Shown here: positions 1-64,000 of the stretch, piece by piece | Layout: the number at the start of each line of letters is the position of its first letter | How positions within the stretch are numbered: position 1 is the first letter of the stretch | Source of the DNA: Haliotis rufescens | Lineage: Eukaryota | Direction: 5' to 3' | DNA: 64,000 nucleotides | NCBI RefSeq assembly: GCF_023055435.1 | Contig: NW_025964354.1 | Span: 2,108,001 to 2,172,000, forward strand | Program-made: the position numbers and the translations under genes | Notes under the pieces: generated by a model | What the model was told of the DNA's origin: nothing | Databases searched by the model: none | The model's input: only the letters and a program-made list of their open reading frames with translations

Positions 1-47
1 ATGTTGTACATATGAACTGCTTCACTGCACACAGCCCAGCAGAGCGA

Positions 48-160
48 ACATTCTCGTGTATGCTGTTCAGCAGAACGTACATTCTCGTGTATGGTGTACA
101 GTAGAATGTACATTCTCGTGTATGCTGTACAGTAGAACGTACGTTCTCGTGTATGCTATT
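48..160. repeat. 31-bp tandem repeat at the start of intron 1
   Basis: Unit ACATTCTCGTGTATGCTGTACAGTAGAACGT starts at 48, 79, 110 and 141; one unit fewer at 12669, 27300 and 43283. Confidence 0.85.
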
Positions 161-1030
161 CTTTGGAATGAATCAGATTCCGATCAATCTTTCAATAAAG
201 ATATTCTTTTCGTCTTGTGATCGTTAAACTCTTGCAATAACAACCCGACTAATGTTATATACACCATGCACAGGACTACACAACAAGCAGGCCTCCATGC
301 GTTAACCCTTTAACGTGCAGTACGTGATGTCCTCAGGTTACATGCTTAATTATCCACATCGCTGTTCACAAGGGATTTGTTCTAAACGATCAGTCGATGT
401 GTACATATAACATGTAAGTCATTGGATGTGTCCACGTTCCCCTGTCCTGTGTTATCACCGGCCCATGCAACACACTGTTGGTCATTGTATGTGTAATTCA
501 AGGCATGAAAAGATGCATAGAAATGAGAGGAAGTTAATCCCCCGGCAGTGACACCACATCAGCCCCTCTGTGTACAGGTGATTTCGCGTTAGTATTATTT
601 GTCCAGCAATAATTCAGCAGTTATGTATATATGGCATTCAAGTGAGTACAATGACGCCACCACGGGGTCTTTGGCAGCAATGTAGGTCACAGGTGCAAGC
701 GACGTTCTGACTATTTCCAACCACCAGTCCTGAAACACACCACCAACACGTCAGAGGATACACTATGTCAAGTGAAAAGTACACGTTTAGGGCTACGGCA
801 TTTTACAACAAATAGGTGAGGGGAAATAGGGCTTATCGTCGTGTTAACTTCACTAATATAGCGTTTTACATGCATGTGTTCGTGTGCGTGTGTTCGTGGG
901 TGGGTGGGTGGGGGTGGATTTGTGACGTCACACTGTTGTCCTTGCAGTTGATTCTGCGCCAGGAATATACTAGCCATACGGAACGTGCTTTTTAAAACCG
1001 ACACAACTATAGGTCAAAATGCAAAATAAT

Positions 1031-1194
1031 GCGGTCGGGTAGGCTAGTGGTTAAAGCGTTCGCTCATCACGCCGAAGACCCGGGTTCGATTCCCAGCATG
1101 GGTGCAATGTGTGAAGCTCGGTTCTGGTGTCCCCCGCCATGATATTGCTGGAATGTTGCTAAAAGTGGCGTAAAACCATACTCACTCACTCACT
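1031..1194 (+). mobile_element. SINE family A (tRNA-Asp/Glu-like head, (CTCA)n tail)
   Basis: A box TAGGCTAGTGG, B box GGTTCGATTCC, tail gatattgctggaatgttgctaaaagtggcgtaaaacc followed by ctcactcactcact. Confidence 0.85.
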
Positions 1195-1850
1195 TGCTGT
1201 TGAGTATTAATCCGTTTATTTCATAGTAGAAGAAGTAGAAGAAGAATACGCTGTAAAGATAATAATTTTGAATTGATCACATTTAGAATAACACATTATA
1301 ACATATGTCACAGTGGTCTCACAGATTAAATACAAAACAATGGGACATAACCGATACCTAACTCGTTACATTTAACAAGAAATAAATGATATTACATTGA
1401 TGTCAACCACTTTCACATGTTCAATAGACGTTTTCACTGAGAGGAGCTTATGCTAACTCGATGACCCTAGCAACCTTGTTGCTAGGCTGACGTCACATGG
1501 CACAAATTCCACAAATTAAGTCATCGGGTATTTTGACGTCATTGTAAACTTTGAGCTGGAAGGCCCATTCCACAAGGCGATCGTACTGTAGCTCAACGAC
1601 AGTCGTTGGTCTAAGTTAAAGTGTGTGATTTGTGGTAACCTTAATGCAACTATAATTTTGTGGAACGGACGCCTGAATTCTAAAGGTGGGCCATTGTAAG
1701 GTATTAAATTCATACCTTTCAACGTTTGACGTGTTTGAAGTATCATTGTGTAAAATTTAATTGGATTATACCGTGGATAGTGTAGGTGTCAGCCTATTCA
1801 CACTAAACAGTTTAATTCTAAAAACGTTATGAATGGCAAGTAATAAATAA

Positions 1851-1992
1851 AATACTAAACTCGCTACCGTGTAAAACCAATTTTATGAAACTCGTGAATA
1901 GTTGTGGTATCCGACTCGCTTTCGTTCGCCAGATACCACAACTATTCACTCGTTTCATAAAATTGGTATTACACGGGAGCTCGTTAAGTATT
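1851..1992. mobile_element. Hairpin MITE-like element (copy 1 only)
   Basis: 45-bp core arms 1867-1911 and 1932-1976 with 3 mismatches and a 20-nt loop, inside a ~550-bp segment absent from copies 2-4. Confidence 0.6.
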
Positions 1993-2591
1993 CTATATAT
2001 ATATAATAATAAACATTCTATGCCATAATGACATTGGACCTTTCTAGAAACAATATACATGCTAATCTCATGACTACTCTCTTAAGTACAACCCCTCATC
2101 ATTAGCTCTCAAAACGCGATGGAAGCCGTACGACACAACGAGGTACATTCTCATTGAAACAGATGTTCCAGTCAGCAAAGCAATCCTCAATATCATTAAT
2201 AAGATTCCCACTAACATGGAATACATGTGTTATTCATTAACCTGGCCTAAACAAAGAACAGGTAAGAGAGAATACCATGAATAACACCGTTGTCAACTAA
2301 ACTGTATAACACAAACAAGAAAAGGTTTTGTGCAAATTCTATTGAATTTTTATATAAAAATAAAATACAACTTGAAAACATCCATAAAGTCCTCAATGTT
2401 GCAGATAAACAGTGTTTGCATGTATAGCAGGACCCACCTGCACAGAGCATGCTTACATGAGATTGTGCAGACTCGTCCGTAATATTTCACGTGCTCATTC
2501 TCAAATTGCACTTACATAGGTTTTAAACTTATTTAAAACGTTAGGGTGTCTGTGTTGAATATGTTGAAAAGTCTAGTTTTTCTTGTCGCAG

Positions 2592-5500
2592 ATGGTGAGA
2601 GTGTCATCGTTAGAGAGACGGAAACGGCCTGATTCAGGTGGCAGGTGCCACGAGGGGCATCTGTCATTGCAATGTATGTACTAAACCCAAATGGAACCGG
2701 CGTCCTACTCGCTAACACAGCAAACCGGCACCTTGTTCTTCCTTTATATGAAGCCCGTGTCAACTTCAGTGGGAACTTGTCGGCAGGGCTTGTGATGTTT
2801 GATATGAGCAATGTCAGCGGATCTGATGCTGGGACGTACACGTGTGGTAACGGAGGAGTGACTCGTATCATTCCGAACTGTGGACAGACGCTCATTGTTC
2901 TAGGTGAGTGTATATCAATGCAATTCAACTTTTAGCCCAATATTTCCATCCTCAGGTGCTGAGAGTCAAACTACAGCCATCGCCTCCCCTGGAGATAACA
3001 GTACAATCAGCTTCATCATCCCACAAGGTGGTCTTGGGACAGGATCGTCATTCTACTTTGTTACACCAAGTGGTGTGATAGCCTTTATTGTATTCTCATC
3101 GGGAACATTTGTCGCCACAAATCCTTACAAAGATAGAGTAGTGTTTGAAGGCAGCTATTCCTCTAGGAACATCACATTTGTGCTGCAGAATATATCAAGA
3201 TCGGATGCTGGGCAGTATACATGTGGCATTGGGGGTGCTTCTAGTCTGATAGAGGGCTGTGGCTTGAAACTTATTGTCATTGGTATGTCGTTTGCAATTT
3301 GATAAGTGAATATATCTTCGTGTTATTAATCCATGATCATCAGCGAGGTAAAGGACAAATGCACAGGCATAATTCCACACACAACATCAATGTGACAGCA
3401 TCAAATCATATATAGTTATTCAGAGAGTATTATTATAAAGAATCCAATTCTTGACGAAAGCCCAAAATGAAATAAGGATGAACCGTCATCACGTGTGGCA
3501 TGGCTCATTATATTTAATCACCTGATGGCTTGAGTACAACTGGCTTGCCTGGCACAGACTCGAGTATTCACAGGCCGACTTGATATACCTTGAAACAACA
3601 TTTACTCAGTCATTCTCATATTTAAAAAATAGAGCACCGACAACCATTCCAAGTCGCCGTGAATACCTGTAAGATTGTTGAAGCGGCGTTTGGCAATATT
3701 CTCTCATCATTCCAGGTGAGCCGACCAAGCCAGTCATATCACTGCAATCTACTCCCGTGGTTGGCAGGAACGTCACGATGACGTGCTCATCTACATCTAC
3801 AACACTGCCTGCAGATCATGGACTGACCTTCACCTACACCTGGAAGATAGATGGTCTCAACATTACCTCGCCAGATGGCGCTAGTCTAACAGTTCCGGTT
3901 GAAAGTCATGACCAACCAGGTGTCACCTGTCACGTGACAGAGGATAAGGGCCTGGGAAGAGACAGTGACGTTCTGATGTTAACTCCTGACTGTAAGTATA
4001 TAACTATAGATTAACTGATACTGATCTGCATGTGGTGGTGGTACTTCTTGTTAGACAGTGTAACCACAGTGGAATGTCTACAACTTTGAACTGCATACAA
4101 ATGGTGTACTGCCAAGGTTACCATCACTCTGAACAATATTTCGATTGAATTAAGCTGAACAAAGATGGATTATACTTTTCCTAACTTGCCCGTACAGCAC
4201 AAAGTGGAAGGTTCATAATGTATATATAAATACTCAGTAGTGAAATATTACTTGCTAAACAAAAGTAATAAATATCCTTAATGATGAATATGCTATTTGG
4301 AAGGCACATGTCAAGTTACTTTTTATAAATAGACTACTGCACGTGTGTGTTGGGAAAGTCTTGCTTGGTTTGTAATATATATAAAACAAGGCTTTGTGTT
4401 TGAATTGATCATAGTGTCACACTATATATCCTTGATGATACGAATGAAAAGTTACGAAGAAGGTATTCAGTATTGAGTTTTATTTCTAATTATTTGACTT
4501 TACAATCGAATTGCAATAACTTTTGTTTACATAACTAAAAGCCAAGTTTTGGCGTTTGAATTGATTCGTAGCACTGATCTTACAGATCCTCCGTACAATG
4601 CCAGCATCTCGTCAACATCTGTACAAGTCAAGGAGGCTGACGTCGTACCCCAGGTCACGTGTGTCAGCACGTGTCGACCTGCATGCTCACATTCCTGGAA
4701 ACAAGGATCTCAGACAGTCGTGACTGGACAGGTCCTCACTCTTGGAGCAGCAAACAAGACCATGGCTGGCAGCTACGTGTGCAAGGCGACAAACGTATAT
4801 GGCACAATACAGAGTCCTGCTGTTTCACTTGATGTCCAATGTGCGTATGGCTGTATTTCATGTTAGAGTAAACCATGCTTGTGATAAGAGGCGACGAACG
4901 ATATCATGAGCATCAATTCACGGCAATTGTGATAACGTGAGTGAGTGAGTAAGTGAGTGTGGTTTTACGCCGCTTTTAGCAATATTCCAGCAATATCACG
5001 ACGGGGGACACCAGAAATGGGCTTCACACATTGTACCCATGTCGGGAATCGAACCCGGGTCTTTGGTGTGACCACTAGGCTACCCCACCGCCCCCAAATT
5101 TACTTGAGACATCATATATATTTACAGAGATGGTTTGCATATTTCAGCGTCTTCACTGTTGTATAGTCCTATTTTATCTAAAATGAAGTGAAGATACTTA
5201 TCACAATGTTTCTTAGTTTGCATAATTAAGACAAGTCGCATTACAACTAAGACGGAAGGTATAATTTAAATCCGCCTTTCACTCTTCAGATAAACCATCT
5301 GCAGTTTTAATGGCTAATGGTCAGTCCAATGCAACTGAAGTTGACGAAAGAGGCTCTGTGGTTCTGTCATGTGCAGTAGACAGTAATCCTTTCTCCAGCA
5401 TATCCATCATGAACGGCACTATTCGACTGAACCATGTGACAGAGGCAGCCGACGTCAGCTTCAACTGGACTGGAGCTGATTGTCTTGACGGCAGCGTCTA

Positions 5501-8459
5501 CACGTGTCTTGCAAGGAACATAGTTGGTGAAACGACAGCATCAGTAACAGTAAATATAAAATGTAGGTACCTTGATGAGGTATCTACCCGAGATATTCTT
5601 ACACCTATTGATATATTCTACCGGCACGTATATTACCTGGAAGAAGTATGGTCAATACTGACTGAAAATATTATTGGAAGTTAGAAGGTGATATGTTGAC
5701 TCATATCCTCATACTGACTTGTCAAGAAGCAATGTATTTGACAAGAAGTACGACTTTTCGATAAAGAAACTGCATTGATGATTCATCATGTATAAAACTA
5801 TAAAGTCACTGTCATTGCAATAAAATACTTGACAAAGAAATATTTTCAATGCAGGGAGAAACACGTGAAAAGAAATACTTTATACATTGAAGGTTCCCCG
5901 CGGCTCAATTTCCAATACCCCACAGGGAGGGACGTGTATGTTGACATAGGACAGCCAATCAGATTACAGGTGTACATCCTGGCCTTTCCACAACCGACCT
6001 TCACCTGGTTTAAACAGAATGGAGGTAGTGCAGAACCTGTCGACCTGTCAAAATGGCGCCAGTATGACGAGGCCATGACGTCATATATTGTCACAGATAT
6101 TGTTGAAGAGACGGATTATGGAGTGTATTATGTAAACGTCACAAACACACTTGGAAGGTTCCGAATGCAATTTCAACTTGGAGAGAAAGGTAGGTTTGAA
6201 TGAAATAATTGAACTCGCCTTTTACTTGCAAAATAAGTAGTTTTACGGAAACACTATTATAGGAACTTTATGAAGGTATGTTATTGTTTGTAAAGCAAAA
6301 CAATTTGATTGATAACACACACATGTACACATCCTTAGAGTGATTGTTTTCTTGTGATCATATCATGAAACTCTACGTCGTTTCCTTGTTCAATCTATAC
6401 TATGTCCCTCATCACATACAGCAACGCTTTCTGTACCGGAGAACTTCCAGTGTCAAAACAAAGCCGGCAGCTACATCCTTCAGTGGACACCGGGTGGTGA
6501 TGATGAGACAAGAGGCGTAGGGTTCCTGGTGGAACAAAGACTGCCACAGGCTAACTGGACCACAGTCTCCGCCACTGTTGCAAGTGATGGTATGATGAGA
6601 CATGTGCAGCTGCCTGAGTCTGGAGACAGGACCGTCTTCTTCAGGCTCTATGCTGCAGAGGGCGCTGCAAGGACGTCACCAGTGACAGCATCATGTACAA
6701 CAGTCACTGTTGCAGTGGACAATGGTATGTCAAACCGATAATGATTTTAGCGGTTCGTCGTTTGAGTTTTTTGGTGCTCACGTTTATAACGTCTCCAATA
6801 AACGTATTCTTAATTAGAAAAAGAAAAGATGATCATTAAGCTTGAAGTTTTCATTTTCTTCCATGGTTGGAGAATACAATGAGGCAGGTTAAATGTGATG
6901 CACTTCAAGACAGACCAAAGGTCTAAGCAAAAATATATAATTTCTCTAACGTGGGCGTTCGGATATCATATTTCTACTCGATGACTTTGTTTTGATAGAT
7001 GAAGTTATCCAAACTAACATCTCTTTCTCTGTGTTCAGGTGAGCTATCGTTCGGAGCAGGAGTGGGCGTTGGCCTTGTTGTTGCAGTAGCTGTTGTAGCA
7101 GTGTCCCTGGCTGTTGTTTGCATCTGCAGGAAGAAGTGCCTGTCATTGAAGAATGGTATGAAAACACAATGTGCATGGCTTATCAGGATAGGAGATGTTT
7201 GTCTCCCCTTAGACAAATCACTAGCTCATTTTATATTGCCATATGATATGAATGACGCTAAGACGTCTCTCGGAAATAAACACCTCCATTATAAACATGA
7301 AAATATTTGCAAAATAGCTGTCGACCTGCATTTTTAGTAGGCCTATGTATTTAATTATTTTGTAAGGAGCAGTTAGAATGATATGAAACAGAAAATGTAA
7401 ACATGAGCTGCACCACACTGTTAATACACTATTGATGACTGGGATGATTTGATCACGCAATAATTGTTACGAACATGACACGGGTACAAGCTGTTATAGT
7501 GTGGGAGATATGTGTTTCCAGATCCGTCGAGGCAGAAAGAAGAGGAGTCTGTGTAAGTACTTGTGGCTCTTGCTATACTTAACTAAGTGAGAACTGAAAC
7601 ATGTTGTTGCTGAATTGAAAGCAGAACAGATGTGTAGATCATTGTACCCTGTTATTACTGTATCAGTATAGACTATATCACTTGTGATAAAACGTAATTC
7701 GCAGTGGAAAGTTAATTCATGTTATATGGACACACACAATAGAATATCCTGCAATGTGACGCTACTGTTTCTATACAGATATCATGAGGTAGCTGCATCT
7801 ACCGTGACAACTCAGCACAGTCGCCAGCAACATCGTCAGTCGGGTAAAACAAGGATTATAGACTGGACATTAGTCACATTGCTGGACCCGAAAAAAACAA
7901 TATTGACTGTGGAAGAAGACGGTGGTCGATGTTGTTTTGTTTACCATAAAGCATTTAGTGGCCTAAAATATGATTGTTTTTATGTAAGAAAGCGACAAAG
8001 GCAGATTCAAAATAGAATGACACGAGATCGCTCCTTGGCGAATGAAATGGCGGAATTTCAAGTACATAAAGAAAAGAGGTATATATCCAATCCTTATCAA
8101 CCAATGCTAGGATTCAATGCGAATGTTTCAACCTGGTTATTGACGATCGTTTCAGTGATATGCAGGTCGTATGTCCTTGTTTCATAAAATATTAAGGTCA
8201 CAAGGAGGATTAAGATTGATTACCCACCACTAGTATTTATTGCGAGCTCAATCTTGTCACAAATAGGTTTCCTGTGCATGGTTTGTACAGGGGCGACCAC
8301 AGGCTGATGTGTAATAATATCATTACAGGCGCGGGGACATCTGGCAGCACTTACGACGCCCTCACATCTGACAGGGACACGCCAACTGAAGCACCAACTT
8401 ACGAGAAACTAGAGAAACAGTACGTGAACATGGCGGTGTCTGCTAATGATGAGACCTAA
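2592..8459 (+). CDS. IgSF receptor paralogue 1 (5'-partial; nonsense codon in V1, otherwise open)
   Basis: Exons: V1 2592-2903 (TGA at 2630-2632 where other copies have AGA), V2 2956-3282, Ig3 3716-3991, Ig4 4586-4840, Ig5 5290-5562, Ig6 5893-6189, FnIII 6422-6724, TM 7039-7155, cyt1 7522-7552, cyt2 7779-7843, cyt3 8329-8459. All AG/GT-bounded and in phase. Position 1 corresponds to sequence ~30 nt after the leader donor in other copies, so the leader is just outside the window. Confidence 0.75.
4937..5095 (-). mobile_element. SINE family A in the Ig4-Ig5 intron
   Basis: (GTGA)n, body and reverse B/A boxes. Equivalent copies at 19098-19258, 33490-33651 and 49291-49454; TSD-like caaatttacttga. 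Confidence 0.85.
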
Positions 8460-9774
8460 CTGCAAAGACCAAATTGTGTACAGTGTACGAAGGTCAAAGC
8501 AGCACATTCACATGTCTCGTTATACGTCTTCCATGAGGTCTTGGCTTACATCAGTGGGTTGGCTCTATCTTTCCATTTGAAAACGTCTGAGACGCAATCA
8601 TTCGAAGTGCCGAGTTGCGTCCCGTAGGTGTGCCAGACGTGATCGTGTGTCTCTCAGATTCGTTGTGGTTACCCTTCGTAGCTTTTCCGCACGTACCTCT
8701 GATCATGGGTTTCTTCAAATCAGTTTTCCTGCTGCACCAAGCGTTGACGCCATATCTATAACTGAAGATTTCCTACACAGCTGCCTTAAACTCCTTACCC
8801 AATAAGAGCTACTGATTTCAGAGATGTACATTGTTTCACCAAAGCAATCTCATTTTCAGAAACTTATACATATTTACATGTATATACATATACATATTTT
8901 TAAAGACAGCTCATGAGAGATTATGTATTCTCTGAGGATGGTTAGATATAGCTGTAGTCACTAAAGCACTGTGCAGTAGGGACAATACGGCGGGCTTCAC
9001 AAAGACACATGCCACGACATAGTATACACATGAAGCCTCATAGTAGACTTGACGTACGTATGAAGCGTTAACTTATTTTCCAATCTCGTGTGCGGAATTA
9101 TCGTTATGATATTGAGGGGCAGCATTACCCAATCGTCACTCAGTTCTCTATGTACATCTGCATTTCTTGGGTGTACGCTCAAAATATAAATATGATTTTG
9201 AAAAAGTACATTATTATCAGTCTTACTTCTTTCATTTGGAGCCTCTTGATATCCGTTAGCTGTTGCGACAAGAAGATTATGATAATACATGACACCAGCT
9301 GTGACAATGATGACATGGGTTTTTCCCCAAAATGCAATAGGCACTGTGTGTATCTTCTGGAGAAAACTGTTGTTTCCATGATTGCCTGCATCGTCAAGCG
9401 GAATGTCAGGGGTATCAAAAGATAATAAAATGATAGAACTCGTTGTTACACTGCCTGGCACTCGGCAGTAAGGAGATACAGTACAATGTGTCTGAGTTGG
9501 GTATCTCTTCACACCATTACTGTATAACTGGCATAAGTCTAGACTCGAACAAGCAGCGACACATACACATACATCCACGTCGCTTTGCAGTGCAATGATA
9601 ATGAAAGTCTTTTCAAACCCCATTTCATCTCCCCTTTGTTTGGCAACGATCGCAGTTTTAACAGCTGGTTATTTATCATATAGTCTTCTCGAGGTTTGAC
9701 AAGACAGACCATTTGAAAAAAAGTGTTAATCTCTGTTACAAATCTAAAAAATTACTATATAAACTATGTACTTG

Positions 9775-9780
9775 AATAAA
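9775..9780 (+). terminator. Candidate polyadenylation signal AATAAA, copy 1
   Basis: Followed by GT-rich tract (gagttgtttgttcc). Homologous AATAAA at 24227-24232 and 39454-39459; AATAGA in copy 4 (55827-55832). Confidence 0.45.
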
Positions 9781-12430
9781 TATGTCAATTGTCAAGCAGA
9801 CTGAGTTGTTTGTTCCTCACATTCAGCAGTGTTAAATTCGCACATGCAACGCAAGGCTCATGTGAACGTGACGGCCTTGAAGCTTCTTTATTCTTCAGGG
9901 AAAGTGAGTGTTATGTTTTTATGCCACTTTCAGCTATATTCCAGCAATGATGAATGACTTATACATGTACAAATTCTCCAGCCCCAAAGCTGGAAACATA
10001 AAGAATTTCACCGAAGTGTCTCTGATATCAAATATATCAACACAATTCTTACAAGAGAAAAAATTCCAAGGCTTGAGCGATGATAAAGACAGGAGGTATT
10101 TATCATCCAAATTCACAGTCATGGTATGAGACAATAGATCCATTGAGTTCATTATGTTCATTATGAAAAACACACAGAATATATTAACTAGAGTTCAATA
10201 TAATTATTTAAATAGTATCTACAGGTTTCCAGATCATCTATGCACAGAACAGAATCAGAATTTATCACATTATTAACCATTCACCCAGTGATTATACACA
10301 ATGATAAATAACATATACATGTATATGTACAAATATTACATATATTTTCCAGTATCCTTACATAACATTCCCCCAAGACTGGAAACATAAAGAATCTCAC
10401 CGGAGTGTCTTTTGACATCAAATATATCAACACGGGTCTTTAAAGTGTAAAATTCCAGAATTGAGTGATGGTAAAGACAGGTGGGTGAGATTTTATTTAT
10501 CATCCAAAATCATTCTTCAATCTTTTACATTTTGTAAACAGTAATAATTAACTAGTGTCTTGAATGTTAAAAATACAGTAAACCATCTTCAGTAGCAGAG
10601 AGTATTGATGTCATTTGATTGTGATGTCCATGTAACTGAAGATTTTACAATAGTCTGTTTTGAAAAATGTACATACAAGATCAAATATGCACTCAACCCT
10701 CCTTGGTTAAACAATCATTTGATCAACATAAAACAAACAAATGTGTCATGATTTATGTTTATTTGAGTCGTATCAAGACTCTTTTGCTTAACAATAACTA
10801 TTTCAGTCAACATTGTCATACAATGAAGCAAATATATTCCACTGTGAGTATTGAACTTTCCACAATAATGTTTGCGCTAATCGAAAGAGAGGATCAAGTG
10901 TATATGACACCAAATTAAAAATGCATTATCGGCCATACGACGTTTGCTAACTGCGTCCGATGACTTTAATGGTAGTGTAGCCGGATGGTGGTGCTAACTC
11001 TGAATGAGTTATAGCCACATAAGTACCACCCACTTATAACCCCCTAGTATTTATTCTATACATAAATACATATATACATACATATATACATGTTCATCTA
11101 TTATCACCATCACATCATTCTGTGTTCATTATATGTTGTCCTTGTCTGCAGTTGAATGTCAGCCAACTAACATCAACCCTGATACCCTTATGCAGCCTCT
11201 GTGATTTCTCCAGCTTCACCTGGACTTGTTATACAATGTTTCATCAAAGTGCTATTATTTACAAAGGAAACGTTAAGAGGTTGTGATCAGTGAATTATCT
11301 TGTGTTCCCAATATCGAAGTATGGAACATTCTGATAATAGACTACATGTATAACACGATTGTGTATAAGACTTGCTATTCAGTCAGTGACAAGGAGTTAC
11401 ATGTAACGTGATCAGCGTGACGCCAGAGAGTATTCGTCAAGTTCCCAGTGAGACAAATTCATTAATCGGTACAAAGCAATGAATAGTGCAGCAACTTGAC
11501 ATATATACTTAATGATTGCCGTCAAAAAGTTATCGCCTTGTAGCAGGCTGTATAAATTAAATTTGTCAAACTATCCTTTCGTCTACGTTCAAGTATGGCC
11601 CATGCGAGAACATTATTTTCTAAGTATCTAAGTATGAGAATGTTCGTGACCCAAATTGACTCTTTCACCCTTTTGTACTCTTATTAGCTACATCCCAGAA
11701 GAAGGAATTGCTCATAGCTGGGAAATATTTGCTGAAAACCTAAAAAAATATGCATTTTGTTAATTTATACATTTTAGTCTTAATTATGCATTTAGTGCTT
11801 TTCATTAGTCCCACTTGTTAAAATGAAATGAACAAAGTTCACATCAATATTAACTCATCTGGTAACATTCATGGTTATGAATTGTTTGACAGGCATTACT
11901 TAGAAGCTGACGGATGACAAAGTAGACACAATTTGTTAAGGCGGCGTTTCGGTATAGATCCTTGTTTCGTTTTCAAGTTTAAATGTTTGCCTAATGTCTC
12001 ATATTATGCATATTCACAGTCAGAAAGAGCCCTTATTCCACCTTATGCGTTGATGCCATTGCAAAGACTATTGTGATCATGAAGTCATATTGTCAAGTGA
12101 CCCGGTCAATTAAGACAATGAACAGAGTTACGTCCCATAGTCGTCCCAGGATCCTAAATTCTCTCTGATTACGATTATTGTTCTGTCAGCACAACATCCT
12201 TGCTCGCTGGTTTCACAACAATCAATCTTTGCTCTTTCTCGCTCATTAAGCTGACACAGTGTAATACAACCTGAATACTGCTTAAAGCCCCTTTAAACCA
12301 ACTCTCTAACACCAAGGCACAATAATGTACACAACGACCGCCTTAACATGACATAGATATTAATGCGTGGTTGACGGGTATATATGTGTTGTTGCTTTGT
12401 GTCACAGTAACACTTACCCCTGTACACACC

Positions 12431-12500
12431 ACCCGGAAGTTGAAAGGCTCACCTGAAGTAGATATACCCGACTACATACCAACATGTGTATATGTCAGTT
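12431..12500 (+). promoter_or_regulatory. Putative TATA-less promoter: ETS site CCGGAAGT (12433-12440) and Inr-like TCAGTT (12495-12500)
   Basis: About 100 and 40 nt upstream of the leader ATG; both motifs kept upstream of 27168 and 43151. Motif match only. Confidence 0.4.
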
Positions 12501-13850
12501 CAGGGAAGTCTACAAATAGTCTGTGCAAAATCTTTCATGGAGATCAAAATACGCCATTTGTGGATTATTATCCTGATCTCATGTGGTGCCAGATGTAAGT
12601 ATATGTGAATTATATACGTGAAAATAGTACAGTTGAACTGCTTCACTGCACACAGCCCAGCACAGCGAACATTCTCGTGTGTGCTGTTCAGCAGAACGTA
12701 CATTCTCGTGTGCGCTGTACAGTAGAACGTACATACTCGTGTATGCCATTCTTTGGAATGAATCAGGTTCCGATCAATCTCTCAATAAAGATATTCTTTC
12801 AGTCTTGAGATCGTTAAACTCTAGCAATAACCTGACTAATGTAATTATACACGCTGTGCACAGGACTTAACAACAAGCAGGCCTCCATGCGTTAACCCTC
12901 TAACGCGCAGTACGTGATGTCCTCCGATTACATGCTTAGTCATACATGTGGCTGTTCACAAGGGATTTGTTCTAAACGGTTGGACGATGTGTACATATAA
13001 CATGTAGGTAATCGGAGGTGTCGACGTTCCTCTGTCCCGTATTCACCAGTGTTATCACCGGCCTATGCCACTCACTGTGCGATCACTAGCGGAATAACGC
13101 ACCCATTGTATGTGTAATTGAATGCTAAGCCATGTATGTAAAGATGCATAGAAATAAGAGGAAGTTAATCCCCGGGCAGTGACACCACATCAGCCCCTCT
13201 GTGTACAGGTGATATCACTTTAGTATCATTTGTCCAGCAATCATTCACCAGTTATGTATATATATAGCATTCAAACAAGCACAATGACGCCACCACGGGG
13301 GTTTTGACAGCAATGTAGGTCACAGGTACAAGCGACGTCCTGACAATTTCCAACCCCCAGTCCTGAAACACACCACCAAGACGTCAGAGGATACCTTATG
13401 TCGAGTTAAAAGTACACGTTTAGGGTTACGGCATTTTACAACAAATAGGAGAGGGGACATAGGGCTTATCGTCACGTTCAAGTAACTGCAGTTATATAGC
13501 GTTATACATGCATGTGTTCGTGAGCGTGTGTGTGTGTTGTGCGTGGGTGGGTGGGTGGGTGTGTATTTGTGACGTCACACTGTTGTCCTTGCAGTTGATT
13601 CTGCGCCAGGAAATACTAGCCATACGGAACGTGCATTTTAAAACTATAGGTCATTATGCAAAATAAAGTGAAATTTGGGCGTCTTTCCTTTTTCCAGAAT
13701 CAACAGATTTTCATGATATTTCGATTCTGTAGCATATTTAAACGTTTTTTGATATGACGCTGTAGCAAATAGAATTTGAATGGATGTGACATCTAAAACA
13801 CCGTGATTAGGCAAGAATGCTCAACTCGCTGAAGGGTTGGGGGGGGGGGG

Positions 13851-14309
13851 GGTGCGGTCGGGTAGACTTGTGGTTAAAGCGTTCGTTCGTCACGCCAAAG
13901 TGTGAGTGAGTGAGTGAGTGAGTTGAGTTTAACGCCGCTTTTAACAGTATTCCAGTTATATCGCAGCATGTCAGCTTAATGTGGGAGGAAAGCCCGAAGT
14001 GATGCAGGTCTCAGACATTTACCACTTCGGTGAAACCCACGAGCACTGGTATGGTGCTGACAAACCTAGAAACATAATTGGGGCGAACCGGGATTGAAAC
14101 CCACAATCATAGGTTTCTTGCGTGCCCAAGGGACGCAACTCTGCACAGCGAATCGCGGCGCCTTAGACAACTAGGCCACCCGTGCCCCGTCACGCCAAAG
14201 ACCCGGGTTCGATTCCCAACATGGGTACAATGTGTGAAGCTCAGTTCTGGTGTTCCCGGCCATGAAAGTTCTGGAATATTGCTAAAAGTGGCATAAAACC
14301 ATACACACT
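13851..14309 (+). mobile_element. SINE A interrupted by an antisense SINE B (13901-14188)
   Basis: 12-bp TSD GTCACGCCAAAG at 13889-13900 and 14189-14200; the uninterrupted SINE A is at 1031-1194. Confidence 0.85.
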
Positions 14310-16644
14310 ACAACAACAACAACATACTAATATTGAATTAATCACATTTAGAAATAACACAGTATAGCACATGTCACAGTAGTATGACAGATACAAAAAA
14401 AGGGAGATAAGCGATACCTTACTTCTCACATCTAACAAGAAATAAATAGTATTACATTGAAGACAACCACTTTCATATGTTCAATAGACGTTTTTTGCTA
14501 GAACTTTAGTTCATATATAATACTATCCATTCTATGCCATAATAACATTGGACTTTTTTACAAACAATATATATGCTAATCTCATGACCACTCTCTTTAG
14601 TACCTCTCATCTTTAGCTCAACATCATTAGTACGACACCACGAGGTACATTCTCGTTGAGGCAGATGATCCAATCAGCAAACCAAAATCCTCGATATCAT
14701 AAATAAGATTCCCACTCACATGAAATACATGTGCTATTCATTAACCTGGCCCAAACGAAGAACAGGTAAGAGAGAATACCATGAACAATACCTTTGTTAA
14801 TAAAACTGTATAACACAAACAGGAAACGGTTTTGTGCAAATTCTATTGAATTTATATATACAAAATAAAATACAACTTGAAAACATCCATAAATTCCTCA
14901 CTGTTGCAGATAACCAGTGTTTGCATGTATAGCAGTACCAAATAACTGACTCTATGTTAAAGTGGTCGCTGAGATTGTGCAGGCTCATTCGCGATATTTC
15001 ACATTCTCAATTTGCACTTACACAGGTTTTATACGTATTTGAAACGTTAGGGTATTTGTGTTCAATATGTTGAAAAGTCGACTTTTTCTAGTCACAGATG
15101 GTGAGAGTGTCATCGTTAGAGAGACGGAAACGGCCAGATTCAGGTGGCAGGTGCCACGAGGGACATCTGTAACTGCAATGTATGTGCTAAACCCAAATGG
15201 GACCGGCGTCCTCCTCGCTAACACAGCAAACCGGCACCTTGTTCTTCCTTCACACTTCAGTGGGAACTTGTCGGCGGGGCTTGTGTCCTTTGATATGAAC
15301 AATGTCAGCAGATCTGATGCTGGGACTTACACTTGTGGTAACGGAGGACTGAGTGATATCATTCCGAACTGTGGACAGACGCTCGTTGTTCTAGGTGAGT
15401 GTATATCAATGCAATTCGATTTTTAGCCCTACATTTCCATCCTCAGATGCTGAGAGTCAGACTACAGCCATCGCCTACCCTGGAGATAACAGTACAGTCA
15501 GCTTCCTCATCCCACAAGGTGGTCTTGGGACAGGATCTTCATTCTACTTTGTTACACCAAGTGGTGTGATAGCCTTTATTCTTACAGCATCGGACGTATT
15601 CATAGCCACAGATCCATATAAAGATAGAGTAATTTTTGAAGGCAGCTATTCCTCGAGGAACATCACATTTGTGCTGAAGAACATTACAAGATCGGATGCA
15701 GGACATTATAATTGTAGCACTGCGGGGTCTACCAGTCATATACCGAACTGTGGCTTGAAGCTTATAGTCATCGGTATGTTGTTTACATTTGATAAATCAA
15801 CCATGTGCATACGATATGCATGTGTATCAGGAGCCAACTCAAATCAGAATAGAAAGGATTGTGTGTCTTCCTCACCTGACTCTAATAATATATAAAATGA
15901 CATAATATATACAAATAAACGACTTATCATAGCAAAATTTGTGTGTCTTGTAAAAGCGTGCCAACAATCATTTCAGGTGAGCCAACCAAGCCAGTCATAT
16001 CACTTCAATCTACTCCCGTGGTTGGCAGGAACGTCACAATGACGTGCTCATCTACATCTACAACACTGCCTGCAGATCATGGACTGACCTTCACCTACAC
16101 CTGGAAGATAGATGGTGTCAACATTAACTCGCCAGGTGGCGCTAGTCTAACAGTTCTGGTTGAGAGTCATGACCCACAAGATATCACCTGCCACGTGACA
16201 GAGGATGAGGGCCTGGGGGGAGATAGCGACGTTCTGATGATAACTCCTGACTGTAGGTATATAACTATAGATTACCAGATACACATCGGTATGTGGTGGT
16301 ACTTGTTGTTAGACAGTGTAACCACAGTGGAATGTCTACAACTTTGAACTGCATACAAATGGTGTAATGCCAAGGTTACCGTCACTCTGAACACTATTCC
16401 GATTGAATTAAACTGAACAAAGATAGATTATACTTTTCCTAACTTGCCTGTACAGCACAAAGTGGAAGGTTCATAATGTATATATAAATACTCAATAGTG
16501 TAATATTACTTGCTGAACAAAATACCCTGTAATGATAAATATGCTATTTGAAAGCACTACTGTACGTGTGTATTGGGAAAGTGTTGCTTGGTTTGTAATA
16601 TATATTATAAAAAAAGGCTTTGAGTTTGAATTGATCATAGTATA

Positions 16645-18224
16645 CACATGCACAACAGTTAAGCGCCACCGACCATATTTGTGAGCTGTTTCTTTCTAAT
16701 ATAACGAGATGTATGTACGAGTGTTATAAGCCGTATATGTAAACCTCATGTGATGCAAAAGTTGTCCCAAAGCAAGTTTTTCTTGTGTTCCAAAAGAATA
16801 TGAGCAGAATGGAATTTTACCCAAGACCAGAAATTGAAGGATTAGAAAACATTGAAAAACTTTTTCTGTCATGTAACTGTCATGATATCAGCAGATCAAA
16901 TCAGTTGTCACATAGACACCCTAGGGTGTGCAGAGTCTATTGCAAGACAGAAACGTCAGTAACGTGTGTATGATCCACGGACATTGACCACAGCTTCAAC
17001 CCTACGCCCTCATACTCATTACAAGTCGTTGAATGCTTCTCTGAGGCAAACGGATCCATTCTTCATGAAGTGCGGCTTCAAGTCCAGCGAGATTTTGAAC
17101 TGGGGGATCACTATGTCTGATTTTCCGGCCAAGAATGTCCAAGAGATGCTCAATCGGATTAAGATCCGGACTACAGGCCGGCCAAGGAAGAGTAACAATA
17201 GCTTCTTGACGCAAATAAGCCAAAACTGCCCGAGATCTTTGTGGTCTAGCATTGTCGTCCATGTAAACAGGTCTTGTCTGAAGAGGATGGTTGTCTTAAT
17301 GAGGGACTACCACTGGACAAAGAACGGCATCTTGGCATTGTTAGCAATTCAGGTTTCCACGAATTGTCACCAGCGGAAGTTTGCAGCCGAAGGAAACACA
17401 ACCCCCTGCCACATGCTAAGGTCTTCTGGATGTTACTTGGTGCAAAACGAGCATTACGTTGCCTCCAAACACGTATTCGACCATCAACAGTTCAAAGGAG
17501 CATTCGACACTCGTCAGACCAATGGATCCTTCTCCAGTTGGCCAAGTTCCATCGACTATGGGCACAACACCATATCAGACGATTCCCCATGTGCCTCTCA
17601 GTCAGTTGAGTGAGTGAGTGAGTGAGTGAGTATGGTTTTACGCCGCTTTTAGCAATATGCCAGCAATATCACGGCGAAGACACCATAAATGGGCTTCACA
17701 CATTGTACCCATGTCGGGAATCGAACCTGGGTCTTCGGCGTGACGAGCGAACGCTTTAACCACTAGGCTACCCGACCGCCCCCAGTCAGTTGAGGACGTT
17801 TTACTGGTCTTCTGGCGTTATATCTGATGGATAATTCACTGCAGTCTTAAATCTGTTCATGTGGCAAATGGATTTCGTCTGACTATCCTTAAAAGATGTC
17901 TATCCTCTCTGTTAGAGGTCTTTCTTGGACTAAGAGACCTATGCCTGTCATTGACATCATTGGTTTGACCATGTTTGACAATCAAACGAGTGATAACACT
18001 GATGACGACCCATTTGTCTTGCAGTGGCCCTGCATGACATGCCAGCAATTTTCATGCCTATCACTTGCCATCTTTCAGCGTTCGTTTCCTTTCCTTGTGG
18101 TATCTGGACAGATGTGGGTTCATGAAACTATGGAGGCCTAATTCAATCATCTTTCGTATTTCTGATTCCCACACGTGAAATCAAGAGACTATGAATATGG
18201 TGGCGCTTAATTTTTGTGCATGTG
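16645..18224 (-). mobile_element. Tc1/mariner (DD34E) DNA transposon, defective, with nested SINE A (17611-17782)
   Basis: TA-flanked 26-bp TIRs CACATGCACAACAGTTAAGCGCCACC / GGTGGCGCTTAATTTTTGTGCATGTG. Minus-strand motifs WSDEC, MDDNARP and WPACSPDLNPIE with 34 residues between D and E. SINE TSD CAGTCAGTTGAG. Confidence 0.92.
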
Positions 18225-18680
18225 TATATAACACTATATATATTTATATTCTAAAACGACACATGTGTTTCTCCTTGATGATACAAATGGAACGTTTAGA
18301 AGAACGTATTCAGTATTGAGTTATATTTCTAATTACTTTCGTTTATGTAACTAAAAACCAAGTTTGAATTGATTCGTAGCACTGATCTTACAGATCCTCC
18401 GTACAATGCCAGCATCTCGTCAACATCTGTACAAGTCAAGGAGGCTGACGTCGTACCCCAGGTCACGTGTGTCAGCACGTGTCGACCTGCATGCTCATAT
18501 TCCTGGAAACAAGGATCTCAGACAGTCGTGACTGGACAGGTCCTCAGTCTTGGTGCAGCAATTAGGACCATGGCTGGCAGCTACGTGTGCACGGCAACTA
18601 ACACATATGGCATAACACAGAGTCCTGCTGTTTCACTTGATGTCCAATGTGCGTATGGCTGCATTTAATGTTAGAGTAAA

Positions 18681-18994
18681 CCATGCTTGTGATAAGAGGC
18701 GACGAACGGGATCTGGCCCTCTGACTTGCGTAGATCGATGCTCATGATTTCAATCACTGGATTGTCTGGTCCAGAAACGATTCAACAACAACTGGCGTTA
18801 AACAACAAACAAATCATGTATAATAAAATAGAGTCTGGATCAGACAATAGAGTAATTGACATCATGAGCATCAATTTACGGCAATTGTGATAACATGACA
18901 AACAACCAAAGATATACATGTAACATCACCACGGCTGATAACCCAATCCCTCTGGTCGCCTTTTACGATCCATTGTAAACCGGAAACTTCACGG
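18681..18994. mobile_element. Tail-to-tail pair of degenerate SINE family C fragments
   Basis: Both halves match the element at 58279-58544, in opposite orientations. Also at ~33079-33385 and ~48880-49186; collapsed in copy 1 (~4873-4936). Confidence 0.65.
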
Positions 18995-19097
18995 CGTGCT
19001 GAGAATGATTATTAAAGTGAATGAAACATGATGACATGCTGGAACTAGTTTGTATGAAATATGGAATATAAAACACAGGTGGTCAAATTTACTTGAG

Positions 19098-19258
19098 TGA
19101 GTGATAATGGTTTTACACCGCTTTTAGCAATATTCCAGCAATATCATGGCGGGGCCAGCAGAAATGGGCTTCACACATTGTACCCATGTGGGGAATCGAA
19201 CCCGGGTCTTCGGCGTGACGACCGAACGCTTTAACCACTAGGCTACCCCACCAACCCC
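19098..19258 (-). mobile_element. SINE family A
   Basis: Same structure and site as 4937-5095. Confidence 0.85.
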
Positions 19259-22200
19259 AAACTTACTTGATACATCATATATATTTACAGAGATGGTTTG
19301 CATATTTCAGCGTCTTCACTGTTGTATTGACATATTTTATCTAAAATGAAGTGAAGATACATATCACAATGTTTCTTAGTTTGCATAATTTAGACGAGTC
19401 GCATTACAACTACGACGGATGGACAAAGTAAAGGTATAATTTAAATCCGCCTTTCACTCTTCAGATAAACCATCTGCAGTTTTAATGGCTAATGGTCAGT
19501 CCAATGCAGCTGGAGTTGACGAAAGAGGCTCTGTGGTTCTGTCATGCGCAGTAGACAGTAATCCTTTCTCCAGCATCTCCATCATGAACGGCACTATTCG
19601 ACTGAACCATGTGACAGAGGCAGCCACCGCCAGTTTCAACTGGACTGGAGCGGATTGTCTTGACGGCGGCGTCTACACGTGTCTTGCAAGGAACATAGTT
19701 GGTGAAATGACAGCATCAGTAACAGTAAATATAAAATGTAGGTACCTTGATGAGACTCTAAAGGTATCTGGTTTAATAACCAAGATATTCACACATCTAT
19801 TGATATATTCTACAGCCACGTATGCCACCTGGAAGTAGTATGTCCAATATTGAGCGTAAATTTTATGGGAAATTAGAAGGTGATATGTTGACTCATATCC
19901 TCATACTGACTTGTCAAGAAGCAATGTATTTGACAAGAAGGACGACTTTTCGATAAAGAAACTGCACTGATGTATAAAACTATAAAGTCACTGTCATTGC
20001 AATAAAATACTTGACAAAGAAATATTTTCAATGCAGGGAGAAACACGTGAAAAGAATTACTTCTTACATTAAAGGTTCCCCGCGGCTCAATTTCCAATAC
20101 CCCCCAGGGAGGGACGTGTATGTTGACATAGGACAGCCAATCAGATTACAGGTGTACATCCTGGCCTTTCCACAACCGACTTTCACCTGGTTTAAACAGA
20201 ATGGAGGTAGTGCAGAACCTGTCGACCTGTCAAAATGGCGCCAGTATGACGAGGCCATGACGTCATATATTGTCACAGATATTGTTGAAGAGACGGATTA
20301 TGGAGTGTATTATGTAAACGTCACAAACACACTTGGAAGGTTCCGAATGCAATTTCAACTTGGAAAGAAAGGTAAGTTTGAATGAAATAATTGAACTCGC
20401 CTTTTACTTGCAATATAAGTAGTTTTACGGAAACACTATTATAGGAAACTGATTAAGGTATGTTATTGTTTGTGTCCATGTTTGCAAAGGACAACTGTAA
20501 CAAATTAATTTTTGACTGATAACACACACATATATACACACCCTTAGAGTGATTGTTTTCTTGTGATCATATCATGAAACTCCACGTCGTTTCCTTGTTC
20601 AATCTATACTATGTCCCTCATCACATACAGCAACGCTTTCTGTACCACTTCCAGTGTCAAAACAAAGCCGGCAGCTACATCCTTCAGTGGACGCCTGGTG
20701 GTGATGATGGGACAAGAGGCGTAGGGTTCCTGGTGGAACAAAGACTGCCACAGGCTAACTGGACCACAGTCTCCGCCATTGTTGAAAGTGATGGTGTGAG
20801 GAGACAGGTGCAGCTACCTGAGTCTGGAGACAGGACCGTCTTCTTCAGGCTCTATGCTACAGAGGGCGCTGCAAGGACGTCACCAGTGACGGCATCATGT
20901 ACAACAGTCACTGCTGCAGTCGACAATGGTATGTCAAACCGATAATGATTTTAGCGGTTCGTCGTTTGAGTTTTTTGTAGCTCACGTTTATAACGTCTCC
21001 AAGAAAGGTATTCTTAATTAGAATAAGGAAAGATGATCATTAAACTTGAAGTTTTCACACCCCTTCCATGGTTTGAGAATACAATGAAGCAGGTTAAATG
21101 TGATGCACTTCAAGACAGACCAAAGGTCTAAGCAACAATATATAATTTCTCTAACCTGGGCGTTCGGATATCATATCTACCCGATGACTTGTTTTGATAG
21201 ATGAAGTTATCCAAACTAACATCTCTTTCTCTGTGTTCAGGTGAGCTATCGTTTGGAGCAGGAGTGGGCGTTGGCTTTGGTGTTGCAGTAGCTGTTGTAG
21301 CAGTGTCCCTGGCTGTTGTTTGCATCTGCAGGAAGAAGTGCCTGTCATTGAAGAATGGTATGAAAACACAATGTGCATGGCTTATCAAGATCAGAGATGT
21401 TCGTCTCCCCTTAGACAAATCAGTAGCTCATTTTATATTGCCATATGATATGAATGACGCTAAGACGTCTCTCGGAAATAAACACCTCCATTATAAACAT
21501 GAAAATATTTGCAAAATAGCTGTCGACCTGTATTTTGAGCAGGCCTATGTATTTCATTCTTTTGTAAGGAGTGGTTAGAATTATATGAAACAGAAAATGT
21601 AAACATGAGCTGCACCACACTGTTAATACACTATTGATGACTGGGATGATTTGATCACGCAATAATTGTTACGAACATGACACGGGTACAAGCTGTTATA
21701 GTGTGGGAGATCTGTGTTTCTAGATCCGTCGAGGCAGAAGGAAGAGGAATCTGTGTAAGTACTTGTGGCTCTTTCTATACTTAACTAAGTGAGAACTGAA
21801 ACATGTTGCTGAATTGAAAGTGGAACAGATGTGTAGATCAGTACCCTGTTATTACTGTATCAGTATAGACTATATCATTTGTGATAATACGTAATTCGCA
21901 GAGGAAAGTTAATTCATGTTATATGGACACACACAATAGAATATCCTGCAATGTGACGCTACTGTTTCTAAACAGATATCATGAGGTAGCTGCATCTACC
22001 GTGACAACTCAGCACACTCGCCAGCAACATCGTCAGTCAGGTAAAACAAGGATTATAGACTGGACATTAGTTACATTCCTGTTTACTGGACCCGAAAAAA
22101 ACAATATTGACTGTGGAAGAAGACGGTGGTCGATGTTGTTTTGTTTACCATAAAGCATTTAGTGGCCTAAAATATGATTGTTTTTATGTAAGAAAGCGAC

Positions 22201-23379
22201 AAAGGCAGATTCAAAATAGAATGACATGAGATCGCTCCTTGGCGAATGAAATGGCGGAATTTCAAGTACATAAAGAAAAGAGGTATATATCCAATCCTTG
22301 TCAACCAATGCTAGGATTCAATGCGAATGTTTCAACCTGGTTATCGACGATCGTTTCAGTGATATGCAGGTCGTATGTCCTTGTTTCATAAAATATTGAG
22401 GTCACAAGGAGGATTAAGATTGATTACCCACCACTAGTATTTATTGCGAGCTCAATCTTGTCACAAATAGGTTTACTGTGCATGATTTGTACTGGGGGCG
22501 ACCACAGGCTGATGTGTAATAATATCATTACAGGCGCGGGGACATCTGGCAGCACTTACGACGCCCTCACATCTGACAGGGACACGCCAACTGAAGCACC
22601 AACTTACGAGAAACTAGAGAAACAGTACGTGAACATGGCGGTGTCTGCTGATGATGAGACCTAACTGCAAAGACCAAATTGTGTACAATGTACGAAGGTC
22701 AAAGCAGCACATTCACATGTCTCGTTATACGTCTTCCATGAGGTCTGGGCTTACATCAGTCGCTTGACTCTATCTTTCCATTTGAAAACGTCTGAGACGC
22801 TATCATTCGAAGTGCCGAGTTACGTCCCTTAGGTGTGCCAGACGCCCGTGATCGTGTGTCTCTCAGATTTAGTTGTGGTTACCCTTCGTAGCTTTTCCGC
22901 ACCGTACCTCTGATCGTGGGTTTCTTCAAATCAGTTTTCCTCCTGCACCAAGCGTTGACGCAATATATATAACTGAAGATTTCCTACACAGCTGCCTTAA
23001 ACTCCTTACCCAATAAGAGCTACTGATTTCAGAGATGTACATTGTTTCACCAAAGCAAGCTTATTTTCAGAAACTTATACATATTTACATGTATATACAT
23101 ATACATATTTTTAAAGACAGCTTAAGAGAGATTATGTATTGTCTGAGGATGGTTAGATATAGCTGTAGTCACTAAAGCACTGTGCAGTAGGGAACAATAC
23201 GGCGGGCTTCACAAACACACATGCCACGACATAGTATACACATGAAGCCTCATAGTAGACTTGACGTACGTATGATGCGCTAACTTATTTTCCAATCTCG
23301 TGTGCGGAATTATCGTTATGATATTGAGGGGCAGCATTACCCAATCGTCACTCAGTTCTCTATGTAAATTTGCATTTCT

Positions 23380-23540
23380 TGGGCGTACCAGAAAACTACG
23401 ACCTTCGGTTCGAGTACCAGATTCGCCCTCTTTATAATTCTAGGTTTGTCAGCACCATACCCATGCTCGTGAGTTTCACCAGAGTTGACTAGCTCTGATA
23501 ATAATACTCACCAAAGCACTGTTAGCTAACTCACTCAGCT
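23380..23540 (+). mobile_element. Old degenerate SINE B fragment in the 3' UTR region
   Basis: ggttcgagtacc..ttcgccc..tctaggtttgtcagcaccatacc..gtttcacc matches the SINE B body. Also ~38743-38910 and ~55001-55160; absent in copy 1. Confidence 0.6.
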
Positions 23541-24941
23541 AAACAATTGTTCAACAAACTGTATACGCTCAAAATATAAATATGATTTTGAAAATGTACA
23601 TTATTATGAGTCTTACTTCTTTCATTTGGAGACTCTTGATATCCGTTAGCTGTTGCGACAAGAAGATTATGATAATACCTGACACCAGCTGTGACAATCA
23701 ACTCACAGAGCCTATGCCACGATCCAAATCTTTCCCACCATTGGAAACATCATTGCTGACAGTGATGACATGGTTTTTCCCCAACATGCAATAAGCACTG
23801 TGTGTATCTTCTGGAGAAAACCGTTGTTTCCGTGATTGCCTGCATCGTCAAGCGGAATGTCAGGGGTATCAAAAGATAATAAAATGATAGTACTTGTTGT
23901 TACCCTGCCTGGCACTCGGCATTAAGGAGATACAGTACAATGTGTCTCAGTTGGGTATCTCTTCACACCATTACTGTATAACTGGCATAAGTCTAGACTC
24001 GTACAAGCAGCGGCACATACACATACATCCACGTCGCTTTGCAGTGCAATGATAATGAAAGTCTTTTCAAAACCCATTTCATCTCCCCTTTGTTTGGCAA
24101 CGGTCGCAGTTTTAACAGCTGGTTATTCATCATAGTCTTCTCGAGGTTTGACAAGTCAGACCATAAGAAAAAAAGTGTTAATCTCTGTTACAAATCTACA
24201 AAATTACTATATAAACTATGTACTTTAATAAATATGTCAATTGTCAAGCAGACTGAGTTGTTTGATCCCCACCTTCAGCAGTGTTAAATTCGCACGTGCA
24301 ACGCAAGGTTCATGTGAACGTGACGGCCTTGAAGCTTCTTTATTCTTCAGGGAAAGTGAGTGTTATGTTTTTATGCCACTTTCAGCTATTTTCCAGCAAT
24401 GATGAATGACTTATACATGTACAAATTTTCCAGCCCCAAAGCTGGAAACATGAAGAATTTCACCGAAGTGTCTCTGATATCAAATATATCAACACAATTC
24501 TTACAAGAGAAAAAATTCCAAGGCTTGAGCGATGATAAAGACAGGAGGTATTTATCATCCAAAATCACAGTCATGGTATGAGACAATAGATCCATTGAGT
24601 TCATTATGTTCATTATGAAAAACACACAGAATATATTAAATAGATTTCAATATAATTATTTAAATAGTATCTACAGGTTTCCAGATCATCTATGCACAGA
24701 ACAGAATCAGAATTTATCACATTATTAACCATTCACCCAGTGATTATACATAACGATAAATAACATATACATGTATATGTACAAATATTACATATATTTT
24801 CCAGTATCATTACATAACATTCCCCCAAGACTGGAAACATAAAGAATCTCACCGGAGTGTCTTTTGACATCAAATATATCAACACGGGTCTTTAAAGTGT
24901 AAAATTCCAGAATTGAGTGATGGTAAAGACAGGTGGGTGAG

Positions 24942-25107
24942 TGAGTGAGTGAGTTCGGTTTTACGCCGCTTTTAGCAATATTCCAGCAATATCACGGCGG
25001 GGGACACCAGAAATGGGCTTCACACATTGTACCCATGTTGGGAATCGAACTCGGGTCTTCGGCGTGACGAGTGAACGCTTTAACCACTAGGCTACCCGAC
25101 CGCCCCC
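24942..25107 (-). mobile_element. SINE family A, young insertion
   Basis: TSD CAGGTGGGTGAG at 24930-24941 and 25108-25119; empty homologous sites near 10478 and 40269. Confidence 0.92.
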
Positions 25108-27167
25108 CAGGTGGGTGAGATTTTATTTATCATCCAAAATCATTCTTCCAACTTTTACATTTTGTAAACAGTAATAATTAACTACTGTCTTGAGTGTTGA
25201 AAATACAGTTAACCATCTTCAGCAGCAGAGAGTATTGATGTCATTTGATTGTGATGTCCATGCAACTGAAGATTTTACAATAGTCTGTTTTGAAAAATGT
25301 ACATACAAGATCAAATTTTCACTCAACCCTCCTTGGTTAAACAATCATTTGATCAACATGAAACAAACTAATGTGTCATGATTTATGTTTATTTGAGTCG
25401 TATCAAGACACTTTTGCTGAACAATAACTATTTCAGTGAACATTGTCATACAATGAAGCAAATAACTTCAACTGTGAGTATTGAACTTTCCACAATAATG
25501 TTTGCGCTCGTTGAAAGAGAGGATCAAGTGTATATAACACCAAATTAAAAATGCATTATCGGCCATACCACGTATGCTAACTGCGTCCGATGACTTTAAT
25601 GGTAGTGTAGCCGGGTGGTGGTGCTAACTCTGAATGAGTTATAGCCACATAAGTACCACCCACTTATAACCCCCTAGTATTCATTCTATACATAAATACA
25701 TATATACATACATATATACATGTTCATCTATTTATCACCATCACATCATTCTGTGTTCATTATATGTTGTCTTTGTCTGCAGTTGAATGTCAGCCAACTA
25801 ACATCAACCCTGATACCCTTATGCAGCCTCTGTGATTTCTCCAGCTTCACCTGGACTTGTTATGCAATGTTTCATCAAAGTGCTATTATTTACAAAGGAA
25901 ACGTTAAGAGGTTGTGATCAGTGAATTAGCTTGTGTTCCCAATATCGAAGTATGGAACATTCTGATAATAGACTACATGTATAACACGATTGTGTATAAG
26001 ACTTGCTATTCAGTCAGTGACAAGGAGTTACATGTAACGTGATCAGCGTGACGCCAGAGAGTATTCGTCAAGTTCCCAGTGAGACAAATTCATTAATCGG
26101 TACAAAGCAATGAATAGTGCAGCAACTTGACATATATACCTAATGATTGCCGTCAAATAGTTATCGCCTTGTAGCAGACTGTATAAATTAAATTTGTCAA
26201 ACTATCCTTTCGTCTACGTTCAAGTATGGCCCATGCGAGAACATTATTTTCTAAGTATCTAAGTATGAGAATGTTCGTGACCCAAATTGACTCTTTCACC
26301 CTTTTGTACTCTTATTAGCTACATCCCAGAAGAAGGAATTGCTCATAGCTGGGAAATATTTGCTGAAAACCTAAAAAAATATGCATTTTGTTAATTTATA
26401 CATTTTAGTCTTAATTATGCATTTAGTGCTTTTCATTAGTCCCACTTGTTAAAATGAAATGAACAAAGTTCACATCAATATTAACTCATCTGGTAACATT
26501 CATGGTTATGAATTGTTTGACAGGCATTACTTAGAAGCTGACGGATGACAAAGTAGACACAATTTGTTAAGGCGGCGTTTCGGTATAGATCCTTGTTTCG
26601 TTTTCAAGTTTAAATGTTTGCCTAATGTCTCATATTATGCATATTCACAGTCAGAAAGAGCCCTTATTCCACCTTATGCGTTGATGCCATTGCAAAGACT
26701 ATTGTGATCATGAAGTCATATTGTCAAGTGACCCGGTCAATTAAGACAATGAACAGAGTTACGTCCCATAGTCGTCCCAGGATCCTAAATTCTCTCTGAT
26801 TACGATTATTGTTCTGTCAGCACAACATCCTTGCTCGTTGGTTTCACAACAATCAATCTTTGCTCTTTCTCGCTCATTAAGCTGACACAGTGTAATACAA
26901 CCTGAATACTGCTTAAAGCCCCTTTAAACCAACTCTCTAACACCAAGGCACAATAATGTACACAACGACCGCCTTAACATGACATAGATATTAATGCGTG
27001 GTTGACGGGTATATATGTGTTGTTGCTTTGTGTCACAGTAACACTTACCCCTGTACACACCACCCGGAAGTTGAAAGGCTCACCTGAAGTAGATATACCC
27101 GACTACATACCAACATGTGTATATGTCAGTTCAGGGAAGTCTACAAATAGTCTGTGCAAAATCTTTC

Positions 27168-27225
27168 ATGGAGATCAAAATACGCCATTTGTGGATTATT
27201 ATCCTGATCTCATGTGGTGCCAGAT
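27168..27225 (+). CDS. Copy 3 exon 1: signal peptide MEIKIRHLWIIILISCGAR
   Basis: Basic n-region, hydrophobic core LWIIILISC, phase-1 GTAAGT donor. Same peptide at 12537-12594 and 43151-43208. Confidence 0.85.
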
Positions 27226-30200
27226 GTAAGTATATGTGAATTATATACGTGAAAATAGTACAGTTGAACTGCTTCACTGCACACAGCCCAGCACAGCGAA
27301 CATTCTCGTGTGTGCTGTTCAGCAGAACGTACATTCTCGTGTGCGCTGTACAGTAGAACGTACATACTCGTGTATGCCATTCTTTGGAATGAATCAGGTT
27401 CCGATCAATCTCTCAATAAAGATATTCTTTCAGTCTTGAGATCGTTAAACTCTAGCAATAACCTGACTAATGTAATTATACACGCTGTGCACAGGACTTA
27501 ACAACAAGCAGGCCTCCATGCGTTAACCCTCTAACGCGCAGTACGTGATGTCCTCCGATTACATGCTTAGTCATACATGTGGCTGTTCACAAGGGATTTG
27601 TTCTAAACGGTTGGACGATGTGTACATATAACATGTAGGTAATCGGAGGTGTCGACGTTCCTCTGTCCCGTATTCACCAGTGTTATCACCGGCCTATGCC
27701 ACTCACTGTGCGATCACTAGCGGAATAACGCACCCATTGTATGTGTAATTGAATGCTAAGCCATGTATGTAAAGATGCATAGAAATAAGAGGAAGTTAAT
27801 CCCCGGGCAGTGACACCACATCAGCCCCTCTGTGTACAGGTGATATCGCTTTAGTATTATTTGTCCAGCAATCATTCACCAGTTATGTATATATATAGCA
27901 TTCAAACAAGCACAATGACGCCACCACGGGGGTTTTGACAGCAATGTAGGTCACAGGTACAAGCGACGTCCTGACAATTTCCAACCCCCAGTCCTGAAAC
28001 ACACCACCAAGACGTCAGAGGATACCTTATGTCGAGTTAAAAGTACACGTTTAGGGTTACGGCATTTTACAACAAATAGGAGAGGGGACATAGGGCTTAT
28101 CGTCACGTTCAAGTAACTGCAGTTATATAGCGTTATACATGCATGTGTTCGTGAGCGTTTGTGTGTGTTGTGCGGTGGGTGGGTGGGTGTGTATTTGTGA
28201 CGTCACACTGTTGTCCTTGCAGTTGTTGATTCTGCGCCAGGAGATACTAGCCATACGGAACGTGCATTTTAAAACTATATGTCATTATGCAAAATAAAGA
28301 GAAATTTGGGCCTCATTCCTTTTTCCGGAATCAACAGATTTTCATGATATTTCGATTCTGTAGCATATTTAAACGTTTTTTGATATGACGCTGTAGCAAA
28401 TAGAATTTGAATGGATGTGACATCTAAAACACCGTGATTAGGCAAGAATGCTCAACTCGCTGAAGGGTTGGGGGGGGGGGGGGGGGGGGGGGGGAGGGAG
28501 GGTGCGGTCGGGTAGACTTGTGGTTAAAGCGTTCGTTCGTCACGCCAAAGTGTGAGTGAGTGAGTGAGTGAGTGAGTGAGTTGAGTTTAACGCCGCTTTT
28601 AACAGTATTCCAGTTATATCACAGCGTGTCAGCTTAATGTGGGAGGAAAGCCCGAAGTGATGCAGGTCTCAGACATTTACCACTTCGGTGAAACCCACGA
28701 GCACTGGTATGGTGCTGACAAACCTAGAAACATAATCGGGGCGAACCGGGATTGGAACCCACAATCATAGGTTTCTTGCGTGCCCAAGGGACGCAACTCT
28801 GCACAGCGAATCGCGGCGCCTTAGACGACTAGGCCACCCGTGCCCCGTCACGCCAAAGACCCGGGTTCGATTCCCAACATGGGTACAATGTGTGAAGCTC
28901 AGTTTTGGTGTTCCCGGCCATGAAAGTTCTGGAATATTGCTAAAAGTGGCATAAAACCATACACACTACAACAACAACAACATACTCATATTGAATTAAT
29001 CACATTTAGAAATAACACAGTATAGCACATGTCACAGTAGTATGACAGATACAAAAAAAGGGAGATAAGCGATACCTTACTTCTCACATCTAACAAGAAA
29101 TAAATAGTATTACATTGAAGACAACCACTTTCATATGTTCAATAGACGTTTTTGGCTAGAACTTTAGTTCATATATACTACTATCCATTCTATGCCATAA
29201 TAACATTGAACTTTTTTACAAACAATATATATGCTAATCTCATGTCCACTCTCTTTAGTACAACCTCTCATCTTTAGCTCGACATCATTAGTACGACACC
29301 ACGAGGTACATTCTCGTTGAGGCAGATGATCCAATCAGCAAACCAAAATCCTCAATATCATAAATAAGATTCACACTAACATGAAATACATGTGCTATTC
29401 ATTAACCTGGCCTAAACGAAGAACAGGTAAGAGAGAATACCATGTACAATACCTTTGTTAACAAAACTGTATAACACAAACAGGAAACGGTTTTGTGCAA
29501 ATTCTATTGAATTTATATATACAAAATAAAATACAACTTGAAAACATCCATAAATTCCTCACTGTTGCAGATAACCAGTGTTTGCATGTATAGCAGTACC
29601 AAATAACTGACTCTATGTTAAAGTGGTCGCTGAGATTGTGCAGGCTCATTCGCGATATTTCACATTCTCAATTTGCACTTACACAGGTTTTATACGTATT
29701 TGAAACGTTAGGGTATTTGTGTTCAATATGTTGAAAAGTCGACTTTTTCTAGTCACAGATGGTGAGAGTGTCATCGTTAGAGAGACGGAAACGGCCAGAT
29801 TCAGGTGGCAGGTGCCACGAGGGACATCTGTCCTTGCAATGTATGTGCTGAACCAAAATGGAACCGGCGTCCTCCTCGCTAACACAGCAAACCGGCACCT
29901 TGTTGCTCCTTCATATGAAGCCCGTGTCAACTTCAGTGGGAACTTGTCGGCGGGGCTTGTATCCTTTGATATGAGCAATGTCAGCAGATCTGATGCTGGG
30001 ACTAACACGTGTGGTAACGGAGGGCTGAGTGATATCATTCCGAACTGTGGACAGACGCTCATTGTTCTAGGTGAGTGTATATCAATGCAATTCGATTTTT
30101 AGCCCTACATTTCCATCCTCAGATGCTGAGAGTCAGACTACAGCCATCGCCTCCCCTGGAGATAACAGTAGAGTCAGCTTCCTCATCCCACAAGGTGGTC

Positions 30201-33200
30201 TTGGGACCGGATCTTCATTCTACTTTGTTACACCAAGTGGTGTGATAGCCTTTATTCTTACAGCATCGGACGTATTCATAGCCACAGATCCATATAAAGA
30301 TAGAGTAATTTTTGAAGGCAGCTATTCCTCGAGGAACATCACATTTGTGCTGGAGAACATTACAAGATCGGATGCAGGACATTATAATTGTAGCAATGCA
30401 GGTTCTACCAATCAGATACCGAACTGTGGCTTGAAGCTTATAGTCATCGGTATGTTGTTTACATTTGATAAATCAATACATGTTGATATTCATAACCCTT
30501 TGTACAGTTACATCCTGTTCCCACAACCATGTGCATACACGTTGAACAGCTGTGGGATATGAATGTGTATCACACTGTGTCTGTAGCAGGAGCCATCTCA
30601 AATCAGAATAGAAAGTATTGTGTGTCTTCCTCACCTGACTCGAATAATATATAAAATGACATAATATAAACAAATAAACGACTTATCATAGCAAATTGTA
30701 TGCTAGATTTACACTCCTTGTCACAAAATGTGTGTGTCTTGTAAAAGCGTGCCAACAATCATTTCAGGGCTCCTTTGTGACAGTAATAACATTATACAAT
30801 AAAGAAGGATTTGAGGGACATGGCAAGGGCTATATGATAGTGAGTACAATGCAATGTTGCGTACAAGCCATCATGACAGATTAAACGACCTATCACAGTA
30901 GATTGTATACTACATTGTACATTCCTTCTCCAAGAATGTGTGTTTCTTGTAAAAGAGTGCCAACAATCATTCCAGGTGAGCCGACCAAGCCAGTCATATC
31001 ACTTCAATCTACTCCCGTGGTTGGCAGGAACGTCACGATGACGTGCTCATCTACATCTACAACACTACCTGCAGATCATGGACTGACCTTCACCTACACC
31101 TGGAAGATAGATGGTGTCAACATTAACTTGCCAGGTGGCGCTAGTCTAACAGTTCTGGTTGAGAGTCATGACCCACAAGGTATCACCTGCCACGTGACAG
31201 AGGATGAGGGCCTGGGGGGAGATAGCGACGTTCTGATGATAACTCCTGACTGTAAGTATATAGCTATAGATTACCAGATACACATCTGTATGTGGTGCAA
31301 CTGTAACCACATTGGAATGTCTACAACTTTGAACTGCATACAAATGGTGTAATACCAAGGTTACCGTCACGATATTCCGATTGAATTAAACTGAACAAAG
31401 ATAGATTATACTTTTCCTAACTTGCCTGTACAGCACAAAGTGGAAGGTTCATAATGTATATATAAATACTCAATAGTGTAATATTACTTGCTGAACAAAA
31501 TACCCTGTAATGATAAATACGATATTTGGAAGGCACTACTGTAGGTGTGTGTTGGGAAAGAGTTGCTTGGTTTGTAATATATATTATAAAACAAGGCTTT
31601 GAGTTTGAATTGATCATAGTATACACATGCACAACAGTTAAGCGCCACCCACCATATTTGTGAGCTGTTTCTTTCTAATATAACGAGATGTATGTACGAG
31701 TGTTATAAGCCGTATATGTAAACCTCATGTGATGCAAAAGTTGTCCCAAAGCAAGTTTTTCTTGTGTTCACATCAGGTGTCACATAGACACCCTAGGGAG
31801 TGCAGAGTCTATTGCAAGACAGAAACGTCAGTAACGTGTGTGTGATGGCATTGTTAGCAATTCAGGTTTCCACGAATTGTCCAGCGGAAGTTTGCAGCCG
31901 AAGGAAACACAACCCCCTGCCACATGCTAAGGTCTTCTGGATGTTACTTGGTGCAAAACGAGCATTACGTTGCCTCCAAACACGTATTCGACCATCAACA
32001 GTTCGAAGCAACATTCGACACTCGTCAGACCAATGGATCCTTCTCCAGTTGGCCAAGTTCCATCGACTATGGGCACGACACCATATCAGACGATTCCGCA
32101 TGTGCCTCTCAGTCAGTTGAGGACGTTTTACTGGTCTTATGGCGTTATAACCAGCCGCTCTTAGGCGACGCCTTACGGTCATCGTCGAGAGTCTCTGATG
32201 GGTAATTCACTGCAGTCTTAAATCTGTTCAAGTGGCAAATGGATTTCGTCTGACTATCCTGAAAAGACGTCTATCCTCTCTGTTAGAGGTCTTTCTTGGA
32301 CTAAGAGACCTATGCCTGTCATTGACATCATTGGTTTGACCATGTTTGACAATCAAACGAGTGATAACACTGATGACGACCCATTTGTCTTGCAGTGGCC
32401 CTGCATGACATGCCAGCAATTTTCATGCCTATCACTTGCCATCTTTCAGCGTTCGTTTCATTTCCTTGTGGTATCTGGACAGATGTTGGTTCCTGAAACT
32501 ATGGAGGCCTAATTCAATCATCTTTCGTATTTCTGATTCCCACACGTGAAATCAAGAGACTATGAATATGGTGGCGCTTAATTTTTGTGCATGTGTATAT
32601 AACACTATATATATTTATATTCTAAAACGACATATGTCTTTCTCCTTGATGATACGAATGGAACATTTAGAAGAACGTATTCAGTATTGAGTTATATTTC
32701 TAATTATTTGACTTTACAATCGAATTGCAATTACTTTCGTTTATGTAACTAAAAACCAAGTTTGAATTGATTCCAAGCACTGATCTTACAGATCCTCCGT
32801 ACAATGCCAGCATCTCGCCAGCATCTGTACAAGTCAAGGAGACTGACGTCGTACCCCAGGTCACGTGTGTCAGCACGTGTCGACCTGCATGCTCATATTC
32901 CTGGAAACAAGGATCTCAGACAGTCGTGACTGGACAGGTGCTCAGTCTTGGTGCAGCAAACAGGACCATGGCTGGCAGCTACGTGTGCACGGCGACTAAC
33001 GTATATGGCATAACACAGAGTCCTGCTGTTTCACTTGATGTCCAATGTGCGTAGGGCTGCATTTCATGTTAGAGTAAACCATGCTTGTGATAAGAGGCGA
33101 CGAACGGGATCTGGCCCTCTGACTTGCGTAGATCGATGATCATGATTTCAATCACTGGATTGTCTGGTCCAGAAACGATTCAACAACAACTGGCGTTAAA

Positions 33201-36200
33201 CAACAAACAAATCATGTATAATAAAATAGAGTCTGGATCAGACAATATATTAACTGACATCATGAGCATCAATTTACGGCAATTGTGATAACATGACAAA
33301 CAACCAAAGATATAACATCACCACGCCTGATCACACAATCCCTCTGGTCGCCTTTTACGATCCATTGTAAACCGGAAACTTCACGACGTGCTGAAAATGA
33401 TTATTTAAGTGAATGAAGCATGATGACATGCTGGAACTAGTTTGTATGAAATATGGAATATAAACCACAGGTGGTCAAATTTACTTGAGTGAGTGATAAT
33501 GGTTTTACGCCGCTTTGAGCAATATTCCAGCAATATCATGGCGAGGGACAGCAGAAATGAGCTTCACACCTTGTACCCATGTGGGGAATCGAACCCGCGT
33601 CTTCGGCGTGACGAGCGAACGCTTTAACCACTAGGCTACCCCACCAACCCCAAACTTACTTGATACATCATAAATATTTACAGAGATGGTTTGCATATTT
33701 CAGCGTCTTCACTGTTGTATTGTCATATTTTATCTAAAATGAAGTGAAGATACATATCACAATGTTTCTTAGTTTGCATAATTTAGACGAGTCGCATTAC
33801 AACTAAGACGGAAGGACAATGTAAAGGTATAATTTAAATCCTCCTTTCACTCTTCAGATAAACCATCTGCAGTTTTAATGGCTAATGGTCAGTCCAATGC
33901 AGCTGCAGTTGACGAAAGAGGCTCTGTTGTTCTGTCATGCGCAGTAGACAGTAATCCTTTCTCCAGCATTTCCATCATGAACGGCACTATTCGACTGAAC
34001 CACGTGACAGAGGCAGCCGGCGCCAGCTTCAACTGGACTGGAGCGGATTGTCTTGACGGCAGCGTCTACACGTGTCTTGCAAGGAACATAGTTGGTGAAA
34101 CGACAGCATCAGTAACAGTAAATATAAAATGTAGGTACCTTGATGAGACTCTAAAGGTATCTGGTTTAATAACCAAGATATTCACACATCTATTGATATA
34201 TTCTACAGCCACGTATGCTACCTGGAAGAAGTATGTCCAATATTGAGCGTAAATTTTATGGGAAATTAGAAGGTGATATGTTGACTCATATCCTCATACT
34301 GACTTGTCAAGAAGCAATGTATTTGACAAAAAGGACGACTTTTCGATAAAGAAACTGCATTGATGTATAAAACTATAAAGTCACTGTCATTGCAATAAAA
34401 TACTTGACAAAGAAATATTTTCAATGCAGGGAGAAACATGTGAAAAGAATTACTTTTTACATTAAAGGTTCCCCGCGGCTCAATTTCCAATACCCCACAG
34501 GGAGGGACGTGTATGTTGAAATAGGGCAGCCAATCAGATTACAGGTGTACATCCTGGCCTTTCCACAACCGACCTTCACCTGGTTTAAACAGAATGGAGG
34601 TAGTGCAGAACCTGTCGACCTGTCAAAATGGCGCCAGTATGACGAGGCCATGACGTCATATATTGTCACAGATATTGTTGAAGAGACAGATTATGGAGTG
34701 TATTATGTAAACGTCACAAACACACTTGGAAGATTCCGAATGCAATTTCAACTTGGAAAGAAAGGTGGGTTTGAACTAAATAATTGAACTAACTGAAACA
34801 AAATATATGTTAGACTGAAATAACACAAACACGCACCATTATAGTAATTCATTATCATGGGATCATGTTTCCTTATTCAATCTATGGTATGTTCTTCATC
34901 ACTTACAGCACCACTTTCTGTACCGGAGAACTTCCAGTGTCAAAACAAAGCCGGCAGCTACATCCTTCAGTGGACACCGGGTGGTGATGATGAGACAAGA
35001 GGCGTAGGGTTCCTGGTGGAACAAAGACTGCCACAGGCTAACTGGACCACAGTCTCCGCCACTGTTGCAAGTGATGGTGTGAGGAGACAGGTGGAGCTAC
35101 CAGAGGCTGGAGACAGGACCGTCTTCTTCAGGCTCTATGCTGCAGAGGGCACTGCAAGGACGTCACCAGTGACAGCGTCATGTACATCATTCACTGTTGC
35201 AGTCGACAATGGTATGTCAGACCGATACTATATTTCACTGTTCATTGTATGAATATTTTTGTGCTCACTTTTATAACTTTCTAACTTTTTTTTCAATAAA
35301 CATATCCTTAATGTTTCAGAGATCGTAGATAGATGATTATCAAACTTCATTACGCTTTAATCGTTGTTGAAGTTTTCATTTCCTTCCATGGTTTGATGAT
35401 TCAATGACGCAGGTACAATATGATGCACGTCAAGATCAGATAGACAAAGTGAAAACATTTTATTGCTCTTACGTGGGCGTTCACCATTCAATTTCCTATG
35501 TGTGTGATATTCAAATACTATTACTTACGATAGGCTCCGATATCATGCTTCTAAAATTTGACTTTGTTTTGAAAGATGAAGCTATCTAAACTAACATCCC
35601 TTTCTCTGTGTTCAGGTGAGCTATCGTTCGGGGCAGGTGTGGGCGTTGGCCTTGCTGTTGCAGTAGCTGCTGCAGCAGTGTGCCTGGCTGTAGTTTGTAT
35701 CTGCAGAAAGAAGCGACTGTCACTAAGGAATGGTATGTATACATGGCTTATCAGGATAGGAGATACACGTTTCCCTGAGACAAAACACTAGCTCAGTTTA
35801 TATTGCCACATGACATGGATGACAGTTCACTCAGACGACTCTCGAAATATGAGCGAACACACAACATGAACAAAACTATGTTGCTGATGTTGCTTAACAA
35901 TGCTGTTGAAAGTTGTCTGAGGAAGCGGATCAGTAATGTTCGTGGCAGGTTCATTCTAAAGCTGTACATAATGTGAACATTCGTCTAAATCTACCACATC
36001 AACACTAAAGCTATAAACGATGCATTGCAATAGAAGGGTAGGAACATAAGACTTTATAACATATAACTTTAACTGAGAAAGAGATACCAGTTGGACATAG
36101 TCAGACACCTAATCATGATACCATGTTTAACATGTTTGTGATATTTCAAATAGGATACCAGGGTACCAGCCCGATATTGGTATCGGCTTGTCAATATGAC

Positions 36201-38556
36201 ATAACACTTGCATTATTAGTGAGTGAGTGGACAGGTTCTTTAAGACGCATCAGCAATATACCAGGTATTTGCGACAAAGTATGGACAATAAGTGGACCAC
36301 TTCGTATAAAGTTCAACCAATTTCATCACTCCCCTAACCGCAGTCATGTGGTGTTCAAGACGTACAAACTGAAAAGGAATGTACTACACCAGAACTTGTG
36401 TGAGATGGACTTTACCATAACAGGATGTACACCATGACAGGACACAGATTTATACAGTTTGCACATCGGTTTTTCGATTCATACCTCAATGAACCGGAAA
36501 AAATACAGTCAATGTTTGAATGCACACAAGATACCGAACTATCGGCTCACATTACTTTTATACTGCCAACCAAGAATATTCTTCAAGATCTATGCACCAA
36601 CAACAAATGAGGATTGGATGGTCAACTGAACACAAGATATCTTTGGAGAAATAGCTGGAAGGTCATAAGGAAGAGGTTTGAAGATGTCTGAAGCTGTGAC
36701 GTTGTGGAATGTTTTTTCAGGCAACTTCTGTGGTTAAGATAACATCCATACAGCATTTCTCATGGGCGAGACTTGCATCAGTAAAATCAGTCCTCGCTTA
36801 GAGTTAACAACTGTGTCTGCACACATTGGGCAACTCATGTAGAAACAACTTGACACCAATAGTGATAGTGTCGCTTGGGTTTCTATCCATATAAAAATGG
36901 GTCACCATATGCTCATCTAATTTCACTGACGTGGTTTGATGGGATATTCCATTAAAACAATTATTTACTTGTGTTAAATTAAATGCACCTTATTGTAATA
37001 TAATGTTGGATCGAAATGAAATATGTCAGTTAAGGACAAGTTCATTCTTTTATTTGACAAAATAAGCATTGTACACATACAATACTAGTTTTGTCGCTGA
37101 CCAGTTGAAATGCACATATACATGTATCTAAGTCTGTATTTCATTACTCAAACGATTACTTTACAATGTACTAATTATACCTATATTTTGAGTAGGCCTA
37201 TATATTTCATCCTTTTGTAAGGAGTGGTTAGAATGATATGAAACAGAAAATGTAAACATGTACTGCTCCACACTATTAATACACTATTGATGACTGGGAT
37301 GATTTGATCACACAATAATTGTTACGAACATGACACGGGTACAAGCTGTTATAGTGTGGGAGATCTGTGTTTCCAGATCCGTCGAGGCAGAAGGAAGAGG
37401 AATCTGTGTAAGTACTTTTGGCTCTTGCTATACTTAAAATAAGTGAGTACTTAAACATGTTGATGCTGAATTGAAAGCGGAACAGATGTGTAGTTCATTG
37501 TACCCTGTTATTACTGTATCAGTGTAGACTATATCATTTGTGATTAAACGTAATTCGCAGAGGAAAGTTAATTCATGTTATATGGACACACACAATAGAA
37601 TGTCCTGCAATGTGACGCTACTGTTTCTATACAGATATCATGAGGTAGCTGCATCTACCGTGACAACTCAGCACAATCGCCAGCAACATCGTCAGTCAGG
37701 TAAAACAAGGATTATGGACTGGACATAAGTCACATTCTTGTTTACTGGACCCGAAAAAACACAATATTGACTGTGGAAGAAGACCGCGGTCGATGTTGTT
37801 TTGTTCGGGTTCATAAAACATGTAGTGGCATAAAATATAATTGTTTATTATATAAGAAAGCGACAAAGGCACAATCAAAATAGGCTTTTGGTCGCTTCTG
37901 TCGAATGACACGTGACCGCTCCTTGGCCAATGAAATGGCTTAATTTCAAGGACATAAAGAAAGGAGGTATATATCCAATCCTTGTCAACCAATGGTGTAT
38001 TGTTGTCCTTATAATTTGGATTTCACGAAAAAAGTTTGTAAAAGTTTATCTCATTATAATTATTTGTATTTGTGATGCATATCTTCCTTGGTGTCTGATA
38101 TTTCCAGTTAGCATACTTATTTAAAAACTGAGGGTTCACAAGTTCCAGTTACCACAGAGAATCTGACTCGACTGTCAAAGATACTTATTGATGTATGGTT
38201 TCAAATACAAGGAGCTGCTGACAACGCGGATGTTTCCACCTGGTTATCGTCGATTGTTTCAGTTACATGCATATCGTATGTCCTTGTTTCATGAAATATT
38301 GAGATCACAAGGAGGATAAACACCATTATTGTTTATTGCGAGCTCAATCTTGTCACAAATAGGTTTACTGTACATGGTTTGTACTTTGGGCGACCACAGG
38401 ATGATGTGTAATAATACCATTACAGGTGCGGGGACATCTGGCAGCACTTACGACGCCCTCACATCTGACAGGGACACGCCAACAGAAGCACCAGCTTACG
38501 AGAAACTAGAGAAACAGTATGTGAACATGGCGGTGTCTGCTTATGATGAGACCTAA
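27168..38556 (+). CDS. IgSF receptor paralogue 3, complete open gene (SP-V1-V2-4xIg-FnIII-TM-Tyr-motif tail; 814 aa with both V exons, 710 aa with V2 only, 705 aa with V1 only)
   Basis: 12 exons, all open and in phase, total 2445 nt. The architecture resembles proteins loosely labelled nephrin-, CD22- or CEACAM-like in invertebrates; no orthologue can be named from sequence alone. Confidence 0.9.
28501..28967 (+). mobile_element. SINE A with nested antisense SINE B (28551-28846)
   Basis: Paralogous to 13851-14309; preceded by a 25-G run (28470-28494) versus 14 G at 13839-13852. Confidence 0.85.
29759..30070 (+). CDS. Copy 3 exon V1: atypical V-set Ig domain
   Basis: YEARVNFSG...SFDMSNVSRSDAGTNTC-x11-CGQTLIVL; 312 nt, phase 1-1. 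Confidence 0.8.
30123..30449 (+). CDS. Copy 3 exon V2: atypical V-set Ig domain
   Basis: YKDRVIFEG...ITFVLENITRSDAGHYNC-x11-CGLKLIVI; 327 nt, phase 1-1. Confidence 0.88.
30976..31251 (+). CDS. Copy 3 exon Ig3 (C2-like)
   Basis: EPTKPVISL..GRNVTMTCSS..YTWKIDG..ITCHVTE; 276 nt. Confidence 0.88.
31624..32595 (-). mobile_element. Tc1 element, internally deleted, no SINE
   Basis: Same TIRs and site as 16645-18224; retains TVRRRLRAAGY..RPVKRPQLT..WSDEC. Confidence 0.9.
32792..33046 (+). CDS. Copy 3 exon Ig4 (C2/I-like)
   Basis: VTCVSTCRPACSYSW...MAGSYVCTATN; 255 nt. Confidence 0.88.
33490..33651 (-). mobile_element. SINE family A
   Basis: Paralogous to 19098-19258. Confidence 0.85.
33858..34130 (+). 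CDS. Copy 3 exon Ig5 (I/C2-like)
   Basis: SVVLSCAVDSNP...ADCLDGSVYTCLARNIVG; 273 nt. Confidence 0.88.
34468..34764 (+). CDS. Copy 3 exon Ig6 (I-like, no canonical Cys pair)
   Basis: AFPQPTFTWFK...TDYGVYYVNVTNTLG; 297 nt. Confidence 0.88.
34909..35211 (+). CDS. Copy 3 exon FnIII-like
   Basis: PLSVPENFQC..YILQWTPGGD..FLVEQR..W..VFFRLYAAE; 303 nt. Confidence 0.8.
35616..35732 (+). CDS. Copy 3 transmembrane exon
   Basis: FGAGVGVGLAVAVAAAAVCLAVVCIC followed by RKKR; GxxxG motifs; 117 nt. Confidence 0.9.
36370..36620 (+). mobile_element. Very degenerate LINE (RTE-like) endonuclease remnant in the long TM-cyt1 intron
   Basis: Broken-frame fragments LCEM, GHRFI, HIGF and IYAPTT fall in the order expected for an APE endonuclease; paralogue at ~52190-52430. 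Confidence 0.35.
37377..37407 (+). CDS. Copy 3 cytoplasmic micro-exon 1 (DPSRQKEEESV)
   Basis: 31 nt, ttccag acceptor and gtaagt donor, phase 1-2, conserved in all four copies. Confidence 0.75.
37635..37699 (+). CDS. Copy 3 cytoplasmic exon 2 (YHEVAASTVTTQHNRQQHRQS)
   Basis: 65 nt, phase 2-1; restores frame with micro-exon 1. Confidence 0.75.
38426..38556 (+). CDS. Copy 3 terminal exon with YDAL, YEKL and YVNM motifs
   Basis: GAGTSGSTYDALTSDRDTPTEAPAYEKLEKQYVNMAVSAYDET-stop; nearly identical in all four copies. Confidence 0.85.
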
Positions 38557-39582
38557 ATGCAATCATCACGGGTTTCACAAACACACATGCCACGACATAG
38601 TATACACATGAAGCCTCATAGTAGACTTGACGTACGTTTCAAGCGCTAACTTATTTTCCAATCTCGTGTACGGAAAGATCGTGATATTGAGGGGCAGCAT
38701 TACCCAATCGTCACTCAGTTCTCTATGTACATCTGCATTTCTTGGACGTACCAGAAAACTACGCGCTTCGGTTCGAATACCAGATTCGCCCTCTTTATAA
38801 TTCTATAATTCTTGGTTTGTCAGCACCATACCCATGCTCGTGAGTTTCACCAAAGTTGACTAGCCCTGATAATAATACTCACCAAAGCACGGTTAGCTAA
38901 CTCATTCAGCTGAACAATTGTTCAACAAACTGATAATACCTGACACCAGCTGTGACGATCAACTCACAGAGTCTATGCCACGATCCGAATGTTTCCCACT
39001 ATTAGAAACATCATTACTGACAGTGCTGACATGTTTTTTCCTAAAATGCAATAAGCACTGAGTGTATCTTGTTTCCGTGATTGCCTGCGTGGTCAAACGG
39101 AATGTCAGGGGTATCAGCAGACATGAAATGATGGTACTTGTTGTTACCCTGCCTGGCACTCGGCAATAAGGACATACACTACAATATGTCTGAGTATCTC
39201 TTCACACCAGTACTATATAACTGGCATAAGTCTAGATTCGTTCATGCAGCGACACATACACATACATCCACGTCGATATGCAGTGAAGTGATCATGAAAT
39301 TCTTTTCAAACCCCATTTCATCTCCCCTTTGTTTGGCGACGATCGCAGTTTTGACAGCTGGTTATACATCATATTGTCTTCTCGAAGTTTGACAAGACAG
39401 ACCATAAGAAAAAAATGTTAATCTACAACATTACTATATAAACTATGCACTTTAATAAATATGTCAATTGTCAAGCAGACTGAGTTGTTTGTTCCCCACC
39501 TTCAGCAGTGTTAAATTTGCACGTACAACACAAGGTTCATGTGAACGTGTCGGCCTTGAAGCTACTTTGTTCTTCAGTGAAA

Positions 39583-39676
39583 GTGAGTGAGCATGGTTTT
39601 ATGCCGCTTTTAGCTTTATTCCAGCAATATTACGGTGGGGGACACCAGGAATGGGCTTCACACATTGTACCCATGT
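39583..39676 (-). mobile_element. SINE A 3' fragment
   Basis: Tail and part of the body; shorter remnants at ~9903-9948 and ~24355-24398. Confidence 0.7.
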
Positions 39677-41635
39677 ACACATTTTATCACATTCTAAATC
39701 AAAGACGCACCGATTATGCACAATGATCAATTACTTATACAAATGCTACAGTATCCTTACATAACATTCCCCCAAAGCTGGAAACACAAAGGATCTCACT
39801 GATGTGTCTTTTCATTTCAAATATATCAACACGATTCTAAAAAGAGAAAAACTTCCAAGGCTTGAGCGATGATAAAGACAGGCGAGTATTTATCATCCAA
39901 AATCACAGTCATGGTATGTGACAATAGATCCATTGAGTTCATTGTGTTCATTATGAAAAACACACAGAAGATATTAACTAGAGTTCAATATATTTAATTT
40001 AAATAGTATCTACAGGTTTCCAGATCATCTATGCACAGAACAAAATAGAATTTATCACATTATTAACCATTCACCCAGTGATTATACACAATGATAAATA
40101 ACATATGCATGTATATGTACAAATATTACATATATTCTCCAGTATCCTTACATAACATTCCCCCAAAACTGGAAATACAAAGGATCTCACCGATGTGTCT
40201 TTTGACATCAAATATATCAACACGGGTCTTTAAAGTGTAAAATCCAAAGGCTTGAGCGATGGTCAAGACAGGTGGGTGAGATTTTATTTATCATCCAAAA
40301 TCATTCTTCCAACTTTTACATTTTGTAAACAGTAATAACTAGTGTCTTGAGTGTAACAAATACAGCTAACCATCTTCAGTAGCAGAGAGTATTGATGTCA
40401 TTTGATTGTGATGTCCATGTAAATAAAGATATTACAATAGTGTGTTTGGATAAATGTACATAAAAAAACAAATATTCACTCAACTCTCCCTCGTTAAACA
40501 ATCATTTGATCAACATAAAAGCAAACTAATGTGTCATGATTTATGTTTATTTGAGTCGTATCAAGACACTTTTGCTGAACAATAACTATGTCAGTCAACG
40601 TTGTCATGCAATGAAGCAAATATATTCAACTGTGAGTATTGAACTTTCCACAATAATGTTTGCGCTAGTCGAAAGAGAGGATCAAGTGTATATAAAACCA
40701 AATTAAAAATGCATTATCTGCCATACGACGTTTGCTAAGTGGGTCAGATGACTTTAATGGTTGATCTGTTAGTTTGGCGAAATGAGATATATGTGTGTAT
40801 GATATACAATATTTATACTCGTACGTGCCCAGGTACTCTTCATACGGCTACGTCATTTGCAGCCAGCTGTACAGCAACATCCTCTACAACATCAGCGAGT
40901 GAAAGTGAGGGGAATTGTGGTGCCGACCTTGTCCCAGATGCATCCACTGCTGAATATCACCGCTCGTAGTTACCAGCTTATACGTAGTTACTCCACTGTC
41001 ACAAAAGCAGGCTTCAACTGGAACATATCACATGTTGTCAAGCCTCGCTAAACACAATGTTTCTTCCTGAAACAGGATATTACCAACTCCAAATACACTC
41101 ACGTTATCGCTTCTATTCACGTTCACATATCAATACTATCAAGTATAACTATTCAGACCAACACCACGGTTTGAGGGTGGAAGTATGCATATTTCTGTGC
41201 GTCTGCACGCGGCTTGTTATGCAATACTTTATCAAAGTGCTTTTATTTGTAATGGAAACGTTTCATGAAATTCCTTCCGCTCTCCCTTGGTGTTCTTCCG
41301 CTCTGCCATAAGTGAAAAATGTGGTTAATAGTAAAAACCAGGCTTCAATTGGAATATGTCACATGCGGTCAAGCTTCGCTCAATACAATGTTTCTTCCTA
41401 ATACAGGATAGTACCATTTCAAAACACACTCGCGTGGTAACATCTATGTACGTTTACTACATCACCATCAAGTGCAACTAATAAGACCAAAGCCACGGTG
41501 CAAGTTTGCATATTTGTGTGGGTCAGCACGCGACATGTTATGCAATATATTATTTAGAAAGGACACGTTAAGAGGTTGCGATCAGTGAATTAGCTTGTAT
41601 TCCCAATATCGAAGTATGGAACATTCTGATAATAG

Positions 41636-41910
41636 TGAGTGAGTTGGGTTTAACGCCGCTTTTAACATTATTCCAGTTATATCACGGCGTGTCAGCTTAA
41701 TGTGGGAGGAAAGCCCGAAGTGATGCAGATATCTGACGTTTACCACTTCGGTGAAACCCACGAGCACGGGTATGTTGCTGACAAACCTAGAAACATAATC
41801 GGGGCGAACCGGGATTCGAACCCACAATCATAGGTTTCTGGCGTGGCCAAGGGATGCAACTCTGCACAGCGAATCGCGGCGCCTTAGACGACTGAGCCAC
41901 CCATGCCCCC
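41636..41910 (-). mobile_element. SINE family B, full length (tRNA-Leu-like head, V-domain-like body, tail shared with SINE A)
   Basis: 14-bp TSD CATTCTGATAATAG at 41622-41635 and 41911-41924; empty sites near 11327 and 25958. Head reads GGTGGCTCAGTCGTCTAAGGCGC...GTGGGTTCGAATCCC. Confidence 0.9.
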
Positions 41911-43150
41911 CATTCTGATAATAGACTACATATATAACACGATTGTGTAAAAGACTTGCTATTAAGTCAGTGACAAGCCGTTACAGGTAACGTGATCAGG
42001 GTGACGCCAGAGAGTCATCGTCAAGTTCCCAGTGAGACAAATTCATCAATCAGTACAAAGCAATGAATAGTGCAGCAACTTGACATATATACTTAATTAT
42101 TGGCGTCCAAAAGGTATTGCCTTGTAGCAGACTTTATAAATTACATTTGTCAAACTATCCTTTCGTCTACGTTCAAGTATGGCCCATGCGAGAAAATTAT
42201 TTTCTAAGTATCTAAGTATGAGAATGTTCGTGACCCAAATTGACTCTTTCACCCTTTTGTACTCTTATTAGCTACATCCCAGAGGAAGGAATTGCTCATA
42301 GCAGAGAAATATTTGTTGAAAACCTAAAAAAATATCCATTTTGTTATTTTATACATTTTAGTCTTAATTATGCATTTAGTGCTTTTCAGTAGTCCCACTT
42401 GTTGAAATGAAATGAACAAAGTTCACATCAATATTAACTAGGGTTAACATCCATGGTTATGAACTGTTTGATAGGAATTACATAGAAGCTGACGGATGAC
42501 AAAGTAGACCCAATTTATGGATAACAAATTCGTTATCAACTGTAAAGGCGGCGTTTCGGTATAGATCCTTGAACCGTTTTCAAGTTTAAATGTTTTCCTT
42601 ATTTGTTACATTATGCATATTCGCAGTCAGAAAGGATCCTTATTCAACCTTATGTGTTGAAGCCATTGCCAAGACTAGTGTGATCATGAAGTCGAATTTT
42701 CAAGTGACCCACTTAATTAAGACAATGTACAGAGTTACGTCCAATAGTCGTCCGAGGATCCCAAATTCTCTCTGATTACGATTATTGTTCTGTCAGCACA
42801 ACATCCTTGCTCTCTGGTTTCACAACAATCAATCTTTGCTCTTTCCCGCTCATTAAGCTGACACAGTGTAATACAACCTGAATACTGCTTAAAGCCCCGT
42901 TAAACCAACTCTCTAACACACAGGCACAATAATGTACACAACGACCGCCTTAACATGACATAGATATTAATGCGTGGTTGACGGGTATATATGTGTTGTT
43001 GCTTTGTGTCAAACTCACAGTAGAACTTACCCCTGTACCCACCACCCGGAAGTTGAAAGGCTCACCTCAAGTAGATATACCCGACTACCATACCAACATG
43101 TGTGTATGTCAGTTCAGGGAAGTCTACACATAGTCTGTGCAAAATCCTTC

Positions 43151-46100
43151 ATGGAGATCAAAATACGTCATTTGTGGATTATTATCCTGATCTCATGTGG
43201 TGCTAGATGTAAGTATATGTGAATTATATACTTGAAAATAGTACAGTTGAACTGCTTCACTGCACACAGCCCAGCAGAGCGAACATTCTCGTGTGTGCTG
43301 TTCAGCAGAACGTACATTCTCGTGTGTGCTGTCCAGTAGAACGTACATACTCGTGTATGCCATTCTTTGGAATGAATCAGATTCCAATCAATCTTTCAAT
43401 AAATATTTTCTTTCAGTCTTGTGATCGTTAAACTCTAGCAATAACAACCTGACTAATGTAATGCACAGGACTTAACAACAAGCCGGCCTCCATGCGTTAA
43501 CCCTCTAACGTTCAGTACGTGATGTCCTCCGATTACATGCTTTGTCACACATGTGGCTGTTCACAAGAGATTTGTTCTAAACGGTTGGACGATGTGTACA
43601 TATAACATGTAGGTAATCGAAGGTGTCGACGTTCCTCTGTCCCGTATTCACCAGTGTTAATACCGGCATATACAACTCACTGTGCGATAACGCACCCATT
43701 GTATGTGTAATTGAATGCTAAGCCATGTATGTAAAGATGCATAGAAATGAGAGGAAGTTAATCCCCGGGCAGTGACACCATATCAGCCCCTCTGTGTACA
43801 GGTGATATCACTTTAGTATTATTTGTCATTCAAACAAGCACAATGACACCACCACGGGGCGGTCGGGTAGCCTTGTGGTTAAAGCGTTCGTTCGTCACGC
43901 CAAACTGTGAGTGAGAGAGTGAGTGAGTGAGTGAGTTGAGTTTAACGCCGCTTTTAACAGTATTCCGGTTATATCGCGGCGTGTCAGCTTAATGTGGGAG
44001 GAAAGCCGGAAGTGATGCAGGTCCCCGACGTTGACCACTTCGATGAAACCCACGACCACGGGTATGGTGCTGACAAACCTAGAAACATAATGGGGGCGAA
44101 CCGGGATTGGAACCCACATAGGTTTCTGGCGTGCCCAAGGGACGCAACTCTGCACAGCGAATCGCGGCGCCTTAGACGACTAGGCCACCCGTGCCCCGTC
44201 ACGCCAAAGACCCGGGTTCGATTCCCAACATGGGTACAATGTGTGAAGCTCAGTTCTGGTGTTCCCGGCCATGAAAGTTCTGGAATATTGCTAAAAGTGG
44301 CATAAAACCATACACACTCATCCACTTGCTCACTTGCTGTAGAGTATGAATCCGTTTATTTAATAGTAGAAGTATCAGAAAAGTAGAAGAAGAATACCCT
44401 GTAAACATAATAATATTGAATTTATCACATTTAGAAATAACACAGTATAGCACATGTCACAGTAGTATCACAGATACAAAACAAAGGGAGATAAGCGATA
44501 CCTTACTTCTCACATCTAACAAGAAATAAATAGTATTACATTGAAGACAACCACTTTCATATGTTCAATAGACGTTTTTGGCTAGAACTTTAGTTCATAT
44601 ATACTACTATCCATTCTATGCCATAATAACATTGAACTTTTTTACAAACAATATATATGCTAATCTCATGTCCACTCTCTTTAGTACAACCTCTCATCTT
44701 TAGCTCGACATCATTAGTACGACACCACGAGGTACATTCTCGTTGAGGCAGATGATCCAATCAGCAAACCAAAATCCTCAATATCATAAATAAGATTCAC
44801 ACTAACATGAAATACATGTGCTATTCATTAACCTGGCCTAAACGAAGAACAGGTAAGAGAGAATACCATGTACAATACCTTTGTTAACAAAACTGTATAA
44901 CACAAACAGGAAACGGTTTTGTGCAAATTCTATTGAATTTTTATATACAAAATAAAATACAACTTGAAAACATCCATAAATTCCTCACTGTTGCAGATAA
45001 CCAGTGTTTGCATGTATAGCAGTACCAACTAACTGACTCTATGTTAAAGTGGTCGCTGAGATTGTGCAGGTTCATTCGGGATATTTCACATTCTCAATTT
45101 GCACTTACACAGGTTTTATACGTATTTGAAACGTTAGGGTATTTGTGTTCAATGTGTTGAAAAGTCGACTTTTTCTAGTCACAGATTGCGAGAGTGTCAT
45201 CGTTAGAGAGACGGAAACGGCCAGATTCAGGTGGCAGGTGCCACGAGGGACATCTGTCCTTGCAATGTATGTGCTGAACCCAAATGGGACCGGCGTCCTC
45301 CTCGCTAACACAGCAAACCGGCACCTTGTCGGCGGGGCTTGTGTCCTTTGATATGAACAATGTCAGCAGATCTGATGCTGGGACTTACACTTGTGGTAAC
45401 GGAGGACTGAGTGATATCATTCCGAACTGTGGACAGACGCTCGTTGTTCTAGGTGAGTGTATATCAATGCAATTCGATTTTTAGCCCTACATTTCCATCC
45501 TCAGATGCTGAGAGTCAGACTACAGCCATCGCCTACCCTGGAGATAACAGTACAGTCAGCTTCCTCATCCCACAAGGTGGTCTTGGGACAGGATCTTCAT
45601 TCTACTTTGTTACACCAAGTGGTGTGATAGCCTTTATTCTTACAGCATCGGACGTATTCATAGCCACAGATCCATATAAAGATAGAGTAATTTTGGAAGG
45701 CAGCTATTCCTCGAGGAACATCACATTTGTGCTGAAGAACATTACAAGATCGGATGCAGGACATTATAATTGTAGCACTGCGGGGTCTACCAGTCATATA
45801 CCGAACTGTGGCTTGAAGCTTATAGTCATCGGTATGTTGTTTACATTTGATAAATCAACCATGTGCATACGATATGAATGTGTTTCAGGAGCCAACTCAA
45901 ATCAGAATAGAAAGTATTGTGTGTCTTCCTCACCTGACTCTAATAATATATAAAATGACATAATATAAACAAATAAACGACTTATCATAGCAAAATTTGT
46001 GTGTCTTGTAAAAGCGTGCCAACAATCATTTCAGGTGAGCCAACCAAGCCAGTCACATCACTTCAATCAACTCCCGTGGTTGGCAGGAACGTCACAATGA

Positions 46101-49100
46101 CGTGCTCATCTACATCTACAACACTGCCTGCAGATCATGGACTGACCTTCACCTACACCTGGAAGATAGATGGTGTCAACATTAACTCGCCAGGTGGCGC
46201 TAGTCTAACAGTTCTGGTTGAGAGTCATGACCCACAAGATATCACCTGCCACGTGACAGAGGATGAGGGCCTGGGGGGAGATAGCGACGTTCTGATGATA
46301 ACTCCTGACTGTAGGTATATAACTATAGATTACCAGATACACATCGGTATGTGGTGGTACTTGTTGTTAGACAGTGTAACCACAGTGGAATGTCTACAAC
46401 TTTGAACTGCATACAAATGGTGTAATGCCAAGGTTACCGTCACTCTGAACACTATTCCGATTGAATTAAACTGAACAAAGATAGATTATACTTTTCCTAA
46501 CTTGCCTGTACAGCACAAAGTGGAAGGTTCATAATGTATATATAAATACTCAATAGTGTAATATTACTTGCTGAACAAAATACCCTGTAATGATAAATTT
46601 GCTATTTGAAAGCACTACTGTACGTGTGTATTGGGAAAGTGTTGCTTGGTTTGTAATATATATTATAAAAAAAAGGCTTTGAGTTTGAATTGATCATAGT
46701 ATACACATGCCCAACAGTTAAGCGCCACCGACCATTTTTGTGAGCTGTTACTTTTGGCACTTAATGATGACTGTTATAACGAGATGTATGTACGAGTGTT
46801 ATAAGCCGTATATGTAAACCTCATGTGATGCAAAAGTTGTCCCAAAGCAAGTTTTTCTTGTGTTCCAAAAGAATATGAGCAGAATGGACTTTTACCGAAG
46901 ACCAGAAATTGAAGGATTAGAAAACATTGAAAAACTTTTTCTGTCATGTAACTGTCATGATATCAGCAGATCAAATCAGTTGTCACATAGACACCCTAGG
47001 GAGTGCAGAGTCTATTGCAAGACAGAAACGTCAGTAACGTGTGTATGATCCACGGACATTGACCACAGCTTCAACCCTACGCCCTCATACTCATTACAAG
47101 TCGTTGAATGCTTCTCTGAGGCAAACGGATCCATTCTTCATGAAGTGCGGCTTCAAGTCCAGCGAGATTTTGAACTGGGGGATCACTATGTCTGATTTTC
47201 CGGCCAAGAATGTCCAAGAGATGCTCAATCGGATTAAGATCCGGACTACAGGCCGGCCAAGGAAGAGTAACAATAGCTTCTTGACGCAAATAAGCCAAAA
47301 CTGCCCGAGATCTTTGTGGTCTAGCATTGTCGTCCATGTAAACAGGTCTTGTCTGAAGAGGATGGTTGTCAAAATGAGGGACTACCACTGGACAAAGAAC
47401 GGCATCTTGGCATTGTTAGCAATTTAGGTTTCCAAGAATTGTCACCAGCGGAAGTTTGCAGCCGAAGGAAACACAACCCCCTGCCACATGCTAAGGTCTT
47501 CTGGATGTTACTTGGTGCAAAACGAGCATTACGTTGCCTCCAAACACGTATTCGACCATCAACAGTTCGAAGCAGCATTCGACACTCGTCAGACCAATGG
47601 ATCCTTCTCCAGTTGGCCAAGTTCCATCGACTATGGGCACGACACCATATCAGACGATTCCGCATGTGCCTCTCAGTCAGTTGAGTGAGTGAGTGAGTGA
47701 GTGAGTATGGTTTTACGCCGCTTTTAGCAATATGCCAGTTCCATCGACTATGGGCACGACACCATATCAGACGATTCCGCATGTGCCTCTCAGTCAGTTG
47801 AGTGAGTGAGTGAGTGAGTGAGTATGGTTTTACGCCGCTTTTAGCAATATGCCAGCAATATCACGGCGGGGACACCAGAAATGGGCTTCACACATTGTAC
47901 CCATGTCGGGAATCGAACCCGGGTCTTTGGCGTGACGAGCGAACGCTTTAACCACTAGGCTACCCGACCGCCCCCAGTCAGTTGAGGACGTTTTACTGGT
48001 CTTCTGGCGTTATATCTGATGGATAATTCACTGCAGTCTTAAATCTGTTCATGTGGCAAATGGATTTCGTCTGACTATCCTTAAAAGACGTCTATCCTCT
48101 CTGTTAGAGGTCTTTCTTGGACTAAGACTTGGACATCATTGGTTTGACCATGTTTGACAATCAAACGAGTGATAACACTGATGACGACCCATTTGCAGTG
48201 GCCATGCATGACATGCCAGCAATTTTCATGCCTATCACTTGCCATCTTTCAGCGTTCGTTTCCTTTCCTTGTGGTATCTGGACAGATGTGGGTTCATGAA
48301 ACATGAGGCCTAATTCAATCATATTTCGTATTTCTGATTCCCACACGTGAAATCAAGAGACTATGAATATGGTGGCGCTTAATTTTTGTGCATGTGTATA
48401 TAACACTATATATATTTATATTCTAAAACGACACATGTGTTTCTCCATGATGATACAAATGGAACGTTTAGAAGAACGTTTTCAGTATTGAGTTATATTT
48501 CTAATTATTTGACTTTACAATCGAATTGCAATTACTTTCGTTTATGTAACTAAAAACCAAGTTTGAATTGATTCGTAGCACTGATCTTACAGATCCTCCG
48601 TACAATGCCAGCATCTCGTCAACATCTGTACAAGTCAAGGAGGCTGACGTCGTACCCCAGGTCACGTGTGTCAGCACGTGTCGACCTGCATGCTCATATT
48701 CCTGGAAACAAGGATCTCAGACAGTCGTGACTGGACAGGTCCTCAGTCTTGGAGCAGCAAACAGGACCATGGCTGGCAGCTACGTGTGCACGGCAACTAA
48801 CACATATGGCATAACACAGAGTCCTGCTGTTTCACTTGATGTCCAATGTGCGTATGGCTGCATTTCATGTTAGAGTAAACCATGCTTGTGATAAGAGGCG
48901 ACGAACGGGATCTGGCCCTCTGACTTGCGTAGATCGATGCTCATGATTTCAAACACTGGATTGTCTGGTCCAGAAACGATTCAACAACAACTGGCGTTAA
49001 ACAACAAACAAATCATGTATAATAAAATAGAGTCTGGATCAGACAATATAGTAATTGACATCATGAGCATCAATTTACGGCAATTGTGATAACAGGACAA

Positions 49101-52100
49101 ACAACCAAAGATATAACATCACCACGGCTGATCACCCAATCCCTCTGGTCGCCTTTTACGATCCATTGTAAACCGGAAACTTCACGACGTGCTGAGAATG
49201 ATTATTAAAGTGAATGAAGCATGATGACATGCTGGAACTAGTTTGTATGAAATATGGAATATAAACCACAGGTGGTCAAATTTACTTGAGTGAGTGATAA
49301 TGGTTTTACGCCGCTTTGAGCAATATATTCCAGCAATATCACGGCGGGGGACAGCAGAAATGGGCTTCGCACATTGTACCCATTTGGGGAATCGAACCCG
49401 GGTCTTCGGCGTGACGAGCGAACGCGTTAACCACTAGGCTACCCCACCAACCCCAAACTTACTTGATACATCATATATATTTACAGAGATGCTTTGCATA
49501 TTTCAGCGTCTTCACTGTTGTATTGACATATTTTATCTAAAATGAAGTGAAGATACATATCACAATGTTTCTTAGTTTGCATAATTTAGACAAGTCGCAT
49601 TACAACTACGACGGATGGACAAAGTAAAGGTATAATTTAAATCCGCCTTTCACTCTTCAGATAAACCATCTGCAGTTTTAATGGCTAATGGTCAGTCCAA
49701 TGCAGCTGGAGTTGACGAAAGAGGCTCTGTGGTTCTGTCATGCGCAGTAGACAGTAATCCTTTCTCCAGCATCTCCATCATGAACGGCACTATTCGACTG
49801 AACCACGTGACAGAGGCAGCCACCGCCAGTTTCAACTGGACTGGAGCGGATTGTCTTGACGGCAGCGTCTACACGTGTCTTGCAAGGAACATAGTTGGTG
49901 AAATGACAGCATCAGTAACAGTAAATATAAAATGTAGGTACCTTGATGAGACTCTAAAGGTATCTGGTTTAATAACCAAGATATTCACACATCTATTGAT
50001 ATATTCTACAGCCACGTATGCCACCTGGAAGTAGTATGTCCAATATTGAGCGTAAATTTTATGGGAAATTAGAAGGTGATATGTTGACTCATATCCTCAT
50101 ACTGACTTGTCAAGAAGCAATGTATTTGACAAGAAGGACGACTTTTCGATAAAGAAACTGCATTGATGTATAAAACTATAAAGTCACTGTCATTGCAATA
50201 AAATACTTGACAAAGAAATATTTTCAATGCAGGGAGAAACACGTGAAAAGAAATACTTTATACATTGAAGGTTCCCCGCGGCTCAATTTCCAATACCCCA
50301 CAGGGAGGGACGTGTATGTTGACATAGGACAGCCAATCAGATTACAGGTGTACATCCTGGCCTTTCCACAACCGACTTTCACCTGGTTTAAACAGAATGG
50401 AGGTAGTGCAGAACCTGTCGACCTGTCAAAATGGCGCCAGTATGACGAGGCCATGACGTCATATATTGTCACAGATATTGTTGAAGAGACGGATTATGGA
50501 GTATATAATGTAAACGTCACAAACACACTTGGAAGATTCCGAATGCAATTTCAACTTGGAAAGAAAGGTGGGTTTGAACTAAATAATTGAACTAACTGAA
50601 ACAAAATATACCTTTGACTGAAATAACACAAACACGCACCATTATAGTAATTCATTATCATGTGATCATGTTTCCTTATTGAATCTATGGTATTTTCTTT
50701 ATCTTTACATACAGCACCACTTTCTGTACCGGAGAACTTCCAGTGTCAAAACAAAGCCGGCAGCTACATCCTTCAGTGGACACCGGGTGGTGATGATGAG
50801 ACAAGAGGCGTAGGGTTCCTGGTGGAACAAAGACTGCCACAGGCTAACTGGACCACAGTCTCCGCCACTGTTGCAAGTGATGGTATGATGAGACAGGTGC
50901 AGTTTCCTGAGTCTGGAGACAGGACAGTCTTCTTCAGGCTCTATGCTGCAGAGGGCGCTGCAAGGACGTCACCAGTGACAGCGTCATGTACATCATTCAC
51001 TGTTGCAGTCGACAATGGTATGTCAGACCGATACTATATTTCAATGTTCATTGTATGAATATTTTTGTGCTCACTTTTATAACTTTTTAACTTTTTTTTC
51101 AATAAACATATCCTTAATGTTTCAGAGATCGTAGAAACATGATTATCAAACTTCATTACGCTTTAATCGTTGTTGAAGTTTTCATTTCCTTCCAGGTAAA
51201 ATATGATGCACGTCAAGATCAGATAGACAAAGCGAAAACATTTTATTGCTCTTACGGGGGCGTTCACCATCCAATTTCATTCGTGTGATATTCAAATACT
51301 ATTACTTACGATAGGCTCCGATATCATGCTTCTAAAATTTGACTTTGTTTTGAAAGATGAAGCTATCTAAACTAACATCCCTTTCTCTGTGTTCAGGTGA
51401 GCTATCGTTCGGGGTAGGTGTGGGCGTTGGCCTTGCTGTTGCAGTAGCTGCTGCAGCAGTGTGCCTGGCTGTAGTTTGTATCTGCAGAAAGAAGCGACTG
51501 TCACTAAGGAATGGTATGTATACATGGCTTATCAGGATAGGAGATACACGTTTCCCTGAGACAAAGCACTAGCTCAGTTTATATTGCCACATGATATGGA
51601 TGACAGTTCACTCAGACGACTCTCGAAATATGAGCGAACACACAACATGAACAAAGTATGTAGCTGATGTGGCTTAACAATGCTGTTGAAGGTTGTCTGA
51701 GGAAGCGGATCAGTAATGTTCGTGGCAAGTTCATTCTACAGCTGTACATAATGTGAACATTCGTCTAAATCTACCACATCAACACTAAAGCTATAAATGA
51801 TGCATGGTAATAGGAGGGTAAGAACCTAAGACGTGGATGATGATGAAAGTGAAGCCCAACTCCAAAGAACTTGAACTGAGAAAGAGATACCAGTTTGACA
51901 TAGTCAGAGACCTAATCCTGATACCATGTTTAACATGTTTGTGATATTTCAAAATGGATACTAGGGTACCAGCCTGATATTGGTATCGGCTTGTCATTAT
52001 GACATAACTCTTGCATTATTAGTGAGTGAGTGGACAGGTTCTTTAAGACGCATCAGCAATATACCAGGTATTTGCGACAAAGTATGGACAATAAGTGGAC

Positions 52101-54238
52101 CACTTCGTATAAAGTTCAACCAATTTCATCACTCCCCTAACTGCAGTCATGTGGTGTTCAAGACGTACAAACTGAAAAGGAATGTACTACACCAGAAAAT
52201 GTGTGAGATGGACTTTACCATAACAGGATGTACACCATGACAGGACACAGATTTATACAGTTTGCACATCGGTTTTTCGATTCATACCTCAATGAACCGG
52301 AAAAAATACAGTCAATGTTTGAATGCACACAAGATACCGAACTATCGGCTCACATTACTTTTATACTGCCAACCAAGAATATTCTTCAAGATCTATGCAC
52401 CACCAACAAATGAGGATGGGATGGTCAACTGAACACAAGATCTCTTTGGAGAAATAGCTGGAAGGTCATCAGGAAGAGGATGGAAGATGTCTGAAGCTGT
52501 GACGTTGGGGAATGTTTTTTCAGGCAACTTCTGTGGTTAAGATAACATCCATACAGCATTTCTCATGGGCCAGACTTGCATCAGTAAAATCAGTCCTCGC
52601 TTAGAGTTAACAACTGTGTCTGCACACATTGGGCAACTCATGTAGAAACAACTTGACACCAATAGTGATAGTGTCGCTTGGGTTTCTATCCATGTAATAA
52701 TGGGTCACCATATGCTCATCTAATTTCACTGACGTGGTTTGATGGGATATTCCATTAAAACAATTATTTACTTGTGTTAAATTAAATGCACCTTATTGTA
52801 ATATAATGTTGGATCGAAATGAAATATGTCAGTTAAGGACAAGTTCATTCTTTTATTTGACAAAATAAGCATTGTACACATACAATACTAGTTTTGTTGC
52901 TGACCAGTTAAAATGATATGAAACAGAAAATGTAAAACACACATGCACCACACTATTAATACACTATTGATGACTGGGATGATTTGATCACGCAATAATT
53001 GTTACGAACATGACACGGGTACAAGCTGTTATAGTGTGGGAGATCTGTGTTTCCAGATCCGTCGAGGCAGAAGGAAGAGGAATCTGTGTAAGTACTTTTG
53101 GCTCTTGCTATACTTAAAATAAGTGAGTACTTAAACATGTTGATGCTGAATTGAAAGTGGAACAGATGTGTTGTTCATTGTACCCTGTTATTACTGTATC
53201 AGTGTAGACTATATCATTTGTGATAAAACGTAATTCGCAGAGGAAAGTTAATTCATGTTATATGGACACACACAATAGAATGTCCTGCAATGTGACGCTA
53301 CTGTTTCTATACAGATATCATGAGGTAGCTGCATCTACCGTGACAACTCAGCACAGTCGCCAGCAACATCGTCAGTCAGGTAAAACAAGGATTATAGACT
53401 GGACATAAGTCACATTCTTGTTTACTGGACCCGAAAAAAACACAATATTGACTGTGGAAGAAGACCGCGGTCGATGTTGTTTTGTTCGGGTTCATAAAAC
53501 ATGTAGTGGCATAAAATATAATTGTTTATTATATAAGAAAGCGACAAAGGCACATTCAAAATAGGCTTGGGGTCGCTTCTGTCGAATGTCACGTGACCGC
53601 TCCTTGGCAAATGAAATGGCGGAATTTCAAGGACATAAAGAAAGGAGGTTTATATCCAATCCTTGTCAACCAATGGTGTATTGTTGTCCTTATAATTTGG
53701 ATTTCACGAAAAAAAGTTTGTAAAAATTTATCTCATTATAATTATTTGTATTTGTGATGCATATCTTCCTTGGTGTCTGGTATTTCCAGTTAGCATACTT
53801 ATTTAAAATGTAAGGGTTCACAAGTTCCAGTTACCACAGAGAATCTGACTCGACTGTCAAAGATACTTATTGATGTATGGTTTCAAATACAAGGAGCTGC
53901 TGAGAACGCGGATGTTTCCACCTGGTTATCGTCGATTGTTTCAGTTACATGCATATCGTATGTCCTTGTTTCATGAAATATTGAGGTAACAAGGAGGATA
54001 AACACCATTATTGTTTATTGCGAGCTCAATCTTGTCACAAATAGGTTTACTGTGCATGGTTTGTACTTTGGGCGACCACAGGATGATGTGTAACAATACC
54101 ATTACAGGTGCGGGGACATCTGGCAGCACTTACGACGCCCTCACGTCTGACAGGGACACGCCAACAGAAGCACCAGCTTACGAGAAACTAGAGAAACAGT
54201 ACGTGAACATGGCGGTGTCTGCTGATGATGAGACCTAA
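43151..54238 (+). CDS. IgSF receptor paralogue 4 (44-nt frameshifting deletion in V1; all other exons open)
   Basis: Exons: leader 43151-43208, V1 45185-45452 (268 vs 312 nt; stop 45349-45351), V2 45505-45831, Ig3 46035-46310, Ig4 48593-48847, Ig5 49661-49933, Ig6 50271-50567, FnIII 50715-51017, TM 51397-51513, cyt1 53057-53087, cyt2 53315-53379, cyt3 54108-54238. Confidence 0.7.
43856..44334 (+). mobile_element. SINE A with nested antisense SINE B (43906-44197)
   Basis: Paralogous to 13851-14309. Confidence 0.85.
46704..48396 (-). mobile_element. Tc1 element with nested SINE A (47803-47974) and a 117-bp internal duplication
   Basis: Same TIRs, site and SINE TSD as copy 2; ORFs 47077-47388 and 47369-47782 carry the DDE motifs. 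Confidence 0.92.
49291..49454 (-). mobile_element. SINE family A
   Basis: Paralogous to 19098-19258. Confidence 0.85.
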
Positions 54239-56236
54239 CTGCAATCATCAAAACAGAGTTCAGTGTATGACAAAGCAGCACATTCAATATGTCTCATTAT
54301 ACGTCTTCCATGAGGTCTTGGCTTACATCAGTGGGTTGGCTCTATCTTTCTATTTGAAAGCGTCTGAGACGCAATAATTCGAAGTGCCGAGTTACGTCCC
54401 TTAGGTGTGCCAGACACCCGTGATCGTGTGTATCTCAGATCCGTTGTGGATACCCTTCGTAGCTTTTCCGCACTGTACCAGTGCTCGTGGGTTTCATCAA
54501 ATCAGTTTTCCTCCCACACCAAGCGTTAACACCATTTATAACTGAAGAATTCCTACACAGCTGCGTTAAACTTATTACCCAATATGAGCTACAATCACTA
54601 AGCAACCAAACTGCACACACACACTCCATTTTCTGTAACTATATTTGATTTCAGAGATGTACATTGTTTCCCCAAAGCAATCTTATTTTTAGAAGCTTAT
54701 AGATATTTACATGTATATACATATACATATCTTTAAAGACAGTTTAAGAGAGATTATGTATTCCCTGAGGATGGTTAGATATAGCTGTAGTCACTAAAGC
54801 GCTGTGCAGTAGGGAACAATACGGCGGGTTTCACAAACACACATGCCACGACATAGCATACACTTGAAGCTTCATAGTAGACTTGACATACGTTTGAAGC
54901 GCTAACTTTTTTTCCAATCTCGTGTGCGGAAATATCGTTATGATATTGAGGGGCAGCATTACCTAATCGTCACTCAGTTCTCTATGTACATCTGCATTTC
55001 TTGGGCGTACCAGAAAACTACGACCTTCGGTTCGAATACCAGATTCGCCCTCTTTATAATTCTAGGTTTGTTAGCCCCATACCCATGCTCGTAAGTTTCA
55101 CCAAAGTTGACACGCCCTGATAATAATACTCACCAAAGCACGGTTAGCTAACTCACTCAGCTAAACAATTGTTCAACAAACTGTATATGCTCAACTGTAT
55201 ATAAATATGATTTTTAACATGTACATTATTATCAGTATTACTTCTTTCATTTGGAGCCTCTTGATATCCGTTACCTATTGCGACAAGAAGATCATGATAA
55301 TACCTGACACTAGCTGTGACGATGAACTCTATGTCACGATCCGAATGTTTCCCACCAGTGCTGACATGTTTGTTTGTTTTCAAAAATGCAATAGGCACTG
55401 TGTGTTTCTTCAGGAGAAAATTGGTGTTTCCGCGATTGCCTCCGTTGTCAAGCGGAATGTCAGTGGTATCAAAATACATAAAATTATGGTACTTGTTGTT
55501 ACCCTTCCTGGCACTCGGCATTAAGGAGATACAGTACAATATGTCTGAGTTGGGTATTTCTTCACACCAGTACTGTATTACTGGCATAAGTCTAGACTCG
55601 TACAAGCAGCGACACATACACATACATCCACGTCGCTTTGCAGTGCAATGAACCTGAAAGTCTTTTTAAACCCCATTTCATCTCCCTTTCGTTTGGCGAC
55701 GATCGCCTTTTTAACAGCTGGTTATTCATCATATTTTCTTCTCAAGGTTTGACAAGACAGACCACAAGAAAAAAGTGTTAATCTGTGTTATAAATCTACA
55801 ACATTACTATATAAACTATGTACTTTAATAGATATGTCAATTGTCAAGCAGACTAAGTTGTTTGTTCCCCACCTTCAGCAGTGTTAAATTCGCAGGTACA
55901 TCACAAGATTCATGTGAACGTGACGGCCTTGTCGCTACTTTGTTTGAGGATTGAAGTTGTATTTACTGACGAATCACTTCATGGTAAATTTGCTCACGTG
56001 AGGCTCTGTCTTCATCAGCTGATGAACGTCAACAAATACAACTTCAATCCTTATATTGACAGATACATAAATCATAACAAAACAACCCATTAAACATCAA
56101 ACTTTAATTATTTACAGCGAACTATATCTCCGCGGAGAGTCTAAACGTCGTGACGTCATCCGTCCCAAACATTCAATTTGGAGTGACATCCCTTGCTTTT
56201 ACAAACGTCAGAAAATGGCGGCTACGGCAATGTCAT

Positions 56237-57200
56237 TCACTTGAAATAATAGTTGCACCCAGTAAAGTTGGAGTTGGAAAGAAATCCAGACCCGGCTGAT
56301 GCTGAGAACGGATTGATATGAACGTTCTGTGAACTTTGGGTGTGTGCTTGAATCATACCATGGCTGCTGATGACGGGGGTTACCGCTTGAGGCAGCGCGG
56401 TTGCATTTCCCAAAGCAATACACGACAGTGTGGAGCTCAGTGATATCTTTTGGTTAGTCGAGCATTCTCTGTTATAGCTTCGAATGGACACTTCATTTCG
56501 GTGACCCGACATATACATAATCTGTCTGGCTTCAAAGCCTGCATCATTCATAGCCTGAATCGATGTCGCTCTTTTGAACACTTTGAATATTTGGAAACAT
56601 CAGCCATGAAACCTTTGAAACTAGTTTTACCTAATGATTTACAAGTATACCATTTTTCGTGACTCAACGGTTGTGAAATGGCATCCTTAACACACTGGTT
56701 AAATAGAGAGGTAGCTTGAGTGTCGGTTCCACTGATAAGGTTTTCAGCATTTGAACTGGACAGTTTGGCTCAGCAGTTGAGTACATTCTTTTGTCAGCCA
56801 TTGCCTCTTCATTCTTCGTTGGTCGCGAGACACCACTCTGCATCCTGTGCTTCAGCAAACCTACTAAGGTCTGATTTGCTTTTTTGACCAACTTATCATG
56901 AGCAATGTATATCTGTCTACCAGTAAGAGATATTTGATGATTGATGGCAGCACAAATGTTTTTCAGTGTGTTTTTGTGATATTCTTAAGTGGTGACGACA
57001 TTTTCTCGGAATGTTTAGGTTTTGCCTCACAATAAAACTTGGCCAACTTCTCAGCAAGTGCCTCCGGGGGTACAGCTTCCATGTCGAGCACCTTGTTAAA
57101 GTCTTCCAGGTGCTAATCTGAAATAGATGTAATATTTTCATGTTTCCTTTTGTCTGATACTTCCATTTCATAAAAAGAGCTGTAAATGTAATGCACACCA
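56237..57200 (-). mobile_element. Crypton-like tyrosine-recombinase transposon remnant (DUF3504-type)
   Basis: Fragments RMYSTAEPNCPV, WYTCKSLGKTSFKGFMADVSK and RATSIQAMNDAGFEARQIMYMSGHRNEVSIRSY carry the R..GH..Y catalytic pattern; multiple frameshifts. Confidence 0.75.
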
Positions 57201-57589
57201 AGAATTTGATTAACTTAGATTAGTTGGATTTAGGCTCATTTTTGAAAACATTTAAAAATATTCTCATACCTTGAATTCTCAGTCCCCACTTTGTGTTTTT
57301 CTTCGTTGATTCAGACTGATGTAATGACTCGTATTGCATTAAAACTCTGCACGCTAACGTCAAACCAATTCGACAGAGGTGTCACTCCCCGTGCATCTGA
57401 TGTCGAACCCATTCGACAGGCGACTAGCATAAGGACACCCCAAGGTAAAACTCGCCATATCTATTTACCAAGAAGGCTTTGCGTAACATTTAAAGCAGTA
57501 TGACGTGTATAAATTCTCAACTTGATGAATATATAAACTTTTAGTAGTTTATTTACCTCAAATAGAAAATCCCGCGAGTTAAAAAAGTA

Positions 57590-58021
57590 TCGGTCAAAAG
57601 GTGGAAAAGGTGGTCGAAAAGGTATTTTTGAACCTCATGGAACTTTCTTTCAACAATGCACTTGTCATCTTCAAAGCTGCAAACCCAGGTATTCTGAGAA
57701 ATTTAGATTGTCATTGCAACAAAGATTCTGGATGGATATGATCGACTTGGAGTAGTAAAACCTGAGCGTCCTGCAGCCAGCCTGGAGCGTCCTGCCAGAC
57801 TTACAGCTCGTAATTTCCCTGGTAAGATCCAGGAGAAAAACCCCAAAGGTAAGATGTCATGCAATGATTGTGTAGTGTGTTCCAACAGAACTGCAAGAAG
57901 GCATCAGACCACCTTCATTTGAAAGAGCTGCAATGTTAACATGTGCCCTGTTCCATGTTTTGAACGGTATCATTCGTTAGTAAATTATAGAATAACGTGC
58001 TACCCAGGTCTTCATGATTAA
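57590..58021 (+). mobile_element. piggyBac transposase C-terminal remnant
   Basis: Manual translation gives VFLNLMELSFNNALVIF, then RLTARNFP..CVVCS..RHQTTFI*KSCNVNMCPVPCFERYH (Cys-rich domain; TGA at 57920-57922 replaces a Cys). Possible degenerate right end aaacgga-TTAA near 59217. Confidence 0.8.
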
Positions 58022-58278
58022 AAGCCATCATGTTCTTGTTACTGTTTATAGTTATGGTTGTTAGACCATCATTTTGTTTGCAAACAATACAAAAGACAAT
58101 TATTTGCCAATCAAATGTATATACATATTTTAATGATAGTGTTACTGTTTCTCTCTATTATTTATGTATTTAGTATTTTCTTGCACATATTTTGTTTCAT
58201 GGAAAAATATTAATTAATGGTACTAAATACTGACTTATTCAAAAGCTCCCTTCGAGCATCAATGGCAGAGACACCTGA

Positions 58279-58544
58279 TTTGGTTGGTTTGTTGTGTAAC
58301 GCCGCACTCAGCAATATTCCAGCTATATGACGGCGGTCTGTAAATAATCGAGTCTGGACCAGACAATCCAGTGATTAATATCATGAGCATCGATACACGC
58401 AATTGGGATCGATGACATGCATCAACCAAGTCAGCGAGCCTGACCACCCGATCCCGTTAGTCGCCTTTTACGACAAGCATAGTCGCCTTTTACGGCAAGC
58501 ATGGGTTGCTGAAGATCTATTCTACCCCGGATCTTCACGGGTCC
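58279..58544 (-). mobile_element. SINE-like family C (Meta-domain-like CCATGCTTG..AAGGCGACTAA; tail related to SINEs A and B)
   Basis: TSD GAGACACCTGA at 58268-58278 and 58546-58556; tail gctggaatattgctgagtgcggcgtt followed by (CAAC/CAAA)n. Confidence 0.8.
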
Positions 58545-59997
58545 TGAGACACCTGAGTATACATTATGATATACCTGGAAAGTCCTTGACTGACATATTA
58601 AAGAAGAAAAAAATGACAATATAACAGTGACTGAAAATGTTACAAGGTGCAAATAATTAAGCAATAATAAATCTATCTTCAATTTGCAGCCAAGGAGGAA
58701 TTTTAAATGTTGATATATCCTTATTTTAATTGTAAACGTTATGTGAAATTGTTCTAAATTCAGTTATGCTATAGATTCTGGACCTGGATAATGTATAAAG
58801 TAAAGGCAAAAATAAGTAAAATATCCCCAATTATATATATAACTAAAATTGCTAATATTTTTGAATATGTTTTAGTATATGCATCATGCAGTTGAGAATA
58901 TCTATCAAAAGCATGAATGTTATTGTGAAACAAACATTTTTTCACGCCCTTTTTTGCGCACCTGCCGTGGAGGGTGATCATTGCCGATCCACGATATTCA
59001 GAGACGTATTGCGTGGGGCACACTTATTATTGTGAAAAAAATAAATATCAGCGTGTACATTGCAGAAACATGAATCATATCCATTTATGATCAACGTAAC
59101 ATCGAATGGTTATTCTTAAATAAAAGTTCAAATAAAAGATACGGTGAAACTTGCATGTGGAATGTTGATTCATCGTCTACCGTTTCCGGGTCACGGGAGC
59201 ATGCAAGGTCAAACGGATTAAATAATACGTCAATTATATCGTCAAAGTCATATTTTTATTTCATATTAGTGGTGATTATTGATAATATGTATTGATTTGT
59301 GTTTATTCTGTACGCGACAGGGGAACTATTTCAAAATTTACTGTAATTGTTTTGTTACGAACGATTATCAGCAGACAACCCCTGTCTGTGACATCACATC
59401 CGGTGACCTTTGCACTTACTGAAATAGTGCTATCAGAGTTCACGATCTTTTTTACTTTCGTCATATTAAACGGAAAAGACAAAAGAAACATTCATCGATT
59501 GAGAAGATCGTCAACTTTCGCCAAGGCATATATGTGAAGGCAATGCAAACTTTGTTGATATTAAAATAGCAATAAGTTATGCAGAGGTCGTGCGAAGCGC
59601 GCAATGTTTGATTTTCATACGTCTGCTAGCATCATGACACGGGATTTACATTTTCGTATATCGTCAATATTCAACCAAAACACTTTAAATTAGGATTGAT
59701 GAATATTTGTAAGTCATTAATTGTTTCCTGCAAATTTTATAACATAACACGTTAGATTAACCCGAATGTTCGTATATCTGCAACTGACATGAAGACCTCG
59801 AAATTTAAGGTTTTTTTTCTGTTTACGTGTGGATAATAAATTTACTGAAATGATTCATAATTTACCAGGGCGTTGTTATTTTCCGAAAAAAAAAATCGAA
59901 TTTGTACTCAGTTAAAATATGATTATTGAAATAAATTTGCACAAATTTGACGATTTAAACAGGTTCCTTACATGAAACACAAACCACCTTCAATAAC

Positions 59998-60110
59998 CCC
60001 AGATAGCATTCAGACGTTGGCCCAACGTCGGCAATGGTTGGCAGTGTTGCGGTCTAGTCGGATTTCATACGTTGGCCAAACGTTGTTTCAATGTCAGGTC
60101 GCATTTCGGA
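59998..60110. mobile_element. Probable CACTA/EnSpm-type terminus
   Basis: Begins CCCAGATAGCA and has repeated short palindromes ACGTTGGCCCAACGT and ACGTTGGCCAAACGT; no partner end found. Confidence 0.35.
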
Positions 60111-62937
60111 AATTATTTCCAAGGGGCGCTACTCTTAATTGACAGCTTCTCATAGAGGGCGCTGCGTTTTTTTCGCCTCTCGACGAGCAGACGACGCGAC
60201 AAAAGCACAAGCTCGATCATCGGAATACTGTTTTCTTCGAATATATATATAGGTAAGTGTTTAATTAATGTCTTGTTATAATGTTCAAACAGTACCCGAG
60301 AAAAAACAACCATTGTTCATTCTGAAATATCAACACGAGTAATGATTTTCCAGAAATTGAAAACACAACGTTCACTATGTCAGTGTCACTAACTTCATGA
60401 CCGAAGCCGAATAGGAATATGTCACTCTGATTGCTTGCAAATACTGCATACTATTACTAGCATTCCCAGAAAATCGAGCTTGTCCGTATCATAAAGTTTG
60501 TCCTGATAGCGAGGACAAGTTAGTGCAAAGAAATGTGCACCGTATCTCGTTACCTGGTTCTAACAGTGGAGGTCACCGGACAGCGAGCAACCACATGACT
60601 ACTGACTATGTAAATGAATACTAGTTGTTTCGTTCTCGCGTATGTTTAAATAACAAGCAAACTCAACTGAAAAGGTCAAATTCGCTCTCGCTTGTGACAA
60701 TTAGCTATACGGTAAAAAAAGATCAATAAACTGAACAACTGAGAACGATGCTGCTAAAACTCAAAGCATTCCGTGTACGGTCATTTTAAAAAAATGTCAG
60801 AATTTCAACTTAGCAAAAACATCAAAATTGACTTTTGTAAAATAACTTTTTTTTATTGATTCAGTACACACAGCAACTTCTGAATAACAATGTTAAGCAA
60901 AATAACACCTTAATAATCAATGATGTCCTAATTATGATAAATAATAACTCTGAATAGGAAAAATATGTCTGTCCTGTTCCATGTTAACAATTATTTTTTC
61001 TGTAACAATATTTTTCAAAGTTCAAAATAAATCATGTCAGTTCTTGTTTTTAAATGTATTGTTTAATATTTCAATGAGTACAATTAAACAGAGATTGGAT
61101 ACATTATTTTATGGACAGATTTGCCCAGCATTTGAGTCAAAATGAAAACATTTGAATTCATTCAAATCCAATATGACAAACATTCCCTGATTATTGTATC
61201 ATATATCTGACACATAAAGTTCATTAGATGATATATGTTTGAATTCAAATATGTTCTTCTGAAAAATTAAAAAAATCTATATTTCTATTTTAAGTGCTGG
61301 TAACAGGACAGACAACGTAGTAACAGGACAGACAATTGAAAGTAACAGGACAGACAATCGGCTTTGATTGCAGATAACTATAACGTTCAGGAGTTCAAGA
61401 TTTTGATATATCTGACAAATACAAAAAAGTATGTGCAGTTGATTACACCTGAACATATAAGGTGTAATTAACTGAATATTCTTGTGTGTGATCTGAACTA
61501 TAGAAACCGGTCGGTAACAGGACGGACAATTGAACGTAACAGGACGGACTAACTTATGTTTACAGTCAACTATCCTGTTCAGAAGTTCAAAGTTTTGAAC
61601 TCTGACAAATAAGAAAATGTGTTTCATATGGACATTATTAACTGAATGTTCTTCTGTGTAATCTGAATGTAGGATACTGGTAGGTAACAGCACAGACGGA
61701 AGTAACGCCAAAGACAATAACTTTTGCATTTTGGGTTAATCCCTAGAATTACAAAGAATTTAAATTGATTTAAACTTAAACTAAATAGTCACGTGACAGT
61801 TTTTGTCCTGAAGCAACAACATAACAACCAAATTTATCCATGTCAAACATCAACATATTCTAGAGAAAATGTCAGAAGATTTCCTGTTTAAGCTGTATTC
61901 TTTTGCAATTGTTAATGTATTAAAAGTGTCTGAATGGGTGAATTATAGTTTCCTTAAAAGTACAATTCACTTGCACCTATGATTGTTTGATTAGTGCCAG
62001 AAATAAATGGTGTCTTTCATTCACCCAGAAACCACAGGTTGTTTATTGTTTCTGCTTTATCATATCTGTCATAACTTCCCTGTAAATTTGTTCAACACTG
62101 AAGTGGGAAGCAGTGCCTTCAATCTTCGTTGGTTCAGGAATGATGGCAATAATGTCCTCGTGCTTGTACCAGCATTTATCTTTGAGGATTCTTGGCCAGA
62201 AGAATCATTTTGAATCCCATTTTTTGCCAGACTTGTTCCTGCATTCCTCATATATATTATGGTATGTTTATGGTACTGTTCGGATGAACAAAACCTTCCA
62301 AATGGCGTGCTGGTTTTCTTGGGGGAATTAGTCAGCAAAGAGCCGGAGTTTTAGGAGACAGAGGTGAATACTTGATCCTGTTAATCCTGTTGGCACTAAT
62401 CTTGTTGACATATTTCCTGTGTGCTTGGAAAGAGATTAGGGTATCACAAAAGACGAGCTTGTATGGGGGCTAATCCTTAATGAGTCTAAATTGAAGTAAT
62501 TGCTGAATGTTATTCTAATATAGGTGATGACAGATTTACTTAAATAAAATAGTTCAAGGCAATCTATAAGACAATGTAGACATATTTTTTGTCTGGGAGA
62601 TGGGATCTTGATACCTTAGGCTAACATTTATTTAAAAGCTTCAAATCTATTAAACTATGTAGTCTACATAACTCTTGTCTTATTGAATAGTATGTCTAGG
62701 AGATGCACTCCCATTACCTTAGGCTAGCATCTATCTAAAAAGCTATAACTGAAACTACTGATATTTTATATATGCATTTAACCTGATGATAAGTATTACT
62801 TGCTAAACTATAATTATATGAAATGATGTATAAATATTACACCATGATAACTAATAAAAGCAATATCCAGGATATGGAAAAAACATCATATACACTCTTC
62901 TGTATCATCTGGAACGGATAGCAAAATGTCACTCTCA

Positions 62938-63343
62938 CTTTTCTCAATCTCACCCCTCTCCAGCGCACCACCTGTCCTCTCCATACTTTTCCCAGTCTCA
63001 CCCTTCTCCAGCGCACCAACTGTCCTCTCCACACTTTTCTCAATCTTACCCTTCTCCACCACACCACCTGTCCTCTCCACACTTTTCTCAGTCTCACCCT
63101 TCTCCACCACACCAACTGTCCTCTCCACACTTTTCTCAATCTTACCCTTCTCCACCACACCACCTGTCCTCTCCACACTTTTCTCAATCTCACCCTTCTC
63201 CAGCACACCACCTGTCCTCTCCACACTTTTCTCAATCTCACCCTTTTCCACCACACCACCTGTCCTCTCCACACTTTTCTCAAACTCACCCTTCTCCAGC
63301 ACACCATCTGTCCTCTCCACACTTTTCTGAACCTCACCCTTCT
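62938..63343. repeat. 48-bp minisatellite, ~8.5 units
   Basis: Unit TTCTCAATCTCACCCTTCTCCAGCACACCACCTGTCCTCTCCACACTT; minus strand reads EKGEIEKSVERTGGVV repeats. Confidence 0.95.
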
Positions 63344-63803
63344 GTTGTTTTATCAGATAGTAGTCTATTTTTTTATGCATATGTTTTCTTCTAAACTGTG
63401 GTAAATTTGAAAACATATCTCTTTATGTTTCCTAAAATTAGAATACTGAGTGATTGGATAAGAAAAGTTAAATAAAGCTGACCAGATGTCTGTGCTGTTA
63501 CCAATAATATATTTGTCTCTGCAGTTACGTTTAAGTCATAAGCAACTTGTTTTTATTCAGCTTGGAAGATTTGTACAACCATAGCCTCTTGAATGTCTCT
63601 GTTATCTCAAAGGAATTATTTCAGTTATTATGGTAATTATATTATTGATTGGTTAAACTAGGAAAGACAGTTTAAGATGATAAGTCTGTGCTGTTACCAC
63701 GGAATGTCTGTGCTGTTACCACGGAATGTCTGTCCTGTTACATGTTTGAAGGTAACAGCACAGACAGTAACAGCATAGACAAATTAACATTAATTACGTT
63801 TTT

Positions 63804-63876
63804 TTTAATGAGTTCTCCCTTGAAATGTTGAGACCACATGATGTGGTCTCAACATTTCAAGGGAGAACTCATTAAA
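63804..63876. repeat. Perfect 73-bp palindrome (36-bp arms, 1-nt spacer)
   Basis: TTTAATGAGTTCTCCCTTGAAATGTTGAGACCACAT-G-ATGTGGTCTCAACATTTCAAGGGAGAACTCATTAAA. Confidence 0.97.
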
Positions 63877-64000
63877 TGACATGGTATTGTGAACAGTTCA
63901 TATTTTCTAATATTCTGAAAAAATGTTTTTAGAAAAAAATATTTGTTTAGGCCAAAATGAGCAGTAACAGCACAGACATAAAAAAATGGGTATTCATGAC

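What the first reader, a model, noticed from the sequence alone, without database searches (positions are those of the whole stretch)
1..55945. Tandem cluster of diversifying V-domain Ig receptors with ITIM/ITAM tails: candidate invertebrate immune or allorecognition locus
Seen: four head-to-tail paralogues of SP-V-V-4xIg-FnIII-TM-tail. Divergence concentrates in the N-terminal V loops while the membrane-proximal Ig6 and tail are nearly invariant, and the copies show lesions and mosaicism. Known: tandem array, variable distal V domain, tyrosine-motif tail and birth-and-death turnover characterise vertebrate paired-receptor clusters (Siglec, CEACAM, SIRP) and the Hydractinia Alr allorecognition genes, which also use unusual V domains and an FnIII-like stalk. 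Inference: this may be an uncharacterised lophotrochozoan analogue. The exons are split across short ORFs and the leader and micro-exons are easy to miss.
Basis: partly seen in the sequence, partly recalled or inferred. Interest (0 to 1): 0.85.

Follow-up and report, generated by a model that had tools for sequence, protein, structure and literature searches.

The report
Abalone-only tandem Ig receptor gene array
The window, from the red abalone genome, holds four of eight tandem copies of a membrane receptor gene found only in abalones; the copies differ most at the tip of the outermost domain and share a tail with conserved tyrosine signalling motifs, but no data yet link them to immunity or self-recognition.

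Summary
The window (Haliotis rufescens, contig C576:2108001-2172000) carries four head-to-tail gene units. Each has the exons leader, V1, V2, four Ig, FnIII-like, TM, two micro-exons and tail, with AG/GT splice sites; the domain exons are all phase 1-1. The array is larger than reported: four more units lie just upstream, eight in all over about 120 kb, and the Fn and tail exons occur nowhere else in the genome.

- **State of the copies:** W3, U4 and U2 are intact. W1 and W4 have a dead V1 exon only. W2 also has a frameshifted Fn exon. U1 and U3 are wrecks.
- **Divergence:** It is highest in V1/V2 and enriched in the tip loops. Intron identities show the copies are mosaics.
- **Main correction:** All ten annotated proteins of this subfamily in four abalone species carry one V domain or none, never two. 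The V1-V2 intron is 49-56 nt, against at least 144 nt for every other intron. V1 and V2 are therefore probably alternative exons.
- **Tail:** It has two ITIM-type motifs, YEKL and YVNM. The ITAM spacing is non-canonical, and no activating partner copy exists.
- **Family:** It is abalone-restricted. The NCBI names (hemicentin-, NCAM-, contactin-like) are arbitrary.

The scan had already flagged a related cluster 122 kb downstream.

The parts
1..8459 (+). Unit W1 (its leader exon lies 33-90 nt before window base 1). Exons: V1 2586-2903 (dead: acceptor TG, in-frame stop), V2 2956-3282, Ig3 3716-3991, Ig4 4586-4840, Ig5 5290-5562, Ig6 5893-6189, Fn 6422-6724, TM 7039-7155, micro-exons 7522-7552 and 7779-7843, tail 8329-8459.
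   Evidence: annotated protein P0002 uses the W1 exons from Ig3 to the tail
12537..22664 (+). Unit W2. Exons: leader 12537-12594, V1 15092-15394 (15-nt in-frame deletion), V2 15447-15773, Ig3 15977-16252, Ig4 18394-18648, Ig5 19465-19737, Ig6 20075-20371, Fn 20631-20928 (5-nt deletion, frameshift, 6 stops), TM 21241-21357, micro-exons 21724-21754 and 21976-22040, tail 22534-22664.
   Evidence: the truncated annotated protein P0159 maps here
27168..27225 (+). Unit W3 leader exon: signal peptide, donor GTAAGT, ends in phase 1. An in-frame upstream ATG lies at 27123.
29753..30070 (+). W3 V1 exon (318 nt, phase 1-1).
30071..30122 (+). The 52-nt intron between V1 and V2. It is 49-56 nt in all seven units that have both exons; every other intron is at least 144 nt.
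30123..30449 (+). W3 V2 exon (327 nt, phase 1-1). The AlphaFold model has a V-set fold. The F-strand Cys and the start of strand G carry a C-x11-C-G motif.
30976..34764 (+). W3 constant Ig exons: Ig3 30976-31251, Ig4 32792-33046, Ig5 33858-34130, Ig6 34468-34764.
34909..35211 (+). W3 FnIII-like exon.
   Evidence: the paralogue P0161 has a Pfam fn3 hit at the aligned position
35616..35732 (+). W3 transmembrane exon. There is no charged residue in the hydrophobic span.
37377..37699 (+). W3 micro-exons, 37377-37407 (31 nt) and 37635-37699 (65 nt). The ITIM S-V-Y-H-E-V spans their junction.
38426..38556 (+). W3 tail exon with STYDAL, PAYEKL, QYVNM and the stop codon.
43151..54238 (+). Unit W4. Exons: leader 43151-43208, V1 45179-45452 (44-nt deletion, frameshift), V2 45505-45831, Ig3 46035-46310, Ig4 48593-48847, Ig5 49661-49933, Ig6 50271-50567, Fn 50715-51017, TM 51397-51513, micro-exons 53057-53087 and 53315-53379, tail 54108-54238.
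   Evidence: annotated protein P0152 is this unit with V1 skipped
54239..55941 (+). 3' flank of the repeat unit; the duplicated sequence ends here.
   Evidence: 23024-24341 matches 54646-55941

Best explanation
This is part of an eight-unit tandem array of an abalone-specific gene family. The genes encode type-I membrane receptors of the immunoglobulin superfamily: a signal peptide, one membrane-distal V domain, four Ig domains, one FnIII-like domain, a TM helix and a roughly 105-residue cytoplasmic tail. Each unit carries two old, homologous V exons (V1 and V2, about 30% identical). These are most likely used alternatively, not together, possibly because the 49-56-nt intron between them is too short to be spliced out. 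The array evolves by duplication, exon decay and segmental exchange. The 3' constant part is homogenised, while the V exons keep old lineages and change fastest in the tip loops. This suggests that the V tip is the ligand-binding face. Inferred, not shown: ligand binding leads to phosphorylation of the conserved tail tyrosines, which recruit SH2 proteins. The two ITIM-type motifs would recruit SHP/SHIP-type phosphatases, and YVNM would recruit Grb2/PI3K-type adaptors, as shown for ITIM-bearing Ig-FnIII receptors of oyster haemocytes. The ligand and the tissue are unknown.
For: - **Array and exon models:**
- **Organism and family names:**
- **Subfamily size:** the Fn and tail exons hit only these eight units in the 1.33-Gb genome.
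- **Folds:** the V2 model has pLDDT 81.5 and matches V-set domains at TM 0.65-0.73. The Fn model has pLDDT 82.3 and matches titin, fibronectin and Ihog FnIII domains.
- **One V per protein:** all 10 annotated subfamily proteins in 4 Haliotis species have V1 or V2 or none. Their lengths of 707/710 (+15) equal the exon sum with one V.
- **Dispensable V1:** W1 and W4 have a dead V1 but otherwise open exons.
- **Short intron:** the V1-V2 intron is 49-56 nt, against at least 144 nt for all others.
- **Origin of the pair:** related genes on C479 and downstream on C576 have a single V exon in the one locus checked from each cluster, so V1/V2 arose by exon duplication.
- **Selection:** dN/dS is 0.18 in Ig6 against 0.47-0.65 in V. 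In tip loops defined from the model, omega is 0.84 (V2) and 1.21-1.85 (V1) against 0.40-0.51 elsewhere; 56/5000, 7/5000 and 0/5000 permutations reach the observed value.
- **Mosaics:**
- **Tail motifs:** the four motif tyrosines are conserved in all seven aligned subfamily proteins from four species; three of them (plus the Asn of YVNM) are also kept in two distant paralogues.
- **Oyster precedent:** PMC11841013.
Against:
- Alternative use of V1/V2 rests on automatic NCBI gene models, which may avoid very short introns or be confused by near-identical paralogues. One model (P0002) is a chimera of two units.
- Introns of about 50 nt are spliced in many invertebrates.
- Omega above 1 rests on few changes, and the five-copy V1 set includes pseudogene copies.
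- Tyrosine motifs are short and can occur without function. No SH2 partner was tested.
Confidence: 0.6

Rival explanations
1. It is an immune receptor cluster of haemocytes, a functional analogue of Siglec/CEACAM/PECAM/LILR-type inhibitory receptors. The variable V tips bind microbial or self glycans or proteins, and the ITIMs damp activation.
For: Two ITIM-type motifs are conserved across the genus. The V tip loops evolve fast. The array shows birth-and-death turnover. An oyster Ig-FnIII-ITIM receptor is haemocyte-expressed, binds microbes and recruits SHIP2 (PMC11841013).
Against: No expression, induction or binding data exist. No activating partner copies exist, and no ITAM of canonical spacing. 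The literature searches found nothing on this family in abalone.
Confidence: 0.3
2. It is a neuronal or epithelial cell-recognition and adhesion family. It would diversify surface identity in the way sDscam, protocadherin or IgLON/Dpr families do, using alternative V exons and many tandem units.
For: Duplicated alternative N-terminal Ig exons and tandem units resemble arthropod Dscam/sDscam logic (reference list of PMC11999971). The best solved-structure sequence matches are Robo, contactin, titin and Dscam Ig domains. The nearest non-abalone proteins are NCAM/Kirrel/nephrin-like. One annotated isoform joins the V1 of one unit to the constant exons of the next.
Against: Those matches are generic multi-Ig similarity (24-31% identity). 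ITIM-type tails are not typical of Dscam or protocadherins. The chimeric isoform may be an annotation artefact.
Confidence: 0.25
3. It is an allorecognition or gamete-recognition locus, the counterpart of Hydractinia Alr or Botryllus systems, or an addition to the fast-evolving abalone fertilisation proteins.
For: Alr genes also form a cluster and have atypical V-set domains, an FnIII-like stalk, ITIM/ITAM tails, pseudogenes and exon shuffling (bioRxiv 10.1101/2022.03.04.482883). The V domains here also lack the canonical B-strand Cys.
Against: Abalones are solitary and do not fuse, so there is no known allorecognition phenotype to explain. No allelic polymorphism data could be obtained. No sequence homology to Alr was found or tested.
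Confidence: 0.07
4. The array is largely non-functional or partly an assembly or annotation artefact, made of recent segmental duplicates decaying into pseudogenes.
For: Five of the eight units carry at least one lesion. The NCBI models are inconsistent, including a chimera and a truncated 'peroxidasin homolog'.
Against: Three units are fully open, and two more are open once the dead V1 is skipped. dN/dS is well below 1 in the constant exons. The tail and domain order are conserved in four species. The copies differ by 2-20% and by transposon content, which is more than haplotype differences would give.
Confidence: 0.05

Closest known systems
Crassostrea gigas CgNCAM1 (an Ig-FnIII-TM receptor with two ITIMs; PMC11841013)
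   Same: It is a mollusc type-I receptor with several Ig domains followed by one FnIII domain, a TM helix and a tail with two ITIMs. Its signalling through an SH2 phosphatase (SHIP2) has been shown in haemocytes.
   Different: It has three Ig domains and no V domain of this type. It is a single gene rather than a tandem array with alternative V exons. No orthology was found: the nearest non-abalone hit to this family is a Patella protein at 27% identity.
Vertebrate ITIM-bearing IgSF clusters (Siglec/CD33-related, CEACAM1, PECAM-1, LILR/KIR)
   Same: They have an N-terminal V or Ig domain that varies, C2/I-type spacer domains, an ITIM plus an ITIM-like motif in the tail, tandem clusters with pseudogenes, and gene conversion.
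   Different: There is no activating partner with a charged TM residue and no sialic-acid-binding Arg signature was examined. An FnIII domain is present. The V domain lacks the B-F disulfide. There is no homology beyond the generic Ig fold.
Hydractinia Alr family (bioRxiv 10.1101/2022.03.04.482883)
   Same: It is a large clustered family with an atypical V-set domain, I-set domains, an FnIII-like membrane-proximal part, ITIM/ITAM tails, pseudogenes, exon shuffling and alternative splicing.
   Different: It belongs to a different phylum and no detectable sequence relationship was found. Alr has a genetically proven allorecognition role in a colonial animal, whereas abalone has no such phenotype.
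Mutually exclusive duplicated exons (arthropod Dscam1 Ig exon clusters; steric exclusion as in alpha-tropomyosin exons 2/3, stated from my own knowledge)
   Same: The exons are tandemly duplicated, homologous, of similar length and of the same phase, and they encode one Ig domain. The intron between them is very short.
   Different: There are only two alternatives per unit. Exclusivity is inferred from gene models, not from reads. The mechanism is untested in molluscs.
Neighbouring abalone IgSF cluster noted by this scan (s1-811082, 122 kb downstream, minus strand)
   Same: It lies on the same contig, has a related V domain with the Y-x-C ... IPxCG motif, and is abalone-only.
   Different: It is a different subfamily: V identity is about 35%, the Fn and tail exons are not shared, it has one V exon, and its tails are reported to differ between copies.

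Membership tests
Immunoglobulin superfamily, V-set domain | Nine-strand beta sandwich (A B C C' C'' D E F G) | tested here: met
   The AlphaFold model of W3 V2 has nine strands and pLDDT 81.5. Foldseek top hits are antibody and TCR V domains, CRTAM, CAR D1 and CD8, at E about 1e-6 and TM 0.65-0.73.
Immunoglobulin superfamily, V-set domain | Canonical B-F disulfide and C-strand Trp | tested here: not met
   No Cys is present in strand B of V1 or V2, and the C-strand Trp position holds F, Y or V. The F-strand Y-x-C is present and is followed by a second invariant Cys 12 residues on (C-x11-C-G).
Immunoglobulin superfamily, V-set domain | Pfam V-set above the gathering score | tested here: inconclusive
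   Single exons score 18.4-18.5 bits against a cut-off of 26. Full-length proteins score 27.8-28.5 bits.
Fibronectin type III domain | Seven-strand FnIII fold | tested here: met
   The model has pLDDT 82.3 and seven strands. Best PDB matches are titin Fn3, fibronectin FN14, IL-12Rb1 and Ihog FnIII, at E 1e-3 and TM 0.6-0.69. Pfam fn3 is not detected in this subfamily, but it is detected at the aligned position in paralogue P0161.
ITIM-bearing inhibitory receptor | Cytoplasmic (S/I/V/L)-x-Y-x-x-(I/V/L) motif | tested here: met
   SVYHEV spans the micro-exon junction and STYDAL lies in the tail exon. Both are conserved in H. rufescens, cracherodii, rubra and asinina.
ITIM-bearing inhibitory receptor | Tyrosine phosphorylation and recruitment of SHP/SHIP phosphatases; inhibitory effect | not testable with these tools
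   This needs biochemistry. The only precedent is in oyster (PMC11841013).
ITAM-bearing activating receptor | YxxL/I - x6-8 - YxxL/I | tested here: not met
   YDAL and YEKL are separated by 12 residues in all copies, so the motif is ITAM-like at most.
Paired activating/inhibitory receptor cluster (KIR, LILR, SIRP, Siglec type) | Copies with near-identical ectodomains but a short tail and a charged TM residue that couples to an ITAM adaptor | tested here: not met
   Every TM exon recovered (W1-W4, U2, U3, U4) lacks a charged residue in the span, and all eight tail exons carry the same motifs.
Hemicentin / NCAM / contactin / peroxidasin (the names given by NCBI) | Orthology and domain architecture of the named protein | tested here: not met
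   The names vary from copy to copy and from species to species. The architecture is V-4Ig-FnIII-TM, with no VWA/EGF, GPI-type contactin layout or peroxidase domain. The best non-abalone hit has 27% identity and 206 bits, against at least 337 bits within the family.
Mutually exclusive exon pair | Adjacent homologous exons of the same phase and similar length | tested here: met
   V1 is 318 nt and V2 is 327 nt. Both are phase 1-1 and they share 28-31% amino-acid identity.
Mutually exclusive exon pair | Never joined to each other in mature mRNA | tested here: inconclusive
   Ten of ten annotated proteins have at most one V, but these are gene models. No reads could be examined.
Hydractinia Alr family | Sequence or profile homology to Alr domains; allelic polymorphism controlling fusion | not tested
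   No Alr sequence was on hand. The resemblance is by architecture only.

The most novel reading that the evidence does not exclude
Each unit chooses one of two old V exons by steric exclusion, because the intron is too short to splice. In addition, V exons of one unit can be spliced to the constant exons of a downstream unit, as in the annotated isoform that joins U4 leader+V1 to W1 Ig3-tail. Together these would give abalones a combinatorial repertoire of surface receptors with ITIM-type signalling. That would be a mollusc counterpart of sDscam/protocadherin-style variable-cassette loci, coupled to immune-type tails.
Probability: 0.12. Interest if true: 0.8.

Novelty: new variant of a known kind. 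Interest (0 to 1): 0.5.

Why it matters
Lineage-specific clusters of Ig receptors with tyrosine-motif tails underlie innate recognition in vertebrates and allorecognition in a cnidarian and a tunicate. Molluscs have few characterised examples, and none in abalone, a farmed and endangered group hit by infectious disease. This array offers several things:

- defined gene models that replace misleading automatic names;
- a V domain with an unusual cysteine staple across its most variable loop;
- a clean natural test of whether a very short intron enforces an either/or choice of duplicated exons.

If the receptors prove to be haemocyte-expressed and polymorphic, they would be candidate recognition or checkpoint receptors for abalone disease resistance studies.

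Tried and rejected
- **Loci in other species:** The arrays of H. cracherodii, H. rubra and H. asinina could therefore not be read, and conservation of the short intron across species is unknown.
- **Transcript-derived ORFs:** A search with the V2 ORF for short ORFs that would show the upstream junction found nothing.
- **Ig6 exon search:** The search against 1.84 billion representatives gave one specific hit (the species' own protein). All other hits were generic giant multi-Ig proteins at 23-35% identity.
- **Strand versus loop variability in V2:** A crude comparison shows no difference (odds ratio 0.94). Only the three tip loops are enriched.
- **Post-hoc loop windows:** These gave higher omega values, but they were chosen by eye and are superseded by the model-defined loops.
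- **Exon-wide positive selection:** Rejected, because all exons have dN/dS below 1.
- **Literature:** Searches for abalone, IgSF, ITIM and hemicentin found no description of this family.
- **ORFs downstream of 56 kb:** They have no informative Pfam hits.
- **Joined models:** The joined spliced model was not sent to any search tool. Exons were searched one by one by reference, and full-length searches used annotated proteins returned by the tools. The only joined step was a local concatenation of Ig4-Ig6 peptides for one tree, which was unresolved.


Full report
**What is there.**
The window is G000:C576:2108001-2172000 of a 1.33-Gb assembly. Annotated proteins that match it exactly are from Haliotis rufescens, the red abalone. 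Self-comparison shows a head-to-tail repeat of about 14-16 kb with 84-98% identity between units. Using the intact third unit as a guide, every exon type is found once per unit, in the same order and on the + strand.

In unit W3 the exons are:

| Exon | Coordinates |
|---|---|
| leader | 27168-27225 |
| V1 | 29753-30070 |
| V2 | 30123-30449 |
| Ig3 | 30976-31251 |
| Ig4 | 32792-33046 |
| Ig5 | 33858-34130 |
| Ig6 | 34468-34764 |
| FnIII-like | 34909-35211 |
| TM | 35616-35732 |
| micro-exon 1 (31 nt) | 37377-37407 |
| micro-exon 2 (65 nt) | 37635-37699 |
| tail | 38426-38556 |

All have AG/GT boundaries, and all domain exons are in phase 1-1, the classic layout of Ig-superfamily genes. The exon sum with both V exons is 816 codons from the ATG at 27168.

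**Domains.**
- Per-exon Pfam hits are weak V-set for V1 and V2, and Ig_2/Ig_3/I-set for the next four exons. The 'Fn' exon has no fn3 hit.
- An AlphaFold model of the V2 exon (pLDDT 81.5, nine strands) matches antibody and TCR V domains, CRTAM, CAR D1 and CD8.
- The Fn exon model (pLDDT 82.3, seven strands) matches titin, fibronectin and Ihog FnIII domains at E about 1e-3. A distant paralogue has a Pfam fn3 hit at the aligned position.
- The V domains are atypical. They have no B-strand Cys and no C-strand Trp. They keep an invariant S-D-A-G-x-Y-x-C followed by eleven variable residues and C-G. This implies, by inference only, a disulfide staple across the F-G (CDR3-like) hairpin.

**The array is eight units, not four.**
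Searching the whole genome with the Ig6 exon and then fetching 70 kb upstream shows four more units, U1-U4. The first in-window unit's leader exon lies just before window base 1. The Fn exon and the tail exon each hit exactly these eight places in the genome.

State of the units (the U2 TM exon was located):

| Unit | State |
|---|---|
| W3, U4, U2 | fully open |
| W1 | V1 has lost its acceptor (TG) and has an in-frame stop |
| W4 | V1 has a 44-nt deletion |
| W2 | V1 has a 15-nt in-frame deletion; Fn has a 5-nt deletion causing a frameshift |
| U1, U3 | lack several exons and carry stops |

**Divergence and mosaicism.**
- Pooled Nei-Gojobori estimates give dN/dS of 0.65 (V1), 0.47 (V2), 0.50 (Ig3), 0.65 (Ig4), 0.33 (Ig5), 0.18 (Ig6), 0.39 (Fn) and 0.44 (tail). 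Both dS and dN are highest in the V exons: dS is 0.16-0.21, against 0.06-0.09 in Ig4, Ig5, Ig6, Fn and tail.
- Intron identities change partner along the gene. For example, U2 is 86% identical to W2-W4 in intron 1 but 97-98.5% in the Ig5-Ig6 intron. W2 resembles W3 at the 5' end (97.5%) but W1 at the 3' end (96%).
- The copies are therefore mosaics. The low divergence of the constant part is largely homogenisation, while the V exons retain old lineages.
- In a protein tree, V2 lineages of H. rufescens and H. cracherodii are interleaved. V1 and V2 are two deep clades, with V1 also seen in H. rubra and H. asinina.
- With tip loops (B-C, C'-C'', F-G) defined beforehand from the structure model, omega in V2 is 0.84 in the loops against 0.40 elsewhere (56 of 5000 random codon sets reach the loop pN). 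In V1 of the three intact copies it is 1.21 against 0.51 (7 of 5000).
- The claim that divergence concentrates in V loops is supported. Positive selection is only suggested.

**The main correction: probably one V per protein.**
- All ten annotated proteins of this subfamily in four Haliotis species contain V1 or V2 or neither, never both. Their lengths of 707 and 710 residues (722 and 725 with an upstream ATG) are exactly the exon sum with one V.
- Units with both V exons usable are modelled with V1 (U2, W2). Units with a dead V1 are modelled with V2 (W4). Three H. cracherodii genes use V2.
- The intron between V1 and V2 is 49-56 nt in all seven units that have both, whereas every other intron in these genes is 144-3267 nt.
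- Related genes elsewhere have a single V exon in the one locus checked from each cluster, so V1/V2 is an exon duplication.
- Same-phase homologous neighbours separated by a very short intron are the textbook setting for mutually exclusive exons. I rate alternative use at about 0.6.
- One annotated isoform (P0002) joins the leader and V1 of U4 to Ig3-tail of W1, 19.6 kb downstream. This is either an artefact or inter-unit splicing.

**Tail.**
After the TM exon the tail reads, in motif terms:
- S-V-Y-H-E-V, of ITIM type, split over the micro-exon junction;
- S-T-Y-D-A-L, of ITIM type;
- then, twelve residues later, Y-E-K-L;
- then Y-V-N-M, a Grb2/PI3K-type motif (this assignment is from my own knowledge);
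- W3 alone has a fifth Tyr near the C-terminus.

The four motif tyrosines are conserved in all seven aligned subfamily proteins from four species, and three of them (plus the Asn of YVNM) are also kept in two distant paralogues. The YDAL-x12-YEKL pair does not meet the canonical ITAM spacing. No unit has a charged TM residue or a short tail, so there is no activating partner.

**Family and novelty.**
- A profile search finds about 55 annotated relatives, all from Haliotis. They carry a medley of names: turtle-, nephrin-, contactin-, NCAM-, CEACAM5-, sialoadhesin- and hemicentin-like. Scores then drop to a Patella protein at 27% identity, followed by generic Ig proteins.
- Related V exons form further clusters on C479 (at least 17), on C90 (at least 25) and downstream on C576 on the minus strand. 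The last of these was already noted by this scan as an abalone-only receptor cluster (s1-811082).
- The closest solved structures by sequence are only generic: Robo, titin, contactin and CEA.
The other two criteria, expression and polymorphism, could not be tested.

**Mechanism.**
- *Shown:* the gene structure, the folds (by model), the conservation pattern and the motifs.
- *Inferred:* a type-I receptor whose V tip binds a ligand and whose phosphorylated tail recruits SH2 proteins. The closest functional precedent in molluscs is oyster CgNCAM1 (three Ig, FnIII, TM, two ITIMs). It is haemocyte-expressed, binds microbes and recruits SHIP2 (PMC11841013).
- The architectural resemblance to Hydractinia Alr genes is real, but it carries no evidence of shared function. 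Immune, neural-adhesion and other roles all remain open.

**Limits.**
- The joined spliced model was not searched. Exons were searched by reference, and full-length searches used annotated proteins returned by the tools.
- A local concatenation of Ig4-Ig6 peptides was used for one unresolved tree.

Noticed in passing
window 31862-32182 (- strand); similar copies at 17333-17610 and 47408-47685: A Tc1/mariner-type transposase fragment (Pfam HTH_Tnp_Tc3_2, E 1.5e-11) sits in the Ig3-Ig4 intron of units W2, W3 and W4. It accounts for much of the intron length difference from W1.
   Followed up: partly
window 37-157, 12658-12746, 27289-27377, 43271-43360: A 31-bp tandem repeat (about 3-4 copies) lies 60-70 nt downstream of every leader exon, at the start of intron 1, and is conserved in all four units. 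Its function is unknown.
   Followed up: no
window 62936-63343: A 48-bp tandem repeat of 8.5 copies lies outside the array. An ORF on the minus strand across it gives a sub-threshold Pfam Bflower_2 hit, probably a repeat artefact.
   Followed up: partly
window 47620-47855: A perfect 117-bp direct duplication (2.0 copies, 100% match) containing a (GAGT)n run lies in the Ig3-Ig4 intron of W4, next to the transposon fragment.
   Followed up: no
G000:C90:3.3-6.5 Mb (example L010:5089-5412): At least 25 V-like exons, most with an identical 118-codon open frame, are spread over about 3 Mb. In the one example read (L010) the V domain has the same Y-x-C ... IPxCGQKLVV ending but a longer C-x13-C loop. 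This is a separate, larger abalone V-domain expansion.
   Followed up: partly
G000:C479:2.06-3.03 Mb (example L011:4707-5030, 8839-9087): At least 17 genes with a single V exon 39-49% identical to V2, and a conserved Ig3 exon, form the sister cluster. NCBI calls them turtle-, nephrin-, contactin- or NCAM-like. In H. cracherodii the matching proteins are on the same 45-Mb chromosome as this array.
   Followed up: partly
P0002 (NCBI hemicentin-2-like isoform X2), mapping to L006 (U4 leader and V1) plus window 3716-8459: This annotated isoform is a chimera of two neighbouring units. It skips the rest of U4 and also the leader, V1 and V2 of W1. It reflects either mis-assembly of RNA evidence among near-identical paralogues or real inter-unit splicing.
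   Followed up: partly
window 27123-27167 (and the same position in the other units): An in-frame upstream ATG adds 15 residues before the signal peptide in several NCBI models. The downstream ATG gives the better signal peptide.
   Followed up: no

What the first reader, a model, noticed from the sequence alone, without database searches (positions are those of the whole stretch)
3190..3282. Non-canonical V domains with a Cys-stapled, hypervariable CDR3-like loop (C-x11-C-G)
Seen: neither V domain has the B-strand Cys or C-strand Trp, yet both keep Y-x-x-R-V and D-A-G-x-Y-x-C. A second Cys always lies 12 residues after the F-strand Cys. V2 loops: GIGGASSLIEG (copy 1), STAGSTSHIPN (copies 2 and 4), SNAGSTNQIPN (copy 3). 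V1 loops: GNGGVTRIIPN vs GNGGLSDIIPN. Copy 1 vs copy 2 V2 differ at 24 of 109 residues, 15 of them in two 11-residue windows (this loop and the C'-C'' segment VFSSGTFVATN/LTASDVFIATD); Ig6 differs at 2 of 99. Inference: an F-G disulfide replaces the canonical one and presents a diversifying binding face equivalent to CDR2/CDR3.
Basis: partly seen in the sequence, partly recalled or inferred. Interest (0 to 1): 0.75.

Follow-up and report, generated by a model that had tools for sequence, protein, structure and literature searches.

The report
Abalone V domains with relocated disulfide
A large abalone family of surface receptors carries antibody-like tip domains that lack the usual internal cysteine bridge and instead keep a cysteine pair around their most variable loop, which may be a snail-specific way to build varied recognition sites.

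Summary
The sequence observation holds. Window 3190-3282 encodes the F strand, F-G hairpin and G strand of exon V2 (2956-3282) in the first of four tandem abalone (Haliotis) Ig-superfamily receptor genes.

- **Motif and fold:** all 8 V exons in the window have C-x11-C-G and no B-strand Cys or C-strand Trp. AlphaFold gives confident V-set folds (pLDDT 86.6 and 92.9).
- **Family:** the Cys pair is in 48 of 50 fetched V exons of this genome. It is also in four Haliotis species and in planorbid snails, with 4-16 residues between the Cys.
- **Disulfide:** an F-G bridge is a strong inference but was not measured, because no model coordinates were available.
- **Variation:** differences cluster in the C'-C'' segment and the F-G tip (0 of 2000 permutations). 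N/S there is 1.2-3.6 against 0.33-0.48 in the framework. It exceeds 1 only marginally (p=0.012 for two independent paralogue groups) and not in the window's own V2 set or in a fourth subfamily.
V1 is broken in copies 1 and 4 and damaged in copies 2 and 3.
- **Expression:** a likely RNA contig splices copy-1 V2 at 2956 to an exon other than copy-1 V1.

The scan had already noted abalone Ig-receptor clusters on other DNA (s1-816321, s1-811082), but not this Cys arrangement. Verdict: new variant of a known kind.

The parts
3190..3282 (+). The finding: end of exon V2 of gene copy 1. It encodes ..SRSDAGQYTC (F strand), GIGGASSLIEG (F-G hairpin) and CGLKLIVIG (G strand).
   Evidence: Cys codons are at 3222-3224 and 3258-3260.
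2956..3282 (+). Exon V2 of copy 1 (phase 1-1, 109 codons with the split ones). V-set-like domain with Phe at the B-strand Cys position.
   Evidence: AG/GT borders. A likely RNA contig starts to fit exactly at 2956 and continues with 144 letters that do not lie in 2460-2955. AF2 pLDDT 86.6.
3090..3122 (+). C'-C'' segment of copy-1 V2 (residues 45-55, VFSSGTFVATN), the second variable window.
2586..2903 (+). Exon V1 of copy 1, decayed. It has an in-frame TGA at 2630-2632 and TAG>TTG at the likely acceptor (2583-2585).
   Evidence: One likely RNA run (X15) has depth 0 over 2460-2859.
15092..15394 (+). Exon V1 of copy 2. A 15-bp in-frame deletion removes YEARV.
15447..15773 (+). Exon V2 of copy 2 (F-G loop STAGSTSHIPN).
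29753..30070 (+). Exon V1 of copy 3. The frame is open, with Tyr>Asn in DAGTNTC.
30123..30449 (+). Exon V2 of copy 3 (F-G loop SNAGSTNQIPN).
45179..45452 (+). Exon V1 of copy 4, broken by a 44-bp deletion (frameshift).
45505..45831 (+). Exon V2 of copy 4. It differs at 1 residue from copy 2.
3716..3991 (+). Exon Ig3 of copy 1 (canonical B-F Cys pair). The end is taken from the reading frame, not from RNA.
4586..4840 (+). Exon Ig4 of copy 1. The 3' border is confirmed by a spliced contig.
5290..5562 (+). Exon Ig5 of copy 1. Both borders are confirmed by a spliced contig.
   Evidence: X15 record 3, X16 record 8.
5893..6187 (+). Exon Ig6 (I-set) of copy 1. Both borders are confirmed by spliced contigs.
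6420..6727 (+). Fibronectin-III-like exon of copy 1. The 5' border is from the spliced contig and the 3' end is approximate.
7039..7155 (+). Transmembrane exon of copy 1 (approximate borders).
8326..8459 (+). Last coding exon of copy 1 (..STYDAL..PTYEKL..KQYVNM..DET, stop at 8457-8459).

Best explanation
The stretch encodes the F-G hairpin of a real variant of the V-set immunoglobulin domain.

**Setting.** It is the membrane-distal head of a single-pass abalone receptor with this layout: V-like head(s), four ordinary Ig domains, one fibronectin-III domain, a membrane anchor and a tyrosine-motif tail.

**The variant (shown).** The B-strand Cys is replaced by Trp or Phe, and the C-strand Trp is absent. 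The F-strand Cys of the tyrosine-corner motif is kept. A new Cys followed by Gly starts the G strand.

**The bridge (inferred).** These two Cys most likely form a local disulfide that clamps the base of the F-G hairpin. This bridge replaces the canonical sheet-to-sheet one.

**Where paralogues differ (shown).** The domain type is encoded by at least 74 exons in three arrays of this genome. Paralogues differ mainly at the tip of the clamped F-G hairpin and in the neighbouring C'-C'' hairpin. In those two segments amino-acid-changing substitutions are as frequent as silent ones or more so, while the framework is under purifying selection.

**Function (inferred).** The family is therefore a germline-encoded set of receptor heads with CDR2/CDR3-like variable patches. 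Selection for diversity in ligand recognition is likely, but the ligand is unknown.

**In the window.** V2 of copy 1 is intact and spliced into likely RNA. The V1 exons are decaying.
For: **Motif and fold**
- C-x11-C-G in 8 of 8 V exons.
- V topology from AF2: pLDDT 86.6 with pTM 0.76, and 92.9 with pTM 0.85. The first Cys sits inside strand F and the second inside strand G.
- Foldseek finds at least 500 PDB matches at E<=0.001, led by antibody V domains, MPZL1 and P0.
- VIA gives Z 13.3 for Necl-4 D1, 13.0 for a chain of the CD200R-CD200 complex (4bfi_B) and 12.7 for 3alp_A.

**Cys pair**
- These are the only two Cys in the domain.
- The pair is present in 48 of 50 genomic exons, with spacings 5, 10, 11 and 14.
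- It is present in 47 of 48 database domains with Trp/Phe at the B-strand position.
- It occurs in 22 Haliotis, 4 Bulinus and 1 Biomphalaria proteins among 33 motif-bearing hits, with spacings 4-16.

**Variation**
- Clustering of differences: 0 of 2000 permutations reach it.
- Tree-based omega, loops vs framework: 1.20 vs 0.33, 1.51 vs 0.47 and 3.58 vs 0.48.
- C479 and V1 groups combined: omega 1.71, p=0.012.
- Exon V2 (p=0.124) is more diverged than the flanking non-coding DNA (0.114).
- The same two segments are entropy peaks in 33 proteins of four Haliotis species.
- The only two listed variants in exon V2 are both non-synonymous, Q77K and I91S. I91S lies in the loop.

**Expression**
- Spliced contigs join Ig4, Ig5, Ig6 and FN3, and a contig uses the V2 acceptor at 2956.
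Against: - **Disulfide not measured.** No coordinates or S-S distance could be obtained. DSSP puts a 5-residue turn (92-96) between strands 85-91 and 97-107. Without a bulge this would place the two Cys diagonally rather than directly opposite (my inference).
- **Omega in the window's own set.** For the V2 group omega is 1.20 and not significantly above 1 (p=0.39).
- **C90 subfamily.** It shows no loop excess (0.40 vs 0.37).
- **Circularity.** The windows were chosen from amino-acid differences in that same V2 group. Only the C479, V1 and C90 groups are independent tests.
- **Method limits.** Counts are small (2.5 silent changes in V1 loops). The method was parsimony on one tree despite evident gene conversion.
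- **Pseudo-exons.** V1 exons are partly pseudo-exons.
- **RNA label.** The RNA status of runs X15 and X16 is the tool's guess, and contigs cannot show levels.
- **No functional data.** There are no ligand, tissue or function data.
Confidence: 0.55

Rival explanations
1. The domain and the Cys pair are as described, but the loop variation is neutral. The two exposed hairpins are simply unconstrained. Gene conversion keeps the framework uniform. The copy-1 V segment belongs to an older lineage than the rest of the gene. No selection for diversity is involved.
For: - Omega in the window's V2 group is 1.20 (p=0.39), and pairwise omega is 1.02.
- The C90 subfamily has no loop excess.
- Identity along the genes is mosaic: 85.7% in the V segment against 93.6% downstream for copies 1 and 2.
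- Upstream non-coding divergence of 0.114 is about twice that of the downstream introns.
- V1 exons in the same array are decaying.
Against: - Omega is 1.51 and 3.58 in two independent groups, and 1.71 combined (p=0.012).
- Silent changes per silent site are about equal in loops and framework, so the excess is specific to replacements.
- Exon V2 is more diverged than the neighbouring non-coding DNA.
- Per-codon replacement profiles correlate between groups: rho 0.41, p=9e-6 for C479 vs V1.
Confidence: 0.3
2. The two Cys do not bond to each other. One possibility is that the F-strand Cys is a buried free thiol, as a leftover of the lost canonical pair. The G-strand Cys would then be free or would make an inter-chain bridge for receptor dimerisation.
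For: No geometry was obtained. The strand limits allow a diagonal rather than an opposite placement. V domains without any disulfide exist: CD48 and CD58 D1 are among the structural matches, and that they lack the bridge is from my recall.
Against: - Both Cys are kept together over spacings of 4 to 16 residues and across vetigastropods and heterobranchs.
- The C90 subfamily adds a second local pair (C-x6-C) around the predicted C-C' turn, which fits a habit of hairpin clamps.
- An odd free Cys on an extracellular domain is unusual (general knowledge).
Confidence: 0.1
3. The window copies are dying genes in a degenerating array, so their loop differences have no functional meaning.
For: V1 is broken in 2 of 4 copies and damaged in the other 2. 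Large insertions lie in the Ig3-Ig4 intron of copies 2-4.
Against: - All four V2 exons and the downstream exons keep open frames and splice sites.
- The framework omega of 0.33 shows constraint.
- Spliced contigs cover copy-1 exons, including V2.
- All exons are phase 1, so a V1 exon can be skipped without loss of frame.
Confidence: 0.05

Closest known systems
Canonical V-set immunoglobulin domain (Pfam PF07686), e.g. antibody/TCR V, P0/MPZL1, nectin D1
   Same: - Predicted nine-strand V topology with C' and C''.
- D-strand Y-x-x-R and the F-strand D-x-G-x-Y-x-C tyrosine corner.
- A Gly right after the G-strand anchor residue.
- Phase-1 exon per domain.
   Different: - No B-strand Cys (Trp or Phe instead) and no C-strand Trp.
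- A Cys at the start of strand G.
- Single exons score below the Pfam cut-off: 24.3, 21.6 and 20.1 against 26.
CD2 / CD58 / CD48 / SLAM-family N-terminal V domains
   Same: V-type heads without the canonical sheet-to-sheet disulfide, on surface receptors (the tyrosine-motif tails of SLAM-type receptors are from my recall). CD48 (Z 12.2), NTB-A (11.6) and CD58 (11.6) are among the structural matches. That they lack the bridge is from my recall.
   Different: Those domains keep neither the F-strand Cys nor an F-G Cys pair. There is no sequence relationship beyond the fold.
Intra-loop disulfides in CDR3-like loops: sponge SAML/RTK Ig-EV domains (C-5X-C), and CDR-H3 of human, cow, chicken, camelid and shark V domains
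   Same: A Cys pair associated with the F-G (CDR3) loop of a V-type domain in a germline-encoded receptor (PMC11926128, passages read).
   Different: There both Cys lie inside the loop and the canonical B-F bridge and Trp are kept. Here the canonical F-strand Cys is itself one partner and the B-strand Cys is gone.
Germline-diversified invertebrate and fish V-type families: snail FREPs, amphioxus VCBPs, teleost NITRs
   Same: Large tandem multigene families of V-type heads with variation concentrated in loop regions. NITR-like pairing of a V head with a tyrosine-motif tail. The VCBP and NITR features are from my recall. For FREPs I read passages of PMC7588048.
   Different: FREP Ig domains have a Cys loop of more than 40 residues and a fibrinogen domain, and they are secreted. 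That survey accepted only Cys loops of 40 residues or more, so this class would have been filtered out. No somatic diversification is shown here.
pIgR / NKp44-type V domains with an extra C-C' disulfide
   Same: pIgR V domains are the best PDB sequence matches, over C''-F only. The C90 subfamily of this genome has an extra C-x6-C around the predicted C-C' turn.
   Different: pIgR keeps the canonical bridge (my recall). None of the alignments printed for the best PDB sequence matches reaches the G-strand Cys.

Membership tests
V-set Ig domain (PF07686) | Nine-strand sandwich with C' and C'' strands | tested here: met
   - AF2 DSSP strands A, B, C, C', C'', D, E, F and G for V2 and V1.
- Foldseek TM 0.65-0.76 to V domains.
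- VIA Z 11.5-13.3 over 89-103 aligned residues.
V-set Ig domain (PF07686) | Score at or above Pfam's gathering cut-off (26 bits) | tested here: inconclusive
   Single exons score 24.3, 21.6 and 20.1 bits, below the cut-off, and match the C-terminal half only. Full-length database relatives pass: P0013 30.3, P0006 35.7.
V-set Ig domain (PF07686) | Cys (B strand) to Cys (F strand) disulfide | tested here: not met
   No Cys in the predicted B strand. Phe19 (V2) or Trp (V1, C479 and C90 types) is at that place. The equivalence of the position rests on spacing and the predicted strand.
V-set Ig domain (PF07686) | Conserved Trp in strand C | tested here: not met
   Strand C reads SFYFV (V2) or AMYVL (V1). 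Tyr33 is invariant in the six-sequence alignment of window V exons and no Trp occurs there.
V-set Ig domain (PF07686) | Tyrosine-corner motif D-x-G-x-Y-x-C in strand F | tested here: met
   S-D-A-G and the F-strand Cys are invariant, and the Tyr is nearly invariant, in 25 sequences.
Hairpin-clamp (F-G) disulfide variant proposed here | Two Cys flanking the F-G loop, kept together while the loop length varies | tested here: met
   48 of 50 genomic exons. 47 of 48 database domains with Trp/Phe at the B-strand position. Spacings 4-16.
Hairpin-clamp (F-G) disulfide variant proposed here | Sulfur atoms within bonding distance, or bond shown chemically | not testable with these tools
   Structure prediction returns no coordinates, and none appear in /data.
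Diversifying (positively selected) receptor family | Omega above 1 at the putative binding sites | tested here: inconclusive
   Loop omega is 1.20 (p=0.39), 1.51 (p=0.05), 3.58 (p=0.013) and 0.40 in four groups. The two independent positive groups combined give p=0.012. Counting method only, with no recombination control.
Snail FREP IgSF domains | Ig domain with a Cys loop over 40 residues, joined to a fibrinogen domain | tested here: not met
   The Cys loop here is 11 residues. No fibrinogen domain is found in the gene or in relatives. The criterion is read in PMC7588048.

The most novel reading that the evidence does not exclude
Gastropods evolved their own class of antigen-receptor-like V heads. 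The core disulfide was moved to clamp the CDR3-equivalent hairpin. Tandem arrays of dozens of genes then diversified the clamped tip and the C'-C'' hairpin under positive selection. Skippable phase-1 V exons add combinatorial choice of head. Together this would be a germline-encoded recognition repertoire signalling through inhibitory and activating tyrosine motifs, used in immunity or allorecognition.
Probability: 0.3. Interest if true: 0.8.

Novelty: new variant of a known kind. Interest (0 to 1): 0.6.

Why it matters
- **Fold definition.** The two residues that define nearly every Ig V domain, Cys23 and Trp41, are both missing. Yet the fold is confidently predicted and the domain has multiplied to at least 74 exons in one genome. 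A relocated hairpin-clamping disulfide would be a new solution for stabilising a V domain.
- **Hidden from surveys.** Surveys that demand a long Cys loop do not see this class. One such criterion is stated in PMC7588048. Molluscan Ig-superfamily repertoires may therefore be under-counted.
- **A testable candidate.** The variation sits where vertebrate V domains bind ligand, and the receptors carry tyrosine-motif tails. This gives comparative immunology a concrete candidate for a germline-diversified receptor family in gastropods, which include farmed abalone and schistosome-vector snails.

Tried and rejected
**Leads that went nowhere**
- **Snail resistance clusters (GRC/PTC2).** Rejected as a link. 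The passages read say those genes have no known domains and no homology outside gastropods (PMC7494358).
- **Disulfide geometry.** Not obtainable. There are no coordinates in the tool output or in /data.
- **Mutual exclusion of B-strand Cys and G-strand Cys.** I tried to test this across ordinary Ig domains of the hits. Only 71 domain alignments reached the B-strand position. The 15 'other' rows are probably misaligned by a residue or two, so I use only the 47-of-48 figure.
- **Regex misses and false hits.** Two domains that do have a downstream Cys were missed (P0027 364-442, P0074 235-318). Three motif hits outside molluscs (fish P0066 and P0076, coral P0079) are pattern matches only, and I do not count them as family members.
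- **ESM Atlas.** It gave only generic V-set look-alikes.
- **PDB profile search.** In the alignments printed for the best matches, none extends to the G-strand Cys.
- **Side features.** No tRNA in the highly repeated stretch near 4860-5260. No Pfam family for the 216-aa intronic frame or for the repeat at 62851-63327.

**Literature.** Searches for a prior description found none: (listings seen), with passages read. Subscription journals are not covered, and paper supplements were not consulted.

**Taxonomic range.**
- The profile search lists only the best 150 of 923 hits.
- The word-based search returned 33 Haliotis proteins plus one weak, unnamed hit of 34.
- Absence from bivalves or other Lophotrochozoa is therefore not shown.

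**Spliced model.** I did not build or search a joined spliced model of any window gene. Exons were searched one by one. Full-length context came from database proteins P0006, P0013 and P0106.
Full report
**What is at the coordinates.**
The window is eukaryotic, with GT-AG introns and one Ig domain per phase-1 exon. It holds four tandem paralogous genes on the + strand. They start near 2586, 15092, 29753 and 45179 and end at the stops near 8459, 22664, 38556 and 54238. Each gene has these exons: V1, a 52-nt intron, V2, Ig3, Ig4, Ig5, Ig6 (I-set), a fibronectin-III-like exon, a transmembrane exon and tail exons. Positions 3190-3282 are the last 93 bases of exon V2 of copy 1 (2956-3282). They encode ..SRSDAGQYTC-GIGGASSLIEG-CGLKLIVIG. 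The database protein P0013 (RefSeq XP_048242916.1, Haliotis rufescens) contains the copy-1 exons from Ig3 onward, so the organism is an abalone. The window is G000:C576:2108001-2172000 of a 1.33-Gb assembly.

**Check of the observation.**
- The motif D[AS]G.Y.C-x11-CG occurs 7 times. Copy-3 V1 has the same Cys spacing with Asn for Tyr. That makes 8 of 8 V exons.
- Copy 1 and copy 2 V2 differ at 23 of 108 in-frame residues, or 24 of 109 with the split junction codon. Seven differences lie in residues 45-55 and 8 in residues 90-100. Ig6 differs at 2 of 98.
- No permutation out of 2000 put 15 of the 23 differences into two 11-residue windows.
- V1 of copy 2 has lost YEARV by a 15-bp deletion. V1 of copy 3 has Asn for the Tyr. 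V1 of copy 1 has an in-frame TGA at 2630-2632 and TAG>TTG at the likely acceptor. V1 of copy 4 has a 44-bp frameshifting deletion.
- Copies 2 and 4 are 98.4% identical, so they are not independent.

**Is it a V domain?**
- Pfam V-set matches to single exons are below the cut-off (24.3, 21.6 and 20.1 bits against 26) and cover only the C''-to-G half.
- Full-length relatives pass the cut-off.
- AlphaFold2 with 25- and 20-sequence alignments gives pLDDT 86.6 and pTM 0.76 for copy-1 V2, and pLDDT 92.9 and pTM 0.85 for an intact V1 from the gene just upstream of the window.
- Both models have strands A, B, C, C', C'', D, E, F and G.
- Foldseek finds at least 500 PDB chains at E<=0.001. Antibody V domains, MPZL1 and P0 lead, with TM 0.65-0.76.
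- A Foldseek-independent search gives Necl-4 D1 Z 13.3, a chain of the CD200R-CD200 complex (4bfi_B) 13.0, 3alp_A ('cell adhesion protein') 12.7 and nectin-1 D1 (5b21) 12.6, then antibody, TCR, CD48 and CD58 domains.
- The ESM Atlas look-alikes are V-set clusters at 0.95.
- The V-type fold is therefore well supported as a prediction.

**The cysteine arrangement.**
- Copy-1 V2 has exactly two Cys. Cys89 lies in predicted strand F (85-91) and Cys101 in predicted strand G (97-107).
- The place of the canonical B-strand Cys is inside predicted strand B, 70 residues before Cys89. It holds Phe in the window's V2 and Trp in V1 and in nearly all relatives.
- This equivalence rests on spacing and on the predicted strand, not on a residue-level structural alignment.
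- Strand C has Tyr and no Trp.

**The family is large.**
- A six-frame search of the genome with V2 found 74 exon matches at E<=0.01, which is a lower bound.
- They lie in three arrays: contig C576 at 2.05-2.17 Mb (seven genes, including the window), C479 at 2.0-3.03 Mb, and C90 at 3.3-6.5 Mb.
- Of the 50 loci I fetched, 48 carry the Cys pair. Spacings are 11 (28 loci), 14 (18), 10 (1) and 5 (1).
- The two exceptions are a truncated exon (L006) and a locus with no clear frame (L050).
- The C90 type has a second local pair, C-x6-C, around the predicted C-C' turn.

**Spread in other species.**
- A profile search of 1.84 billion representative proteins gave 923 hits at E<=0.001.
- Of the 152 sequences I held, 33 carry the motif, with 4 to 16 residues between the Cys.
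- Source names were available for 32 of these 33: 22 Haliotis (H. rufescens, H. rubra, H. cracherodii, H. asinina), 4 Bulinus truncatus, 1 Biomphalaria pfeifferi, 2 unnamed, and 3 non-mollusc pattern matches that I do not count.
- Among database domains with Trp/Phe at the B-strand position and a Cys in strand F, 47 of 48 have the G-strand Cys.
- Bulinus P0106 is collinear with the abalone protein over 421 residues (26% identity, E 6e-28). It has the same V-like head, Ig and fn3 domains and a C-terminal tail with a tyrosine motif.
- The receptor type is therefore older than abalones.

**Disulfide: inference, not measurement.**
- Two points make a local F-G disulfide the most economical reading. 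The only two Cys of an extracellular domain are always kept together. All length change lies between them.
- I could not test geometry, because the structure tool gives no coordinates.
- One caution from the strand limits: with a plain 5-residue turn (92-96) the register would pair residue 89 with 99 and residue 87 with 101. The two Cys would then be diagonal.
- A bulge before Cys101 would bring them opposite each other. The conserved [P/Q/E]-[N/G/D]-C-G resembles the bulged F-G-x-G of J segments. That resemblance is from my recall, not from a call.

**Hypervariability.**
- *Where the variation lies.* Entropy and per-codon replacement counts peak in residues 45-55 (end of C', the C'-C'' turn and C'') and 90-97 (F-G tip). 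The stem I98-x-x-C-G-x-x-L-x-V is invariant.
- *Pairwise Nei-Gojobori omega, loops against framework.* It is 1.02 against 0.26 for the C576 V2 set (5 sequences), 1.35 against 0.45 for C479 (14), and 2.99 against 0.43 for V1 (5).
- *Tree-based parsimony counts*:

| Group | Sequences | Loop N:S changes | Loop omega | p (omega>1) | Framework omega | Fisher p, loops vs framework |
|---|---|---|---|---|---|---|
| C576 V2 | 6 | 31:9 | 1.20 | 0.39 | 0.33 | 0.016 |
| C479 | 17 | 81.8:20.2 | 1.51 | 0.05 | 0.47 | 0.0003 |
| V1 | 5 | 25.5:2.5 | 3.58 | 0.013 | 0.48 | 0.0017 |
| C90 | 18 | 33:27 | 0.40 | 1 | 0.37 | 1.0 |

- *Independence.* The windows were defined on the C576 V2 set, so only the other three groups are independent tests. 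C479 plus V1 give omega 1.71, p=0.012.
- *Agreement between groups.* Replacement profiles correlate between groups: rho 0.41 (p=9e-6) for C479 vs V1, and 0.26 (p=0.007) for C576 V2 vs C479. They do not correlate between C479 and C90 (rho 0.00).
- *Across species.* Across 33 proteins of four Haliotis species, residues 61-80 of P0006 (the C'-C'' segment) have mean entropy 1.14-1.31 and residues 111-120 (the F-G loop) 0.89. The framework scores 0.10-0.45 and Ig3-Ig5 score mostly 0.15-0.64. The membrane-proximal fn3, stalk and tail are as variable or more.
- *Rows left out.* Near-identical L002, L010, L013 and L020 and truncated L006 were left out of the pairwise sets. L006 and L030 were left out. 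L046 and L050 were left out of the C90 set.

**History of the segment.**
- Copies 1 and 2 differ by 0.114 in the upstream non-coding DNA.
- Exon distances are 0.070 in V1, 0.124 in V2, 0.069 in Ig3, 0.047 in Ig4, 0.040 in Ig5, 0.010 in Ig6 and 0.044 in fn3. Introns are 0.045-0.081.
- The whole V segment of copy 1 is thus older than the rest of the gene, which fits a mosaic made by gene conversion or unequal exchange.
- Exon V2 still exceeds its non-coding flank, which is unusual for a constrained exon.

**Transcripts.**
- Four runs were laid on 2460-8459. Two are guessed by the tool to be RNA (X15, X16) and two are DNA (X3, X7).
- X15 record 3 joins 4613-4840, 5290-5562, 5893-6187 and 6420-6629. 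X16 record 8 joins the last three. These are spliced molecules, and they confirm the exon borders.
- X15 record 1 (275 letters) fits 2956-3086 with 131 letters. Its other 144 letters lie nowhere in 2460-2955. So the V2 acceptor is used and the upstream partner is not copy-1 V1.
- X15 has depth 0 over 2460-2859.
- X16 has some depth over the V1 bins (3.7-12) but none over 3060-3259. I could not see those contigs.
- RefSeq model P0013 instead joins the V1 of the upstream gene directly to copy-1 Ig3.
- H. rubra P0001 has two V heads in tandem, and H. cracherodii P0006 has one.
- Head usage is therefore variable, or the models are uncertain. Contigs cannot settle this.
- In exon V2 the listed differences among individuals are 3186 C>A (Q77K; X3, X7) and 3229 T>G (I91S in the F-G loop; X15, X3). 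Both are replacements. 79 further differences over the 6 kb were not shown.

**Comparison with what is known.**
- The domain works like a V-set head, but it fails two defining V-set features (Cys23 and Trp41).
- V domains without the canonical bridge are known from the CD2/CD58/CD48/SLAM group (my recall). These appear among the structural matches but have no F-G Cys pair.
- Cys pairs inside CDR3-like loops are known from sponge SAML/RTK and from several vertebrate antibodies. They occur there in addition to the canonical bridge (PMC11926128, passages read).
- Snail FREP Ig domains have a Cys loop longer than 40 residues, and that survey accepted only such loops (PMC7588048, passages read). 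This class would have been filtered out.
- The snail PTC2/GRC clusters are unrelated.
- Five literature searches found no description of this arrangement. Source annotations are generic: hemicentin-2-like, turtle-like, nephrin-like.

**Earlier notes of this scan.**
- s1-816321 and s1-811082 describe abalone Ig-receptor arrays on other DNA of this genome and call them abalone-only.
- The Bulinus and Biomphalaria proteins found here show that at least this head type and receptor layout reach heterobranch snails.
- s1-808099 proposed that V1 and V2 are alternative exons. The contig evidence and the broken V1 exons fit exon choice or V1 loss, but they do not prove mutual exclusion.
- s1-808163 concerns the tail motifs, which I only saw in passing.

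**Verdict.**
- The domain is a new variant of the V-set fold with a probable hairpin-clamping disulfide.
- The CDR2/CDR3-like concentration of paralogue differences is real.
- Positive selection is suggested but not secured.
- Function is unknown. My best reading is a germline-diversified recognition head on a signalling receptor.

Noticed in passing
window 2583-2632, 15092-15394, 29753-30070, 45179-45452: All four V1 exons are damaged in different ways: a stop codon plus a changed acceptor, a 15-bp in-frame deletion of YEARV, a Tyr>Asn in the tyrosine corner, and a 44-bp frameshift deletion. All four V2 exons are intact. V1 seems to be in the course of being lost from this array.
   Followed up: partly
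P0013 (RefSeq XP_048242916.1) against window 3716-8459 and locus L025: The RefSeq model joins the leader and V1 of the gene upstream of the window to Ig3 and later exons of window copy 1. It skips three V exons and may be a chimera of two paralogues.
   Followed up: partly
window 4860-5260 (intron between Ig4 and Ig5 of copy 1): Contig depth there is 10^5 to 10^7 in all four runs, with many joints and loose ends. This is a very high-copy repeat. No tRNA was found in it.
   Followed up: partly
window 16700-18200, 31800-32500, 46800-47700: Copies 2-4 carry a large insertion in the Ig3-Ig4 intron, with overlapping open frames of up to 216 residues, that copy 1 lacks. It has no Pfam match and is possibly a degraded mobile element.
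   Followed up: partly
window 62851-63401: A tandem repeat with a period of about 48 bases, open in three frames (..SPFSSTPPVLSTLF.. and similar). It has no Pfam match, and its nature is unknown.
   Followed up: partly
G000:C90:3.3-6.5 Mb (loci L031-L049): About 30 near-identical 118-residue V exons with four Cys: C-x6-C around the predicted C-C' turn plus C-x14-CG in the F-G hairpin. They show no excess of replacements in the loops (omega 0.40).
   Followed up: partly
window 8346-8459, 22551-22664, 38443-38556, 54125-54238: Conserved tail end STYDAL..P(T/A)YEKL..KQYVNM. These are ITIM-like and YxNM/YxxM-like tyrosine motifs (reading of the motifs is from my recall). The Bulinus relative P0106 has HYDAL at a similar place.
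   Followed up: no
window 12347-12595, 26978-27226, 42971-43219: A leader exon (..MSVQGSLHIVCAKSFMEIKIRHLWIIILISCGAR) lies about 2.0-2.6 kb upstream of V1 in copies 2-4. The leader of copy 1 falls before the start of the window.
   Followed up: partly

What the first reader, a model, noticed from the sequence alone, without database searches (positions are those of the whole stretch)
27168..30449. V1 and V2 look like alternative (possibly mutually exclusive) N-terminal exons separated by only 52 nt
Seen: the leader ends in phase 1 (..SCGAR+T). Joined to V1 it reads ..GAR-YGES-VIV; joined to V2 it reads ..GAR-YAES-QTT (CAES in copy 1). Both exons therefore supply a small-x-small motif that completes the signal-peptidase site, as expected if each can directly follow the leader. 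The V1-V2 intron is exactly 52 nt in all four copies (2904-2955, 15395-15446, 30071-30122, 45453-45504), and both exons are phase 1-1. Known: a very short donor-to-branchpoint distance can sterically force mutually exclusive splicing. Inference: each gene may choose between two ligand-binding tips, a minimal Dscam-like switch.
Basis: partly seen in the sequence, partly recalled or inferred. Interest (0 to 1): 0.8.

Follow-up and report, generated by a model that had tools for sequence, protein, structure and literature searches.

The report
Abalone receptor swaps two V-domain exons
In a tandem family of red-abalone cell-surface immunoglobulin-type receptor genes, two related exons that each encode the outermost domain lie only about 52 bases apart, and public gene models and transcript contigs use one or the other, never both; this is a known kind of splicing switch, listed in RefSeq's automatic annotation, with no paper found in one search.

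Summary
The sequence observation holds. Four window copies of an IgSF receptor gene (eight in the Haliotis rufescens array) carry a leader exon ending in phase 1 and two paralogous V-set exons (29% identical, both phase 1-1). A GT..AG intron of exactly 52 nt separates them in the window; older copies upstream have 49 and 56 nt. One correction: transcripts and RefSeq use a V1 acceptor 6 nt upstream (29753), so leader-V1 reads GAR-FTDGES, not GAR-YGES.

RefSeq gives paired isoforms for this gene, XP_046378067.2 (leader-V1-Ig3) and XP_046378066.2 (leader-V2-Ig3). The same pairs exist for four sister loci and for H. rubra. No model contains both V exons. Transcript contigs show leader-V1 and V1-Ig3 joints, and by inference leader-V2.

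The steric cause is inferred, not shown:
- The predicted donor-to-branch-point distance is about 30 nt.
- The gene's other introns are 144-2527 nt.
- About 80 sampled housekeeping exon gaps are all about 185 nt or more.
- A related gene with a 715-nt intron between tandem V exons joins both.
- NMD, U12 incompatibility and RNA docking structures find no support.

This is a new member of a known kind (short-intron mutually exclusive exons). It is in RefSeq; one literature search found no paper on it.

The parts
27123..27225 (+). Leader (signal-peptide) exon of gene copy g3. The conserved ATG is at 27168 and RefSeq starts at an upstream in-frame ATG at 27123. The exon ends in phase 1 and its donor is GTAAGT.
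   Evidence: P0164 and P0165 map exactly
27226..29752 (+). Leader-V1 intron (2527 nt). It contains a tRNA-like SINE at about 28500-28970.
29753..30070 (+). V1 exon (318 nt, phase 1-1), a V-set-like Ig domain. The acceptor TAG| at 29752/29753 is the one used in transcripts.
   Evidence: (records 9, 23 and 24 start at 29753)
30071..30122 (+). 52-nt GT..AG intron between V1 and V2. A conserved TTTTA(G/A) at intron positions 27-32 is the likely branch site, about 30 nt from the donor and about 21 nt from the acceptor.
30123..30449 (+). V2 exon (327 nt, phase 1-1), a V-set-like Ig domain and paralog of V1.
30450..30975 (+). V2-Ig3 intron (526 nt). It varies from about 204 to 684 nt among paralogs.
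30976..31251 (+). Ig3 exon, the common acceptor for either V exon (..IVL-G-EPTK or ..IVI-G-EPTK).
   Evidence: (X8 record 19)
32792..38556 (+). Rest of g3: Ig4, Ig5, Ig6, an FN3-like exon, the TM exon, two micro-exons (33 and 66 nt) and the tyrosine-motif tail. All of this is shared by both isoforms.
2586..3282 (+). Copy g1: V1 (upstream acceptor lost, TGA at 2630-2632), the 52-nt intron 2904-2955, and an intact V2 at 2956-3282.
15092..15773 (+). Copy g2: V1 with a 15-nt in-frame deletion, the 52-nt intron 15395-15446, and an intact V2.
   Evidence: RefSeq pair P0159/P0163
45179..45831 (+). Copy g4: V1 with a 44-nt frameshifting deletion, the 52-nt intron 45453-45504, and an intact V2.
   Evidence: RefSeq P0152 (V2-only) and P0162 (broken V1 -> Ig3)

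Best explanation
V1 and V2 are a two-member cluster of mutually exclusive exons. Each encodes a complete N-terminal V-set domain of a lineage-specific abalone IgSF transmembrane receptor, named 'hemicentin-2-like' by RefSeq in Haliotis rufescens.

Shown:
- The leader is spliced either to V1, which then goes to Ig3 with V2 left in the intron, or to V2, which then goes to Ig3 with V1 left in the intron.
- No model or contig joins V1 to V2.

Inferred:
- The V1-V2 intron (49-56 nt, donor-to-branch-point about 30 nt) is too short for U1 at the V1 donor and U2 at the V2 branch site to assemble together. That intron therefore cannot be removed, and choosing the acceptor for the leader fixes the isoform.
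- Both exons are multiples of 3 and all sites are U2-type GT-AG, so neither NMD nor U2/U12 incompatibility can enforce exclusivity.
- Each gene thus offers two alternative outer domains on one common stalk and signalling tail.
- Within the array, copies that have lost one of the two exons (g1 and g4 have lost V1; gA has a damaged V2) can still make a protein from the other.
For: 1. RefSeq isoform pairs from one locus differ only by V1 versus V2. For g3 these are P0165 and P0164, both mapping 100% to window 27123-38556. The same pairs exist for g2 (P0159/P0163), g4 (P0162/P0152), gB (P0151 against P0166 and P0167), gC (P0006/P0168) and H. rubra (P0156/P0170).
2. No V1+V2 protein appears among all 90%-identity clusters of the family. 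The search window was 397-1263 aa, so an approximately 830-aa form would have been in range.
3. Transcript contigs: X3 record 9 joins 27225 to 29753. X8 record 19 joins V1 to 30974/30976, and X8 has no V2 coverage. X3 record 11 starts V2 at 30123 at contig position 139, and a contig of the same depth (5.89) lies on the leader but not on the 3' end of V1.
4. V1 (318 nt) and V2 (327 nt) are both phase 1-1, 29% identical, and both fold as VH-like V-set domains (pLDDT 81; TM 0.7-0.78).
5. The intron is very short in all seven V-bearing copies (49, 52 x5, 56 nt), while the neighbouring V2-Ig3 intron varies from about 204 to 684 nt. The other introns of g3 are 144-2527 nt. About 80 exon gaps in CCT and proteasome genes of this genome are all about 185 nt or more.
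6. Natural control: in a related H. rufescens gene (P0174), tandem V exons separated by a 715-nt intron are joined in the RefSeq model.
7. Published criteria: donor-to-branch-point under 50 bp counts as potential steric interference in human MXE clusters (PMC5740500). C. elegans MXE pairs exist with introns too short to be excised (PMC4165533).
Against: - RefSeq XP proteins are translated from the genome, and their isoforms rest on RNA-seq alignments I could not inspect. Among paralogs 96-99% identical, reads can be assigned to the wrong copy.
- Only a handful of junction-bearing contigs were visible, because the read laying tables were swamped by a SINE. Contigs also drop rare variants, so rare V1-V2 double inclusion is not excluded.
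- The minimum spliceable intron of Haliotis is unknown. Human introns of 56 nt can be spliced (abstract of 10.1101/784868) and nematodes splice introns of about 40 nt.
- The branch point is predicted from a weak consensus only.
- In run X3 the leader-V1 and leader-V2 contigs come from different paralogs (MEIK versus MEIQ leaders).
- Double inclusion would be in frame, and tandem V-V proteins exist in the wider family (P0001, P0004, P0174). Nothing at the protein level forbids it.
Confidence: 0.62

Rival explanations
1. V use is fixed per paralog rather than switched per transcript. Each gene copy habitually uses only one of its two V exons while the other is on its way to decay. The paired isoforms that RefSeq gives to single loci would then come from RNA-seq reads mis-assigned among near-identical copies.
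For: - Several copies have one dead V exon: g1 has a TGA in V1, g4 a 44-nt deletion in V1, and gA a damaged V2.
- In run X3 the leader-V1 contig has a MEIK-type leader and the leader-V2 contig a MEIQ-type (gB-like) leader, so they come from different paralogs (table 3).
- All four H. cracherodii models are V2-only.
- Some RefSeq models are cross-paralog chimeras, joining gC to g1 and gB to gX.
Against: - g3, gB and gC keep both exons open, with intact splice sites and dN/dS below 1.
- H. rubra has a V1/V2 isoform pair from one gene with consecutive accessions.
- Even under this view, an intact neighbouring V exon is skipped. The no-V1-V2-joining rule still needs a cause.
Confidence: 0.17
2. 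V1 and V2 are independent cassette exons whose inclusion is set by regulated splice-site competition (trans-acting factors or RNA structure). On this reading the short intron is incidental and spliceable, and V1+V2 or V-less forms exist at low or tissue-specific levels.
For: - Both exons are symmetric (phase 1-1), so every combination is in frame.
- A V-less model exists in H. asinina (P0158), and a V-less paralog, gX, sits in the array.
- Tandem V-V proteins occur in related genes (P0001, P0004, P0174).
- Introns of about 50-56 nt are spliceable in some animals.
Against: - No V1-V2 junction appears in any RefSeq model or any listed contig.
- No significant local structure or long complementary boxes surround the exons: only short imperfect inverted repeats, and the fold z-score is -0.99.
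- The intron stays at 49-56 nt across all copies while its neighbours vary several-fold.
Confidence: 0.18
3. V1 and V2 are constitutive tandem exons giving a two-V receptor. On this reading the single-V forms are annotation or assembly artefacts.
For: This is the default expectation for adjacent in-frame Ig exons with canonical GT..AG sites.
Against: - Thirteen RefSeq models in H. rufescens and H. rubra, plus four V2-only H. cracherodii and three H. asinina (V1-only or V-less), carry at most one V exon; none has both.
- Contig X8 record 19 joins V1 directly to Ig3 at the canonical sites.
- Copies with a dead V1 would be null under this reading, yet the rest of their genes is intact and modelled.
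Confidence: 0.03

Closest known systems
Short-intron ('steric interference') mutually exclusive exon pairs: alpha-tropomyosin exons 2/3 in mammals; C. elegans let-2 exons 9/10 and egl-15 (FGFR) exons 5A/5B
   Same: - Two adjacent, homologous, similar-sized exons.
- The intron between them is shorter than the spliceosome is thought to need, so they cannot be joined to each other.
- Exon lengths are multiples of 3, so NMD cannot be the safeguard. This matches the five C. elegans clusters described in PMC4165533. The human criterion of under 50 bp from donor to branch point comes from PMC5740500.
   Different: - Here the swapped unit is a whole N-terminal V-set domain that directly follows the signal peptide.
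- The gene is a young, tandemly amplified, Haliotis-restricted family rather than an ancient conserved gene.
- The species' minimum intron size and the branch point are not known, so the steric block is inferred.
- The tropomyosin details are from my own knowledge, not from a tool.
Dscam1 exon 4/6/9 clusters (arthropods)
   Same: An IgSF receptor whose extracellular Ig domains are diversified by mutually exclusive exons that are phase-symmetric and homologous.
   Different: - Dscam has 12-48 variants per cluster, chosen through docking-site/selector RNA pairing (my own knowledge).
- Here there are only two variants, no detectable docking or selector complementarity, and a mini-intron instead.
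- There is no sequence relationship beyond the Ig fold.
FGFR2 IIIb/IIIc exon pair (vertebrates)
   Same: A two-way exclusive exon choice in an Ig domain of a receptor that changes ligand specificity (my own knowledge).
   Different: - FGFR swaps half of Ig3, is regulated by tissue-specific factors across a long intron, and is ancient.
- Ligand specificity of the abalone V1 and V2 domains is untested.
RefSeq gene models 'hemicentin-2-like isoform X1/X2' of Haliotis rufescens (XP_046378066.2, XP_046378067.2) and sister loci
   Same: These are the very gene and isoforms. They map 100% to the window.
   Different: They are automatic annotation only. The names (hemicentin, contactin, NCAM, CEACAM5, peroxidasin) are best-hit labels, not orthology. 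A full-text search found no paper on the family or its splicing.

Membership tests
Mutually exclusive exon (MXE) cluster | Adjacent exons that are homologous, of similar length and in the same phase | tested here: met
   V1 is 318 nt and V2 is 327 nt, both phase 1-1. They are 29% identical over full length, E 4e-17.
Mutually exclusive exon (MXE) cluster | Mature transcripts carry exactly one exon of the cluster | tested here: met
   Paired V1-only and V2-only RefSeq isoforms exist at five H. rufescens loci and one H. rubra locus, and none carries both. Contigs show leader-V1 and V1-Ig3, and by inference leader-V2. Caveat: the frequency of double inclusion or double skipping was not measured from raw reads. 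One V-less model exists in H. asinina (P0158).
Mutually exclusive exon (MXE) cluster | The variants encode the same structural unit of the protein | tested here: met
   AlphaFold2 models of both exons (pLDDT 80.9 and 81.5) are nine-strand sandwiches matching antibody VH/VHH domains, TM 0.65-0.78.
Steric-interference (short intron) mechanism of exclusivity | The donor-to-branch-point distance, or the whole intron, is below what the species' spliceosome can use | tested here: inconclusive
   The intron is 49-56 nt, with a conserved TTTTA(G/A) about 30 nt from the donor. That is below the 50-bp human criterion. It is far below all about 90 other introns sampled in this genome, which are 144 nt or more. 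The true Haliotis minimum and the real branch point are unknown.
Steric-interference (short intron) mechanism of exclusivity | Lengthening the intron allows both exons to be joined | not testable with these tools
   Only a natural comparison is available: related tandem V exons with a 715-nt intron are joined in RefSeq model P0174.
NMD-enforced MXE | Exon lengths are not divisible by 3, so double inclusion or skipping shifts the frame | tested here: not met
   318 and 327 nt are both divisible by 3.
U2/U12 splice-site incompatibility MXE | One intron of the cluster has U12-type sites | tested here: not met
   The donors are GTAAGT (leader), GTGAGT (V1) and GTATGT (V2). The acceptors are pyrimidine-rich and end in AG. 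None has the U12 TATCCTT-type donor. The U12 consensus is from my own knowledge.
Docking-site/selector RNA-pairing MXE (Dscam type) | Conserved complementary intronic boxes upstream of each variant pair with one docking site | tested here: inconclusive
   Only short imperfect inverted repeats of 10-22 nt (73-91% complementary) lie in 29400-31000. The local fold is not better than shuffles, z = -0.99. No cross-species alignment was possible.
Immunoglobulin V-set domain (Pfam PF07686) | Sequence match above the Pfam gathering score | tested here: not met
   V1 scores 19.0 bits and V2 19.1 bits against a cut-off of 26.
Immunoglobulin V-set domain (Pfam PF07686) | V-type beta-sandwich fold | tested here: met
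   Foldseek top hits are all antibody or nanobody variable domains, probability 1.00.
Immunoglobulin V-set domain (Pfam PF07686) | Canonical B-strand to F-strand disulfide | tested here: not met
   There is no Cys in the B-strand region. The invariant cysteines are the F-strand Cys of the D-A-G-x-Y-x-C motif and a second Cys 11 residues later in C-G.

The most novel reading that the evidence does not exclude
The abalone array would be a germline two-state recognition switch. Every intact gene could present either of two fast-diverging V domains on one signalling stalk, hard-wired by a sub-minimal intron. The choice would be regulated, for example by tissue or infection. The array would also catch the switch dissolving into single-V genes, through complementary loss of V1 (g1, g4) or V2 (gA). 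That route would also explain the large neighbouring families of single-V genes of V1-type and V2-type on another contig.
Probability: 0.25. Interest if true: 0.62.

Novelty: new member of a known kind. Interest (0 to 1): 0.45.

Why it matters
Molluscs lack antibodies, and how they widen their recognition repertoire is an open question. This locus is a clean, small, experimentally tractable case in which alternative splicing swaps the entire membrane-distal V domain of a receptor with tyrosine-motif signalling tails. The swap occurs in a gene family that is also expanding by tandem duplication.

The locus also offers a natural test bed for the steric-interference model outside vertebrates and nematodes. 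It provides a 49-56-nt series among paralogs and a 715-nt control in the same genome.

The importance is limited. The mechanism class is textbook, there are only two variants per gene, the isoforms already sit in RefSeq, and nothing is yet known about ligands or regulation.

Tried and rejected
- **Short protein fragments:** a word search with the V1 exon peptide alone, meant to fish short predicted fragments spanning junctions, gave no hits in the 57-180 aa range.
- **Read laying:** Its SINE (28500-28970) filled the joint and loose-end tables with noise, so junctions had to be read from the contig-piece table and from depth bookkeeping. No second call was available.
- **Piece ends at 30068:** I first took pieces ending at 30068 in X1 and X3 as further V1->Ig3 evidence. 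I rejected that, because both V2 and Ig3 are preceded by AG, so such ends do not discriminate.
- **Contig depths:** V2 is lower than V1 and Ig3 in all runs, which looks like exclusivity. The tool warns that depths of contigs cannot rank parts of a gene, so I did not use this as evidence.
- **The look-up of encoding contigs:** I could not fetch H. rubra, H. cracherodii or H. asinina genomic DNA to measure the V1-V2 intron in other species.
- **Literature and findings searches:** searches for a mollusc minimum intron length, and the scan's earlier findings, gave nothing usable.
- **Genome-wide intron minimum:** I could only sample it through exon-level Pfam hits in CCT, proteasome and I-set genes. 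Those gaps are approximate to a few codons.
- **Docking/selector structures:** nothing was found beyond chance-level repeats.
- **SignalP:** not available, so the signal-peptide claim was judged by rule of thumb only.
- Full-length queries were RefSeq proteins returned by the tools.

Full report
**What is in the window**

The 64-kb window has no N. It holds four head-to-tail copies, 12.5-15.8 kb apart and 96-99% identical, of one multi-exon gene. It lies at G000:C576:2108001-2172000 of a 1.33-Gb genome. Proteins that map 100% to the window are named by RefSeq as Haliotis rufescens, so this is red abalone.

I fetched the 60 kb upstream and mapped the exon peptides. The array has eight copies:
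- gA, gB, gX and gC lie upstream of the window.
- g1 to g4 lie in the window. The leader of g1 sits just before base 1.

Its exons, fixed by exact mapping of two RefSeq proteins, are:
- leader, ending at 27225
- V1, 29753-30070
- V2, 30123-30449
- Ig3, 30976-31251
- Ig4, Ig5 and Ig6, an FN3-like exon and a transmembrane exon
- two micro-exons and a tail with several tyrosine motifs

I did not build or search any joined exon sequence myself. Full-length queries were database proteins that the tools returned.

**Checking the observation**

These points are as described:
- The leader ATG is at 27168 and the exon ends in phase 1 at 27225.
- GT..AG introns of exactly 52 nt lie at the four stated places.
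- V2 and its reading GAR-YAES are correct, as is CAES in copy 1.
- V1 and V2 are true paralogs: 29% identity end to end, E 4e-17.
- Both score weakly as V-set in Pfam, 19 bits against a cut-off of 26.
- Both fold as antibody-VH-like domains (pLDDT 81; TM 0.65-0.78).
- They lack the usual B-strand cysteine and keep two invariant cysteines 11 residues apart near the F-G loop.

Two corrections are needed.

Three transcript contigs begin V1 at 29753 (records 9, 23, 24), and every RefSeq model reads ..SCGAR-FTD-GES (STD in gC). The 'small-x-small supplied by both exons' argument therefore does not hold as stated. By the (-3,-1) rule, a cleavage site S-C-G| or C-G-A| lies inside the leader anyway. 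That is my reasoning; SignalP could not be run.

Second, identical length in four copies is not independent evidence, because the copies are young. The older copies have 49 nt (gA), 52 nt (gB) and 56 nt (gC). What is conserved is extreme shortness.

**Are the exons used one at a time?**

A profile of V1 and V2 searched against 1.84 billion representative proteins found the family. A word search with its representative then listed all 90%-identity clusters. Cluster members with consecutive accessions are isoforms of single genes.

| Locus | V1-only model | V2-only model |
|---|---|---|
| g3 | XP_046378067.2 (P0165), leader-FTD-V1-GEPTK.. | XP_046378066.2 (P0164), leader-Y-V2-GEPTK.. |
| g2 | P0159 | P0163 |
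| g4 | P0162 (broken V1 -> Ig3) | P0152 |
| gB | P0151 | P0166, P0167 |
| gC | P0006 | P0168 |
| H. rubra | P0156 | P0170 |

The two g3 models are otherwise identical, and both map exactly to the window.

In other species, the H. cracherodii models are V2-only. The H. asinina models are V1-only or V-less. No model contains both exons. An approximately 830-aa V1+V2 form would have fallen inside the length range searched.

Independent of RefSeq, I laid transcript-like contigs of four public runs on 27100-33099.
- One contig joins the leader to V1 (27225|29753).
- One joins V1 to Ig3 at the canonical sites with V2 skipped (X8 record 19), and X8 has no V2 coverage at all.
- One starts V2 exactly at 30123 at contig position 139. 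A contig of identical depth (5.89) lies on the leader, while the contigs over the 3' end of V1 in that run have depths 6.1 and 5.18. I therefore read it as leader->V2.
- No listed contig crosses 30070|30123.

**Limits of that evidence**

- XP sequences are translated from the genome. I could not see the read support behind the isoforms.
- With paralogs this similar, reads can be mis-assigned. Some models are cross-paralog chimeras, with gC 5' exons joined to g1 3' exons and gB joined to gX tail exons.
- The read laying joint tables were swamped by a SINE at 28500-28970, and contigs drop rare variants. Rare double inclusion cannot be excluded.
- In run X3 the leader-V1 and leader-V2 contigs come from different paralogs: K versus Q at codon 4, the 27177 A>C difference. 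That Q matches gB.

I therefore keep as a rival the idea that each paralog habitually uses one V.

**Why exclusive?**

The classical safeguards can be tested on the sequence.
- NMD cannot act, because 318 and 327 nt are both multiples of 3.
- All splice sites are ordinary U2-type GT-AG.
- I found no complementary boxes or stable local structure. There are only short imperfect inverted repeats, and the fold z-score is -0.99.

That leaves the short intron. Across all seven V-bearing copies, the first 31 nt of the intron are well conserved. They end in TTTTA(G/A), the best branch-site candidate. It lies about 30 nt from the donor and 18-24 nt from the acceptor.

Published work counts a donor-to-branch distance under 50 bp as potential steric interference in human MXE clusters (PMC5740500). 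It also describes C. elegans exclusive pairs whose intervening intron is too short to be excised (PMC4165533).

In this genome the 52-nt intron is a strong outlier:
- The other ten introns of g3 are 144-2527 nt.
- The V2-Ig3 intron varies from about 204 to 684 nt among copies.
- About 80 gaps between consecutive exon-level matches in CCT and proteasome genes are all about 185 nt or more. These gaps are approximate to a few codons.

There is also a natural control. A related H. rufescens gene (P0174, 'titin-like') has two tandem V exons of the same type and phase separated by a 715-nt intron, and its RefSeq model joins them.

This is correlation, not proof. The abalone minimum intron is unknown, and introns of 40-56 nt are spliced in some animals.

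**Evolutionary context**

- V1 and V2 are the most divergent exons among paralogs. Mean dN is 0.10-0.11, against 0.015-0.055 for the other exons. Overall dN/dS is 0.46-0.68, so there is no gene-wide signal of positive selection.
- Several copies have lost one V exon but keep the rest. g1 has a TGA in V1 and has lost the upstream acceptor. g4 has a 44-nt frameshifting deletion in V1. g2 has a 15-nt in-frame deletion in V1. gA has deletions that remove the end of V2. gX has no V exons. This pattern is what one expects if either exon is dispensable for making a protein.
- Another contig (C479) carries at least 22 single-V exons of either V1-type (51-56% identity) or V2-type (41-49%). C90 carries dozens of more distant ones.
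- The nearest hits of the domain family outside Haliotis are in Bulinus truncatus.

**Comparison with known systems and verdict**

By anatomy this is a two-member mutually exclusive exon cluster of the short-intron class. The tropomyosin 2/3, let-2 9/10 and egl-15 5A/5B pairs are the closest parallels. Functionally it recalls FGFR IIIb/IIIc and, loosely, Dscam. It shows none of Dscam's docking/selector features and has only two variants.

The isoforms are already in RefSeq as automatic predictions. A full-text search found no paper on this family or its splicing in abalone.

I rate it a new member of a known kind. The steric cause is plausible, at roughly 60%, but untested.

Noticed in passing
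window 28500-28970 (also 13902-14201, 41623-41922, 43915-44214): A tRNA-like SINE flanked by a poly-G run and a (GTGA)n microsatellite sits in the leader-V1 intron. Transcript-like contigs of all four runs pile on it at summed depths of 4e5-1.3e6, with many rearranged joints. It is therefore a very abundant, transcribed repeat family in several abalone data sets.
   Followed up: no
window 31500-32700 (Ig3-Ig4 intron of g3): Contigs up to 1324 nt long, with depth 40-190 (10-20 times that of the exons), lie here in all four runs, with indels relative to the window (records 7, 13, 20, 27). This is probably an expressed repeat or a separate transcript inside the intron. Its nature was not determined.
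   Followed up: no
window 29744-29760 and equivalents: V1 has tandem acceptors 6 nt apart (TAG|TCACAG|AT). Transcripts use the upstream one. In copy g1 the upstream AG is mutated (TTG), leaving only the downstream one.
   Followed up: partly
G000:C576:2079514-2084737 (gX) and 2057566-2063259 (gA), upstream of the window: These are two degenerate array members. gX has a leader followed directly by a frameshifted Ig3, and no V1, V2, Ig4 or Ig5. gA lacks a recognisable leader, Ig4 and Ig5, and has a damaged V2.
   Followed up: partly
gC/g1 and gB/gX (G000:C576:2068004-2116456): Some RefSeq models are cross-paralog. P0168 and P0006 join the 5' exons of gC to the 3' exons of g1 across about 19 kb, and P0167 ends in the last two exons of gX. 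This is either read-through splicing between neighbouring copies or an artefact of read multimapping.
   Followed up: no
window exons of g1-g4 and upstream copies: Divergence among paralogs falls from the N-terminal to the membrane-proximal exons. dN is 0.11 for V1, 0.10 for V2, 0.055 for Ig3, 0.037 for Ig4, 0.019 for Ig5 and 0.015 for Ig6; FN3 breaks the trend at 0.037. dS is also higher in the V exons (0.17-0.23 against 0.05-0.11). This suggests either older V exons or homogenisation of the 3' part by gene conversion.
   Followed up: partly
G000:C479:2.0-3.03 Mb; G000:C90:3.3-6.5 Mb and 26.4-27.3 Mb: There are large Haliotis-specific expansions of related V-like exons. On C479 at least 22 single-V loci are either V1-type or V2-type. 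On C90 dozens of exons have a fixed 118-aa open frame, many as tandem pairs about 190-300 nt apart.
   Followed up: no
window 62888-63415: A minisatellite with a 48-nt unit (about 11 units) lies near the end of the window, in a region with strong negative GC skew.
   Followed up: no
window 37377-37409, 37637-37702, 38429-38556: The cytoplasmic part is built from a 33-nt and a 66-nt micro-exon plus a tail exon with YDAL, YEKL and YVNM motifs. Both V isoforms share it. This is the subject of another first-reader note.
   Followed up: no
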